A stretch of DNA of 64,000 bases from Cetorhinus maximus. Lineage: Eukaryota. The translations under genes were made by a program, and so were the position numbers. The stretch is taken from assembly GCF_964194155.1 (NCBI RefSeq), contig NW_027596908.1, positions 62,001-126,000 on the forward strand, written 5' to 3'. Below the pieces are notes generated by a model. That model ran no database searches and had not been told where the DNA came from. It saw only the letters and a program-made list of their open reading frames with translations. Positions 1 through 64,000 of this stretch are shown here, piece after piece (position 1 is the stretch's first letter; every line of letters starts with the position of its first letter).

Positions 1-400
1 TTCTTACCCCTAAATACCCCATCTGCATCCCCCTCTCCATCTACTCCCGCTCTACACCCTATATAACCCCCCCCCTCCCCACCCCCCCCTCTCCCCCCCC
101 TCCTCCACTCCCCCCCCTCCTCCGCTCCCCCCTCCTCGCCTCCCCCCCCCTCCTCCACTCCCCCCCCTCCTCCACTCCCCCCCCCCTCCACTCCCTCCCC
201 CTCCTCCACTCCCTCCCCCTCCTCCACTCCCCCCCCCTCCTCCACTCCCTCCCCCTCCTCCACTCCCTCCCCCTCCTCCACTCCCTCCTCTACACCCCCC
301 ATACTCCTATTTACCCTTCTCTATTCCCTCTACACCCCACTCCATTCCGCCTCTCTCCCCTATTTACCCCTCTACACCCGTCCCCTCCCCCCTATTTACC
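1..400. repeat. C-rich low-complexity / (CCTCCACTCCC)-like degenerate tandem repeat
   Basis: Repeated ctcctccactccc units; almost no G on the + strand. Confidence 0.85.
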
Positions 401-404
401 CCTC

Positions 405-603
405 TGTTTTTCCCGCCGGATTTTTCCTGGCTGCGCTTCGTTACGCAGTGACGTCAGGCGCATCGTCCTCCCGCGTGACCTTATGGGTCCGGTGCTGCGC
501 ACGCGCGGCTCTCCGGAGGGCCTCAACCCCCGCGCCTGCGCACATTTCAAATTCAAATCAGCCGCGAGACCAACGGAAAAAAAACCGTCTGGAGAAGGAG
601 CAG
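405..603 (+). promoter_or_regulatory. CpG-rich promoter-like segment with candidate first exon
   Basis: High CpG density; E2F-type TTTCCCGC 409-416, CRE TGACGTCA 449-456, NRF1-type TGCGCACGCGCG 496-507, reverse CHR TTCAAA 546-551 and 552-557; possible donor CAG|GTGACC at 603/604. Confidence 0.55.
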
Positions 604-639
604 GTGACCGGGCATCAACCCCACCCCCAACCCTCCCTA

Positions 640-1665
640 AATAATTATCCCTTAAATAATAATAATAATAAAAACAATCCCTTAAATAATAACAACCCCG
701 TAACTAATAATAATAACCCTTAAATAATAATAACCCCTTAACTAATAATAATAACCCTTAAATAATAATAACCCCTTAAATAATAATAATAACCCCTTAA
801 ATAATAATAATAATCCCTTAAATAATAATAACCCTTAAATAATAAAACCCCTTAAACAATAATAATAATCCCTTAAATAATAATAACCCCTTAACTAATA
901 ATAATAACCCTTAAATAATAATAACCCCTTAAATAATAATAATCCCTTAAATAATAATAACCCCTTAACTAATAATAATAATCCCTTAAATAATAAAACC
1001 CCTTAAATAATAAAACCCCTTAACTAATAATAATAATCCCTTAAATAATAAAACCCCTTAAATAATAATAACCCCTTAACTAATAATAATAATCCCTTAA
1101 ATAATAAAACCCCTTAAACAATAATAATAATCCCTTAAATAATAATAACCCCTTAAACAATAATAATAACCCCTTAACTAATAATAATAATCCCTTAAAT
1201 AATAATAATCCCTTAACTAATAATAATAATCCCTTAAATAATAATAACCCCTTAACTAATAATAATAATCCCTTAAATAATAAAACCCCTTAAACAATAA
1301 TAATAACCCCTTAACTAATAATAATAATCCCTTAAACAATAATAATAATCCCTTAAATAATAATAACCCCTTAAACAATAATAATAACCCCTTAACTAAT
1401 AATAATAATCCCTTAAATAATAATAATAATCCCTTAACTAATAATAATAATCCCTTAAATAATAATAACCCCTTAAACAATAATAATAACCCCTTAACTA
1501 ATAATAATCCCTTAAATAATAATAATAATCCCTTAAATAATAATAATAATCCCTTAACTAATAATAACCCCTTAAATAATAATAACCCCTTAAATAATAA
1601 TAACCCTTAAACAATAATAATAAACCTTTAACTAATAATAATAACCCCTTAAATAATAATAATAA
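640..1665. repeat. AT-rich minisatellite (AATAATAATAACCCCTTAA-like, ~19-22 bp unit)
   Basis: Direct tandem repeats; mirrored at 37722-37995. Confidence 0.95.
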
Positions 1666-1666
1666 T

Positions 1667-1735
1667 CTGAGTATCGCTGACAAAAGCGACATGTGGAAGT
1701 TTTCATCTTGCACTCATCAGGACACTTCACAAGAA
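1667..1735 (-). mobile_element. Penelope-type pLTR fragment with degenerate minimal hammerhead ribozyme
   Basis: Minus strand reads tgtc-CTGATGA-gtgcaagat-GAAA-acttc-caca (CTGATGA 1720-1714, GAAA 1704-1701); homologous to 37653-37721 and 26571-26632. Confidence 0.6.
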
Positions 1736-1968
1736 CCCCTCAAAAAGTAATTCCTTAACTCCTTCCCGAACTAACCCCTTAACAAATAATAATCCCTTAA
1801 TCCCCAAGAAACCCTTAATCCTAACAAATAACCCCCTCAAATAATAACCCCTTGACAAATAATAATCCTTTAACCCTAACAAGTGACCCCTTGAGAACTC
1901 TCCCCTTAACCCGAGCAACTAACCCAGTAGTGTAGTGCTGCCGGGGCACACCGGAGCGTCTCTCCATT

Positions 1969-2139
1969 ACCTTCTATTTAAAGGCTTTAATATTCACCGC
2001 TGGGTCCCAGTCACCAGCTCGTCGCCTTCATCTGCCCAATCGGCTCTGATATTTTTCAATGAAGCGCCACTTTTCCATTTACGCACCATCGGCCCTTCAG
2101 TCTGGAAACTGAAGCTAATGACCTAGGAGACAAGGCGGG
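1969..2139 (+). promoter_or_regulatory. TATA-like 37-bp motif followed by candidate non-coding exon
   Basis: accttcTATTTAAAggctttaatattcaccgctgggt at 1969-2005, also at 30716-30752(-) and 37384-37420(-); donor GG|GTGAGT at 2139/2140. Confidence 0.35.
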
Positions 2140-3154
2140 GTGAGTGAGAGGGGAATCAGTAAGTTAGCGGCTAGTCAGCATGTCAGCCGCTATGTTCCAC
2201 AGATTTTACCCGCGTCACCTCGCCCCACCAAAGTTAACCAGGCTCAGCACTTTAAAAGCCTTTCCAGCTGGCAGGGATTTCATTGTAAGATAACCAAGAG
2301 TTCCCAGCAGCATGGGACAACCCAAAGCAGCTTTTGTCCAGGCACATGGGCTGTGTTCTGATTGTGATGGCGGAGGGTCGTCAGATCCCGCATGAGGGTG
2401 AGTGTCATCTCCACCGTCAACCGTGTAACATTATCTCTACTTTCACAGGAAGATTCAGCCTGGTTTGGGTGGCTGGGACTAAGGGGAAGACATCGGGGCG
2501 CAATTTTCCCAGCCCGCTGGTGGCGGGCGTGACAGGTGAGCATGCGCGGAAAATATGGCGGGGCCGGCTTCACGACGGCGCCAAGGCAGCTCGCGATTGT
2601 CCGCTCAGCCCGCCAGCGGCGGGCCGCGTTCCCCGCCATCGGTCGGCGGGGAGCTCATTGTAATAGCATCTCATTTAAATGGCCACCTCGCCAGGCGCTG
2701 AACTCCCCGCCCGCCCCGCCCCGGATCGTCAGCCCACGTCGGCGGAATAGCACGTCGACGTGTTTCACAACGGGACGCAGGCAACGTGCACTTGGCGGCC
2801 TTCACTCTGGGGGAACTGAGGTGAGTGGACAGCAGTGTTCACTGCAGCTCTCCAGGGTCGCCCGCAGGCTTCAGGGGCACCGGCGGGGGGGCCTGGGTGA
2901 AGTGCTGCCCGGCCTCGGAGGTGACTGTACTCAGGGTGCGGGTATCAAGGGCAACTGCTGCCCTGGGCTGCATCCCACGCACAAGCAATCGAGGTGGATG
3001 GCAGGGTAGGCGAGGGAAGTGGCCACGCAGCAGGGACGCTCATACAAACTGACCATCCCTCTGCATCGGCCTCAGTGATACGACTGGGGTCGGGCTGCTA
3101 GCATTGCCACTACACCCCCCAGATCTTACACCCCACCGCCCCGGCACAGACTAT

Positions 3155-3840
3155 GGGTTGAAATTTCCCCCTGTCGGGGGGGATGTTGATGTGCAGGGGC
3201 ACACAGGCGTGCTTCCGATCGGCGCCCCCGATCGGAGGCACGGCGCCATTTTACGTGGGCGGGCCAATTCAGGCCCGCTCAGCGTGACGTCCACACGGAA
3301 GTGCCATACGCTCCTGTGAGGGCGGGGTGGGGGGGTTGAATCCCAAAATCAAGAGTGCGCTCTGCGCGCATGCGCGACAGAGCGCACTCATCTCCCTGAG
3401 GCTAAGTCCAGCCTCAGGCTCCAGATGTTAAAAACCTAAAATTAGAAATGTAAAATTTCCCTAAAATGTCACATGAGTTGAGAAATGTCCATAATTTTCA
3501 CAAAAAACTTTATTAAACTTTTTAAAAGTTACATGAAAACTCATCCCGCCCGTGGATGAGGTTTCATGTTTTTCTAGTTCTCGCCGGGGCTCCTGGCCTG
3601 CCCGCTGACTTTAAGGTTGGATGGGCAGGTCCTTTAATTACAGAATTGAGTCTGTCAATGGCCTCAATTGGCCGTTGGACAGGTCGGTGGGCGCACAGCT
3701 GATTTTGCTGCGCCCCCGCCTTCCTGAAAATTTAAACGGGACGCGGTGACGTCAGGAGCTACCCCCGGCGTCACCACGCATCATTTTACATGTCAGCGAG
3801 CGGGCCCCTCCTCTGCTCACCAACGTGTAAAATCCTACCC
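3155..3840. mobile_element. Harbinger-type MITE nested in the left-arm Harbinger element
   Basis: Imperfect TIRs GGGTTGAAATTT...AAAATCCTACCC; 3-bp TSD TAT at 3152-3154 and 3841-3843; empty site in right arm near 34900. Confidence 0.85.
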
Positions 3841-4335
3841 TATGAGTCCGCTCCCACGTTACTGGACCGTGGAGCAGTTGGATTGCACAGGTTGTACGGT
3901 CTCCTCGCCAACACTGGTCATGTAGCAGTCACTGCTGGAGGCACTCACAGCCCTTTGCAATCTCAGCATCCCAGTGTGGACCAGTGCCCCCCATGTCGCA
4001 GGTCAACAGGGCAGCCATGCAGCGCACTCATCTCTGGCCATCCGAGGGGTGACCAGCACTCTCCGGGAAGCATTAAGGGGCAGTCACACTGGGCCAGGAA
4101 AGGTGCTAAGTACAGCCATGATAAGCACATCCCTCTCTCTCATTCATGCTGCAGGAGGACCACGTCAGGATCACGGATCTTGGTGACCTAGCTGTGTGCC
4201 TGATGGCCGACAGAGACCATAGAAGATTGAGGAGAGAGACTGAGGCTCCTGGCTGCGCAAAGGTAGGAGCAGTGACCTCATGAAGAAGGGGCAGCAGGGG
4301 CTCCCACACACACTGCCCAGGAGTGACAGCGAGTT

Positions 4336-5172
4336 GTGGCTGCTCGGCGCCTAGTTACACCCAGGGTCTATAGATGCCGCCTGCCATTCCTGCAGATGAC
4401 TGAGAACCAGTGTCGCCGATCACTGCACATGTCTAGGGACCTGGTCGCTCACATCTGCCACTTGCTGCAGGTCTTGGCACCATCGCAAGCCTCCAGCCAC
4501 AAATGCATCCATGAGGTCACGGATGCCATCTTCTCGAGGGCACACAACTTTGTGCATTTCGCCTGGGACCGGGACAGCCAGAATGCAAGGGCCATTGGAT
4601 TCGCCCTGATCTCGGGATTCCCACAGGTTCAGGGTGTGATCGACTGCATCCATGTGGTGCTCAGGTCTCCGTCGCTACACATGTTGGACTACATCAACCG
4701 CAAGGGCTTCCATTCACTGAATGTGCAGCTGGTGTGCGAGCACCAGAAACGCATCCTACAGGTGTGCGCTCAGTTTCCAGGGAGTGTGCACGATGCCTAC
4801 ATCCTGAGTCACTCGCACATCCTTACAGTCTTCCCGGATCCACAGAGGCTACAGAGATGGCTCCTCAGGGACAAGGGCTACCCGCACGGGCGGTGGCTGA
4901 TGACACCCGTGCTGCAGCTGAAGAGGGTATCACGCATCATCATTGTCCACTACACCTTTTACAACCTGGCGCTGCAAGGGGGAGACGAGCTGGCTGAGGA
5001 GGAGCTGGAGGTCTCCTCGGATGAGGACAACGGCAGCGGGGATGGAGGTGAGGAGGTCCTCGGTGGTGATGATGACGGGGATGAGGCTCTCGCACTGGCT
5101 AGACGAGGCAGATGCTCGGGAGGTCCTCATAGCTGCCAGATTTGTAGAGGATGCAGTGAGGTGTACCCGTAG
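4336..5172 (+). pseudogene. Harbinger (HARBI1-like, DDE_Tnp_4) transposase pseudogene
   Basis: Motifs GFPQVQGVIDCIH, YINRKGFHSLNVQLVC, FPGSVHDAYIL, LRDKGYP, WLMTP; HTH segment and catalytic Glu region deleted. Confidence 0.85.
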
Positions 5173-6669
5173 ATCCTCACATCACAGTGTGAATGTTTGA
5201 CTCCGGTCTGGCTTATGGCAGCGCCAATACCCTCTGTGAGAATGCTCCTGTCATGGAGATGTAGTGGAGGCCCTAATAGTCGCTCGATCGCAGGAGGATG
5301 ATGACAACATGCAGTGAGGGCACTTCATGACTCTTCACGTAGCCTCTGTGAATGTCTGACTCCTGTCTGGCCGAGGGCAGCTCACTTGCGCTCCATGAAT
5401 CAGGCCCATCTCAAAGACGCAGCCATGAAACTTGAGACGCATTCGATGCTGTGTCTGCCTTCAGTACCTCGGCCCTTCATGAACTGGTGCACAGCATCAA
5501 TGGTCGCAGACACTGGTGCGATGGGGGCCAGCCCCTCCTTAAAGGTGCTGCGAGAACACAGAGAGAAAAGACGGAACTCTGTGGCGCCTGCCCACTGCAT
5601 TCTGGCAGCAATGACCAGCACCATTGAGGGGCAGGCATCAGTAATGTCTCCACGGAGTGTGAGGCTGGACCATCACTGTGGTCTGAAGGCTGCAGAGCAC
5701 AGGGAAGAGGCCCTGGACTGAGACACCTGCCTTTTATCTTGTGTGGAAAGGTTTCACATCCGAGTGACAAGAACACTGCTCATCAGAACAAGGAGCCTCA
5801 GGCAGGGAGACATTCTTAGGGGTTTATTGACAATATTGAACAGTATGTACAAGTGATCAACACCTGTGCCCAGGCTGTGCAACCACTTTTCCTTAACTGT
5901 CCAAACCTTGCTGCTAGGTCTTGGTCCTCCCCGGAACTCCACAGCGGAGGTGGAGGCAGCCTGCTGACTGTGACACCCTGTCTGTGATGACTTTGGCGGC
6001 CTCCCTGTGGAGAGCTGAGACTTGAAGGACCCCGGCCTGCTTTCGGGGTCCTGCTGTGTGGCAGTGGCATCCTCCTCAGCCTGTGGAGCTGGAGCTGTGG
6101 AGGTCACAGGAAGAGGGGACTCGAATGGGTTGGTCACTGAAGAGTGGTGTCCCTGGAGTGTGCACCTGCTGATCCTCCTTCCTATGGGTGCCCGAGGGCC
6201 CCTGGCTGACTCCATGAGGGGAAGGGGTAGCTGGAGTGAGATCGAGCTGCCCAGCACAGCTCTTGCGTACACGCTGTTGGAGGCCAACTATCGTGTCAGC
6301 AATAGAGTTAAGCCCGCACAGCAGTGCAGGAGCGACGTCCTGGACCAAGGTCTCCATGGCGGCCACCATCCTGCCAGTACTGACCTTGGTGCGTTGCAAT
6401 GCCGGCGCTATCACCTCAGACTGAAGACGGACGGGCTCCTCCATTGTGCCTTGCAATCTGAGGAGTGCAGCGGACATCCCTTCCTGATGTTCCCAAGTTT
6501 GTCTTTGCAGCTCCAGCAACTGTGACATGACCGAGTCCAGAGGCTCCTCATCTGACTCGGACTCAGGAATGTTCTGGCCTCCAGCACCTCCTCCGAGTGC
6601 CGGGGACCTGGTAAGTCCCTGCTTCCACCTGCTGTTGATCAGACTGTGCACTGTGCTCACCATGTGGAG

Positions 6670-7200
6670 TGTATTCACACCTGGAGCACTGTGGACAGTT
6701 CTGGTCTCCTTACTTAAGGAGGGATAGACTTGCATTGGAGACAGTTCAGAGAAGGTTCACTCGGCTGGTTCCTGGGATGAAGGGGGTTTGCCTTATGAGG
6801 TAAGGTTGAGCAGGTTGGGCCTGTGTCCATTGGAGTTTAGAAGAATGAGAGGCGATCTTATTGAAACATATCAGATTCTGAGGGGGCTGGACAGGGTGGG
6901 TGCGGAGAGGACGTTTCCCCTCATGGGGGAATCTAGAACGAGGGAGCACAGTTTCAGAATAAGGTGTCCCCCATTTCAGACTGAGACGAGTAGGAATTTC
7001 TACTCTCAGAGGGCCCTTACACTGTGGAATCCGCTACCCCAGGGAGCAGTGGATGCTGCGTTAGTCAGATATTTGATCTACAAGGGAGTCCAGGGTTATG
7101 GGGCCAGGCAGAAAAGTGGAGTTAAGGCCACAATCAGATCAGCCATGATCTTATTAAATGGGGGAGCAGGCACGAGGGGCTGAATGACTTCACGCTTCTC
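6670..7200 (+). mobile_element. CR1-type LINE 3' fragment
   Basis: YEVRLSRLGL-PLEFRRMRGDLIETYQILRGLDRV...ESRTR-H...LWNPLPQ, typical CR1 ORF2 C-terminus. Confidence 0.85.
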
Positions 7201-7369
7201 CTATTTCTTCTAATGTACTTGTATGTGGACTGTAGCTGGAAGTTTAAGGCTCTAGATTTAGGGTAAACAATCTAAAGGCTCATGGGTCCAAACCTCACGA
7301 CTGCTAGTATTTGTGGTGCTGTGATCTCCTTTTGGGTATGGACTCAATGGGCTGTTGGAAGGTATATGC

Positions 7370-8900
7370 TGAGGAAGCGCCGCACTGTCGGAGGGTCAGT
7401 GCTGAGGGAGCGCTGCACTGTCGGAGGGTCAGTACTGAGGGAGCGCTGCACTGTCGGAGGGTCAGTGCTAAGGGAGTGCCGCACTGTCGGAGGGTCAGTA
7501 CTGAGGGAGCGCCGCACTGTCGGAGGGTCAGTGTTGATGGAGCGCCGCACTGTCGGAGGGTCAGTGTTGATGGAGCGCCGCACTGTCGGAGGATCAGTAC
7601 TGAGGGAGCGCCGCACTGTCGGAGGGTCAGTGCTGAGGGAATACTGCACTGTTGGAGGGTCAGTGTTGAGGGAGTGCTGCACTGTCGGAGGGTCACTGTT
7701 GAGGGAGTGCTGTAGTGTCGGAGGGTCAGTGCTGAGGGAGCGCCGCACTGTCGGAGGGTCAGTGTTGAGGGAGTGCCGCACTGTTGGAGGGTCACTGTTG
7801 AGGGAGCACCGCACTGTCAGAGGGTCAGTGTTGAGGGAGCTCCGCATATCGGATGGTCTGTGCTGCGGTACCACCGCCCTGTTGGAAGGTCAGTACTGAG
7901 GGAGTGCTGCACTGTCGAAGGGTCAATGTTGAGAGAGTGCAGCACTGTCGGAGGGTCAGTGTTGAGGGAGTGCCGCACTGTCGGAGGGTCAGTGCTGAGG
8001 GAGCGCCGCACTGTCGGAGGGTCAGTGCTGAGGGAATACTGCACTGTTGGAGGGTCAGTGCTGAGGGAGTGCTGCACTGTCGGAGGGTCACTGTTGAGGG
8101 AGTGCTGTAGTGTCGGAGGGTCAGTGCTGAGGGAGCACCGCACTGTCGGAGGGTCAGTGTTGAGGGAGTGCCGCACTGTTGGAGGGTCACTGTTGAGGGA
8201 GCACCGCACTGTTGGAGGGTCACTGTTGAGGGAGCACCGCACTGTCAGAGGGTCAGTGTTGAGGGAGCTCCGCATATCGGATGGTCTGTGCTGCGGTACC
8301 ACCGCCCTGTTGGAGGGTCAGTACTGAGGGAGTGCTGCACTGTCGAAGGGTCAATGTTGAGAGAGTGCAGCACTGTCGGAGGGTCAGTGTTGAGGGAGTG
8401 CCGCACTGTCGGAGGGTCAGTGCAGAAGCAGTGCCGCACTGTCGGAGGGTCAGTGCTGAGGCAGTGCCGCACTGTCGGAGGGTCAGTGCTGAGGCAGTGC
8501 CGCACTGTCGGAGGGTCAGTGCTGAGGCAGTGCCGCACTGTCGGAGGGTCAGTGCTGAGGCAGTGCCGCACTGTCGGAGGGTCAGTGCTGAGGCAGTGCC
8601 GCACTGTCGGAGGGTCAGTGCTGAGGCAGTGCCGCACTGTCGGAGGGTCAGTGTTGAGGGAGTGCTGCACTGTCAGAGGGTCAGTACTGAGGGAGCGCTG
8701 CACTGTCGGAGGGTCAGTGTTGAGGGAGTGCCGCACTGTCAGTGGGTCAGTACTGAGGGAGTGCTGCACTGTCAGAGGGTCAGCACTGAGGGAGCGCTGC
8801 ACTGTCGGAGGGTCAGTGTTGAGGGAGTGCTGCACTGTCGGAGGGTCAGTGTTGAGGGAGTGCCGCACTGTCGGAGGTTCAGTGTTGAGGGAGTGCCGCA
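7370..8900. repeat. 33-bp minisatellite (gcactgtcggagggtcagtgctgagggagtgcc)
   Basis: 33-bp period; translates to [11 protein letters not shown] repeats; internal 428-bp block duplication (7853 vs 8281). Confidence 0.95.
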
Positions 8901-8949
8901 CTGAGAAAGAAATGCCTCCTTCCATCGATGCACCTCCTTCACACTCAAT

Positions 8950-9094
8950 ATGAGGAACATTGAAAACTGGCTTTTCGAATTGTTTCAGATAACCTTTAAG
9001 GATATAAAAGACGCAACTGATAAAATCAAAGAGATTGATGCCCTGACCAAGAGGATCATTGCTTTGGAAGAACAGGTGGCTAGTCTAAAGAAAT
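8950..9094 (+). CDS. Left-arm C1q-domain gene, coiled-coil exon (acceptor at 8989; in-frame ATG at 8950)
   Basis: TTTCAG|ATAACC acceptor; ITFKDIKDATDKIKEIDALTKRIIALEEQVASLKK; donor T|GTAAGT at 9094, phase 1 matches exon 12351. Use of ATG 8950 (MRNIENWLFELFQ) is inference. Confidence 0.7.
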
Positions 9095-9139
9095 GTAAGT
9101 GAGAACATACTCGATCTGGGCTTTATAATCTTTTTCTCC

Positions 9140-9760
9140 TTCTTAGTCACTTCCTCAGGATCAAGGAATGAATTGCTTTCACTTGAGTTTGGTTGGTTTT
9201 GAGCTGGTGATCTGCAGATTCTGCCCCGTGTGGGGTGGGTGGAGCTTCAAGGGTTGGGTAGATAGGTTGTTTGAGGGTTTGTGCACTCCCTCAGAGGCCT
9301 CGACTTTCGCTCTGCACGTTCCCAATGAAGCTTCTGTGATTGGTGCCTTCCCGAATGAGCTTTCTCCATTTTGGTCAGTCACAAGACAGGGACTCCCATG
9401 AGTCAGCAGGGATGTTTGACCTCTTCAGGGATGCTCTGAGGATAGCCCTCAAAGGTTTCTACTGTGCTCTTGGGAGCCTCCTGTCATGACTGAATTCTGA
9501 GTAAAGCAGTAGAGCTTTGATAGTCTGGTGTCAAGCATACGAACAACACAACCCTTCCAGCGGAGCTGGTCTGAGTGCTTTATCTCAATGGCTTGGGACA
9601 CGATGCTGCTGTTTGACCAGCTTTCTTGTCACCAGATTTGTAGGATCTTACGAAGAAGCAGCTGGTGGTATTTCTCCGCTGCTTTGAGTTGCCTGCTGTA
9701 GATCACCCAAACCTTTGAAGCCTATATGGGGGTCACTGCTGCCCAGTAAAGCACGAACAT
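9140..9760 (-). mobile_element. RTE-clade LINE 3' fragment, decayed
   Basis: Minus strand resembles the RTE C-terminal segment seen more clearly at 28231-28620 (YQAAVIPAL-Y-SEAW--YSRHLK); mirrored at 23215-23830. Confidence 0.6.
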
Positions 9761-9799
9761 AGTTGTCATAACCAATTAACACACGAGCCACAAAGTATC

Positions 9800-10430
9800 A
9801 AACAATGAGCGTCTCCAACAACAGACAATCTAACCATCACCCCTTGACATTCAATGGCATTACCATCACTGAATCCCCCACTATCAACATCCTGGGGGTT
9901 ACCCTTAACCAGAAACTGAACTGGACTAGCCATAGAAATACTGTGGCTACAAGAGCAGGTCAGAGGCTGGGAATCCTGCAATGAATAACTCACCCCCTAA
10001 CTCCCCAAAGCCTGTCCACAATCCACAAGACACAAGTCAGGAGTGCGAAGGAATACTCCCCACTTCCTAGATGAGTGCGGCTCCCACTCAAGAACAACAC
10101 AAGAAGGTCGACACCATCCAGAACAAAGCAGCCTGATTGGCACCACATCCGCAAACATTCACTCCCTCCACCACCGACGCACAGTAGCAGCAGTGTGTGT
10201 ACCATCTACAAGATGCGCTGCAGGAATTCACCAAGGCTGCTTCGACAGCACCTTCCAAACCCATGACCACTACCATCTAAAAGGACAAGGGCAGCACACA
10301 AATGGGAACACCACCACCTGAAAGTTCCCCTCCAAGTCACTCACCATCCTGACTTGGAAATATATCGGCTGTTCCTTCACTGTCGCTGGGCCTGAGGCAA
10401 TTCGAGGTAGATTATAAATGCTGACATTGC
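9800..10430 (+). mobile_element. CR1/L2-superfamily LINE 3' fragment
   Basis: Same family as 61660-62290 ([20 protein letters not shown]; [12 protein letters not shown]). Confidence 0.75.
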
Positions 10431-10594
10431 CAGATAAAGGGCGTCAATCATCATGTAATTTTAGAAGGGAAATGGAAAAACACAAGACACATTAGATTGA
10501 ACATGAGAAATGTGATATATTGTGGGAGGAAGAATGAGGAGAGGTAACTTCAGCTGAATAATGTAATTTTAAACCAAGTGCAAGAACAGCAATC

Positions 10595-12290
10595 TTAACA
10601 TTTTCACCCTAATTTTCAAACATATCCATGGCCTCCTTCCCCTCCCTATCTCTATAACCTCCCCCCAGCCCCAACAACCCTCCCTATCTCGGTTACCTCC
10701 TCCAGCCCCAACGACCCTCCCTATCTCGGTTACCTCCTCCAGCCCCAACAACCCTCCCTCCCTAACTTGGTTACCTCCTCCAGCCCCAACAACCCTCCCT
10801 ATCTCTGTAACCTCCTCCAGCCCCTACAACTTCCTAATATCTGTAACCTCTTCCCACTCCTAGAAACCTCCCTACCTCTGTAGACTCCTCCAGCTCCTAC
10901 AACCCTCCCTATCTCTGTAGCCTCCTCCAGCTCCTACACCCTCTCTATCTCTGTAACCTCCTCCAGCCCCTAAACCCTCCCTATCTCTGAAACCTCCTCC
11001 ATCCCCTATAACCCTCCCTATCTCTGTAAGCTCCGCCAGCCACCACAACTCTCCCTATCTCTGAAACCTCCTCCAGCCCCTACAACCCTCCCTATCTCTG
11101 TAACCTCCTCCAGTCCCTACAACCCACCCTATCTCTGAAACCTCCTCCAGCCCCCACAACCCTCCCTATCTCTGTAACCTCCTCCAGCCCCAACAACCCA
11201 CCCTATCTCTGAAACCTCCTCCAGCCCCCACAACCCTCCCTATCTCTGAAACCTCCTCCAGCCCCCACAACCCTCCCTATCTCTGTAACCTCCTCCAGCC
11301 CCCACAGCCCTCCCTATCTCTGTAACCTCCTCCAGCCCCCACAACCCTCCCTATCTCTGTAACCTCCTCCAGCCCCCACAACCCTCCCTATCTCTGTAAC
11401 CTCCTCCAGCCCCCACAACCCTCCCTATCTCTGTAACCTCCTCCAGCCCCCACAACCCTCCCTATCTCTGTAACCTCCTCCAGCCCCCACAACTCTCCCT
11501 ATTTCTGTAACCTCCTCCAGCCCCGACAACCCTCCCTATCTCTGTAACCTCCTCCAGCCCCGACAACCCTCCCTATCTCTGTAACCTCCTCCAGCCCCTA
11601 CAACCCTCCCTATCTCTGAAACCTCCTCCAGCCCCGACAACCCTCCCTATCTCTGTAACCTCCTCCAGCACCTACAACCCTCCCTATCTCTGAAACCTCC
11701 TCCAGCCCCTACAACCCACCCTATCTCTGAAACCTCCTCCAGCCCCCACAACCCTCCCTATCTCTGTAACCTCCTCCAGCCCCTACAACCCTCCCTATCT
11801 CTGAAACCTCCTCCAGCCCCGACAACCCTCCCTATCTCTGTAACCTCCTCCAGCCCCTACAACCCTCCCTATCTCTGAAACCTCCTCCAGCCCCCACAAC
11901 CCTCCCTATCTCTGTAAGTTCCACCAGCCCCCACAGCCCACACTATTTCCATAACCTCCTCAGCCCCTACATCCCTCCGAGATCTCTGCGCTCCTCCCAA
12001 TTCCGGCCTCTTGACCATCCCCCGATTCCCCATCGCTCCACCGTTGGCGGCCGTGCCTTCAGGTGCCTGGGGCCCTGAGCTGTGGAATTCCCTCCCTAAA
12101 CCTCTCCGCCTCTCTGTCTCTTCACGCCTTTAAGACACTTCTCAAATCAGACCTCTTTGACCAAGCTTTTGGTCACTTGTCCTGACATCTCCTTATCTGC
12201 TTTAGGGCCACGTTTTGTGTTAGAACACTCCTGTGAAGCCCCTCTGGATATTTTGTCATTCTGAAGGTGCTATATAAATGGCAATTCTTG
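10595..12290 (+). mobile_element. L2-type LINE 3' end containing expanded 37-bp minisatellite (~10640-11970)
   Basis: Flanks read as HGL-PPYL-NLLQP...PPRSLRSS and [16 protein letters not shown]; unit ccctatctctgtaacctcctccagcccctacaaccct, 37-bp period. Confidence 0.8.
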
Positions 12291-12350
12291 TTGTTCTTAT
12301 TGGCTCCTGCCTGTTTGCTCCTCACTCACCACCGTAACCTTCATTTCTAG

Positions 12351-12754
12351 ATGTGCCGAGTGTCATTTTCCACGCTAAAGTGTCCGACGGCAAGAACCCA
12401 GGGGCAAAGCAACGTCTCATTTACGACTCAATTATTGTCAACAAAGGATCAGCTTACAACCCCTTGACTGGGGTTTTCACTGCCCCAGTGGCCGGCACCT
12501 ATCACTTCACTTACTCACTGCTCGGGGGAACGCACGCAGAAAATACTGTGGTGCACCTGATGAGGAATGAGGAAACACAGAGTTACTTACACAGCAAACT
12601 GAAAAGTGAACAAGCCCAGACAGCGTCCATGCCCGCAATACTGTCCCTCAACAAAGGTGATCAAGTCTGGGTCCGGCTGGTCAGCGGAAACATATGGAGT
12701 GGACTGGGAGCCATGAACTTTCAGGGAGTCCTTCTGGAGGCTGATGAGGCGTGA
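12351..12754 (+). CDS. Left-arm C1q-domain gene, terminal exon encoding globular C1q domain (cerebellin/C1q-like)
   Basis: TTCTAG|AT acceptor; VIFHA, [50 protein letters not shown]; TGA at 12752-12754. Confidence 0.92.
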
Positions 12755-13019
12755 GCTGGCAGGGCCTCTGGCCTTGACAGACTGAGCTGGACTCCCGTGA
12801 GGAACGGTCCACTCTGTCCAATCAACACCTGCCGCTTGACAAATCCATGGAACATTTTCATCCTTTCTTTGCAACCTTTCAATATTTGTACTCTTATTTT
12901 TTTGCAAAGTGAGGAGATGATCCAGAGAACTCACCAGAAACCCGATACTCCCATACCCCCATCTACTGTCAGAAAAACTCCCTACAACATCCCAGCTCCC
13001 CAACTGGAACATCTTCCTC

Positions 13020-14830
13020 CATAACCCAGCTCCCACATCGGGACCCCTCCCTCCAAAACCCGAGCTCCCCCATCAGGACCCCTCCCTCCAATATCCCTAC
13101 TCCCCATCGGGACAATACCCTCCAAAACCCGAGCTCCTCCATCAGGAACCCTCCCTCCAATACCTCTATTCCCCCATCGGGACCCCTCCCTCCAATAACC
13201 CTACTCCCCCATCAGGACCCCTCCCTCCAATACCCCAACTACCCCATCGGGACCCCTCCCTCCAATATCCCAACTACCCCATTAGGACCCCTCCCTCCAA
13301 TACCCCAACTCCCCCATCGGGACCTGCCCCTCCAATACCTCTACTCCCCAATCGGGACCCCTCCCTCCAATACCCCTACTCCCCCATCGGGACCTGCCCC
13401 TCCAATACCCCTACTTCCCCATCGGGACCCGTCCCTCCAATACCCCAACCCCCCCATTGGGACCCCTCCCTCCAATATCCCAACTCCCTCATTGGGACCC
13501 CTCCCTCCAATATCCCTACTCCCCCATCGGGGCCCGTCCCTCCAATATCCCAACTCCCCCATCGAGACCCCTCCCTCCAATATCTCAACTCCCCCATCAG
13601 GACCCCTCCCTCCAATATCCCAACTCCCCCATCGAGACCCCTCCCTCCAATATCCCAGTTCCACCATCGAGACCCCTCCCTCCAATACCCAAGTCTCCTA
13701 TCGGGTCCCCTTCCTCCAAAACCCCCATCGGAAGCCCTCCCTCCAATTCCACAACTCCTCCATCGGGACCCCTCCCTCCAATAACCCTATTCTCAAATTG
13801 GGCTCCCTCTCTCCAATACCCCCTTTCCCCCATCGGAAGCCCTCCTTCCAATACCCCAGTTCCCCCATCAGGACTCCTCCCTCCAATACCCCAATTCACC
13901 ATGAGAAGTCCTCCCTCCAGTACCCCTACTCCCCCCAAAGGAAGCCTTCCTTCCAATACCCCAATTCCCACATCAGGAGTCCTCCCTCCAATACCACTAT
14001 TCCCACTTTGTGACTCCCCACTCCAATTTCACATCTTCCCCCATCAGAAGCCCTCCCCCCAACCCCCCAAATCTCCCATTGGGACCCCTCTCTCCAACAC
14101 CCCAAATCTCCCATTGGGACCCCTCCCCCCAACCCCCCAAATCTCCCACTGGGACCCCTCTCTCCAACACCCCAAATCTCCCAATTGAACCCCTCCCTCC
14201 AACACCCCAAATCTCCCATTGTGACCTCTCCCCCCACCCCCCAAATCTCCCATTGGGACCCCTCTCTCCAACACCCCAAATCTCCCATTGGGACCCCTCC
14301 CCTCAAACCCCCAAATCTCCCACTGGGACCCCTCTCTCCAACACCCCAAATCTCCCATTTGGACCTCTCCCTCCAACACCCCAATCTCCCATTGTGACCC
14401 CTCCCTCCAACACCCCAATCTCCCATTGTGACCCCTCCCTCCAACACCCCAATCTTCCATGGGGATCCCTCCCTCCAACACTCCAAATTTCCCATCAGGA
14501 CCCCTCCATCCAATATCCCAAATCTCCCATCGTGACCGCTCCATCCAATATCCCAAATCTCCCATCGGGACCTCTCTTTCCAACACCCCAAATCTCCCAT
14601 TGTGACCCCTCCATCCAATATCCCAAATCTCCCATTGTGACTCCTCCCCCAAACCCCCCATCAGGACCCCTCTTTCCAACACCCCAAATCTCCCATCGGG
14701 ACCCCTCCATCCAATATCCCAAATCTCCCATCGTGACCCCTCTCTCCAATACCCAAACTCCTCCAAATCTCCTCCATCCAATATCTCAACTTCCTCCGTT
14801 AGACCGCTTCCTCCAATACCCCCCAATCCA
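13020..14830. repeat. C-rich ~35-36-bp minisatellite (ccccatcgggacccctccctccaatatcccaactc)
   Basis: Tandem degenerate units; mirrored at 18700-21060. Confidence 0.9.
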
Positions 14831-14879
14831 TCGAGACCCCTTTCTCTATTGCCCCAAAATTTTCACCACCACATGGGAA

Positions 14880-15180
14880 CATAAAACTTAGGAGCAGGAG
14901 TAGGCTATTCAGTCCTTTGAGCCTACTCCACTATTCGATAGGATCATGGCTGACCTGACTGAAGTCCCAACTCCACTTTCCCCCATATCCCTTGACTCCC
15001 CCTGTCTATCAGAAATATGTCTAACTCAGTCTTGAATAAATTCAATGACCCAGCATCCACTGCTCTCTGTGGAAGAGAATTCCGCAGACTAACAAACCTC
15101 TGAGTACATTAACGATCCTCCTTATCTCCATCTTAAAATAACTGTGTCCCCTTGTCCTCATTTTCTCCACAAGAAGAAAT
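14880..15180 (-). mobile_element. CR1-type 3' tail fragment
   Basis: ttaggagcaggagtaggctattcag...gatcatggctga matches the CR1 tail at 44240-44310; mirrored at ~18365-18655. Confidence 0.7.
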
Positions 15181-15296
15181 ATCCAGCACCACTACCTAAC
15201 CCTAAATTCACCACACCCACTCCCTTAAATTTTCCAATGAGGTTTATCTCACTCTCTCCCCAGTACCCCCTGCCCCTCGATCCCGACTCCCAGTGT

Positions 15297-16336
15297 GTAG
15301 GCCAGGGTGATTAGATTTTGGTTTATCTCGACCACTTTTAGACCATTTTTATATTATATTCACTGTAATAGCTAACAAGGTCAAGGAAGCCATTTTGATA
15401 CTAACACATGGCTAAACAAGCTATTTTGTATTTTGCGTTAACTGCATGTATTAACGAAATCATTATATTAAGATAGTAACCAGTCACAAAACTGATGATT
15501 GTACAAGCCGTGAGCCTTAAATGAGTTACAATTAATGAATCAGCAATCATATTAATGAGACAGGATTGATTGAATTAAAGGCAACTGCTCTGAAGGCTTT
15601 GATGTATCAGAAGATAAGCAAGGTTTGAAATGTTAAGTAGGTAAACAGGTTAAAGGCAAAAGTTGCATTTTTAAATAAATCAGACTAGATTGATTTCAAA
15701 GGAGGGATGAAATATTTTGCCTGGCCAGGAGAAGTTAAGAAAAAGTGTGTTTATTTTTCCAAAAGATTACTGGTAAAATTTTTACTATGAGAGATTTTTA
15801 GTATTAGAGATGTGAAGTCCAAAGCCATAATGAAACAATGGGAATTTGCATTCAAAGGGGAAAATATGTCTCAAGGAAAGAAGACTGTGTGTAAGGACAG
15901 GCATTCTAAGACCTAACAAGTGTGAAAAACCTTCAGCATCTAAGCCTCAAGCTGATGTCTACAAAGAACTGAAGTTAAGAAAACTCACTTTGAATTGGAT
16001 TGTTCAGGGTCATGTGTTTCTTTGCCTGGGTCTTTTAACATTTATGTGTCTAACTGTTGCCTTAATGAAAGTGTAAGTGGTAGATTAGCTAGTGGATTTA
16101 GAAGTTATGATAGTAATAATTTGTAGATCTATGTATATACTTAAAATGATTTCTTCTATTAATAAAGGTTTAATTTAGTTTTGTAAGAAACCTATAAGAT
16201 TCGGTGGTCTTACTACGACTGAATTCAAGCCACACAACTTGAAATTTATACAAATTGCAAACAGTTGTGGCAGGTATTTCAAGTTTCCCTTTGGGATTTG
16301 AGCAGCTCAGCATTTACCATTGGCTGTGCCATAACA
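15297..16336 (+). mobile_element. LTR-like AT-rich sequence A (possible solo LTR)
   Basis: TGT...ATAACA ends, AATAAA at 16161; no TSD found. Confidence 0.35.
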
Positions 16337-16569
16337 TGGTCAGAGCGAGAGAGAGAGGGTGAGCAGGCATGGGCAGAGGGAGAGAGAGAGCAGGGATGGA
16401 CAGAGGATGAGAGAGAGAGCAGGAATGAATAGAGGGAGAGAGAACGCGGGGATGTACAGAGGGCGATAGAGAGAGAGGGGATGGAAGAGAGAGAGAGAGC
16501 GAGGATGAGAAGAGGGAGGAAAAGCGGAGATCGACAGAGGCAGAGAGAGAGAACGGGGATGGGCAGAGA

Positions 16570-17265
16570 GGGGGAGAGTGGGATTAGACTGGGTGGGATA
16601 TTAATGGGTGAGGGGAGAGTGGGATTAGTCTGGGTGGGATATTAAAGTGTGCGGGGAGTGAGGAGGAGAGTGGGATTAGAGGAAGCGCGATATTAAAGGG
16701 TGCATGAGGTGAGTGGAGAGTGGGATTAGACTGGGTGGGTAATTAAAGGGTCCGGAGAGTGAAAGGGAGAGTGGGATTAGTCTGGGTGGGATATGAGGGG
16801 TGGGGATGAGTGAGGGGGAGAGTGGGATTAAACTGGGCGGGATATTCCACAGTATGAGTGGGATTAGACTGGTGGGATATTAAAGAGTGTGAGTGGGAGA
16901 GTGCAGTTAGACTGGGTAGGTTATTAAAGGGTGCGGATGTGAGGGGGAAAGTGGGATTTGACTGAGTGGGATATTAAAGTGTGTGAGTGGGAGAGTGGGA
17001 TTAGACTCGGTAGGTTATTAAAGGGTGCGGATGTGAGGGGGAAAGTGGGATTTGACTGGGTGGGATATTAAAGTATGTGAATGAGAGAGTGGGATTAGAC
17101 TGGGTGGGTTATTAAAGGATGCAGGGAGTTAGGGGGAGAGTGGGATTAGACTGGGTGGGATATTGAAGGGTGCGTGAGGTGAGTGGGAGAGTGGGGTTAG
17201 ACTGGATGGGATATTAGGGTTGGGGGTGTGTGAGGGGGAGAGTGGGATATTAAAGGGCGTGGGAT
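16570..17265. repeat. 51-bp satellite array (G-rich on +) in the palindrome spacer, preceded by GA-rich tract 16340-16570
   Basis: gggagagtgggattagactgggtgggatattaaagggtg units, reverse complement of the 39590-43600 array. Confidence 0.85.
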
Positions 17266-17277
17266 TTTATCTGATCT

Positions 17278-18243
17278 TGTTATCCATAATTTAATTGATT
17301 TCAGGCATCCCAATTTGCCAGCAATTTCTAAGTGACTCAATAAATTTACTTTTGTTTGTACAGGATTTAACCCATTAAGGCAAGACAGGACGCTTTGGAA
17401 AGTAACTTTAAGAAATTTATTAAAAGAGCAAGGTATGCTTAGCAACTCAAGTCTGTGACTTTTAACAACTTCCCCTGGGCGATCAGTCTGTCGATATGTA
17501 ACCCTCTCAAGACTCTGTATGGGACACAAGGAGTCTTCACTTCTTATTTAGTCATCACCTTATGTCAGAGTCAGGCTTTTTCCAATTTAACAATTAATTG
17601 GTTAATTAATTGGTTCTTGACCATAGTAGCCACCTGGCCTCAGTATTTTCGACAAGAATACAATTGAACTGTTTCACCGTGTCTCTCCATCTAATCACTA
17701 TTCACAAAGGCAAGCTCTTTGAGGTCAGACTGATGAAGAGTCATACGGACTTGAAATGTTAACTCTGTCTTTCTCCCCACAGATGCTGTTAGACCTGTTG
17801 AGTTTTTCCAGCATTTTCTGATTTTGCCTCTTTGTGGTCATGGTGTACACTCTCTCAGGAACTTATCAGAGTTCCAAGCATTACACTGATGGAATAACTT
17901 TTCAGAAACTGCTCTTTCTCACACCAACATAGAAATTTATTGTAATTAACAATTAACAAGCTTTAAATGAAAATCCTGTCTCATTAATATGATTGTTGAT
18001 TCTTTAATTGTAGCTCATTTAAGGCTCACTGCTTGTACAATCATCAGATTTGTGACTGGTTACTATCTTAATATAATGATTTCATTAATACATGCAGTTA
18101 ACGCAAAATACAAAATAGCTTGTTTAGCCATGTGTTAGTATCAAAATGGCTTCCTTGACCTTGTTAGCTATTACAGTGAATATAATATAAAAATGGTCTA
18201 AAAGTGGTCGAGATAAACCAAAATCTAATCACCCTGGCCTACA
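17278..18243 (-). mobile_element. LTR-like AT-rich sequence B (possible solo LTR)
   Basis: Minus strand TGT...GGATAACA, AATAAA at 17421-17416; shares only its first ~280 bp with sequence A. Confidence 0.35.
17728..17827 (+). ncRNA. 100-bp insertion carrying a minimal hammerhead ribozyme motif (Penelope-type)
   Basis: CTGATGA 17730-17736, stem II gagtc/atacg/gactt, GAAA 17753-17756, tgtTA; flanked by 13-bp near-perfect TSD ctctttgaggtca (17715-17727) / ctctttgtggtca (17828-17840). Confidence 0.75.
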
Positions 18244-18699
18244 CACTGGGAGCTGGGGTCGGGGGGCAGGGGGTACTGGGGAGAGAGTGAGATAAATCTC
18301 ATTGGAAAATTTAGGGGAGTGGGTGTGGTGAATTTTGGTTTAGGTAGTGGTGCTGGATATTTGTGGAGAAAATGAGGACAAGGGGACACAGTTATTTTAA
18401 GACGGAGATAAGGAGGATCGTTAATGTACTCAGAGGTTTGTTAGTCTGCGGAATTCTCTTCCACAGAGAGCAGTGGATGCTGGGTCATTGAATTTATTCA
18501 AGACTGAGTTAGACATATTTCTGATAGACGGGGGGAGTCAAGGGATATGGAGGAAAGTGGAGTTGGGACTTCAGTCAGGTCAGCCATGATCCTATCGAAT
18601 AGCGGAGTAGGCTCAAAGGACTGAATAGCCTACTCCTGCTCCTAAGTTTTATGTTCCCATGTGGTGGTGAAAATTTTGGGGTAATAGAGAAAGGGGTCT

Positions 18700-21060
18700 C
18701 GATGGATTGGGGGTCTTGGAGGAAGCGGTCTAACGGAGGCAGTTGAGATATTGGATGGAGGAGACTTGGAGCAGTTTGGGTATTGGAGGGGTCACGATGG
18801 GAGATTTGGGATATTGGATGGAGGGGTCCCGATGGGAGACTTGGGGTATTGGAGGGAGGGGTCCTGATGGGAGATTTGGGGTGTTGGAGAGAGGGGTCAC
18901 GATGGGAGATTTCAGATATTGGATGGAGGGGTCCTGATGGGAAATTTGGGATATTGAATGGAGGGGTCCTGATGGGAAATTTGGGATATTGGATGGAGGG
19001 GTCTCCATGGAAGATTGGGGTGTTCAAGGGAGGGGTCCCAATGGGAGATTTGGGGGTTGTGGGGAAGGGCTTCTGATGGGGGAAGATGTGATATTGCAGG
19101 GGGGTGTCACAAAGTGGGAATAGCAGTATTGGAGGGAAGACTTCTGATGCGGGAATTGGGGTATTGGAAAGAAGGCTTCCTTTGGGGGGAATAGGGGTAC
19201 TGGAAGGAGGGCTTCTGATGGGGGAAAGGGGGTATTGGAGAGAGGGAACCCAATTGGAGAATAGGGTTATTGGAGGGAGGGGTCCCGATGGAGGAGTTGT
19301 GGAATTAGAGGGAGGGCTTCCGATGGGGGTTTTGGAGGGAGGGGTCCCGATAGGAGACTTGGGTATTGGAGGGAGGAGTCCCGATGGGGGAGCTGAGATA
19401 TTGGAGGGAGGGGTCCCGATGGGGGTTTTGGAGGGAGGGTTCCCAATTGGAGACTTGGGTCTTGGAGGGAGGGGTCCCGATGGGGGAGCTCGGGTTTTGG
19501 AGGGAGGGGTCTCGATGGGGGAGTTGGGATATTGGAGGGAGGGGTCCCAATGGGGGAGCTTGGATATTGGATGGAGGGGTCTCAAAGGGGGAGTTGGGGT
19601 ATTGGAGGGAGGGGTCCTGGTGGGGGAGCTGGGATAATGGAGGGAGGGGTCCCGATGGGGGAGTTGGGATATTGGAGGGAGGGTTCCCGATGTTGGAGTT
19701 GGGGTATTGGAGGGAGGGGTCTCATTGGGGGAGTTGGGATATTGGCGGGAGGGGTCTCACTGGATGAGTTGGGGTATTGGAGGGAGGGGTCCCGATGGGG
19801 GAGTTGGGATATTGGAGGGAGGGGTCTCGATGGGGGAGCTGGGGTATTGGAGGGAGGGGTCCCGATGGGGGAGTTGGGATATTGGAGGGAGGGGTCCCGA
19901 TAGGGGAGTTGGGATATTAGGGGGAGGGGTCTCATTGGGGGAGTTGGGATATTGGCGGGAGGGGTCTCACTGGGGGAGTTGGGATATTGGAGGGAGGGGT
20001 CCCGATGGGGGAGTTGGGATATTGGAGGGAGGGGTCCCGATGGGGGAGTTGGGATATTGGAGGGAGGGGTCCCGTTGGGGGAGTTTGGGTATTGGAGGGA
20101 GGGGTCTCAATGGGGGAGCTGGGTAATTGGAGGGAGGGGTCTCGATGGGGGAGTTGGGATATTGGAGGGAGGGGTCCCGATGGGGGAGCTGGGATATTGG
20201 AGGGAGGGGTCTCGATGGGAGAGTTGGGATATTGGACAGAGCGGTCCCGATGAGGGAGTTGGGGTATTGGAGGGAGGGGTTCCGATGGGGGAGTAGGGGT
20301 ATTGGAGGGAGGGGTCGCGATGGGGGAGTTGGGATATTGGAGGCAGGGGTCCCGATGAGGGTCGGGGTATTGGAGAGAGAAGTCCCGATGAGGGAGTTGG
20401 GGTATTGGTGAGAGGGGTCCCGATGGGGGAGTTGGGATATTGGAGGGAGGGGTCTCGATGGGGGAGCTGGGATATTGGAGGGAGGGGTCTCGATGGGAGA
20501 GTTGGGATATTGGACAGAGGGGTCTCGATGGGGGAGTTGGAGTATTGGAGGGAGGGGTCCCGATGGGGGAGTAGGGATATTGGAGGGACGGGTCCCGATG
20601 GGGGAGTTGGGATATTGGAGGGAGGGGTCCCAATGGGGGAGCTCGGGTTTTGGAGGGAGGGGTCCCGATGTGGGAGTTGGGTTATTGGAGGGAGAGGTCC
20701 CCATGGGGGAAGTTGGGTTATTGGAGGGACGGGTCCTGATGGGGAGCTCGGGTTTTGGTGGGAGGGGTCCTGATGGGGAGTAGGGATATTGGAGGGAGGG
20801 GTCCTGATGGGGAGCTCGGGTTTTGGAGGGAGGGGTCCTGATGGGGAGTAGGGATATTGGAGGGAGGGGTCCTGATGGGGGAGCTTGGGTTTTGGAGGGA
20901 AGGGTCCCGATGGGGGAGTTTGGGTATTGGAGGGACGGGTCCCGATGGGGGAGTAGGGGTTTTGGAGGGATGGGTCCCAATGGGGGAGTAGAGGTATTGG
21001 AGGGAGGGGTCCTGATGGGGGAGCTCGGGTTTTGGAGGGAGGGGTCCCGATGTGGGAGCT
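18700..21060. repeat. G-rich ~35-36-bp minisatellite (mirror of 13020-14830)
   Basis: gagttgggatattggagggaggggtcccgatgggg tandem units. Confidence 0.9.
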
Positions 21061-21333
21061 GGGTTATGGAGGAAGATGTTCCAGTTGGGGAGCTGGGATG
21101 TTGTAGGGAGTTTTTCTGACAGTAGATGGGGGTATGGGAGTATCGGGTTTCTGGTGAGTTCTCTGAATCATCTCCTCATTTTGCAAAAAAATAAAAGTAC
21201 AAATATTGAAAGGTTGCAAAGAAAGGATGAAAATGTTCCATGGATTTGTCAAGCGGCAGGTGTTGATTGGACAGAGTGGACCGTTCCTCACGGGAGTCCA
21301 GCTCAGTCTGTCAAGGCCAGAGGCCCTGCCAGC

Positions 21334-21737
21334 TCACGCCTCATCAGCCTCCAGAAGGACTCCCTGAAAGTTCATGGCTCCCAGTCCACTCCATGTGATT
21401 CCGCTGTCTAGCCGGACCCAGACTTGATCACCTTTGTTGAGGGACAGTATTGCGGGCATGGACGCTGTCTGGGCTTGTTCACTTTTCAGTTTGCTGTGTA
21501 AGTAACTCTGTGTTTCCTCATTCCTCATCAGGTGCACCACAGTATTTTCTGCGTGCGTTCCCCCGAGCAGTGAGTAAGTGAAGTGATAGGTGCCGGCCAC
21601 TGGGGCAGTGAAAACCCCAGTCAAGGGGTTGTAAGCTGATCCTTTGTTGACAATAATTGAGTCGTAAATGAGACGTTGCTTTGCCCCTGGGTTCTTGCCG
21701 TCGGACACTTTAGCGTGGAAAATGACACTCGGCACAT
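21334..21737 (-). CDS. Right-arm C1q-domain gene, terminal gC1q exon
   Basis: Same motifs as 12351-12754; reads VRLDSGITW instead of VRLVSGNIW; acceptor TAG at 21740-21738. Confidence 0.92.
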
Positions 21738-21794
21738 CTAGAAATGAAGGTTACGGTGGTGAGTGAGGAGCAAACAGGCAGGAGCCAATAAGAA

Positions 21795-22700
21795 CAACAA
21801 GAATTGCCATTTATATAGCACCTTCAGAATGACAAAATATCCAGAGGGGCTTCACAGGAGTGTTCTAACACAAAACGTGGCCCTAAAGCAGATAAGGAGA
21901 TGTCAGGACAAGTGACCAAAAGCTTGGTCAAAGAGGTCTGATTTGAGAAGTGTCTTAAAGGCGTGAAGAGACAGAGAGGCGGAGAGGTTTAGGGAGGGAA
22001 TTCCACAGCTCAGGGCCCCCAGGCAGCTGAAGGCACGGCCGCCAATGGGGAATCGGGAGATGGTCAAGAGGCCGGAATTGGGAGGAGCGCAGAGATCTCG
22101 GAGGGATGTAGGGGCTGAGGAGGTTATGGAGTTAGTGTGGGCTGTGGGGGCTGATGGAGTTTACAGAGATAGGGAGGGTTGTGGGGGCTGGAGGAGGTTT
22201 CAGAGATAGGGTGGGTTGTAGGGGCTGGAGGAGGTTACAGAGATAGGGAGGGTTGTGGGGGCTGGCGGAGCTTACAGAGATAGGGAGTGTTATAGGGGCT
22301 GGAGGAGGTTACAGGGATAGGGAGTGTTGTGGGGGTTGGAGGAGGTTTCAGAGATAAGGAGGGTTGTAGGGGCTGGAGGAGGTTACAGAGATAGGGAGGG
22401 TTTAGGGGCTGGAGGAGGTTACAGAGATAGGGAGGGTTGTAGGAGCTGGAGGAGGCTACAGAGATAGGGAGGTTTCTAGGAGTGGGAAGAGGTTACAGAT
22501 ATTAGGAAGTTGTAGGGGCTGGAGGAGGTTACAGAGATAGGGAGGGTTGTTGGGGCTGGAGGAGGTAACCGAGATAGGGAGGGTCGTTGGGGCTGGAGGA
22601 GGTAACCGAGATAGGGAGGGTTGTTGGGGCTGGGGGAGGTTATAGAGATAGGGAGGGGAAGGAGGCCATGGATATGTTTGAAAATTAGGGTGAAAATGTT
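21795..22700 (-). mobile_element. L2-type LINE 3' end with shorter 37-bp minisatellite
   Basis: Mirror of 10595-12290. Confidence 0.8.
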
Positions 22701-22869
22701 AAGATTGCTGTTCTTGCACTTGGTTTAAAATTACATTATTCAGCTGAAGTTACCTCTCCTCATTCTTCCTCCCACAATATATCACATTTCTCATGTTCAA
22801 TTGAATGTGTCGTGTGTTTTTCCATTTCCCTTCTAAAATTACATGATGATTGACGCCCTTTATCCGGCA

Positions 22870-23830
22870 ATGTCAGCATTTATAATCTACCTCGAATTGC
22901 CTCAGGCCCAGTGACAGTGAAGGAACGGCCGATATATTTCCAAGTCAGGATGGTGAGTGACTTGGAGGGGAACTTCCAGGTGGTGGTGTTCCCATGTGTC
23001 TGTTGCCTTTGTCCTTTTAGATGGTAGAGGTCGTGGGTTTGGAAGGTGCTGTCGAAGGAGCCTTGGTGAGTTGCTGCAGTGCATCTTGTAGATGGTACAC
23101 ACACTGCTGCTACTATGCGTCGGTGACAGAGAGAGCGCATGTTTGTGCATGTGGTGCCAATCAGGCTGCTTTGTTCTGGATGGTGTCAAGGTGTTAATTG
23201 GTTATGACAACTAAGGTCATGCTTTACTGGGCAGCAGTGACCCCCATATAGGCTTCAAAGGTTTGGGTGATCTACAGCAGGCAACTCAAAGCAGCAGAGA
23301 AATACCACCAGCTGCTTCTTCGTAAGATCCTACAAATCTGGTGACAAGAAAGCTGGTCAAACAGCAGCATCGTGTCCCAGGCCATTGAGATAAAGCACTC
23401 AGACCAGCTCCGCTGGAAAGGTTGTGTTGTCCGTATGCTTGACACCAGACTATCAAAGCTCTACTGCTTTACTCAGAATTCAGTCATGACAGGAGGCTCC
23501 CAAGAGCACAGTAGAAATCTTTGAGGGCTATCCTCAGAGCATCCCTGAAGAGGTCAAACATCCCTGCTGACTCATGGGAGTCCCTGTCTTGTGACTGACC
23601 AAAATGGAGAAAGCTCATTCGGGAAGGCACCAATCACAGAAGCTTCATTGGGAACGTGCAGAACAAAAGTCGAGGCCTCTGAGGGAGTGCACAAACCCTC
23701 AAACAACCTATCTACCCAACCCTTGAAGCTCCACCCACCCCACACGGGGCAGAATCTGCAGATCACCAGCTCAAAACCAACCAAACTCAAGTGAAAGCAA
23801 TTCATTCCTTGATCCTGAGGAAGTGACTAA
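22870..23830. mobile_element. CR1/L2-superfamily fragment (22870-23190, -) and RTE fragment (23215-23830, +)
   Basis: Mirror of 9140-10430 with ~330 bp missing. Confidence 0.7.
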
Positions 23831-23878
23831 GAAGGAGAAAAAGATTATAAAGCCCAGATCGAGTATGTTCTCACTTAC

Positions 23879-23984
23879 ATTTCTTTAGACTAGCCACCTG
23901 TTCTTCCAAAGCAGTGATCCTCTTGGTCAGGGCATCAATCTCTTTGATTTTATCAATTGCGTCTTTTACATCCTTAAAGGTTAT
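23879..23984 (-). CDS. Right-arm C1q-domain gene, coiled-coil exon
   Basis: 106 bp, CAG acceptor and GTAAGT donor; ITFKDVKDAIDKIKEIDALTKRITALEEQVASLKK; phases 0/1 fit neighbouring exons. Confidence 0.85.
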
Positions 23985-24069
23985 CTGAAACAATTCGAAA
24001 AGCCAGTTTTCAATGTTCCTCGTATTGAGTGTGAAGGAGGTGCATCGATGGAAGGAGGCATTTCTTTCT

Positions 24070-24665
24070 CAGTGTGGCACTCCCTCAACACTGAACCTCC
24101 GACAGTGCGGCACTCCCTCAACACTGACCCTCCGACAGTGCAGCACTCCCTCAACACTGACCCTCCGACAGTGCGGCACTCCCTCAGTACTAGCCTTCCG
24201 ACAGTGCGGCGCTCCCTCAACATTGACCCTCTGACAGTGCAGCACTCCCTCAGCACTGATCCTCCGACAGTGCGGCACTCCCACAACAGTGACCCTCCGA
24301 CAGTGCAGCACTCCCTCAACACTGACCCTCCGACAGTGTGTTACTGCCTCAGCACTGACCCTCCGACAGTGCGGCACTGCCTCAGCACTGACCGTTCGAC
24401 AGTGAGGCACTCCCTCAGCACTGACCCTCCAACAGTGCGGCACTCCCTCAGTACTGACCTTCCGAAGGTGCGGCGCTCCCTCAGCACTGACCCTCCGACA
24501 GTGCGGCACTCCCTCAGCACTGACCCTCCGACAATGCGGCACTCCCTCAGCACTGACCCTCTGACAGTGCGGCGCTCCCTCAGTACTGACCCTCCGACAG
24601 TGCAGCACTCCCTCAGCACTGACCCTCCGACAGTCCGGCGCTCCCTCATCACTGACCCTCCAACA
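24070..24665. repeat. 33-bp minisatellite (mirror of 7370-8900, fewer units)
   Basis: cactccctcagcactgaccctccgacagtgcgg units. Confidence 0.95.
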
Positions 24666-24829
24666 GCCCATTGAGTCCATACCCAAAAGGAGATCACAGC
24701 ACCACAAATACTAGCAGTCGTGAGGTTTGGACCCATGAGCCTTTAGATTGTTTATCCTAAATCTAGAACCGTAAACTTCCCAGCAACAGTCCACATACAA
24801 GTACATTAGAAGAACTAGGAGAAGCGTGA

Positions 24830-25335
24830 GGTCATTCAGCCCCTCGTGCCTGCTCCCCCATTTAATAAGATCATGGCTGATCTGATTTTGGCCTTAACTC
24901 TACTTTTCTGCCTGGCCCCATAACTCTGGACTCCCTTGTAGATCAAATATCTGACTAACGCAGCATCCACTGCTCCCTGGGGTAGCGGATTCCACAGTAT
25001 AAGGACCAGTAGAAATTCCTACTCGTCTCAGTCTGAAATGGGGGACTCCTTGTTCTGAAACTGTGCCCCCTCGTTCTAGATTCCCCCATGAGGGGAAATG
25101 TCCTCTCCGCACCCACCCTGTCCAGCCCCCTCAGAATCTGATATGTTTCAATAAGATCGCCTCTCATTCTTCTAAACTCCAATGGGTATAGGCCCAACCT
25201 GCTCAATCTTACCTCATAAGGCAAACCCCCTTAAACCCAGGAAACAGCCGAATGAACCATCTCTGAACTGTCTCCAATGCAAGTCTATCCCTCCTTAAGT
25301 CAGGAGACCAAAACTGTCCAAGTGCTCCAGGTGTG
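24830..25335 (-). mobile_element. CR1-type LINE 3' fragment
   Basis: ORF 24955-25224 [28 protein letters not shown]; mirror of 6670-7200. Confidence 0.85.
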
Positions 25336-25993
25336 AATACACTCCACACGGTTGTCAAAGAGCAACTGAACTGAGAGGAAAGGCCAGACCAAACACCCAG
25401 GGTTAATGTGGAAAGGATAGGGTGGATGAAATCTGGAAAAGTAGCTGTTCATTGCTAACACGGGAAATCACAATGGCTCTGACCTACTTGATAGGGCATC
25501 TCATTCTTGCACAAGCTGATGTCTGTCCAGGTCAGAACCCGGTTCAGCTATTACTTGGCAAATCAGCACCAGAGCATGAAAAGGCAGCTTCTGCTATTGG
25601 TTCACTATCCTCTGGGATAAAGAACCTCTTTCTGACACCAACCCTTTGTCCTGACCTTGATGTAACTGGAACCTTCTACGTTATCACAATGACTGCCACA
25701 GTCCCTGGAGTCACATTGCTGCTAGTGAATCAGAGAATTGTTAGATCGCAGAAGGTGGCCATTCAGCACATTGTTTCTGCACCAGCTCTTCAAATGAGCA
25801 ATCTGTTCATGCCATTCCCCCCTCCCAACCCTCTCCCCATTACCCTGCAAATTCTCCCTTTTCAGAATACAGTCTTATTTCATTTCAAAAGCTTCCGTTG
25901 AACCTCTCAAGCAGTGTATTCGAGACCATAACCACTCGCTGTCACACAAACTTCCCTGGCTTCTCAACGAGCATGTTTATACCATACACTTAC

Positions 25994-26068
25994 CTCAGCT
26001 AGTCCAGTACAGTGAGAGGTGGTGGTTTTGAAGGCAAATTGACAGAGGATCAAAAACAGCCAGGTCAC
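25994..26068 (-). CDS. Right-arm C1q-domain gene, signal-peptide exon
   Basis: 75 bp; acceptor tgtgtttgtgtCAG, donor GAG|GTAAGT; VTWLFLILCQFAFKTTTSHCTGLAE (hydrophobic core); phase 0 joins ITFKD exon. Confidence 0.75.
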
Positions 26069-26174
26069 CTGACACAAACACAGCAATAAAACACAAGGTT
26101 TAAGCAAGCATCCACAAAAGCTATTAATCAGACCTGGCTCCTGCAGAGTCTGACTGCACACCTCTTTGACACAT

Positions 26175-26635
26175 TGCAGTGTTAGTGGTCTGACAGTTTG
26201 TGGTGATTCCAGTCTCCCTCAGTACTCCAACAGCACAAACAGAAAGAACATGTCCATGCATTGCACCATCTTAAACTAAACAAAAGTTTGGGGAACAGAC
26301 ATTCCCTGCTTCATTCCCCATGACAATGCCTTGACCAGAGTCGATTTGCCTGGTTTGAATTTAAAGAAAAGCTTGGCAGTTAACGATTGCCTGGTGCATT
26401 CTCTATGGCAATGCCTCTACCAGAGTCCCTGGAGTCACATTGCTGCTAGTGAATCCCATTGTAGCAATGAACAGTTACTTTTCCAGATTTCCATTTGCCA
26501 ACCATTAAGCACCCTTTTCTCAAGCAGTATAAATTGTTGTTCCCTTTGAGATTTGAGAAGTTTACGAACCTGTCCTGGTGAGTTCAAGATGAAAAGCTTC
26601 AACAGCATATCTCTTATTTCAGCCATACTCAAGCT
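26175..26635 (+). mobile_element. Penelope-type element 3' end / pLTR with degenerate hammerhead
   Basis: TATAAA near 26528, then tgtc-CTGGTGA-gttcaagat-GAAA-agcttc-aaca at 26571-26604 and a tail similar to 37700-37720. Confidence 0.55.
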
Positions 26636-27082
26636 TACACATCACGGTTTCAATTATACATTGGCAACCCTGCTCCCACTCAATGTGTTACCTCTCTTTG
26701 GTGGAGCACCAGTCACCCATTGTTACATTCATTATCAGAGTTCACCCATCCATCACAGACAATATCATTAATCAGCAGCACATCCCTGTGACCACTATCC
26801 TGTTTCGACAGCAGCGTGTTCTGTGCAAGAACGCCATTTACATTTCCGAATTTCTCAAACTCCTGAATTTCTCCACATGCGCGAGTTACCTTTACTCAGA
26901 TTGCTGCACTCTCAAAGACAGAGTCCCATCCTTAAAACAGTCTCTCAGCAAATGAAGCAGAGAATATAATTATTCGTGAACTCATTCATGATAATCTTAT
27001 AAAATAGCCAAATCCAACCAGAGAGAATGAAAAGACAGGATTATATTTCATGGCAATGTAGTTGATTTTAACTAACGTGTAC

Positions 27083-27100
27083 CTTCCCTGTATCACTCAT
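27083..27100 (-). CDS. Right-arm C1q-domain gene, candidate start-codon exon (coding part MSDTGK)
   Basis: aaaATGagtgatacagggAAG|GTACAC; A at -3; phase 0; gives MSDTGKVTWLFLILCQFAF; polypyrimidine acceptor upstream near 27190. Confidence 0.6.
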
Positions 27101-27289
27101 TTTTGTTTCAGCGATTCTCCAGCTTTTGGAGCTGAGTTACTGTCTCCTTCTGTCTCTCTGGAAACAGGGGTGTTGTCTCTGAGTTGCTGCTTACATAGCA
27201 GGGAGGAAGAAGGAGGGAACGGAAATCAGAGCAAAATCGACAGCAGAAATGAAACCAGTGAAGCAGAACAAGTAAAATAGAATCAGTGA

Positions 27290-27810
27290 ATTACAGAACA
27301 GAAAGTCATTAGGTGCATTATTTCCATATCAGCTCTCTGCATCAGCAAATCAGCTAGCCTCTCCCCCACCCTTTCCCCATAGCCCTGCAATTCTTTTTTC
27401 TCTTCAGATAATAATCCAACTCTCTTTTGAAAACCTCGATTGAATCTGCCTCCCTCACACTCTGGGGCAGTGCATTCCTGATCCTAACAACTTGCTGTTC
27501 AAAAAGGCTTTTCCTCATGTCACCGTTGCTTCTTTTGACAGTCACCTTAAATTGCTGTCCCTCTGGTTCTCGATGTTGCTGCCAATAGAAACAGTTCCTC
27601 TCTGTCCAGATCCCTCATGATTTTGAACACTTCTGTCTAGGATCCTGTCAATCTTCTCCAAGGAGAACAGTCCCAGCTTCTCCAATCTATCCCCGCAACT
27701 GAAATTCCTGATCACTGGAACCATTCTCGTGAATCTTTTCTGCACCTTCTGTAAAGATTTTACATCGTTTTGAAAGTGTGGTGACCAGAACTGCACATAA
27801 TACTCCAGGA
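27290..27810 (-). mobile_element. CR1-type LINE 3' fragment
   Basis: QFWSPHF-NDVKSLQKVQKRFTRMVP...[12 protein letters not shown]; NALPQSVREADSIEVFKRELD. Confidence 0.85.
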
Positions 27811-28229
27811 CAATTTAAAAGGTTCACAGAAGAGAGCTTCTGGGGATTCTCTGCCCTCAGGACTGCCGTGACCTGAGTGAGAGAAGACGCGTCAGGATTC
27901 GTGGTCAGTGTTGACTGTGTCTGGGGATTTCTGATGGAAGATGGCTGCTGGCGAATGCAATTCAAGGTCCAAAATGATTGAGTGGGAAGTGGGAGATCGT
28001 ACATAGTAGAGCCCGAGTTGGGATTAGCTGTTAAGGAGTTAGTTTTTGTGTGATCAGTTAGCAAGGTGAAGGAATTAGTTGGTAGGGTTAAGAGATTAGT
28101 TGTTAAGGGGATACTGGTTAAGAGGTTAGTTTGTAGGGTTAAGTGATTAGTTCATAAGGGAGGATGTTAAGGGAGTCTCTCGGGTTTGTGAATGGCCTGG
28201 AAGTTGGCTTGGGAGAGGAGCTCTTTCTT

Positions 28230-28635
28230 GTCACTGGATTTGGAGGATCATGCATGGCCACTGCTGGTGGTCATTCTCCAGTGATTTGAGATGCCTGCTG
28301 TAGGTCATCCAAGCCTCCGACACATATGGTAGTGCAGGGATCACTGCTGCCTGGTAAATCATCACCTTAATCTCATGTTTGAACTCTAGGTCCTCAGATA
28401 GACTTTTTTTAGTCAGCTGAAGACTCAGATGGCAGATTGGAGGCGATGTTGAATTTTGTTGTCTGTGTCTGCATTCATTTGGAAGAGGATCCCAATTTAG
28501 GAAACTTAGGTCCACATTTTCCATGATTCTACCATTGATCAGAATCGGTGGGTGAAGGTGTGGTGCTGGAGGTGGTTTAAAGAGGACCTTAGCCTTCTGG
28601 GTGTTTGGTGAAAGGCCCATTTTCTCATATGCTTT
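28230..28635 (-). mobile_element. RTE-clade LINE fragment
   Basis: MGLSPNTQKAKVLF...IKVMIYQAAVIPALPYVSEAWMTYSRHLKSLENDHQ. Confidence 0.75.
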
Positions 28636-29029
28636 GGGATTAGTTGTTGGGGATTAAGGGGTTAGTTGTTAAGGAGTTAGTTGTTAAGTGGTTAGTTGTT
28701 AGAGTTAAGGTGAGAGTTGTTAAGGGGATAGTTGTTATGTAGTTAGTTCAGTGGTATTGTGCCAAATTTTGATAATGCATTGGCTGTATCATTTCTAAAT
28801 CTATTACATTGATTATCTATGTATTAACCATTTGAGTCCTCAAAAGTCAGTAAAGCTATGCTTTTTAAGTGAAAAATATTAGTCCTTATAGGTATTTTAT
28901 TTCAAACCATGCTGCATTTTGAATCACTAGTCTTTAGCATAGCTAGAATTTCATTATGCAATGGTTTAATGATTTAATTCAAGCTGATTAAAAACATGAA
29001 TTACAGAAAACTTCTTTTACTTCTGACAG

Positions 29030-29960
29030 GGGGATGGTATATAGAGGGACCACTGCTTTTCTTGATATATGTTAATAACCTAGACCTGGGTGCACAGGGC
29101 ACAATTTCAAAATTGGAAGATGATGCAAGACTTGAAAGTATTGTGAACTGTGAGGAGGATAGTGATAGACTTCAAGAAGATTTACACAGGCTGGTGTGTG
29201 GAATGGGCAGACACGTGGCAGATGAAATTTAATGGAGGGAAGTGTGAAGTGGTCAGAGGAACAAGGAAAGGTGTCATAAAGTAAAGGGTACAATTCTGAA
29301 GAGAATGCAGGAGCAGAGGGACCTGGGTGTATATGTGAATAAATCATTGAAGGTGGCAGGGCAGGTTGTGGAAGCAGTTAATAAATTATACTGAATCCTG
29401 GGCTTTATAAATAGGGGCACAGAGTACAAAATCAAGTAAGTTATGAACTTTCCTAAAACACTGGTTCAACCTCAATGAGAAGGATGTGAAAGGTTTAGAA
29501 AAGGTGCAGAAAACATTTACAAGAATGGTTCCGAGGATGACTTCAGTTACATGGATAGATTGGCGAAGCTGGGGCCATTCTCCTTTGCCAGGAGAAGGTT
29601 GAGAGGAGATTTGTTAGACGCATTCAAAAATCATGAAGAGCCTGGACAGAATAAATGGGGAGAAACTTTTCTCATCGGCAGATCGAGAACCCTGAGGTGA
29701 TTAACCACAGAACCAGAGGCGACGTGAGGAAAGGTGGTTTGGATCTGGAATGCACTCCCTGAGCATGTGGTGGAGACAGGTTCAATTGTGGTTTGTGGTT
29801 TTCAAAATGAAACTGGATAGTTATCGGAAGAGAAGATTTTACGAGGCTACGTGGAAAAGGTGGAAGAGTGGAACTAGCTAAGTGGCAGCTGCGGAGAGCT
29901 GACAGAGAGACAATGCGCTGAATGCCCTCCTTCTGTGCTGTAACCATTCTATGATTCGAG
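29030..29960 (+). mobile_element. CR1-type LINE RT and 3' fragment, decayed
   Basis: GPLLFLIYVNNLDLG-QGTISK-EDD--L---VNCEEDSDRLQEDL (RT region with decayed FADD). Confidence 0.85.
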
Positions 29961-30580
29961 TACAGGTATATTCAAGGAACTTGAAAAATACAGGGGGGAA
30001 AAGAAGCTGAAGGTTACCCTGATAGTGTGATGAAGAAGGGTGGGAGGATGCTTGTGCGGAACATCCAATATCACTTCCAATATGCCATCTGAGCCTTCAG
30101 CTGACTGAGGAAAGGTCTATTTCTTTCCATGCTGTAAGTTCCATGTAAAGTTGCCAGCAGGGAATACAAACGCCACACTGCATTTCACACCCTCAGGCCA
30201 TGACAGCCAAGGAATTAATGTTCAGTAGGCAAATGCAGCAGGGTGGCTTGGTACATTGATGCTGCTTTAGACCCTAGGATCTTGAGATTCAAAGACTCTG
30301 AAATGCCTGTTTATGGGATGTGGTGTGCAAGGAGTTGTAAGGTCTGTATGATTTTTACAGTTAGGGAGTTGTACAAGAGGGTTATTGCTGTTGCTGTACA
30401 TTGACTCAGAGACATTCAGCAGTAGCAGTGTGAAGCCCAGGACCTTGGGCAGGGCCTTCACTCCGCCACCTCCAAACCTCCCCAGGCTTCGGGTTCATAG
30501 CCACACCGCAAGCTGGGACATTCCGGTCAACTCTTGCCTTCTGGCCTGAACTCAAACAGGAACTCGTGGCCATACCTACC

Positions 30581-30752
30581 CTTGTGCCTCACATAAAAAT
30601 GCAGACAGAAATCATTCGATATGATCCCCATGCCAGCCGTCTCTGTATCACATGTTAGGCAGCCATATAATGGTTGCAATATAATGGATGGCCAACCAGC
30701 AAAGCAGAGTTTACCACCCAGCAGTGAATATTAAAGCCTTTAAATAGAAGGT
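30581..30752 (-). promoter_or_regulatory. Candidate TATA promoter and non-coding first exon of the right-arm C1q gene
   Basis: TATTTAAA (30746-30739) in the 37-bp motif shared with 1969-2005; donor AAGG|GTAGGT at ~30581; correct strand, 3.4 kb upstream of ATG exon. Confidence 0.35.
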
Positions 30753-30854
30753 GCTGGAGCAATGCTTCGGTACGCTCCAGCAGCCCTGCACCCTTAGTTC
30801 CAGCCCCACTCCAGAGACTTGAGAACAAAAATATGGCCTCGCATCCCAGTGAAG

Positions 30855-31285
30855 TACCGAGGGAGCGCCGCACCGTCGGAGAGGCAGAACCAAGGGAGTG
30901 CCACACCGTCGGAGGGGCAGGACCGAGGGAGCGCCACACTGTCGGAGGGGCAGGACCGAGGGAGCGCCACACCGTCGGAGGGGCAGGACCGAGGGAGCGC
31001 CACACTGTCGGAGGGGCAGGACCGATGGAGCAACATTAAAGCAAGGATGTAAAAGACCCTACATCCACAATTTTAGTGGACAGCAGGGAGTGCCCCCAAG
31101 ATCCACGCCAATATTTCTCCTTCAATAATTAAGAGAGATTTTCTGCCCTTTATCTCATTGCTGTTTGTGGGAGCACAATTGTTCACAATTTTGCTGTTTT
31201 GTTTTGAATGCATCTTAAAAGTACTTCATTCCCTTTGGACCAACCTGAGCTGCTGAAAGCTACCACATAAATGTAAATATTTCCT
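30855..31285 (+). mobile_element. Decayed Deu-type SINE with 33-bp repeat variant at its 5' part
   Basis: Five 33-bp units, then sequence similar to the SINE body at 57490-57730 (gatgtaaaaga-ccc, gagcaggg, atctcattgctgtttgtgggag). Confidence 0.55.
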
Positions 31286-31673
31286 TTAAGAGGCAGAGAA
31301 CACAATTACACCCCACAGTCATCAGGACTGTTCACTCCTCACCATTGATAACATAATGGGCAGAATTTTCCCAGATTTGCAATAAGTGCGGTAGCGGGCG
31401 GGTAAAACGATGTTTTACCTGCCAGCCACAATGACAGGTTTTCACCAGGGTAAGTCACTCTTTTCATCACTCACACACTCACAAACCCATCACACGTCCA
31501 CAGGGCCCTCACTCACTGCCAGTTCAAGGGACATCACCATTCGCTCTCTCACACACACCGTCATTGTCCTCATCCCGTCCATGGGACCACTCACCACCCA
31601 CACAGGACGGGCACATCTATCATCTGGCCCGGCAGGCATCCTGCTTACACTTTATCAATCTCTATCTATACAG

Positions 31674-32900
31674 GACAAGCTGGCACACGGCAAGACGGAA
31701 AGGTCACAGACTGGTGCTGGAATGCCCGAAATCAAGGTCCTCACAGACTTTTAAAACGGAGCCATCCAGCTGGCCGGCGATGGCTGGGACCGGTCCTGTG
31801 CTGATAGTGAGGTCGGCGCTGCCCTACCAAGTGAGGGTCCAGCAGCGCAACATCCATCAGACAACCGTGCCGTGAGTGATGTGTCCTGTTTCACAGGCCA
31901 CTGCCATGGACTAATTATGTCCTCTTGCTTTCACAGGCACATCTGCCAAACAGCCAACAGAGTCCATGACCCAGGGCCTCCAATCAAGCTCCGAAGAAAC
32001 CTCGGAAGGGGAATCTGGAGGCACCCTCCCTGAAGTCCTATCACAGTGCTCACCCACACCCTCCACCAGCGCAGAGACACACACCTCGGTGGGGCCTAGC
32101 TTTAGAATAGGCACAGGATCACAACCCGGTGAGCACAGTGCACAGTCTGATCAACAGCAGGTGGAAGGAGGGACTTACCAGGTTCCTGGCACTCGGAGGA
32201 GGTGCTGGAGGCCAGAACATTCCTGAGTCCGAGTCAGATGAGGAGCCTCTGGACTCGGTCATGTCACAGTTGCTGGAGCTGCAAAGACAAACTCGGGAAC
32301 ATCAGGAAGGGATGTCCGCTGCACTCCTCAGATTACAAGGCACAATGGAGGAGTCCATCCGTCTTCAGTCTGAGGTGATAGCGCCGGCATTGCAACGCAC
32401 CAAGGTCAGTACTGGCAGGATGGTGGCCGCCATGGAGACCTTGGTCCAGGACGTCGCTCCTGCACTGCTGCGTGGGCTTAACTCTATTGCTGACACGATA
32501 GTTGGCCTCCAACAGCCTGTACGCAAGAGCTGTGCTGGGCAGCTCAATCTCACTCCAGCTACCCCTTCCCCTCATGGAGTCAGCCAGGGGCCTTCGGGCA
32601 CCCATAGGAAGGAGGATCAGCAGGTGCACACTCCAGGGACACCACTCTTCAGTGACCAACCCATTCGAGTCCCCTCTTCCTGTGACCTCCACAGCTCCAG
32701 CTCCACAGGCTGAGGAGGATGCCACTGCCACACAGCAGGACCCTGAAAGCAGGCCGGGGCCCTTCAAGTCTCAGCTCTCCACAGGGAGGCCGCCAAAGTC
32801 ATCACAGACAGGGTGTCACAGTCAGCAGGCTGCCTCCACCTCCGCTGTGGAGTTCCGGGGAGGACCAAGACCTAGCAGCAAGGTTTGGACAGTTAAGGAA
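31674..32900 (+). pseudogene. Harbinger second ORF (Myb/SANT partner protein, NAIF1-like) remnant
   Basis: Exon-like DKLAHGKTERSQTGAGMPEIKVLTDF* with stop; coiled-coil-like QLLELQRQTREHQEGMSAALLRLQ; convergent to the transposase as in Harbingers. Confidence 0.5.
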
Positions 32901-33615
32901 AAGTGGTTGCACAGCCTGGGCACAGGTGTTGATCACTTGTACATACTGTTCAATATTGTCAATAAACCCCTAAGAATGTCTCCCTGCCTGAGGCTCCTTG
33001 TTCTGATGAGCAGTGTTCTTGTCACTCGGATGTGAAACCTTTCCACACAAGATAAAAGGCAGGTGTCTCAGTCCAGGGCCTCTTCCCTGTGCTCTGCAGC
33101 CTTCAGACCACAGTGATGGTCCAGCCTCACACTCCGTGGAGACATTACTGATGCCTGCCCCTCAATGGTGCTGGTCATTGCTGCCAGAATGCAGTGGGCA
33201 GGCGCCACAGAGTTCCGTCTTTCTCTCTGTGTTCTCGCAGCACCTTTAAGGAGGGGCTGGCCCCCATCGCACCAGTGTCTGCGACCATTGATGCTGTGCA
33301 CCAGTTCATGAAGGGCCGAGGTACTGAAGGCAGACACAGCATCGAATGCGTCTCAAGTTTCATGGCTGCGTCTTTGAGATGGGCCTGATCATGGAGCGCA
33401 AGTGAGCTGCCCTCGGCCAGACAGGAGTCAGACATTCACAGAGGCTACGTGAAGAGTCATGAAGTGCCCTCACTGCATGTTGTCATCATCCTCCTGCGAT
33501 CGAGCGACTATTAGGGCCTCCACTACATCTCCATGACAGGAGCATTCTCACAGAGGGTATTGGCGCTGCCATAAGCCAGACCGGAGTCAAACGTTCACAA
33601 CTGTGATGTGAGGAT

Positions 33616-34409
33616 CTACGGGTACACCTCACTGCATCCTCTACAAATCTGGCAGCTATGAGGACCTCCCGAGCATCTGCCTCGTCTAGCCAGTGCGAGA
33701 GCCTCATCCCCGTCATCATCACCACCGAGGACCTCCTCACCTCCATCCCCGCTGCCGTTGTCCTCATTCGAGGAGACCTCCAGCACCTCCTCAGCCAGCT
33801 CGTCTCCCCCTTGCAGCGCCAGGTTGTAAAGGGTGTAGTGGACAATGATGATGCGTGATACCCTCTTCATTATAACGTTGCTCCGCTGCAGTCTGAGGCT
33901 GCTGCACGGGTGTCTGCGAGTAGCCCTTGTCCCTGAGGAGCCATCTCTGTAGCCTCTGTGGATCCGGGAGACCTGAGCACCACATGGATGCAGTCGATCA
34001 CACCCTGAACCTGTGGGAATCCCGAGATCAGGGCGAATCCAATGGCCCTTGCATTCTGGCTGTCCCGGTCCCAGGCGAAATACACAAAGTTGTGTGCCCT
34101 CGAGAAGATGGCATCCATGACCTCATGGAAGCATTTGTGAATGGAGGCTTGTGATATCCCACAGAGGTCACCTGTGGAGCCCTGAAAGGAGCCACTGGCA
34201 TAGAAATTGAGCACCGCAGTCACTTTCACAGCCGCAGGCAGTGGATGCCCTCCATGTCCGCTTGGTGCCAAAACCTACAGCAGGTGGCAGATGTGAGCGA
34301 CCAGGTCCCTAGACATGTGCAGTCATCGGCGACACTGGTTCTCAGTCAAATGCATGAATGGCAGGCGGCATCTATAGACCTTGGGTGTAACTAGGCGCCG
34401 AGCAGCCAC
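33616..34409 (-). pseudogene. Harbinger transposase pseudogene
   Basis: LPAAVKVTAVLNFYASGSFQGSTGDLCGISQASIHKC (HTH) and GVIDCIH retained; NRKG...GSVHD segment deleted; frameshifted. Confidence 0.85.
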
Positions 34410-35869
34410 AACTCGCTGTCACTCCTGGGCAGTGTGTGTGGGAGCCCCTGCTGCCCCTTCTTCATGAGGTCACTGCTCCTACCTTTGCGCAGCCAGGAGC
34501 CTCAGTCTCTCTCCTCAATCTTCTATGGTCTCTGTCGGCCATCAGGCACACAGCTAGGTCACCAAGATCCGTGATCCTGACGTGGTCCACCTGCAGCATG
34601 AATGAGAGAGAGGGATGTGCTTATCATGGCTGTACTTAGCACCTTTCCTGGCCCAGTGTGACTGCCCCTTAATGCTTCCCGGAGAGTGCTGGTCACCCCT
34701 CGGATGGCCAGGGGTGAGTGCGCTGCATGGCTGCCCTGTTGACCTGCGACATGGGGGGCACTGGTCCACACTGGGATGCTGAGATTGCAAAGGGCTGTGA
34801 GTGCCTCCAGCAGTGACTGCTACATGACCAGTGTTGGCGAGGAGACCGTACAACCTGTGCAATCCAACTGCTCCGCCGTCCAGTAACGTGAGAGCGGACT
34901 CGAAGTCTGTGCTGGGGGCGGTGGGGGGTAAGATCTGGGGGGTTTGGTGGCACATTGGTGCCTCCACATTGCTTGTGTGGGTGGACAGGCGAGCAGCCCG
35001 ACCCCCAGTCATATCACTGAGGCCGATGCAGAGGGATGGTCAGTTTGTACGAGTGTCCCTGCTGCGCGGCCACTTCCCTCGCCTACCCTGCCATCCACCT
35101 CGATTGCTTGTGCGTGGGATGCAGCCCAGGGCAGCAGTTGCCCCTTGATACCCGCACCCCGAGTACAGTCACCTCCGAGGCTGGGGCAGCACTTCACCCA
35201 GGCCCTCCCCGCCCCACCCGGTGCCCCTAAAGTCTGCGAGCGACCCTGGAGAGCTGCAGTGAACACTGCTGTCCACTCACCTCAGTTCCCCCAGAGTGAA
35301 GGCCGCCAAGTGCACGTTGCCTGCGTCCCGTTGTGAAACACGTCGAAGTGCTTTCCCGCCGACGTGGGCTGACGATCCGGGGCGGGGCGGGCGGGGAGTT
35401 CAGCGCCTGGCGAGGTGGCCATTTAATGAGATTCTATTACAATGAGCTCCCCGCCGACCGATGGCGGGGAACGCGGCCCACCACAGGCGGGCTGAGTGGA
35501 CAATCGCGAGCTGCCTTGGCGCCGTCGTGAAGCCGGCCCCGCCATATTTTCCGCGCATGCTCACCTGTCACGCCCGCCACCAGCGGGCTGGGAAAATTGC
35601 ACCCCGATGTCTTCCCCTTAGTCCCAGCCACCCAAACCAGGCTGAATCTTCCTGTGAAAGTAGAGATAATGTTACACGGTTGACGGTGGAGATGACACTC
35701 ACCCTCATGCGGGATCTGACGACCTTCCGCCAGCACAATCAGAACACAGCCCATGTGCCTGGACAAAAGCTGCTTTGGGTTGTCCATGCTGCTGGGAACT
35801 CTTGGTTATCTTACAATGAAATCCCTGCCAGCTGGAAAGGCTTTTAAAGTGCTGAGTCTGGTTAACTTT

Positions 35870-37143
35870 TTTTTTGCAAAAATATACTTTATTCATAAAA
35901 TATCTTCAACCACATTCCAAACCATTCCAAAAACACCATTTCAAGGGTACAATCCGGTTCAACTTTTACAAAATGTTTCACCAGGTGCATCAGTACAAAC
36001 AATATTACAATCGTTTACAGCCTTTCATTTTGAGCTGTACAGCCCGAGGTGATTTAAACAGTTCCCAGTCCCTCGGTGCACTGTGGCAGAAAGGTCTTAG
36101 ACAGCGACCCTTCCCCATTGCGCCTTTGCGGCAGCTGCCCCAAGCTTTAGTGCGTCCCTCAGCACGTAGTCCTGGACTTTGGATTGTGCCAGTCCGCAAC
36201 ACTCGGTCGGGGACAACTCTTTGCGCTGGAAGACCAACAAGTTTCGGGCAGACCAAAGCGTGTCTTTCACCGAGTTGATGATCCTCCAGCTGCAGTTGAT
36301 GTTTGTCTCGGTGTGTGTCCCTGGGAACAGCCCGTAGAGCACAGAGTCCTGTGTCACAGAACTGCTCGGGATGAACCTCGACAGAAACCACTGCATCTCT
36401 CTCCAGACCTTCTTTGCAAAGGCACAATCCACAAGGAGGTGAACAACGGTCTCTTCCCCACCACAGCCACCTCGAGGGCAACGTGCAGAGGGGGTGAGAC
36501 TCCTGACGTGTAGGAAGGATCTGATGGGGAGGACCTTTCTCACCACCAGCCAAGCCACGTCTTGGTGCTTGTTGGAAAGTTCTGGCGATGAGGCATTCTG
36601 CCAAATGACTTTGACAGTCTGCTCGTCCTGGGAGAACCACCTTTTTTTTTTGCAAAAATATACTTTATTCATAAAATATCTTCAATCACATTCCAAACCA
36701 TTTCAAAAACACAATTACAAGGGTACAATCCGGTTATACTTTTACAAATTGTATCACCAGGTGCATCAGTACAAACAATATTACAATCATTTACAGCCTT
36801 TCATTTTGAGCTGTACAGCCCGAGGGGATTTAAACAGTTCCCAGCCCCTCGGTGCGCTGTGGCAGAAAGGTCTTAGACAGTGACCCTTCCCCATTGCGCC
36901 TTTGCGGCAGCTGCCCCAAGCTTTAGTGCGTCCCTCAGCACGTAGTCCTGGACTTTGGATTGTGCCAGTCTGCAACACTCGGTCGGGGACAACTCTTTGC
37001 GCTGGAAGACCAACAAGTTTCGGGCAGACCAAAGCGCGTCTTTCACCGAGTTGATGATCCTCCAGCTGCAGTTGATGTTTGTCTCGGTGTGTGTCCCTGG
37101 GAACAGCCCGTAGAGCACAGAGTCCTGTGTCACAGAACTGCTC
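35870..37143 (-). mobile_element. Two tandem 5'-truncated Tx1/L1-clade LINE copies (35870-36641, 36642-37143)
   Basis: zf-RVT-type RCPRGGCGGEETVVHLLVDCAFAKKVW and LWSARNLLVFQ; each copy has AATAAA and an A tail; 16-bp TSD gagtctggttaacttt at 35854-35869 and 37144-37159. Confidence 0.9.
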
Positions 37144-37652
37144 GAGTCTGGTTAACTTTGGTGGTGCGAGGTGACGCGGGTAAAATCTGTGGAACATAGC
37201 GGCTAACATGCTGACTAGCCGCTAACTTACTGATTCCCCTCTCACTCACCCTGCCTTGTCTCCTAGGTCATTAGCTTCAGTTTCCAGACTGAAGGGCCGA
37301 TGGTGCGTAAATGGAAAAGTGGCGCGTCATTGAAAAATATCAGAGCCGATTGGGCAGATGAAGGCGACGAGCTGGTGACTGGGACCCAGCGGTGATTATT
37401 AAAGCCTTTAAATAGAAGGTAATGGAGAGACGCTCCGGTGTGCCCCGGCAGCACTACACTACTGGGTTAGTTGCTCGGGTTAAGGGGAGAGTTCTCAACG
37501 GGTCATTTGTTAGGGTTAAAGGATTATTATTTGTCAAGGGGTTATTATTTAAGGGGGTTATTTGTTAGGATTAAGGGTTTCTTGGGGTCAAGGGATTATT
37601 ATTTGTTAAGGGGTTAGTTCGGGAAGGAGTTAAGGAATTACTTTTTGAGGGG

Positions 37653-37721
37653 TTCTTGTGAAGTGTCCTGATGAGTGCAAGATGAAAACTTCCACATGTC
37701 GCTTTTGTCAGCGATACTCAG
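37653..37721 (+). mobile_element. Penelope-type pLTR fragment with degenerate hammerhead (mirror of 1667-1735)
   Basis: CTGATGA 37668-37674, GAAA 37684-37687. Confidence 0.6.
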
Positions 37722-38215
37722 ATTATTATTATTATTATTTAAGGGGTTATTGTTTATTAGGGGGTTATAATTTAAGAGGTTTTAATCATTATTTAAGGGG
37801 TTATTATTATTTAAGGGGTTATTATTCATATTTAAGGGATTATTATTATTATTGAAGGGGTTATTATTATTTAAGGGGTTATTATTCGTATTTAAGGGAT
37901 TATTATTATTGAAGGGGTTATTATTATTTACGGGATTAATATTATTATTTAAGGGATTATTATTATTTAAGGGATTATTATTATTTAAGGGGTTATTGAG
38001 GGAGTGCCGCACTGTCGCGGGGACGGTCCTGAGGGAGTGCCGCACTGTCGCGGGGACGGTCCTGAGGGAGTGCCGCACTGTCGCGGGGACGGTCCTGAGG
38101 GAGTGCCGCACTGTCGCGGGGACGGTCCTGAGGGAGTGCCGCACTGTCGCAGGGACGGTTCTGAGGGAGTGCCGCACTGTCGCAGGGACAGTACTGAGGG
38201 TGTGTAGCACAGTCG
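37722..38215. repeat. AT-rich minisatellite (37722-37995) abutting a 33-bp minisatellite variant (37996-38215)
   Basis: ttattattatttaagggg units, then gagggagtgccgcactgtcgcggggacggtcct units. Confidence 0.9.
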
Positions 38216-38330
38216 GAGATTCTGCCCAGCCTCGCTTGATTTATGAGGCCCGTTTCATGTTATTGAAGTTGCATTGAAAATTTTCACCTTGTTTCTTCCT
38301 GTGCCCGCTCTCCCCCTCCCCCCTCTTCAG

Positions 38331-38412
38331 TAAAGCAGAACAAGAGATCGAGTTGGGCAATGCACAGGATGGCACGTTGTGGTCAGGGAGAGGCCAAGAG
38401 CCTGAGGTCCTG
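38331..38412 (+). other. Orphan exon-like segment of unidentified gene
   Basis: ~45-nt polypyrimidine tract ending TTCAG at 38330, donor CTG|GTGAGT at 38412; product not recognised. Confidence 0.4.
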
Positions 38413-38439
38413 GTGAGTCAACACGAATGTCACATGGAA

Positions 38440-39070
38440 CGTTAGCATTTATTGCAGTGGGGACATACAGAATGAGGAAAGTTTTGCTATAGCTGTTAGG
38501 GCGATCACATCCGGAGAACTATGGACAGATTTGCTCTCATTTAAGAAAGGATATAAATGTGTTAGAAGCAGTTCAGAGAAGGTTCACTGGGCTGATTCCT
38601 GGGATGGGGGTTTGTCTTATGAGGAAAGGTTGAGCAGGTTGGGCCTGTGTCCATTGGAGTTTAGAAGAATGAGAGGTGATCTTATTGAAATATGTAAGAT
38701 TCTGAGCGGGGTCTCGAGAGGGTGAGTGCTGAGAGGCTGTTTCCACTTGTAAGGCGGATTAGAATGAGAAGACATGGTTTAAAAATGAGGGGTTTCCCAT
38801 TTCAGACTCAGATGAGCAGGAACTTCATTTCTGTGAGGGGCATTAGTCTGTGGAATTCTCTTCCTCACAGAGCAGTGAAGGCTGGGACCATTGAACAGAT
38901 TCAAGGCTGAGTTAGACTGATGTTAGATTGACAAGGGACTGGAGGGTTATAGTGTGGGGGGACAGGCAGGAAAGTGGAGTTCGGGCCACAATCGGATCAA
39001 CTGTGATCTTATTGAATGGCGGAGCAGTCTCGATGGGCTGAATGGCCTCCTCCTACGCCCCCATGTTGCT
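38440..39070 (+). mobile_element. CR1-type LINE 3' fragment
   Basis: [27 protein letters not shown]; LWNSLPHRAV. Confidence 0.85.
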
Positions 39071-39589
39071 CTGAACGTGACAGGTGTGTCGGGCCCTTCA
39101 GCTGAGGCTGGCTGTGAGTGTGGGGTGTGCTCAGCCCAGGTTCAGACCTGTTTGGTTAGGGGGCGGTGGCAGTGACCGAGAAAGCTGTTTGCTGCCGGGG
39201 AAGGTCTGGTTACCCGTCCACACCGAGGGTGATGGCCTCAGCCATTTAAACTCGCTGTCAGTAACAGGCAGTACCCGGTGGGAGAGATGCAGGATACATC
39301 CCCCATTGTCGCCACTAACACTGCCCGTCCAGCAGGTCTCTCCTCATTTAATCCAACTCAAATCTCATTGTGATTGTCCAGCACAGGAGGAGGCCCTTCA
39401 ACCCATCCTACCTGTGCTATCCAGTTTGCCCCGCTCTTTCCCCATAGCCCGACAAACTTTTCCACTTGGAATATTGGTCCAATCCTCTTTGGGATCGAAT
39501 CATCTTCAATCGTAATCTTTTAATCGTAACCCAACTACCCCATTGAGACCGCTCCCTAGAATACCCCAAACACACCTTTCACACCCCAC

Positions 39590-42500
39590 ACCCTTTACTA
39601 TCCCACCCACCTAATCCCACTTTCCCCCTCACTCCCCGCACCCTTTCATATCCCACCCAGTCTAATCCCGCTCTCCCCCTCACTCCCCGCGCCCTTTAAT
39701 ATCCCACTCAGTCTAATCCCACTCTCCCCCTCACTCCCCGCACCCTTTAATATCCCACCCAGTCTAATCCCACTCTCCTCGTCACTCCCCGCACCCTTTA
39801 ATATCCCACCCAACCTATCCCACTCTCCCCCTCACTCCCCGCACCCTTTAATATCCCACGCAGTCTAATCCCACTCTCCCCCTCACTCCCCACACCCTTT
39901 AATATCCCACCCAGTCTTATCCCACTCTCCCCCTCACTCCCCGCACCCTTTAATCTCCCACCCAGTCTAATCCCACTCTCCCCGTTCACTCCCCACACCT
40001 TTTAATATCCCACCCAGTCTAATCCCACTCTCCCCCTCACTCCCCGCACCCTTTAATATCCCACCCAGTCTAATCCCACTCTCCCCCTCACTCCTCACAT
40101 CCTTTAATATCCCACCCAGTCTAATCCCACTCTCCCCCTCACTCCCCACACCCTTTAATATCCCACTCAATCTAATCCCACTCTCCCCCGCAACCTTTAA
40201 TATCCCACCCAGTCTAATCCCACTCTCCCCCTCACTCCTCGCACCCTTTAATATCCCACCCAGTCTAATCCCACTTTCCCCCTCACACCTCACACCCTTT
40301 AATATCCCACCCAGTCAAATCCTACTCTCTCCCTCACTCCCCGCACCCTTCAATATGCCACCCAGTCTAATCCCACTCTCCCCCTCACTCCCCACACCCT
40401 TTAATATTCCACCCAGTCTAATCCCACTCTCCCCCTCACTCCCCACACCCTTTAATATCCCACTCAGTCTAATCCCACTCTCCCCCTCACTCCCCGCACC
40501 CTTTAATATCCCACCCAGTCTAATCCCACTCTCCCCCTCACTCCCCGCACCCTTTAATATCCCACCCATCCTATCCCACTCTCCCCCTCACTCCCCGCAC
40601 CCTTTAATATCCCACGCAGTCTAATCCCACTCTCCCCCTCACTCCCCACACCCTTTAATATCCCACCCAGACTTATCCCACTCTCCCCCTCACTCCCCGC
40701 ACCCTTTAATCTCCCACCCAGTCTAATCCCACTCTCCCCGTTCACTCCCCACACCCTTTAATATCCCACCCAGTCTAATCCCACTCTCCCCCTCACTCCC
40801 CGCACCCTTTAATATCCCACCCAGTCTAATCCCACTCTCCCCCTCACTCCTCACACCCTTTAATATCCCACCCAGTCTAATCCCACTCTCCCCCTCACTC
40901 CCCACACCCTTTAATATCCCACTCAGTCTAATCCCACTCTCCCCCGCACCCTTTAATATCCCACCCAGTCTAATCCCACTCTCCCCCTCACTCCTCGCAC
41001 CCTTTGATATCCCACCCAGTCTAATCCCACTTTCCCCCTCACACCTCACACCCTTTAATATCCCACCCAGTCAAATCCTACTCTCTCCCTCACTCCCTGC
41101 ACCCTTTAATATACCACCCAGTCTAATCCCACTCTCCCCCTCACTCCCCGCACCCTTTAATATCCCACCCAGTCTAATCCCACACTCCCCCTCACTCCAA
41201 CACCTTTAATATCCCACCCAGTCTAATCCCACACTCCTCCTCACTCCACCACCTTTAATATCCCACTCAGTTCAATTCCACTCTCCTCCTCACCCATTAA
41301 TATCCCACCCAATCTAATCCCACTCTCTCCCTCACTCCCCACACCCTTTAATATCCCACCCAGTCTAATCCCACACTCCCCCTCACTCCAACACCTTTAA
41401 TATCCCACCCAGTCTAATCCCACACTCCTCTTCACTCCACCACCTTTAATATCCCACTCAGTTCAATTCCACTCTCCCCCTCACCCATTAATATCCCACC
41501 CCGTCTAATCCCCACTCTCCCTCTCACTCCCCTCACCCTTTAATATCCCACCCAGTCTTATCCCACTCTCCCCCTCACTCCCCGCACCCTTTAATCTCCC
41601 ACCCAGTCTAATCCCACTCTCCCCGTTCACTCCCCACACCTTTTAATATCCCACCCAGTCTAATCCCACTCTCCCCCTCACTCCCCGCACCCTTTAATAT
41701 CCCACCCAGTCTAATCCCACTCTCCCCCTCACTCCTCACACCCTTTAATATCCCACCCAGTCTAATCCCACTCTCCCCCTCACTGCCCACACCCTTTAAT
41801 ATCCCACTCAATCTAATCCCACTCTCCCCCGCACCCTTTAATATCCCACCCAGTCTAATCCCACTCTCCCCCTCACTCCTCACACATTTAATATCCCACC
41901 CAGTCTAATCCCACTTTCCCCCTCACACCTCACACCCTTTAATATCCCACCCAGTCAAATCCTACTCTCTCCCTCACTCCCCGCACCCTTCAATATGCCA
42001 CCCAGTCTAATCCCACTCTCCCCCTCACTCCCCACACCCTTTAATATTCCACCCAGTCTAATCCCACTCTCCCCCTCACTCCCCACACCCTTTAATATCC
42101 CACTCAGTCTAATCCCACTCTCCCCCTCACTCCCCGCACCCTTTAATATCCCACCCAGTCTAATCCCACTCTCCCCGTCACTCCCCGCACCCTTTAATAT
42201 CCCACCCATCCTATCCCACTCTCCCCCTCGCTCCCCGCACCCTTTAATATCCCACGCAGTCTAATCCCACTCTCCCCCTCACTCCCCACACCCTTTAATA
42301 TCCCACCCAGTCTAATCCCACTCTCCCCCTCACTCCCCGCACCCTTTAATCTCCCACCCAGTCTAATCCCACTCTCCCCGTTCACTCCCCACACCCTTTA
42401 ATATCCCACCCAGTCTAATCCCACTCTCCCCCTCACTCCCCGCACCCTTTAATCTCCCACCCAGTCTAATCCCACTCTCCCCCTCACTCCTCACACCCTT

Positions 42501-43600
42501 TAATATCCCACCCAGTCTAATCCCACTCTCCCCCTCACTCCCCAGACCCTTTAATATCCCACTCAGTCTAATCCCACTCTCCCCCGCACCCTTTAATATC
42601 CCACCCAGTCTAATCCCACTCTCCCCCTCACTCCTCGCACCCTTTAATATCCCACCCAGTCTAATCCCACTTTCCCCCTCACACCTCACACCCTTTAATA
42701 TCCCACCCAGTCAAATCCTACTCTCTCCCTCACTGCCCGCACCCTTTAATATCCCACCCAGTCTAATCCCACACTCCCCCTCACTCCAACACCTTTAATA
42801 TCCCACCCAGTCTAATCCCACACTCCTCCTCACTCCACCACCTTTAATATCCCACTCAGTTCAATTCCACTCTCCCCCTCACCCATTAATATCCCACCCA
42901 GTCTAATCCCACTCTCTCCCTCACTCCCCACACCCTTTAATATCCCACCCAGTCTAATCCCACACTCCCCCTCACTCCAACACCTTTAATATCCCACCCA
43001 GTCTAATCCCACACTCCTCTTCACTCCACCACCTTTAATATCCCACTCAGTTCAATTCCACTCTCCCCCTCACCCATTAATATCCAACCCGTCTAATCCC
43101 CACTCTCCCTCTCACTCCCCTCACCCTTTAATATCCCACCCAGTCTAATGCCACTCTCCCCCTCACTCCCCGCACCCTTTAATATCCCACCCAGTCTAAA
43201 CCCACTCTCCCCCCTCACTCCCCACACCCTTTAATATCCCACCCAGTCTAATCCCACTCTCCCCTCTCTCTCTGCACCCTTTAATATCCCACCCAGTCCA
43301 ATCCCACTCTCCCCTCTCTCTCCGCACACTTTAATATCCCACCCTGTCTAATCCCACTCTCCCCCCTCACTCCCCGCACACTTTAATATCCCACCCTGTC
43401 TAATCCCACTGTCCCCTCACTCCCCGCACCCTTTAATATCCCACCCAGTCCAATCCCACTCTCCCCTCTCTCTCCGCACACTTTAATATCCCACCCAGTT
43501 TAATCCCACTCTCCCCCTCACTCCCCGCACACTTTAATATCCCACCCAGTCTAATCCCACTCTCCCCCCTCACTCCTCACACCCTTTAATATCCCACCAG
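39590..43600. repeat. 51-bp satellite array with higher-order duplications
   Basis: Unit ctttaatatcccacccagtctaatcccactctccccctcactccccgcacc; variant blocks recur at 756 and 1640 bp offsets. Confidence 0.95.
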
Positions 43601-43690
43601 TCCAATTTTGCCCTCTGTGCCTATCCCAATGCTGTGTGACATCTCCCAGTAAATGAAAAAAGCTTGGACCATGCTTTTCAATAATCTGAT

Positions 43691-43696
43691 TTTATT
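43691..43696 (-). terminator. Polyadenylation signal of FCGBP-like gene
   Basis: AATAAA on - strand ~180 nt after the stop codon. Confidence 0.65.
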
Positions 43697-43877
43697 TGCC
43701 GTGAAGTGTACATTCAATTTAACCCACGCCCTCCTTCAATTTATACAATTGCTTCAGTGATTTACTGGTCTGAATTGAAATACATTCATTGGTCGGTTCA
43801 GAATTTGAAGGACTTGCGATGAGACAGATTGTGTTGTATCTTCAGAAATCCGATAGCCCGAGACTGAGTGGCATTTC

Positions 43878-43887
43878 TTAAATCAAA
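43878..43887 (-). CDS. FCGBP: FCGBP-like terminal exon, coding part (C)LI*
   Basis: ttttttaattttCAG acceptor; completes phase-2 TG+T codon; TAA 43880-43878. Confidence 0.7.
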
Positions 43888-46800
43888 CTGAAAATTAAAA
43901 AAGAGAGGTAGGAATCATTAGATTGGGATTGTAATATTGTGAGAGTAGATTGATTGGTGAGTCTCTTATTGGGTCGTTAACATTAACAATGGTGTTCGAT
44001 CAATTTACTGTGGAGAACACATTTCCACTTCTTGGTCCGTGACCAGAAATAGCAGCTATCGATGTAAGATAATTACTTATGGCATCAATTGGATTATTTT
44101 ATCTCGCTTTTTGTGACATTTTAATGACCTGTGTACTTGATTCCTCCATACAAGTCTATTTGGACCTCCACTGTTTCTAGCTTTGTACCATTTAGAATCC
44201 TTTTTGGGTCCAAGGTGGATAGAAACATAGAAACATAGAAACTAGGAGCAGGAGTAGGCCATTCTGCCCTTCGAGCCTGCTCCGCCATTCATTATGATCA
44301 TGGCTGATCATCCAACTCAATAGCCTGCTCCCGCTTTCTCCCCATATCCTTTGATCCCTTTCGCCTCAAGAGCTATATCTAACTCCTTCTTCAAAACGTA
44401 CAATGTTTTGGCCTCAACTACTTTCTGTGGTAATGAATTCCACAGGCTCACCACTCTCTGGGTGAAGAAATTTCTCCTCATCTCAGTCCTAAATGGTTTA
44501 CCCCGTATCCTCAGACTGTGACCCCTGGTTCTGGACTCCCCCACCATCGGGAACATCCTTCCTGCATCTACCCTATCTAGACTTGTTAGAATTTTATAGG
44601 TTTCTATGAGATCCCCCATCATTCTTCTGAACTCCAGCGAATATAATCCTAATCGACTCAATCTCTCCCCATATGTCAGTCCCACCATCCCAGGAATCAG
44701 CTGGGTAAACCTTCGCTGCATTCCCTCTATAGCAAGAACATTCTTCCTCAGATAAGGAGACCAAATTTTTGCCTCCTATTTGCCTACATTGATATCCATT
44801 TGTTAACATTTACTGGTTCACTAATCTATTAGTATCTCTCTGTAGTTTTATGCTTCTATCTACATCGCTTACAACACCGCCTATCTTTGTGAGGTCAGTA
44901 AATTGGGATATGTGTTTTCTATCCCATCATCTAAGTGTTTAATGAATACAGTGAAAATTTGAGGCCCAGCACATATCCTTGTTGGATACCCCAAGTCACA
45001 TCCTGCCAATTGCTGCACCTACCCTTCATTCCTGCTCTGCCTCCTGCTGTTCAGCCAATTTCCCAACCAAGTCAACCATTTGCCTTCAATTGCAACTGTA
45101 GTAAATAATTGTGTATGAGGGAATTCTTGAAGTCAGACATTCCCCTGTCCACTATTTTAGTCACACATTCAAACAAATCCAAGTCACAGATAGGGGGGTG
45201 CGGGGTGAATGGAGAGGAAGGGGCAAGAGAGGGGAGAGAGAGAGTGACATACACAGAGGAAGGGAGAGAGAGAGTCAGAGGGATGAGAGAGAGAGAGATA
45301 GATGGGAGAGACACACACACACAGGGAGGGAGGGAGAGAGAGACAGAAGGACAGAGGAGAGAGACACAGAGAGGGGGCGAGAGAGGGAAAGGGAGAGAGA
45401 GAGACACAGGGTGGAGGGCAAGAGAGAGATGGAGGGCAAGAGAGAAAGGGGCGAGGCAAAAAAAGAGAGCGATGGAGGGCAAGAGACAGAGGAAGAGACA
45501 GACACATGCAGAGGGGGGGCGAGAGAGAGATGGAGGGGCATTAGTGAGAGGGGAGAAAGAGACAGACGCAAATAGAAGGACCGAGAGAGATACGGAGGGG
45601 ATGGGTGAGGGGGTGGTGGGAGAGAGAGAGACACAGAATGGCTGAGAGAGAGAGATGGAGACAGGGGGAGGGTCTCTGAGGGAGAGTGACCCACTCAGCA
45701 CGGTGTAGGCAGACATGCTAATAGGGAGACTCACCAGCTCCGGAACTCCTTTGCCAACCATGCCTGAAAGTACTTCTGAATGTCAGTAGTCAATTTCCCA
45801 TCGGGCATCCTCAGCTCGCCGTTGGTGCTGCCATCAAAGTTTCCACAGGCGCCACACAGCTGGTTGGTGAAGGTGTCAGCCACGGCCACGGTGAGATCCC
45901 CAGATCCACGGAACCGCAGCCGAATCTTGGCAGAGTGCTCCAAGATCACTGCACCTGCTTCAACACTGATGGTCACAACGGAGGTGGCTTTAAATGGCAG
46001 TTGGGCTTGTTTCACTGGGCGTCCGTTCACCTGGGTCAGGAAAAGTTTTACAGACCTGAGACCATCTGTCAGAGCTGCCTGTGCACATCCATCACGTGTT
46101 TAATCATCCATCAGTCCAATCATCTGTCCCTCTATCCATCCATCAATCACGTGTCTATCCATCAATCTGTCCATCCATCAATCNNNNNNNNNNNNNNNNN
46201 NNNNNNNNNNNNNNNNNNNNNNNNNNNNNNNNNNNNNNNNNNNNNNNNNNNNNNNNNNNNNNNNNNNNNNNNNNNNNNNNNNNNNNNNNNNNNNNNNNNN
46301 NNNNNNNNNNNNNTCTATCCATGAATCTATCTATTCATCAATCACCCGTCTATCCATCAATCTATCCATCAATCACCCGTCTATCCATCAATCTATCTAT
46401 CCATCAATCACCCGTCTATCCATCAATCTATCCCTCCATCGATCCATCAATTACCCGTCTATCCACCAATCCATCCATCCATCAATCACCCGTCTGTCCT
46501 TCAATCTATCCATCCATCCATCAATCACCCATCTATCCATCCATCCCTCCATCAATCNNNNNNNNNNNNNNNNNNNNNNNNNNNNNNNNNNNNNNNNNNN
46601 NNNNNNNNNNNNNNNNNNNNNNNNNNNNNNNNNNNNNNNNNNNNNNNNNNNNNNNNNNNNNNNNNNNNNNNNNNNNNNNNNNNNNNNTCTATCCATGAAT
46701 CTATCTATTCATCAATCACCCGTCTATCCATCAATCTATCCATCAATCACCCGTCTATCCATCAATCTATCTATCCATCAATCACCCGTCTATCCATCAA

Positions 46801-49800
46801 TCTATCCCTCCATCGATCCATCAATTACCCGTCTATCCACCAATCCATCCATCCATCAATCACCCGTCTGTCCTTCAATCTATCCATCCATCCATCAATC
46901 ACCCATCTATCCATCCATCCCTCCATCAATCACCCGTCTATCCAACAATCTATCCATCTATCCATCCATCAATCACCCGTCTATCCATCAATCTATCCCT
47001 CCATCCATCCATCAATCACCCGTCTATCCATCAATCTATCCATCCATCAATTACCTGTTTATCCATCAATCTGTCCCTCCATCCATCCATCAATCACCCG
47101 TCTATCCATCAATCTATCCATCCATCAATCACCCGTCTATCCATCAATCTATCCATCCATCAATCACCCGTCTATCCATCAATCTATCCATCCATCAATC
47201 ACCCGTCTATCCATCAATCTGTCCCTCCATCCATCCATCAATCACCCGTCTATCCATCGATCTATCCCTCCATCCATCCATCAATTACCCATCTATCCAT
47301 CAATCTATCCATCCATCAATCACCCGTCTATCCATCAACCTATTCCTCCATCCATCCATCAATTATCCGCTATCCATCAATCTATTCCTCCATCAATCAC
47401 CCATCTATCCATCAATCTATCCATCCATCCATCAATCACACATCTGTCCATCAATCTATCTATCCATCCATCAATTACCCATCTATCCATCATTCTATCC
47501 CTCCATCCATCCATCAATTAGCCGTCTATCCATCAATCTGTCCATCCATCAATCACCCGTCTATCCATCAATCTATCCCTCCATCCATCTATCCATCAAT
47601 CACCCGTCTATCCATCAATCTATCCCTTCATCCATCCATCAATCACCCGTCTGTCCATCAATCTATCCATCCATCCATCCAGCAATCACCCGTCTATCCA
47701 TCAATCTATCCCTCCATCCATCCATCAATCACCCGTCTGTCCATCAATCCATCCATCCATCAATTACCCATCTGTCCATCAATCTATCCATCCATCAATC
47801 ACCCGCCTATCCATCAATCCATCCATCCATCCATCCATCAATCACCCGTCTATCCATCAATCTATCCATCCATCAATCCATCAATTACCCGTCTATCCAT
47901 CAATCTATCCCTCCATCCATCCATCAATCACTCATCTATCCATCAATCTACCCATCCATCAATTACCCGTCTATCCATCAATCTATCCATCCATCAATCA
48001 CCCATCTATCCATCAATCTATCTCTCCATCCATCCATCAATCACTCATCTATGCATCAATCTATCCATCCNNNNNNNNNNNNNNNNNNNNNNNNNNNNNN
48101 NNNNNNNNNNNNNNNNNNNNNNNNNNNNNNNNNNNNNNNNNNNNNNNNNNNNNNNNNNNNNNNNNNNNNNNNNNNNNNNNNNNNNNNNNNNNNNNNNNNN
48201 CCATCAATCTATCCCTCCATCCATCCATCAATTACCCATCTATCCATCAATCTATCCATCCATCAATTACCCATCTATCCATCAACCTATCCATCCATCC
48301 ATCCATCCATCCAAACACCAGACCCAACACATTTACAAAACACAGTTGACCACAGGCTGGAGCCCATGGAGTCCCAGGGACTCAGTACTTACCCAGATGA
48401 CCTTCTCCTTGGTCACAGTGATGAAGGCACCCTTGAAATACACATAGATAGCCACGGCGCCCAGCTTCCTGTGATCGTTGCAGGCCCTGAACTCCACCAG
48501 TACCCGGAACCACACAGCTGAGCGCTGGTTGCAGACGGTCGTCACCTCGTATATCCCGGGTGCTCGGACATCTCCGGCTGCGCCATCGAAGGTGGTCAGC
48601 CTCTGGCCCTCCTTGACCGAGCAGACACCCTCCTTCCTGTAGCAGCCTCGCACCCCATTCCTAAGATGGCAAACCTCAGGGGCATGGCAGCCCACCTTCT
48701 CACACACCACCGCACCCGTGGCATAGCAGGTACACTTCTCCGCACAGTCTTGCGTGAAGATAGCCTCTTCCTCCTGCAAGCAATGGAGAACATGTCTGTA
48801 ACACTCCGTCAAATCAGAGTGCAGACACAGGTCATTCCATCCAATAGATCCATGTCCCACACGGGCCTCCTCCCACCCCCCTCTCCATCTCACCCCATCC
48901 CCATAACCTTCTATTCCTTTCTCCTTCATGTGTTTATCCAGCTTCCCCCTTAAATACATTGACACTATTCACCTTGACCTCTCCCTGTGGGAGCGAGTTC
49001 CACATTCTCCCTGCTCTCTGGGTAAAGAAGATTCTCTTGAATTCCCCATTGGATTTATTAGTGATGATCTTATATCGATGGCCCCTAGTTCTGGTCTCAC
49101 TCTGACAAGTGGAAACATCTTCTCTACGTCTACCAAATCGAAACCCTCTCATCATTTTAAAGATCTTGATCAGGTCACCCCTCAGCCTTCTCTTTTCTAG
49201 AGAAAATAGCCCCAGCCTGTTCAGTCTTTCCTGATAGTTATAACCTCTCCGTTCTTTTAACATCCTTCTAAAGCATTTTTGAACCTTTTCTGATGCCTTT
49301 ATATCTTTTCGATAATATGAATACCAGTCCTGTGCTCCAAGTGTGGTCTAACCAAGGGATATGGAGACCGGAACTGTGCACAGTGCTCCGAATGTGGTCT
49401 AACCAAGGGATACGGAGACCGGAACTGTGCACAGTGTTCCAAGTGTGGTGTAAACAAGGGATATGGAGACCGGAACTGTGCACAGTGTTCCAAGTGTGGT
49501 CTAAACAAGGGATACGGAGACTGGAACTGTGCACAGTGCTCCAAGTGTGGTCTAACCAAGGGCTACGGAGACCGGAACTGCGCACAATGCTCCGAGTGTG
49601 GTATAACCGAGGGATAGGGAGACCAGAACTGTGCACAGTGCTCCCAGTGTGGTCTAACCAAGGGATATGGAGACTGGAACTGTGCACAGTGCTCCCAGTG
49701 TGGTCTAACCAAGGGATATGGAGACTGGAACTGTGCACAGTGCTCCCAGTGTGGTCTAACCAAGGGATATGGAGACTGGAACTGTGCACAGTGCTCCCAG

Positions 49801-52800
49801 TGTGGTCTAACCAAGGGATATGGAGACTGGAACTGTGCCCAGTGCTACCAGTGTGGTCTTACCAAGGGATACGGAGATCGGAACAGTGCACAGTGCTCTA
49901 AGTTTCTATATTATTTTGCATAGAATGAAAAACCTGTTTTCAAATCACTCCATGGCCTCTCCACTCCTCATCTCTAACCTCCCCCAGACCTCCAGCTTTC
50001 CAAGATAGATTCCTGGATAAAGGTCAGTAGATTCTCAAAATTCGGCAGCAGAGGCCATTCAGCTCATCAAGCCTGCTCTGACCCTTTGAAAGATCTATCC
50101 AATTGGTCCCACTCTGGCTCTTACCCCCACATCCCTGCAATTCTATCCCCCCTTCAAGTATTTCTCCAATTTCCCCTTTTGAAAGTTCCTATTGAATCTG
50201 CTTCCACCGCCCTTTCAGGCAGCGCCTTCCAGATCACAACAACTCGCTGTGTGTAAAACAAAATCCTCCTCATCTCCCCCTCTGGTTCTTTTCCCGATTC
50301 TCTTCAATCAGTGTCCTCTGTAATGCTCCCTCTACACTGTCCCCATCAAACACTCCCAGGACAGGTACAGCACGGGGTTAGATACAGAGTAAAGCTCCCT
50401 CTACACCGTCCCCATCAAACACTCCCAGGACAGGTACAGCACGGGGTTAGATACAGAGTAAAGCTCCCTCTACACTGTCCCCATCAAACACTCCCAGGAC
50501 AGGTACAGCACGGGGTTAGATACAGAGTAAAGCTCCCTCTACACTGTCCCCATCAAACACTCCCAGGACAGGTACAGCACGGGGTTAGATACGGAGTAAA
50601 GCTCCCTCTACACTGTCCCCATCAAACACTCCCAGGACAGGTACAGCACGGGATTAGATACAGAGTAAAGCTCCCTCTACACTGTCCCCATCAAACCCGC
50701 CCAGGCCAGGAACAGCACGGGGGTTAGATACAGAGTAAAGCTCCCTCTACACTGTCCCCATCAAACACTCCCAGGCCAGGTACAGCACGGGGTTAGATAC
50801 AGAGTAAAGCTCCCTCTACACTTTCTCCAAAAAGCACTCCCAGGGCAGGTACAGCATGGGGTTAGACACAGAGTGAAGCTCCCTCTACAATTACACTGGT
50901 GTACAAACACTGGAATTCTCAGCAATGAGAAGATGAACAGGGTTACCTGAAAATATCTTCCTCGGTAGATGCAGCCACAGGTTTTCATGGGAACACATTT
51001 ATTGCCACTGAAGACGTAACCAGCATCGCACTGACAACCCTCGGAGCAGGTGGTGTTACAGCCTCCAGGGGCAATCATTTCAGAACAGGTAGCTTCACAG
51101 GTATCGGCGCAGAGCTCATAGTGGCTGTTCACTGGGCAGGAGACAGCTACCGAGAGGGGAGGAAAACAAAGAATATCCTTATAAAGAGGCTGTGTCTCCA
51201 GGACACTGACTCCCTAGGTGCAGGTCCCACAGTAACACAGGTTAAAAAGGTGAAAGTCAGATGTGAGCTCAGTGAGAATGGCACTGAGATGGTCATTGCA
51301 AATCAGATGTGTTGCTGGGAAGAGAAGGGACATGGGGACTAGGGAGGGATTGAGGGATATGGGGAGAAGATGGGTGAGTGGGATTGAGGGATATGAGGAG
51401 AAGGTGGGTGAGTGGAAATGAGGGATATGGGGAGAAGGTGGGTGAGTGAGATTGAGGGATATGGGGAGACGGTGGGTAGGTGGGGATTGAGGGATATGGG
51501 GAGACGGTGGGTAGGTGGGGATTGAGGGATATGGGGAGAAGGTGGGTAGGTGGGGATTGAGGGATATGGGGAGAGGTGGGTAGGTGGGGATTGAGGGATA
51601 TGGGGAGAAGGTGGGTGGGTGGGGATTGAGGGATATGGGGAGAAGGTGGGTGGGTGGGGATTGAGGGATATGGGGAGAAGGTGGGTGGGTGGGGATTGAG
51701 GGATATGGGGAGAAGGTGGGTGGGTGGGGATTGAGGGATATGGGGAGAAGGTGGGTGGGTGGGGATTGAGGGATATGGGGAGAAGGTGGGTGGGTGGGGA
51801 TTGAGGGATATGGGGAGAAGGTGGGTGGGTGGGGATTGAGGGATATGGAGAGAAGGTGGGTGGGTGGGGATTGAGGGATATGGGGAGAAGGTGGGTGGGT
51901 GGGGATTGAGGGATATGGGGAGAAGTTGGGTAGGTGGGATTGAGGGATATGGGGAGAAGGTGGGTGAGTGGGATTGAGGGATATGGGGAGAAGGTGGGTA
52001 GGTGGGAATTGAGGGATATGAGGAGATAGCTTTAAAGGCAGATTCATTAGTTAACAAGATATATTCATTGGATCCCAATGATGCTAATCCTAAAGGAATG
52101 TTCCTGTTGCTATGAAGTGAGCATTAACTCAGTATTCAGACTTTGGTAACGTGTAGTATTTATCCCTGGTCAGCCTGCTCCAGCACCCCCTTCACCCAAG
52201 AGTTGGGTTAACTGAGCGTGGATTTTATAACTAGCCTCAGTACTACCTCATACTGGGGAGGGAGTGCAGGGAGATGGAGAGGGGGTTGCAGAATCAATCA
52301 GCGTTGACATCCATTGCTCCCTGCTCTGGGTGAGGTGAGCAGATAACTGGACTGAGCTGTGCTGCACCCTCTCCACCCAGGCTGAGGGAGGGGGATTCAG
52401 ACAGTGCCAACCTCCCTGGGCACCCAGGGCTTGAGTGGGTGGGGAAGAGGTGGCGAGGGGCTGCCCATCTCATCGCACATTTGGTCAGGCAGGGGAGCTG
52501 CGAGTAGAAAGGGAGGTCCTAGTTTGACAGGAGGCTCTGCTACTCTGCCCACCCCACACGGAACGACCCCATACTTACCACAGAAGTTCTTGTGCCTCCA
52601 GGATTGGATCTGAACCCCGGCAGCCTGGCAGGCAATGACATAGGCTTGGAGGCTGTAGCAGAGCACATCAGTCTGCCCATTGGCTTTGCACAGGTCGTAC
52701 AGGCAGTTCTTGAAGAACGTGTCAGGGTCGATCACCCGGGCACAGGCGGCAAATGGCCCATCAGCTGCTTTGAGGAGGCCGCAGGCTTCGTCCTTGCTGT

Positions 52801-55800
52801 ACAAGGTGGCCTTCCTTACGTCGCACTTTGGGCACTTATCCCCACAGCCATCGGTGCACTGTACCCAACTGACGTCCATCTTCCAGCTCACGCCGAACTC
52901 CGTCACGTTGGTGGTCCTATTCCCGCCGGGGAGAATGAACTCATCCTCTTTATCCCCGTTGTAGTTTCCACACAAGCCGCCCAGCTTCCCCTCGTAGGTG
53001 CTGGGAACCACCACCGCCACATAATACCAAGTGTCATATGTCACCTCCAGACCAAACCTGGTCCGCAGGACAATCTTCATCCCTTCCTGAGTCACCTTGA
53101 CCCTCTTACAGCTCAGCTGAAAGGGGAGACTGAACGATTCTCCATTGACCTGTGAGAGACAAAGGGACTGAGTAAGCAGCAGCCACACGGGAGTTAGGAT
53201 CTGGAATGCACTGCCTGAAAGGACAGTGGAAACAGATTCAACAGGAACGAGCAATTCACTTTCTACGCCCACCTTTCACATAATAAAACATCCCAAGTCA
53301 CTTGGCAGCAGCATTATTGAACAACAGCCTGACCCCAAGCCACAGAAGGAGAAATAAGGACAGGCGACCAAAGGCTTGGTCAAAGAGGTCGGTTCTAAAG
53401 AGCATCTTAAAGGAGGAGAGAGAGAGAGAGAGAGAGTGAGAAAGAGAAAAATGGAGGGGTTTAGGGAGGGAATTCCAGAGCTCAGGGCCCCCCAGGCAGC
53501 TGAAGGCACGGCCGCCAATGGTGGAGCGATGGGAATCGGGGGATGCTCAAGAGGCCGGAATTGGAGGAGCGCAGAGATCTCGGAGGGGTGTAGGGGCTTG
53601 TGGAGTTCACAGAGATAGGGAGGGTTGTAGGGGCTGGAGGAGGTTACAGAGATAGGGAGGGTTGTAGGGGCTGGAGGAGGTTACAGAGATAGGGAGGGTT
53701 GTAGGGTCTGGAGGAGGTTACAGAGATAGGGAGGGTTGTAGGGGCTGGAGGAGGTTACAGGGATAGGGAGGGTTGTAGGGGCTGGAGGAGGTTACAGGGA
53801 ATGGGGGGGTTGTAGGGGCAGGAGGAGGTTACAGGGATAGGGAGGGTTGTAGGGGCTGGAGGAGGTTAAAGGGATAGGGAGGGGTGTAGGGGCTGGAGGA
53901 GGTTACAGAGATAGGGAGGGTTGCGGGGGCTGGAGGAGGTTACAGAGATAGGGAGGGTTGTAGGGTCTGGAGGAGGTTACAGGGATAGGGAGGGTTGTAG
54001 GGGCTGGAGGAGGTTACAGAGATAGGGAGGGTTGTAGGGGCTGGAGGAGGTTATAGAGATAGGGAGGGTTATAGGGGTGGAGGAGGTTACAGGGATAGGG
54101 AGGGTTATAGGGGTGGAGGAGGTAATGGAGATAGGGAAAAGTGGAGGAATTTGAAAACAGGATGAGAATATTAAAATGGAGGCACAGTTGCCAGACCAGG
54201 TGCCAGTGTAGGTCAGTGAACGGGGTTTGGGGGGTGATGGCTGAACGGGGAGGGGAATAGGAGGCAGCAGAGTTCTGAATGAGCTAAAGTTTACAGAGGG
54301 CGGAACGCGGGTTTCCAGCCAGGAGATGGTCAGAAAAGCTGGGTCTGGAGGTAAGAACTCCGATGAACACCTAAACCACCAGCAACGCCTTGCCCCTTCC
54401 CCAGCAACCCAATCTCCACAAGACTCACCTGAATCTTCCACCTCACCCCCTGTCCCATGGTGAAGCGGTGGCCGTAGACATCGACCATGACCACCTGGCT
54501 CACCAACACCTTCCCGCTTCCCCACTGGACGTTCTCCACCAGCACGCTGAAGTCCACCAGGCTGCTGGACAGCCTCACCACCTTGGACAAGACGTAGGCG
54601 CAGGTGCCTTGGAAATCGAACCTCAGCCCGTCGAACGAGAGGTAGTGCGGGTCCCCCGATGCCACGCATTTGGCGTGGCCCGTTGGCTGGCAGCCCCGCA
54701 CCCCATTGGCCACCTGGCACACCTCACCCGGCCCGCAGGTGCTATCGACGCACTGCACATCGTTGTCCCCGTGGCACATGCACCTCTCCTTGCAGAGGGG
54801 GCCGGGGTAAAAGACCTCCCCCTTCTTCCGGTACGTCCCCTGGTGCACACAGCCACAGTCTGCCAGGGGGAGGCACTGGTCGCCACTCAGGATGAAGCCG
54901 TTGTCACACTGGCAGGACTCCTTGCAGGGGGCTTGGCAGCTCTGGGGAGAGGTCAGACTGTAGCAGGTCGCCGGACAGCCAGGTCCACACAGCTCATAAT
55001 GGGCATTCTTTGGACAGTTGATAGCTGTGAGAGAGGGAACGAACCAGACATCAGCGAAATAATCCAGCACGCTCACACTCTTCAAATAAACAAACCGAGG
55101 GGAAGGGTCTTTATCATGGTAACCATCCCAGGACAATGATGTGGAGCAGCAATGCTCGCTGCAGTACCGATCGGAAAACCTCCCATTTCTCTAGCGCCTG
55201 TCACCCTCTCAGGGCATCCCAGAGACAGAATCACAGCCAATGAGGGGCTTTGTTTGAAGCGAGGTCACTGTTGTAATGTCGGAAACGTGGCAGCCAATTG
55301 GCGCACAGCAAGATCCCACAAGCAGCGATGTGATCATGACCCAGATTGACTGTTTTTTAGTGATGTTGGATGAGGGATAAATATTGGCCCCAGGACACCG
55401 GGGAGAAAACTCCCCCCCTGCTCTTCTTCCAAATAGTGGCCGTGGGATCTTTCCCACCCGCCCGAGGGGGCAGACGGGGGCCTCGGTTTAATGTCACTAA
55501 TGTCTTCAACAGTGCAGCACTCCCTCATCACTGACCCTCTCAGAGTGCAGCGCTCCCTCAGTACTGACCCTCCGTCAGTGCAGCGCTCCCTCAGTACTGA
55601 CCCTCCGACAGTGCGGCTCTCCCTCAGTACTGACCCTCCGACAGTGCAGCGCTCCCTCAGTACTGACCCTCTGACAGTGCAGCATTCCGTCAGTACTGAC
55701 CCTCCGACAGTGCGCCACTCAGTACTGACCCTCCGACAGTGCAGCATTCCCTCAGTACTGACCCTCCGACAGTGCGCCACTCAGTACTGACCCTCCGACA

Positions 55801-58800
55801 GTGCAGCATTCCCTCAGTACTGACCCTCCGACAGTGCGCCACTCAGTACTGACCCTCCGACAGTGCGCCACTCAGTACTGACCCTCCGACAGTGCAGCAT
55901 TCCCTCAGTACTGACCCTCCGACAGTGCGCCACTCAGTACTGACCCTCCGACAGTGCAGCACTCCCTCAGTACTGACCCTCCGACAGTGCAGCACTCCCT
56001 CAGTACTGACCTTCCGACAATGCAGCACTCCCTCAGTACTGACCCTCCGACAATGCAGCACTCCCTCAGTACTGACCCTCCGACAGTGCAGCACTCCCTC
56101 AGTACTGACCCTCCGATAGAGCAGCACTCCCTCAATGCTGACCCTCCGACAGTGCGGCACTCCCTCAGTACTGACCCTCCGACAGAGCAGCACTCCCTCA
56201 ATGCTGACCCTCCAACAATGCAGCACTCCCTCAGTACTGACCCTCCGACAGTGCAGCACTCCCTCAGTACTGACCTTCCAAAATCTCTGCACTCCTCCAA
56301 TTCCGGCCTGTTGAGCATCGTCTGACTTCCATCGCCCCTTCACTGGAATTCCCTCGCTGGCCCTCTCCACACCACCCACCCCCACTCCTCCTTTAAGGCG
56401 ATTGTTAAAAACTGACCTCTTTGAACTCTTGGCTGCCTGCCTCTCACATCGCCCTTATGTGGCTCGGGGGTGGTCAAAGCTGAGTCGGATAATGGCATGG
56501 GGGAACCGTTTCACTGCAGTCCGGGCATGAGGGGAATGCGCACCGTTCAGGGAGAGGGAGTCGGAGTGGACGGCGGTGCGGGTGGGGACCGCAAGCCCCC
56601 GGCGCAGAGCAGACGGGCCAAGGGGAATGCACACCCTTTGGGGAGAGGGAGTCGGGGTGGATGGCGGTGTGGCTGGGGACTGCAAGCCCCCGGCACGGAG
56701 CAGATGGGCCGAGTGGCCAGTTTCTGTGCTGTGGAGTTCGAGGCAGCACCTGTTGGCGCCGCGGAAACCCCTCTGAGAAACCCCCAGCTGCTTAGTTGAG
56801 TTTACTCACGGCAGAAGTCGCTGCTCCTCCAAGGGTAGACCTTGGCCCCTGCCTCCTGGCAGGCAGTGGCGTAGAGGCTGAGGGCGTCGCAGAGGGCTTT
56901 CCGGAACCCCTGATAGTGGCAGACGTCGTAGAGGCAGTCCTGGAAAAAGGGACGGGGGTCGACGGCCTGGAGGCAGTCACGGAAGGGTCCGATCTGGCTG
57001 CGTATTCTCCCGCAGTGAGCGTCTCCGCTGTACTCCTCGGCCTGGCCCCTGGGGCACTCCGGGCAGGCGTGCCCGCAGCCCAAGACGCAGCCGGGGACGT
57101 CCGCCGCTTTCCAGGCCTGTCCGAAGGCCTCGACGTCCTGGGTCACCTGCCCGCTGGGGAGGCGCAGGTCCCCCTCGGCCCTCCCGCCGTAGTCCCCGGA
57201 GAGTCCGCAGACAGCACCGGCGTAGCTGCCGGGCAGCGTGACGGTCACCCGGCTCCACCAGTCGAAGGTCACCCTCAGGCCGAAGTCCGTCTGGACCACC
57301 CCCGTCCAGCCGCTCCGGTAGACGGAGATCCGGTCGTCGGCGAGGTTGTGCGGCAGCGAAGCGAGAAGGCCATCCACCTGAGAGGGGGGAAAGGTCAAGA
57401 TGTTATTGTCCTCCAGCGCCTGGTACCCGCCACCCTCAGGACAATCCCAGAGCGTTTCGCAGCCCAGCAGGGACCAGTTTTTTTAAGAAGCGAGGTCACT
57501 GTTGTAGGAAACGCAATTGGCGCACAGCAAGATCCCACAAACATCAACATGGTCATGACCCACATCATCTATTTTTTTTTAGTGATGTTGGTTGAGGGAT
57601 AAATATCGGTCCCAGGGACACCGGGGAGAACTCGCCCGCCCTGCTCTTCTTCCAAATAGTGGCCGTGGGATCTTTCACACCCGCCCGAGAGGGCAGATGG
57701 AGCCTCGGTTTAATGTCTCATCTGAAAGGCAGTGCGGCACTCCCTCAGTACTGACCCTCCGACAGTGCAGCACTCCCTCAGTACTGACCCTCCGACAGTG
57801 CAGCACTCCCTCAGTACTGACCCTCCGACAGTGCAGCACTCCCTCAGTACTGACCCTTCAACAGTGCAGCACTCCCTCAGTACTGACCCTCCGACAGTGC
57901 GGCACTCCCTCAGTACTGACCCTCCGACAGTGCAGCACTCCCTCAGTACTGACCCTCCGACAGTGCAGCACTCCCTCAGTACTGACCCTCCGACAGTGCG
58001 GCACTCCCTCAGTACTGACCCTCCGATAGTGCAGCACTCCTTCAGTACTGACCCTCCGACAGTGCAGCACTCCCTCAGTACTGACCCTCCGACAGTGCAG
58101 CACTCCCTCAGTACTGACCCTCCGACAGTGCAGCGCTCACTCAGTACTGACCCTCCGACAGTGCAGCACTCCCTCAGCACTGAGCCTCCGACAGTGCGGC
58201 GCTCCCTCAGTACTGACCCTCCGACAGTGCAGCACTCCCTCAGTACTGACCCTCCGACAGTGCGGCACTCCCTCAGCACTGACCCTCCGACAGTGCAGCA
58301 CTCCCTCAGCACTGACCCTCCGACAGTGCGGCGCTCCCTCAGTACTGACCCTCCGACAGTGCGGCACTCCCTCAGTACTGACCCTCCGACAGTGCGGCAC
58401 TCCCTCAGTACTGACCCTCCGACAGTGCGGCACTCCCTCAGCACTGTCCTGAAGCGTGCGAATTAGGTAGGTGGGGATTGAAGGATATGAGGAGAAGGTG
58501 GGATTGAGGGATATGTGGTGGGGGGGAATGTGAGATTGATGGGTACGGGGAGAAAATGGGGTTTATGGGTGTGGGGAGAAGATGGGATTGAGGGATATGG
58601 TGGGGGGGAGGGTGGGGTGAGGGTTATGTGGTGGGGGGTAAGGTGAGATTGAGGGGTACGGGGAGAAAATGGGGCTTAGGGGTGTGGGGAGAAGATGGGA
58701 TTGAGGGACAGGGTACTTGCAACCAACCTTACCAATTCTCTCTCGTGCTCCCAGTTCCGGGTTCCTCACTGCTCCCCTGATCAGCCCAGTTAGCCCTGAG

Positions 58801-61800
58801 GGGCTTGCGAGAGGTGGGGTGGGGGTGAGGTGAGGGGGGAGGAGGAGGAGGGAGGACACTCACCATAATCCTGCGTGGTTGAGTCACACTGAGAACGATG
58901 GTGACCCCGTAAACCTGGACGGTGACGACCTTGCTGCCTCGGTGGCTGTTCTGCACGAGTACCTCAAACGGGGTGAGGTCGCTAGTTTCGGAGCACAGGC
59001 CCGAAAGCCTGTAGATGCAGGTCCCCATGAAATTGTACCTGGTGCCATCAAAGGTGGTGTAGTGGGGGACTCCGGAGGCAGAGCAGGTGGAGTAGTTGGC
59101 CGGGAAGCAGCCCCGGACTCCGTCCACGGTAGCGCACAGCTCGCTGGACTTGCACTGCTTGGCCTCGCACACCACCATCTTCACGGCCGGGTCGCAGAAG
59201 CACTGAACTTGGCACTTCTGGTCGGCCCAGAACCTCTCGTTGGGTTTGTAGTGGACCCCCTGGTAGGTGCAGCCACAGGAGGCAGAGGGCACACACTTGC
59301 CATCCATCAGCACGTAGCCTGCATTGCAATCGCAGCTCTCCACGCATGGCTGCAGGCAGCTAGCTGTCCCATTGGAGCTGATGCAGGTATCCTGGCAGGC
59401 CCTCCCGCAGGCTTCATAGTGGCTGTTTGCAGGACACTTGAGGGCTGTGGAGTAACCAGATACATACTGAAGCTGAGGAGGTCAAAGAGAGCAGCAACCA
59501 TTCACTGACCAATTCACCAGACAGCCCAAAGAGCCTCAGGAACAGGACATGTCCTCTTCCACCATCCAATACAGTCTGGGCTGAACTTCAACTAGAATTT
59601 CCCGCCCTCTCCCCCAATGCCCAAAAACCCCATCGATCTCGGTCCTGCATATACCCAGCGACGGAGCACCCACAGCTCCCTGGGGTGGGAGACAATTCCA
59701 AAGATTCACAACCCTCCGAGTGAAGACATTTCCCCTCGTCTCTGTCCAAAACGGCCAACCCTCTTGTCCTGACACTGTGACCACCCCCCACCCCAACTTC
59801 CTGCTAGCTCCAGTCTCTCCAGCCAGGGAGAAAGAGCCTCTCAGCATCGGCCCTGCCAAAACCCTCACTTTCCTCTTGCCGAAAGCTAATATTTCGGCAG
59901 GAGCATAGAAGGTGAAGATCGTTAGGCCCAATGTGTCTGCACTAATACTCTCCGAATCCCAAATTAACCCCATTGGCCCATTGTCTGAAACCCACACTGA
60001 CTCTCACTGGGGTACGGGTCCCACACACACTGACACTCACTGGGGTACGGGTCCCACACACACTGACACTCACTGGGGTACGGGTCCCACACACACTGAC
60101 TCTCACTGGGGTACGGGTCCCACACACACTGACTCTCACTGGGGTACGGGTCCCACACACACTGACTCTCACTGGGGTACGGGTCCCACACGCACTGACT
60201 CTCACTGGGGTACGGGTCCCACACACACTGACTCGCACTGGGGTACGGGTCCCACACACACTGACTCTCACTGGGGTAGGGGTCCCACACACACTGACTC
60301 TCACTGGGGTACGGGTCCCACACACACTGACTCTCACTGGGGTACGGGTCCCACACACACTGACTCTCACTGGGGTACGGGTCCCACACACACTGACTCG
60401 CACTGGGGTACGGGTCCCACACACACTGACTCTCACTGGGGTAGGGGTCCCACACACACTGACTCTCACTGGGGTACGGGTCCCACACACACTGACTCTC
60501 ACTGGGGTACGGGTCCCACACACACTGACTCTCACTGGGGTACGGGTCCCACACACACTGACTCTCACTGGGGTACGGGTCCCAAACACACTGACTCTCA
60601 CTGGGGTACGGGCCCCACACACACTGACTCTCACTGGGGTACGGGTCCCACACACACTGACTCTCACTGGGGTACGGGTCCCACACGCACTGACTCGCAC
60701 TGGGTACGGGTCCCACACACACTGACTCGCACTGGGGTACGGGTCCCACACACACTGACTCTCACTGGGGTACGGGTTCCACACACACTGACTCTCACTT
60801 ACGGCAGGATGTCTCCTTGCGCCAGTCTGTCAGAATGACTCCCTCCTTTTTGCACTCTGTGGCGTACGCGGCCAGTGCCTGGCATAACATGCTCTTCTGT
60901 CCCTGGTGCAAGCAAACATCATAGACGCAGCTGTCGAAGAAGGGTCTGTGGTCCACCTTGACATGACATGGCTCGAAGATGTTTCTCAGCCAGCCGCAGT
61001 ACTGCTCACTCTCATACCGCTCTCGGCTATCCTCATCGCAAGTGGGACAGTAACCACGGCAATAATCCCAGCAGAAGGGGTCCTGGTTGTTGATCTTCCA
61101 GCTGCCTGCCCACTGCACCACCGAGGAAACGCTGGTGCCATTTGGAAAGAGCTGGTCATCGCTTGCCTCTCCGTTGAAGTTTCCGCACAGCCCACACAGG
61201 TTTCCAAAGTAGCTGCTCGGAATCTCGATGACCAGGTACCACTGCCAGTCATAGTACACGGTCAGGCCAAAATCCACCTCCAGCACAGCGTAGGCCCCAC
61301 TCTGATAAAGGCGCAGTTTCCCCTCGGCCAGTGTCACTGGTAAACTGACTCGCACATCATCAACCTGGGCAGAAGAGGGATAACTTTCAAAATGGTCTGT
61401 CCAGGGGAGAGCTCATTCACAACAGTCAGGTACAGCGTGAGGTAAATGGCAGCACGGTTAGCACAGAGCTCGAATTACCCATATAAACCTCCCTCTACAC
61501 TGTCCCCATCAAACACTCACAGGACAGGCACAGCACGGGGTTAGATACAGAGTAAAACTCCGTCTACCAAGGCTTAGCTGTTTCCTGTCCCTGGAAATGG
61601 ATGTCACTGTGTGGTTGGTTGGTGACAGTATGTCCATCTGTATCTGACTGCGATACAGTTGGAAGTTTGACCAGAAACTAAACTGCACTAGCCAGATAAA
61701 TACTGTGGCTACAAGAGCAGGTCAGAGGCTGGGAATCCTGCGGAGACTAACTCACCTCTTGACTCCCCAAAGCCTGTCCACCATCTACAAGGCACAAGTC

Positions 61801-62698
61801 AGGAGTGTGATGGAATACTCCCCACTTGCCTGGATGAGTGCAGCTCCCATAACACTCAAGAAGCTTGACACCATCCAGGAAAAAGCAGCCCCGCTTGATT
61901 GGCACCCCATCCACAAACATTCACTCCCTCCACCACCGACGCACAGTAGCAGCAGTGTGTGTACCATCTACAAGATGCACTGCAGCAACTCAGCAAGGCT
62001 CCTTCGACAGCACCTTCCAAAGGGACAAGGACAGCAGACACATGGGAACACCATCAACTGGAAGTTCCCCTCCAAGCCACTCACCATCCCGACTTGGAAA
62101 TATATCGGCCGTTCCTTCACTGTCACTGGGTCAAAATCCTGGAACCCCCTCCCTAACAGCACTGTGGGTGTACCTACACCACTGGGACTGCAGCGGTTCA
62201 AGAAGGCAGCTCACCCACCACCTTCTCAAGGGGCAATTAGGGATGGTCCATAAATGCTGGGCCCAGCCAGCGATGCCCCACATCGCGTGAAAGGATAGAA
62301 GCTGAACGGTTTGACAGGCAAGGGATTTGACAGCAAGCCTTCGCTATCAAGCATTTGGTATATCCTCACCCTGACTTTACCAGTCTCAAATTTATGAATG
62401 GATATCTTGTAGCCATAAACGTGGAGGTGAACGATTTTCACGTAGGAGACAGCGGTGTTGCCTCGGATGTCGTTCTTGGCTTCGATCCTGAAGGGAGTCA
62501 GGGTGTGGTCAGAGCCACAGGTTTCGGAGATGATGTAAGTACAGGTTCCCTGGAAGTCGAAGTTCAGGTTATCGAAGGTGTGGTAGTGGGGCTCACCCCA
62601 TGCCCAACATTTGCCCACATACTGTGGCACACACCTGGCAGCCCCCTCCTCAAATTCGCACGTCTCCTTCTCTCTGCACTTGGCAGCTTTGCATGGAT
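43878..62698 (-). CDS. FCGBP: IgGFc-binding protein-like (FCGBP-like) gene, 3' part: 10 exons, ~1364 aa, four VWD domains with C8/TIL modules; 5' part outside window
   Basis: All 10 exons join in frame through GT-AG sites; repeated VWD-C8-TIL, GDPH-type motifs, ends in degenerate VWD and [11 protein letters not shown] with no ZP or TM domain. Confidence 0.85.
44220..44765 (-). mobile_element. Well-preserved CR1 3' fragment with (TTTCTATG)n tail, inside an older LINE relic (~44120-45180)
   Basis: ORF 44317-44721 [43 protein letters not shown]...[15 protein letters not shown]. Confidence 0.9.
45190..45690. repeat. GA-rich low-complexity tract
   Basis: (GA)n-like purine tract. Confidence 0.85.
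45735..46030 (-). CDS. FCGBP: FCGBP-like exon: second half of last VWD
   Basis: VNGRPV...[12 protein letters not shown]...[11 protein letters not shown]; CAG/GTGAGT; 296 bp. Confidence 0.9.
46090..48310. repeat. (CCAT/CAAT/CTAT)-derived simple repeat with three 130-N gaps
   Basis: Gaps at 46184-46313, 46558-46687, 48071-48200. Confidence 0.95.
48393..48773 (-). CDS. FCGBP: FCGBP-like exon: TILa/VWC-like and first half of last VWD
   Basis: [16 protein letters not shown]...[14 protein letters not shown]...EKVIW; 381 bp; CAG/GTAAGT. Confidence 0.9.
48810..49900 (-). mobile_element. CR1 3' fragment continuing into a 51-bp minisatellite (~49325-49900) made from CR1 ORF2
   Basis: [23 protein letters not shown]; repeat unit translates [17 protein letters not shown], like the CR1 LVRPHLEYCVQFWSP motif. 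Confidence 0.85.
50320..50890. repeat. 69-bp minisatellite
   Basis: ctccctctacactgtccccatcaaacactcccaggacaggtacagcacggggttagatacagagtaaag x~8; single copy at ~61490-61565. Confidence 0.95.
50947..51146 (-). CDS. FCGBP: FCGBP-like exon: TIL domain
   Basis: [20 protein letters not shown]...[24 protein letters not shown]; 200 bp; TAG/GTAAC. Confidence 0.9.
51350..52025. repeat. 35-bp G-rich minisatellite
   Basis: gggattgagggatatggggagaaggtgggtgggtg units; related degenerate copy at 58470-58710. Confidence 0.95.
52579..53149 (-). CDS. FCGBP: FCGBP-like exon: VWD second half and C8
   Basis: VNGESF...[13 protein letters not shown]...[10 protein letters not shown]...SWRHKNFC; 571 bp. Confidence 0.92.
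53270..54330 (-). mobile_element. L2-type LINE 3' end with 37-bp minisatellite (~53590-54135)
   Basis: Same element and unit as 10595-12290, independent locus. Confidence 0.8.
54429..55024 (-). CDS. FCGBP: FCGBP-like exon: TIL, TILa and VWD first half with intact GDPH
   Basis: [13 protein letters not shown]...[25 protein letters not shown]...WKIQ; 596 bp. Confidence 0.92.
55205..56280 (-). mobile_element. Deu-type SINE (55205-55505) with 33-bp minisatellite (55505-56280)
   Basis: Minus strand: 33-bp array runs into acattaaaccgaggcccccgtctgcc...aagatcccacggccactatttggaagaagagcaggg. Confidence 0.75.
56810..57377 (-). CDS. FCGBP: FCGBP-like exon: VWD second half and C8
   Basis: VDGLLASLP...[14 protein letters not shown]...[10 protein letters not shown]...PWRSSDFC; 568 bp. 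Confidence 0.92.
57430..58450 (-). mobile_element. Deu-type SINE (57430-57730) with 33-bp minisatellite (57730-58450)
   Basis: Array runs into gcctttcagatgagacattaaaccgaggctccatctgcc, resembling the AmnSINE1/SacSINE1 core as I recall it. Confidence 0.75.
58864..59444 (-). CDS. FCGBP: FCGBP-like exon: TIL, TILa and VWD first half (GVPH)
   Basis: [13 protein letters not shown]...[25 protein letters not shown]...RRIM; 581 bp. Confidence 0.92.
59560..59800 (-). mobile_element. CR1 3' fragment
   Basis: [20 protein letters not shown]. Confidence 0.7.
59995..60795. repeat. 33-bp minisatellite abutting a splice donor
   Basis: cacacactgactctcactggggtacgggtccca x~24, highly homogeneous. Confidence 0.95.
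60803..61364 (-). CDS. FCGBP: FCGBP-like exon: VWD second half and C8
   Basis: VDDVRVSLP...[14 protein letters not shown]...[10 protein letters not shown]...DWRKETSC; 562 bp. Confidence 0.92.
61660..62290 (+). mobile_element. CR1/L2-superfamily LINE 3' fragment
   Basis: [52 protein letters not shown]. Confidence 0.85.
62370..62698 (-). CDS. FCGBP: FCGBP-like exon: Cys-rich (FOLN-like) segment and VWD first half (GEPH)
   Basis: [14 protein letters not shown]...[25 protein letters not shown]...GKVR; 329 bp; CAG/GTGAGG. Confidence 0.9.
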
Positions 62699-62894
62699 CT
62701 GAAGGTCAGAGGACACACAGACACACTCAGTAAATACAGAAGATGCCAATATGGTTCCCTCTCCACCCCTGACCCCACCAACACTGGCTGACAGCTTTTA
62801 TGTGTGTCTAGTGAAACATCTGGCAGCGGCTTTAACGGAGTTAATAACATTCACCAGCACGACAGTATCTGTATCTCTCAATCCATTGAGAGAC

Positions 62895-64000
62895 AGTTGG
62901 AAGTTTGACCAGAAACTTAACTGGACTAGCCAAATAAATCCTGTGGCGAGTCACTCACCTCCTGACTCCCCAAAGCCTGTCCACCATCTACAAGGCACAA
63001 GTCAGGAGTGTGATGGAATACTCCCCACTTGCCTGGATGAGTGCAGCGCCCACAACACTTAAGAAGCTCAACACCATCCAGGACAAAGCAGCCCCGCTTG
63101 ATTGGCACCACATCCACAAACATTCACTCCCTCCACCACCGACGCACAGTAGCAGCAGTGCGTGTACCATCTACAAGATGCACTGCAGCAACTCACCAAG
63201 GCTCCTTCGACAGCACCTTCCAAACCCATGACCTCTACCATCGAGAAGGACAAGGGCAGCAGACACATGGGGAACACCACCACCTGGACGTTCCCCTCCA
63301 AGCCACTCACCATCCTGACTTGGAAATATATCGGCTGTTCCTTCACTGTCACTGGGTCAAAATCCTGGAACTCCCTCCCTAACAGCGCCGTGGGTGTACC
63401 TACACCACAGGGACTGCAGCGGTTCAAGAAGGCAGCTCACTTTACTCCATTCCGCCTCATCATTGACCTCTGACCTGAAGTAAATAGGCCGTTCCCATCC
63501 ACTCTATCCAGGCCTTTGACAGAAATCTGACCCCAGGCTACATAAAGAGACATTAGGGACAGGTGACCAAAATCTCGGTTAAAGAGGTTGGTTTTAAGGA
63601 GGAGAGAGAGGAGGAGAGGTTTAGGGAGGGAATTCCTGAGCTTCGGGCCCAAGACAGCTGAAAACACGGCTGCCAATAGTGGGCCATCGGGAATCATTAG
63701 TTAGGCCGCACAACCTGAGCTCTAGTCACCTCATTACAGAAAGGGTGTAATTTTATTCCAGAGGGTAGAGAGGAGATTGATGAGGTAGTTACCAGGACTG
63801 GAAAATTTCGGCTGTGACGAAAGATTGGATGGGCTGGGGTTGTTCCCCTTGGAATAGAGGAGGCTGAGGGCAGATTTGTGCTCTAACCTCTCTACGATTC
63901 TTTCTCTGCTTCTATTATATTCATGTGACAATCAATTTGCGCACAGCAAACTCCCACAACCAGCAATGTGATAATGACCCAGATCATCTGTTTTTTAGTG
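62895..64000. mobile_element. Intronic patchwork: LINE fragment 62895-63437 (+), L2 tail ~63520-63700 (-), CR1 scrap ~63740-63880, Deu-type SINE scrap 63930-64000
   Basis: Similarity to the other copies in this window. Confidence 0.7.

Follow-up and report, generated by a model that had tools for sequence, protein, structure and literature searches.

A probable local inverted duplication with reciprocal deletions at HAUS5 and a C1q-domain gene in Cetorhinus maximus

We analysed a window of 64,000 nucleotides of Cetorhinus maximus (RefSeq assembly GCF_964194155.1, contig NW_027596908.1, positions 62,001 to 126,000). The window contains two colinear arms in inverted orientation. They are best explained by a ~32-kb local inverted duplication, likely one event, followed by reciprocal deletions in the arms and by occasional conversion that likely homogenised short tracts; we regard this course as probable. 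Missing from the left arm are 6.8 kb that include the start of a C1q-domain gene, and from the right arm ~10 kb that include the start of HAUS5, an essential spindle gene. Each arm would hold the sole complete copy of one gene, so that neither arm could be lost.

Extent and junctions of the inverted repeat

A preliminary description of the window had proposed two inverted arms around a ~2.4-kb spacer, located between positions 640 and 37,995. The colinear inverted arms were borne out by a chain of unique 20-mers from L1,652/R37,736 to L15,567/R17,972, and the spacer has the proposed size (Table 1). The extent was too small, as the arms reach 39,521 on the right and 10.3 kb beyond the window on the left. 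This additional outer piece matches at ~99% between contig positions 51,704-53,2xx (window -10,296 onward) and window positions 37,998-39,521. In total, the duplicated segment measures ~32 kb and has a mirror-image copy in the shark genome; within the contig, no arm segment occurs a third time. The sliding comparison of arm identity proposed earlier gave 98.1% overall (176 of the 9,257 non-satellite columns differed; blocks 95.1-99.1%). The locus lies on an unplaced, minisatellite-rich contig of 130,612 bp.

Table 1. Features of the locus, in window positions.
Feature	Position	Strand	Remarks
HAUS5 first coding exon (398-463 by white-shark model), CpG-rich stretch	398..620	-	Left arm only; tblastn (P0031, P0030)
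Left arm, window part	633..15566	+	Full arm begins at contig 51,704, 10.3 kb left of window; total 25.9 kb
Decayed Harbinger-type DNA transposon (DDE_Tnp_4)	2497..6661	+	Cut at 6,661 by left-arm deletion
MITE-like element	3155..3841		Left arm only; 680 bp; 78-82% identical to 39 other copies
Left-arm deletion junction	6659..6663	+	6.8 kb; 3-bp microhomology ACC; took C1q exons 1-2 and upstream region
Left C1q copy, exon 3	8989..9094	+	Heptad-like stalk
Left C1q copy, exon 4	12352..12754	+	gC1q domain (PF00386), open frame
Spacer	15567..17971		2.4 kb; LTR-like piece, AG-rich tract, 51-bp satellite, old repeat
Left inner junction and solo LTR-like element	15567..16337	+	Novel; element lacks its 5' 70-100 bp exactly there
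Right arm	17972..39521	-	21.6 kb
Complete C1q-domain gene	21334..27100	-	Exons 27,100-27,083, 26,068-25,994, 23,984-23,879, 21,737-21,334; 200 aa
Segment kept in right arm only	25352..32128	-	6.8 kb; C1q exons 1-2, upstream region, Harbinger end
Young LINE insertion	35869..37159	-	Right arm only; 1,290 bp; two tandem 3' ends, zf-RVT, poly-A, 16-bp target duplication
Right-arm deletion junction	37997..37998		~10 kb; 33-bp satellite fused to AT-rich satellite; at least 6 HAUS5 5' exons gone
Orphan duplicated HAUS5 exon	38329..38415	+	Right arm
FCGBP-like gene	45731..62705	-	Repeated VWD-C8-TIL exons; 3' end 6.2 kb outside right arm; unduplicated neighbour

In either arm, the junction at one end is ancestral and that at the other end is novel. 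The left inner junction is novel, and a local search found no match to the missing 5' piece of its LTR-like element anywhere else in the contig. The right inner junction is ancestral: 13 other copies of an old repeat run across it, and it is also crossed by contigs of organism B (17,801-18,152) in runs from two studies. The left outer end is ancestral as well, with HAUS5 exons running on beyond it. Its polarity rests on HAUS5, because no old repeat crossing this end was found by local blast, and a genome search gave a repeat further left only. By exclusion, the right outer junction would be the second novel one. This polarity fits a single duplication-plus-inversion. The left arm likely occupies the ancestral position. 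Just outside the right outer end lies a 35-bp-satellite-like unit (39,527-39,587), a hint of a more complex event, and a short repeated motif is present at the junction.

Both inner junctions are covered by read-derived contigs among those listed. The left one is bridged by a contig of sequencing run X3 (15,461-15,603) with no differences and the right one by contigs of runs X1 and X3; left-allele contigs were also present. X1 and X3 are not independent, because they represent one sample, perhaps the assembly's own. Among the contigs listed for organism B, arm and spacer depths were alike (46.9 versus 40-44, and 10.6 versus 15.7-17.3), contig depth being no measure of copy number. Furthermore, the C1q and HAUS5 clusters each have one white-shark member. 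These results are consistent with a single copy in the relative, and the duplication likely arose after the split from the related species. None of the organism B contigs listed spans the left inner junction, an observation to which we give no weight.

Losses from the arms and the two C1q copies

Seven large indels distinguish the arms: one clear new insertion (the LINE), five deletions and one old MITE. Hence, the 'private insertions' that had been described for each arm are mostly deletions in the opposite arm. The 6.8-kb segment was considered as a right-arm insertion; this was ruled out, since it has no target duplication and its content is ancestral, and the difference is a left-arm deletion. 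At the break at 32,128, all 39 of the 39 other scored Harbinger copies continue through. The 680-bp MITE appears to be older than the duplication, and its loss from the right arm is more likely than its gain by the left. Derived changes in Harbinger were unevenly distributed (14 on the left, 35 on the right and 8 unclear; p = 0.004), a point against the reading favoured here.

The arms carry the 5' half of HAUS5, which the preliminary description had overlooked. This gene extends leftward beyond the window to contig position 33,296, with a match to PF14817, and the CpG o/e is 1.08 in window 1-2,000. It is whole on the left only; at least six 5' exons are missing from the right arm. The outer flanks consist of two different genes, FBL and FCGBP. 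The FCGBP-like gene reported beside the C1q genes proved to be present, as a minus-strand VWD-C8-TIL gene ending at 45,731.

A convergent pair of C1q genes had also been reported. The exons are indeed convergent (12,352-12,754 on the plus strand; 21,334-21,737 on the minus strand), but the pair is not intact, as the left copy lacks exons 1 and 2, and with them the start codon and signal peptide. Exons 1 and 2 each have one match in the contig. The right gene has GT-AG splicing and is identical to its white-shark orthologue (P0024) at 176 of 201 positions. Its protein comprises a hydrophobic leader, a short stalk and a C-terminal gC1q domain (PF00386), with no collagen repeat. It thereby resembles the collagen-less secreted gC1q proteins of cartilaginous fish (NCBI 'C1q-like protein 3/4', 'CTRP3-like') and has their features, the leader being judged by a 9-residue hydropathy peak of 2.64 (orthologues 2.29-2.52). 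In contrast, the left copy has no hydrophobic leader, exon 2 being absent; the N-terminus of its NCBI model is intron sequence with a hydropathy of 1.42. Neither copy is complement C1q proper, as the collagen region is absent. NCBI annotates both copies as protein-coding, and both public protein models have wrong N-termini; the true leader exons are 27,100-27,083 and 26,068-25,994. The gC1q exon is 63-72% identical to 14 other chondrichthyan matches. Among 30 genome matches, two were near-identical, both on contig NW_027596908.1.

The two copies differ at six amino acids, four of which are left-derived, and two left-derived changes affect positions that are conserved (I/L or T/A) in 15 of the 15 other aligned sequences. 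All three amino-acid differences in exon 4 fall within one loop, which varies among orthologues. With six replacement and one silent difference between the arms, the changes are too few for dN/dS. In the intron, 39 bp upstream of exon 3, the left copy alone has an in-frame ATG (at 8,950; A at -3), the right arm having ACG at this site. The left copy is most likely a 5'-truncated pseudogene.

Exchange between the arms

Mismatches between the arms were overdispersed (46 windows, mean 3.8, variance 11.6, p = 1.6e-11). Identical tracts of 832 bp (5,195-6,028, inside Harbinger) and 615 bp (12,064-12,678, spanning most of exon 4) were reached in none of 2,000 shuffles (p < 0.001), also when the two LINE blocks were left out. 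Directly after the 615-bp tract, four differences occur in 15 bp (12,679-12,693). Special selection on this exon-4 cluster was considered and is not established, two non-coding clusters being equally dense. A left-type contig in X1 and X3 carried the right-arm allele at 15,242 only, i.e. at one of nine diagnostic substitutions. Rate variation or polishing may have contributed in part to the identical tracts.

Conversion of short tracts from arm to arm is likely. The statistics favour a patchy process that would have left the large deletions unrepaired, and conversion is far too weak to preserve the two copies intact. The earlier suggestion that conversion maintains genes at this locus can be retained for patchy conversion, but not for a maintained gene pair, as the left C1q start and signal-peptide exons are lost.

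Origin and meaning of the locus

The ancestral order may have been FBL - HAUS5(-) - C1q(+) - spacer reversed - FCGBP(-). The polarity of the junctions suggests that the HAUS5-5'/C1q segment was copied in inverted orientation and set down beside the original together with the 2.4-kb spacer, either through a staggered break on paired chromatids or through a two-step template switch. As the net outcome, the C1q gene would have been flipped to the other strand. In duplication-degeneration-complementation, or reciprocal gene loss, complementary losses make both copies indispensable. At the shark locus, the complementary losses concern two distinct genes, one in each arm, and not sub-functions of one gene.

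A more complex origin could have led to the same end state, through a trimmed inverted triplication (ODIRA / DUP-TRP/INV-DUP) or deletions during template switching. The satellite-like unit and repeated motif at the right outer junction, the missing 5' LTR piece and the model in the excerpt of PMC10766186 used here point in that direction. However, the contig holds no third copy of an arm segment and two novel junctions are enough, which makes such an origin unlikely. It is rather doubtful that the headless left copy is in use, be it as a silent conversion donor, as a cassette swapped by crossover in the shared intron 2/3, or as a leaderless protein. Crossover would bring the left copy under the right promoter with the centre inverted, whereas the leaderless protein would be read from the HAUS5 CpG promoter, with the intronic ATG at 8,950. 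The inverted geometry of one promoter and two cassettes would suit such uses, as would the confinement of all three exon-4 differences to one variable loop between identical tracts of 615 and 199 bp, and the left-specific in-frame ATG with A at -3. Yet clusters of four differences in 15 bp also occur at two non-coding places, the step from ACG to ATG is of a kind common at CpG sites, and the left-derived changes resemble relaxed constraint. A switch with one promoter and two cassettes, yielding two gC1q loop versions (putatively D-S-G-I-T or V-S-G-N-I) by a flip of the centre or conversion of the left loop, seems improbable.

We give very little credence to a Y-type palindrome in which ongoing conversion keeps two working C1q genes. 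The two identical tracts, one of them over most of exon 4, agree with it, as do the open exon-3/4 frames and the two proteins in NCBI, but the left copy lacks exons 1 and 2 and is altered at otherwise conserved positions, kilobase indels remain, and the arms diverge by 1.9% compared to 0.02-0.03% on the Y. Just as little credence is given to an assembly artefact, in which haplotypes or paralogous contigs would have been joined head to head. The contig is unplaced and repetitive, and the contig over the left junction has a depth of 52.5, below the 67.8 and 81.9 of other X3 spacer contigs. Against this, both inner junctions lie inside read-derived contigs, left-allele contigs are present, the outer flanks are non-homologous genes, and reciprocal losses would make each haplotype null for HAUS5 or C1q. 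On these grounds a haplotype mis-join was rejected, and so were mirrored reads, against which the preliminary description had argued.

The inverted duplication with reciprocal deletions has counterparts in several known systems, which we compared through excerpts of the papers cited. Arms of Y palindromes diverge by 0.021-0.028% (PMC3403216) and those of X palindromes reach up to 99.99% identity (PMC8327919); both kinds hold intact gene families in both arms, with large indels depleted around genes (PMC3403216, PMC8327919). Like them, the shark locus has genes within inverted arms that measure tens of kb, a short spacer and conversion. Its arms of 25.9 and 21.6 kb and unduplicated 2.4-kb spacer are within palindrome dimensions (arms of at least ~8 kb), and palindrome-type conversion is supported in patches only. 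In contrast to the X and Y palindromes, it has large exon-removing deletions. Its divergence is ~70-90 times that of Y palindromes (PMC3403216), its identity of 98.1%, with kb-scale indels, is below the >99% (typically 99.9%) of palindromes, and genes are not intact in both arms, the right HAUS5 being one orphan exon and the left C1q copy headless. Neither HAUS5 nor FCGBP occurs in the main text of a paper on shark sex chromosomes. In Drosophila inversions with staggered breaks, breakpoint sequence is likewise duplicated in inverted orientation and the duplicates decay later, but as described in the excerpt they do not exceed 1.9 kb and lie at the ends of long inversions, whereas the shark segment of ~32 kb surrounds 2.4 kb and has two genes reciprocally 5'-trimmed (PMC1885836). 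Human locally inverted CNVs (ODIRA/FoSTeS) show a similar local inverted copy, microhomology junctions and secondary deletions; these CNVs are recent and often pathogenic, whereas the shark locus is aged (1.9% divergence, later LINE) and has no triplicated segment (PMC10766186). As with the inverted pseudogene donors of avian immunoglobulins, a probable inverted duplicate pseudogene lies near a functional, putatively immune-type gene and conversion is likely, but the shark locus has one donor and no array (bioRxiv 10.64898/2026.09.05.749481).

The locus is a newly described, well-resolved case of a known kind. No publication on it was found among the papers listed on shark palindromes, inverted duplication or gene conversion, on C1q and on HAUS5, a search that covered main texts. 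We did not derive absolute dates from the rate of 7e-10 per generation in the epaulette shark (excerpt of PMC10587355), because generation times do not transfer, and kept to relative dating. Junction by junction, the locus shows how a long inverted repeat with a short spacer, normally an unstable structure, can persist without Y-like homogenisation, by complementary deletions, with HAUS5 left in one arm and the C1q gene in the other. It also represents a small-scale route to the strand flip of one gene in a lineage reported to be slow in chromosome change (excerpt of PMC11406177). The locus further lends itself to the study of conversion rates and tract lengths in sharks. If the improbable switch were real, a shark would have a means of diversifying a protein other than an immunoglobulin, either in the germline or in somatic cells.

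Extent and support of the inverted repeat

Two colinear arms lie in inverted orientation around a 2.4-kb spacer, as the preliminary description had proposed, and a chain of unique 20-mers connects them from L1,652/R37,736 to L15,567/R17,972 (L, left arm; R, right arm). The arms extend further than the proposed 640 to 37,995, however. The window occupies positions 62,001-126,000 of its contig (C850; 130,612 bp). With the flanks beyond the window included, the contig from position 51,704 onward pairs with the window from 39,521 downward at ~99% identity, and the arms measure 25.9 kb (left) and 21.6 kb (right). Outside the minisatellite arrays, 176 of the 9,257 aligned columns were mismatched, i.e. 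an arm identity of 98.1%, with individual blocks ranging from 95.1% to 99.1%. Copy numbers of the satellite arrays were unequal between the arms (46.6 vs 18.1, 36.2 vs 15.2 and 50.7 vs 67.1 units).

Contigs from two sequencing runs, X1 and X3, were compared with the locus. The left arm-spacer junction was bridged by an X3 contig without differences (15,461-15,603), and the right one by contigs of both runs (17,801-18,078). This read support, taken from 32 pieces listed, covers the two inner junctions, and both runs come from one sample that is possibly the source of the assembly. A head-to-head join of two haplotypes is unlikely, because the outer flanks contain different genes. The bridged junctions and unlike flanks thus agree with the earlier view that the arms are not a mirrored-read artefact. 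Among 30 matches in the 3.99-Gb genome, two were near-identical to C1q, while the next best was 49% identical; this gC1q paralogue lies on another contig, and several other sharks have two such genes as well. At 18,013 the same-sample contigs disagree, with the assembled base in X1 and the left-arm and outgroup base in X3, which is likely a heterozygous site in the right arm.

The C1q copies do lie near an FCGBP-like gene, as had been described. The placement of fibrillarin (FBL) beside FCGBP in this orientation corresponds to that at human 19q13. Intronic direct duplications of the FCGBP-like gene (~85% identity) are consistent with its repeated exon units. The 51-bp satellite arrays that flank the right arm have opposite orientations; the larger has a 1.64-kb higher-order repeat, and contig depths suggest that the family is abundant genome-wide.

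Features of the locus (window coordinates unless stated)
Feature	Position	Location	Detail
Spacer	15,567-17,971	between arms	
FBL exons		left of window	- strand
HAUS5		left arm, on into left flank	continues past end of left arm
HAUS5 first coding exon (white-shark model)	398-463	left arm only	
HAUS5 orphan exon	38,329	right arm	
Harbinger transposon	2,497-6,660; 32,129-35,602	left; right arm	
6.8-kb piece	25,352-32,128	right arm only	left counterpart junction ~6,661
LINE	35,869-37,159	right arm	1,290 bp; 16-bp target duplication
108-bp piece		deleted from left arm	evidence: other Harbinger copies
164-bp piece		deleted from right arm	evidence: other Harbinger copies
324-bp piece		deleted from right arm	repeat extends into sequence common to both arms
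N-termini of NCBI models	8,950; 25,499-25,488	P0002, left; P0001, right	
Stretches downstream of C1q stops	12,755-15,035; 21,333-18,498	left; right arm	
Repeated motif and 35-bp-satellite-like unit	39,509-39,587	right outer junction	
51-bp satellite arrays	39,579-43,606; 16,607-17,248	either side of right arm	
FCGBP-like gene		right end	- strand
FCGBP-like intronic duplications	55,189-56,200 vs 57,411-58,440; 61,624-62,214 vs 62,861-63,440		
gC1q paralogue	1,483-1,932 of fetched locus L003	contig C27	

Reciprocal losses in C1q and HAUS5

The convergent gC1q pair of the preliminary description consists of two copies, but only the right one is complete. Its four exons are separated by GT-AG introns, and the spliced product of 200 aa carries a hydrophobic leader and is identical to the white-shark orthologue P0024 at 176 of 201 positions. 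Exons 1 and 2, with one match each in the contig, lie within the 6.8-kb right-only piece. Insertion of this piece into the right arm was ruled out by the lack of a target duplication around it, by the 3-bp microhomology junction at the break in the left arm, and by the other copies of Harbinger, a decayed DNA transposon in both arms, which all continue through the break like the right arm (39 of 39 scored). Hence, 6.8 kb was lost from the left arm, and the left copy therefore lacks a start, a leader and an upstream region.

Seven base differences separate the exons present in both copies, and six of them are replacements. By comparison with orthologues, the left copy carries the derived state at four replacements, two of which alter columns that hold I/L or T/A in all 15 other rows; the two right-derived replacements are conservative or at a variable column. 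Public Cetorhinus maximus proteins match both copies and HAUS5. NCBI model P0002 starts in intron sequence, at a left-specific ATG in frame with exon 3 where the right arm reads ACG. The N-termini of P0001 and P0002 are non-homologous, both models miss the real leader, and exons 1-2 of the right gene are unannotated.

HAUS5 shows the opposite loss. At least six of its 5' exons lie in a ~10-kb stretch found only in the left arm, and the gene extends leftwards past the arm's end. The right arm has a single orphan exon, and two satellites are fused at its deletion point (37,997).

Private insertions with empty sites in the opposite arm had been described, along with private deletions. The LINE is such an insertion, and a young one given its target duplication and the 97-98% identity of 38 of the 39 other copies scored. 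The 6.8-kb, 108-, 164- and 324-bp pieces, in contrast, reflect deletions in the other arm; the 324-bp piece belongs to a repeat that continues into shared sequence. A 680-bp MITE, only 78-82% like 39 other copies, was more likely lost from the right arm. The LINE consists of two 3' ends in tandem, and its whole 1.28 kb is matched at 95% by one other locus (L058 on contig C19).

Junctions and origin of the duplication

The polarity of the four junctions is opposite between the arms. The left outer junction is ancestral, since HAUS5 spans it, and so is the right inner junction, which is crossed by 13 other old-repeat copies and by contigs of a related species, organism B (two studies). The left inner junction is novel, because it truncates an LTR-like element whose 5' 70-100 bp, judged against five fetched copies, are gone and absent elsewhere in the contig. 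By exclusion, the right outer junction is novel as well. It contains a short repeated motif and, in left-arm orientation, one unit that resembles the 35-bp satellite of the C1q 3' side (74-86% identity).

The simplest history would be P-[A..F]-s'-Q -> P-[A..F]-s-[F'..A']-Q. This amounts to an inversion in which one of the breakpoint regions became duplicated, possibly through staggered breaks (as modelled for inversion-associated duplication in PMC1885836) or template switching (as modelled in PMC10766186). Later reciprocal deletions would have left one whole gene on each arm; this order and timing of duplication, inversion and deletions is what we infer. Contigs of organism B, of equal depth in arm and spacer, differ by ~5% from the right arm and spacer (18/348 and 14/326 bases). 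Since the arms differ by 2.7% in the inner block, the duplication likely postdates the split from organism B.

Exchange between the arms

Mismatches were unevenly distributed over 200-bp windows (mean 3.8, variance 11.6; 46 windows, p=1.6e-11). The arms share two identical tracts, one of 832 bp in the dead transposon and one of 615 bp across exon 4, and 0 of 2,000 shuffles matched these lengths. The result persisted when the two LINE blocks of highest divergence were left out, and it also held within blocks (p=0.0003 and 0.003). At 15,242, one of nine diagnostic substitutions, a left-type contig in X1 and in X3 bears the right-arm base; at the mirror site, organism B shows the base assembled for the left arm. 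This one site is compatible with a short conversion from right to left that segregates in the sampled animal. The lopsidedness of derived changes in Harbinger (14 left, 35 right, 8 unclear; p=0.004) counts against a simple conversion picture. Many right-derived changes there are C/G to T/A, and the left Harbinger copy is close to the CpG island of HAUS5.

Conversion between the arms is thus present but weak, considering that Y palindrome arms diverge by only 0.021-0.028% (PMC3403216). Of the suggested Y-like conversion that maintains genes, the patchy conversion stands, but the arm identity and the incomplete left C1q do not agree with gene maintenance. By two defining tests, namely arm identity and the presence of intact genes on each arm, the locus differs from a sex-chromosome-type palindrome.

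Exon 4 carries three replacements, and each of them is located in a variable segment that precedes the last strand and that in alignments matches the equivalent loop of C1q, adiponectin and cerebellin; this placement might be expected if the repeat were a one-promoter, two-cassette switch for C1q. Equally dense clusters of differences at two non-coding places count against this reading, which appears improbable. Literature searches of main texts yielded no paper on this locus.

The locus resembles an inversion-associated inverted duplication in which reciprocal loss has occurred. We found no canonical poly-A signal in the 2.2-2.8 kb that follow either C1q stop, and transcriptional read-through over the spacer would yield a long hairpin RNA.

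Follow-up and report, generated by a model that had tools for sequence, protein, structure and literature searches.

Gene conversion between duplicated genes can leave a peak of divergence between the copies, a pattern set out in the model of Teshima and Innan and reported in two papers for exon 5 of the red and green opsins and for the Drosophila pair CG18281/CG17637 (PMC3924837, PMC2588116). The test for such a peak requires that orthologous divergence be flat across it (PMC2588116). Pseudogenes are described as conversion donors in the MHC, in plant R genes and in somatic immunoglobulin conversion (PMC3924837). Among proteins with a C1q head, secreted C1q-like type II proteins, which combine a signal peptide with a coiled coil and a gC1q domain, form a class defined for bivalves, in which episodic positive selection affects 4-11 residues per cluster (PMC6835236). 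For sharks, the main text of a nurse-shark plasma proteome paper deals with C1q itself only (PMC9207270), and open-access searches returned no literature on the C1q subfamily or locus described here, which does not imply absence elsewhere.

We analyzed a 64-kb window of the basking shark (Cetorhinus maximus) genome, meaning the whole stretch of 64,000 nucleotides, which carries two inverted gC1q exons that differ at four sites in one loop. The pair resembles the divergence-peak systems in its local excess of mostly replacement differences inside long homogenized flanks. It is unlike them in having only four sites, a 200-bp window test that fell short, raised orthologous divergence and a left copy without 5' exons, and in being known here from one species. 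Since three defining tests (the window test, flat orthologous divergence and function of both copies) went against it, we do not class the pair as a selected peak. Judged from its sequence, the right copy appears to share the architecture of the secreted C1q-like type II class, and like its members it has a tandem duplicate and a few hypervariable sites; in contrast to the published bivalve class, the shark subfamily has two or three members per species rather than hundreds, and the likeness does not imply orthology. The left copy recalls the published pseudogene donors in being 5'-truncated with its frame intact, in lying beside a working gene and in differing at a likely binding surface, whereas it is a single donor, with a putative transfer only and no known targeting machinery. 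The predicted shark gC1q fold is similar to those of C1QL1-3 (TM-score 0.86-0.92) and Caprin-2 (0.88-0.89), yet identity to C1QL1-3, Caprin-2 and cerebellin is only 27-35% and the collagen tail is absent; the database names 'C1q-like 4' and 'CTRP3-like' are loose labels for the shark proteins.

A complete gene and its headless inverted copy

Self-comparison of the window reveals an inverted duplication whose arms are separated by a 2,380-bp spacer:

~633..15580, plus strand: left arm of the inverted duplication
~17961..38004, minus strand: right arm of the inverted duplication

Across ten unique arm segments, with tandem repeats excluded and four segment edges trimmed (7,963 of 8,036 columns retained), the arms differ by 165 substitutions and 22 indels in 7,963 columns, a divergence of 2.1%; the substitutions agree with the initial annotation, which had described other arm regions as frequently substituted. 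Because this divergence is about eight times the heterozygosity of 0.27% given for Cetorhinus maximus in a published study (PMC13044535), the arms are unlikely to be alleles. The right arm alone contains a 500-bp direct duplication at 97% identity (35867-36368 and 36643-37144). Both arms carry a DDE_Tnp_4 transposase remnant (4327-5172 on the plus strand, with a mirror near 33450-34450), which we take to be of PIF/Harbinger type; the right-arm remnant lacks about 160 bp, and an identical run of 462 bp lies just downstream of the remnant. The assembly is weak at 46184-48200, distant from the C1q loops, where three 130-base N gaps fall inside a tandem repeat and a 244-bp exact duplicate lies between two of the gaps.

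Both copies encode a gC1q domain (PF00386) that scores 86-87 bits against a cut-off of 23.7, and theirs are the only two gC1q exons in the window. The coding exons are as follows:

12351..12754, plus strand: last coding exon of the left copy, encoding gC1q (PF00386), with an open frame and an intact AG acceptor
8989..9094, plus strand: left copy, exon 3, coiled-coil-like as judged from sequence; differs from the right copy at 9004, 9017 and 9059
21334..21737, minus strand: right copy, exon 4, gC1q
23879..23984, minus strand: right copy, exon 3
25994..26068, minus strand: right copy, exon 2, with a hydrophobic signal-peptide-like segment and two Cys; single copy in the window
27083..27100, minus strand: right copy, first coding exon, which carries the start codon; no second copy in the window

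Exons 1-4 of the right copy splice at GT-AG junctions into 603 nt encoding 200 amino acids and a stop, and sequence comparison finds the hydrophobic segment at the N-terminus homologous to that of full-length shark relatives. Exon 3 encodes a hydrophobic repeat in which, judged by eye, Gly-X-Y is absent. All three exon-3 differences between the copies are replacements; with the white-shark protein as reference, two are left-derived and one is right-derived.

The best two of 22 protein matches are adjacent basking-shark models, XP_078392306.1 with the left loop and XP_078392307.1 with the right loop. Their relatives are shark proteins of about 200 amino acids with 59-92% identity, two or three per species. 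A profile search of 1.84 billion representatives returned 18 proteins at E up to 1e-30, none closer than the shark set; in a further profile search, two of 17 hits are basking-shark proteins. In a tree of 20 proteins, which took in 3 of those 18, both copies pair with support of 99/93 and are sister to white-shark P0023. Given this grouping, which excludes the white-shark protein, and the single contig that covers the exon in sequencing run X14, the duplication looks lineage-specific. Two Hemiscyllium members of the subfamily, P0007 and P0178, are given with one and the same length of longest contig (251,587), a hint of repeated local duplication in sharks.

When full-length relatives were searched against the window, exons 1-2 turned up on the minus strand only, and no second copy of either exon exists within the 64 kb. 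The left arm switches at 6661/6662 from the match of position 32128 to the match of about 25350, so that about 6.8 kb, and with it exons 1-2 (start codon and signal-peptide-like segment), is missing from the left copy. Two features mark this truncated copy:

6659..6662, plus strand: left-arm junction with ~6.8 kb missing (right arm ~25350-32127 absent) and 3-bp microhomology ACC; assembly-based
8950..8952, plus strand: left-only in-frame ATG, 39 nt before the exon-3 acceptor, where the right arm has ACG; start of the leaderless 182-aa NCBI model P0001 (XP_078392306.1)

Only the right copy is therefore a complete gene. Without exons 1-2, the left copy falls outside the signal-peptide definition of the secreted C1q-like type II proteins. 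Its promoter was presumably lost with the 6.8 kb, and a new one may lie outside the window. Exons 3-4 of the left copy retain intact frames and splice sites, and an in-frame stop lies 16 codons upstream of the ATG at 8950. The NCBI model XP_078392307.1 lacks both true 5' coding exons (27100-25994, minus strand) and starts with four other residues. Two gene models are corrected by these findings: two 5' exons of the right copy had gone unannotated, and the left copy has none.

Four loop differences inside homogenized flanks

When 11979-13015 was aligned globally to 21073-22099 in reverse complement, the arms differed at exactly four places in the 404 bp that the gC1q exon contributes to the coding sequence (12351-12754 / 21737-21334), the same four positions that the initial annotation named: left to right, G to A at 12679/21409, T to A at 12681/21407, A to T at 12690/21398 and T to C at 12693/21395. 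The difference at 12679 is synonymous (CTG/CTA), and the other three are replacements at second codon positions, so that the left and right copies respectively have V and D at residue 110, N and I at residue 113, and I and T at residue 114 in a segment of 133 residues. Translation bears out the annotated change from L-V-S-G-N-I-W on the left to L-D-S-G-I-T-W on the right. The loops, which lie 8.7 kb apart, and the identical runs between the arms are these:

12679..12693, plus strand: L-V-S-G-N-I at codons 109-114 of the gC1q exon, the left version of the loop; derived letters T at 12681 and T at 12693, ancestral letters G at 12679 and A at 12690
21395..21409, minus strand: right loop variant, L-D-S-G-I-T; 21409 and 21398 derived, 21407 and 21395 ancestral
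12069..12678, plus strand: identical run of 610 bp, putative conversion tract (282 bp of intron end and the first 328 bp of the exon; from alignment and permutation)
12694..12892, plus strand: identical run of 199 bp, exon end and 3' UTR
5567..6028, no strand assigned: second identical run, 462 bp, outside the gene; homogenization is not confined to the exon

In place of GENECONV, we permuted identity runs 20,000 times, both globally and per segment. A run of at least 610 bp arose in 0 of 20,000 global permutations and in 0.2% of per-segment permutations, and a cluster with 199 clean bases on each side arose 0 (global) and 4 (per-segment) times in 20,000. The 824 bp around the loop hold 4 differences where 19.4 are expected (P=3e-5), and the probability that all four exon differences fall inside 15 bp, computed after the fact, is 1.3e-4. 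The 610-bp run is beyond chance; the exon count alone is not significantly low (4 vs 8.35 expected, P=0.08). Clusters of at least four substitutions in 15 bp occur four times in the arms, three of them in non-coding DNA, and at least one is expected with P=0.32. Apart from the loop cluster, which is the only one of the four in complex unique sequence, two fall within a repeat that has further copies in the window and one in a C-rich stretch, so they are imperfect controls for it. As an origin for the four-change cluster, slippage or a hairpin was tried and rejected: a gapped alignment is no better than four substitutions, and folding energies are weak (-4.3 and -7.1 kcal/mol).

Compared with organism B (run X14), this species differs at 21 of 404 exon positions and 11 of 181 3' UTR positions among the listed differences. 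Since exon and 3' UTR differ about equally between species, purifying selection does not explain the identity of the arms, and with a 610-bp run beyond chance, conversion is its likely cause. Homogenization of the loop flanks by arm-to-arm gene conversion, which the initial annotation had proposed for the scaffold, is well supported.

An AlphaFold model of the domain (pLDDT 91; TM-score 0.92 to C1QL1) predicts a jelly-roll fold with strands at residues 104-111 and 122-130, which we take to be strands G and H. Residue 110 ends the penultimate long strand of the model, and residues 113-114 form a short bridge in the loop before the last strand, a placement that fits the annotated position between strands G and H. 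Residues 110-111 align with a Lys-Lys pair of the C1qA G-H loop, presumably Lys200-Lys201. In C1qA, Lys200-Lys201 are described as exposed on the side of the head, with a modest or partial effect on IgM and PTX3 binding (PMC6426777).

Polarity and pace of change at the loop

Four of 24 listed sequencing runs (X1, X14, X18 and X21) were compared over 12215-12940; the list names no RNA set from organism A, the source of X1. Run X21 had no reads at the loop. In X1 (organism A), one contig spans 12215-12922. Between 12352 and 12678 it shows no listed difference; its letters are those of the right arm at each of the four loop sites and that of the left arm at 12893, and its depth is 146 against 62-114 for the seven other listed contigs. 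This depth is consistent with two collapsed copies and gives no copy number; with about 62% of the run read, one contig covers the exon at a likeness of at least 80%. The X1 alignment ends at 12922 despite a longer contig and a stretch that continues to 12940, a possible sign of a further haplotype. In X14 (organism B), one contig covers the exon, with 39 differences in about 720 positions; it misses one base at 12694, right at the loop, either as a frameshift allele or as a contig error. The X18 contig (organism C) joins exon 3 to exon 4 and is therefore spliced.

X14 and X18 agree at all four sites, with G at 12679, A at both 12681 and 12690, and C at 12693. The derived changes thus lie in the right copy at 12679 and 12690 and in the left copy at 12681 and 12693. 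The outgroups behind this polarity are few and related, and organism B is perhaps the same species as white-shark P0023. X14 and X18 show one loop sequence apiece, though contigs collapse variants. None of the three runs with coverage of the loop shows the left-derived T at 12681 or T at 12693. Since variants are lost in contigs, the result speaks neither for nor against the existence of these letters.

The annotated view of the loop as a variable surface site is supported: in 17 sequences, the fourth and fifth most variable of 133 positions are residues 110 and 113. Residue 113 has seven states in the 17, and residue 114 is Thr or Ala in all of them. With island changes excluded, codons 106-114 hold 5 of 15 listed interspecies replacement changes against 6.6% of replacement sites (P=0.002), and local dN/dS there is about 3 vs 0.43 elsewhere (P=0.025); for the enrichment, P rises to 0.11 with scan correction, and it is 0.16 when the strict 15 bp alone are taken. 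Interspecies differences here are counts among those listed, beside 30 further table rows. A second interspecies patch at exon 4 codons 60-66 (12530-12550) has four replacements in seven codons, and the two copies are identical there.

Between the copies, exons 3-4 differ by six replacements and one silent change, as neutrality predicts (370:116 sites, P=0.47). A Fisher test over a 200-bp window, modeled on that of PMC2588116 and with paralogue differences in place of type-N sites, gave P=0.23, or 0.012 with clean flanks, and does not reach the published cut-off of P<0.0001. Orthologous divergence is raised at the peak, where 7 of 21 listed differences between the right copy and organism B fall within 35 bp (12669-12703), and constraint at the loop may be relaxed. 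The case for selection at the loop is suggestive and no more, and selection, if acting, most likely acted in the past.

Competing histories of the loop

It is highly probable that the differences are real, that the flanks were converted, that both lineages changed and that the left copy is headless, and these points are common to the two leading explanations. We tentatively favor, at less than even probability, the view that the loop is a relic divergence island whose two forms diverged while both copies worked and were then left behind. An inverted duplication of about 20 kb would have copied a four-exon gene for a secreted coiled-coil and gC1q protein. Each copy would then have changed in a patch at the end of strand G and the opening of the G-H loop (D110V and T114I on the left; N113I and one silent change on the right), probably under selection on the ligand of the head while both copies were complete. 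Later arm-to-arm conversion would have erased the flanking differences over 610 and 199 bp and spared the patch, and the left arm would have lost 6.8 kb with exons 1-2, so that the right copy alone is now able to make the secreted protein, with the left loop most likely silent. What favors this history is that both copies changed, in interleaved fashion, on a patch that evolves fast in related sharks; that chance does not account for the identity run and that permutation yields the island shape in 0 and 4 of 20,000 trials; and that three of four changes are replacements, at highly variable residues (110 and 113) and at a position (110-111) aligned with the Lys-Lys pair of C1qA. The neutral 6:1 ratio, the scan-corrected P=0.11 and the failed window test weaken it. 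If it holds, the locus is a small, clean example of how conversion between inverted arms leaves a divergent patch, and codons 106-114 are a candidate binding surface of an uncharacterized shark C1q subfamily. The initial annotation had gone further, proposing that the loop is kept different to diversify ligand recognition. That proposal needs two working genes, and it is weakened by a left copy that is headless in the window, lacking exons 1-2, and by the neutral-looking ratio of replacement to silent changes.

A neutral remnant comes close behind in our ranking: the left copy would have been a pseudogene for most or all of its existence, four ordinary mutations would have clustered by chance, and conversion from the working copy would have overwritten the flanks and stopped at or skipped the dense mismatches, which would shield the cluster without selection. 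Mismatches halt conversion tracts, the left copy lacks exons 1-2 and the replacement:silent ratio is neutral; had those exons been missing from the start, selection on the left copy would have been impossible. Equally dense clusters, four in all, and a 462-bp identical run outside the gene occur in the arms, and two left-derived states look unusual, Thr in exon 3 for a hydrophobic residue (Ile or Leu in most relatives) and Ile114, found in 0 of 17 other sequences. This account gives no reason why both left exon-4 changes, both replacements, fall within 15 bp of the right copy's two on a fast-evolving patch; the island shape arises at best 4 times in 20,000, the comparison clusters lie in repeat or low-complexity DNA, and Ile occupies the position of residue 114 in Caprin-2 and C1qA and so is not plainly damaging. 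Patchy heteroduplex repair is documented in Drosophila mismatch-repair mutants, whereas wild-type Drosophila tracts, according to the same paper, are never discontinuous (PMC4154643). Because the deletion is undated, these data do not separate a neutral remnant from the relic that we favor.

We consider it improbable that the loops are older than the arms suggest, either as two old alleles captured by the duplication or through a duplication that preceded the split from relatives, with conversion leveling the rest. The left copy agrees with organisms B and C at the informative sites 12679 and 12690, residue 113 of more distant sharks is Ile or Phe and so resembles the right copy, and four differences in 15 bp far exceed the 2.1% background; against this, only two sites are informative, parallel change is common at a residue with seven states in 17 sequences, and, as a weak point, X14 yields one contig at a depth like that of other contigs of the run. 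Lower again in our estimation is a silent cassette, in which the headless left copy would store an alternative loop that is swapped behind the only promoter by inversion or short conversion. The mechanism proposed for it, which we rate equally low, is that a crossover in the 610-bp run inverts the inner segment while diversifying selection keeps the pseudogene open and the loop different. The geometry suits such a switch (a single promoter, arms in inverted orientation, a long perfectly identical stretch immediately upstream of the loop and 8.7 kb between the two loops), as do the intact left frames and splice sites and the X1 contig, which links the right loop to the left letter at 12893, and theory permits pseudogene donors under diversifying selection (PMC3924837). 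The same geometry, though, would arise whenever an inverted duplicate loses its 5' part, a mosaic like that of X1 is expected from an assembly that collapses two copies, one donor and three residues make a very small repertoire, and no switching was observed. If true, a secreted shark protein of the C1q type would have two binding variants, with individuals or cells able to switch from one to the other; this would be a cassette-type diversifier in an innate recognition gene of a jawed vertebrate and a simple, directly testable switch.

The remaining explanations are less probable still. It is very unlikely that the left copy still yields a protein, leaderless and probably cytosolic, from the ATG at 8950 and that selection now keeps its loop different: the left-only in-frame ATG, the XP_078392306.1 model that starts there and the intact frames fit, but the stop 16 codons upstream and the lack of a known promoter do not, ACG to ATG is the commonest kind of vertebrate mutation, and annotated starts are unreliable here, since the real exons 1-2 of the right copy were also missed. 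Import of a short tract from a third paralogue, an alternative raised in the initial annotation, is harder again to credit. Other sharks have two or three subfamily members; the derived changes, however, alternate right, left, right, left between the copies, which disfavors a single imported tract, and no donor was found in the window, in the part of X1 that was read or among the proteins compared. The window holds two gC1q exons and no match to either loop 21-mer with up to three mismatches, the profile hits include two basking-shark proteins among 17, and none of the other 15 aligned sequences matches either loop exactly; four three-mismatch matches of the left 15-mer in the window lie out of context and were treated as chance. 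Least probable of all is an assembly artefact, whether consensus errors or two haplotypes joined as arms. The left-derived letters are seen in 0 of 3 runs covering the loop, and four runs of sample S1 contain 73-92% of the words of the left stretch. Contigs, however, drop one path of a bubble, the arm divergence far exceeds the published heterozygosity (PMC13044535), at 12893 the X1 contig has a left-derived letter, and the left copy shares the outgroup state at two of the four sites, which errors would not be expected to produce, so consensus error is unlikely at 12679 and 12690.

As neighbors of the C1q pair, repeated VWD, C8, TIL and TILa exons occupy 48336-61412 on the minus strand, an array that we take to have the architecture of an FCGBP-like or mucin-type gene.
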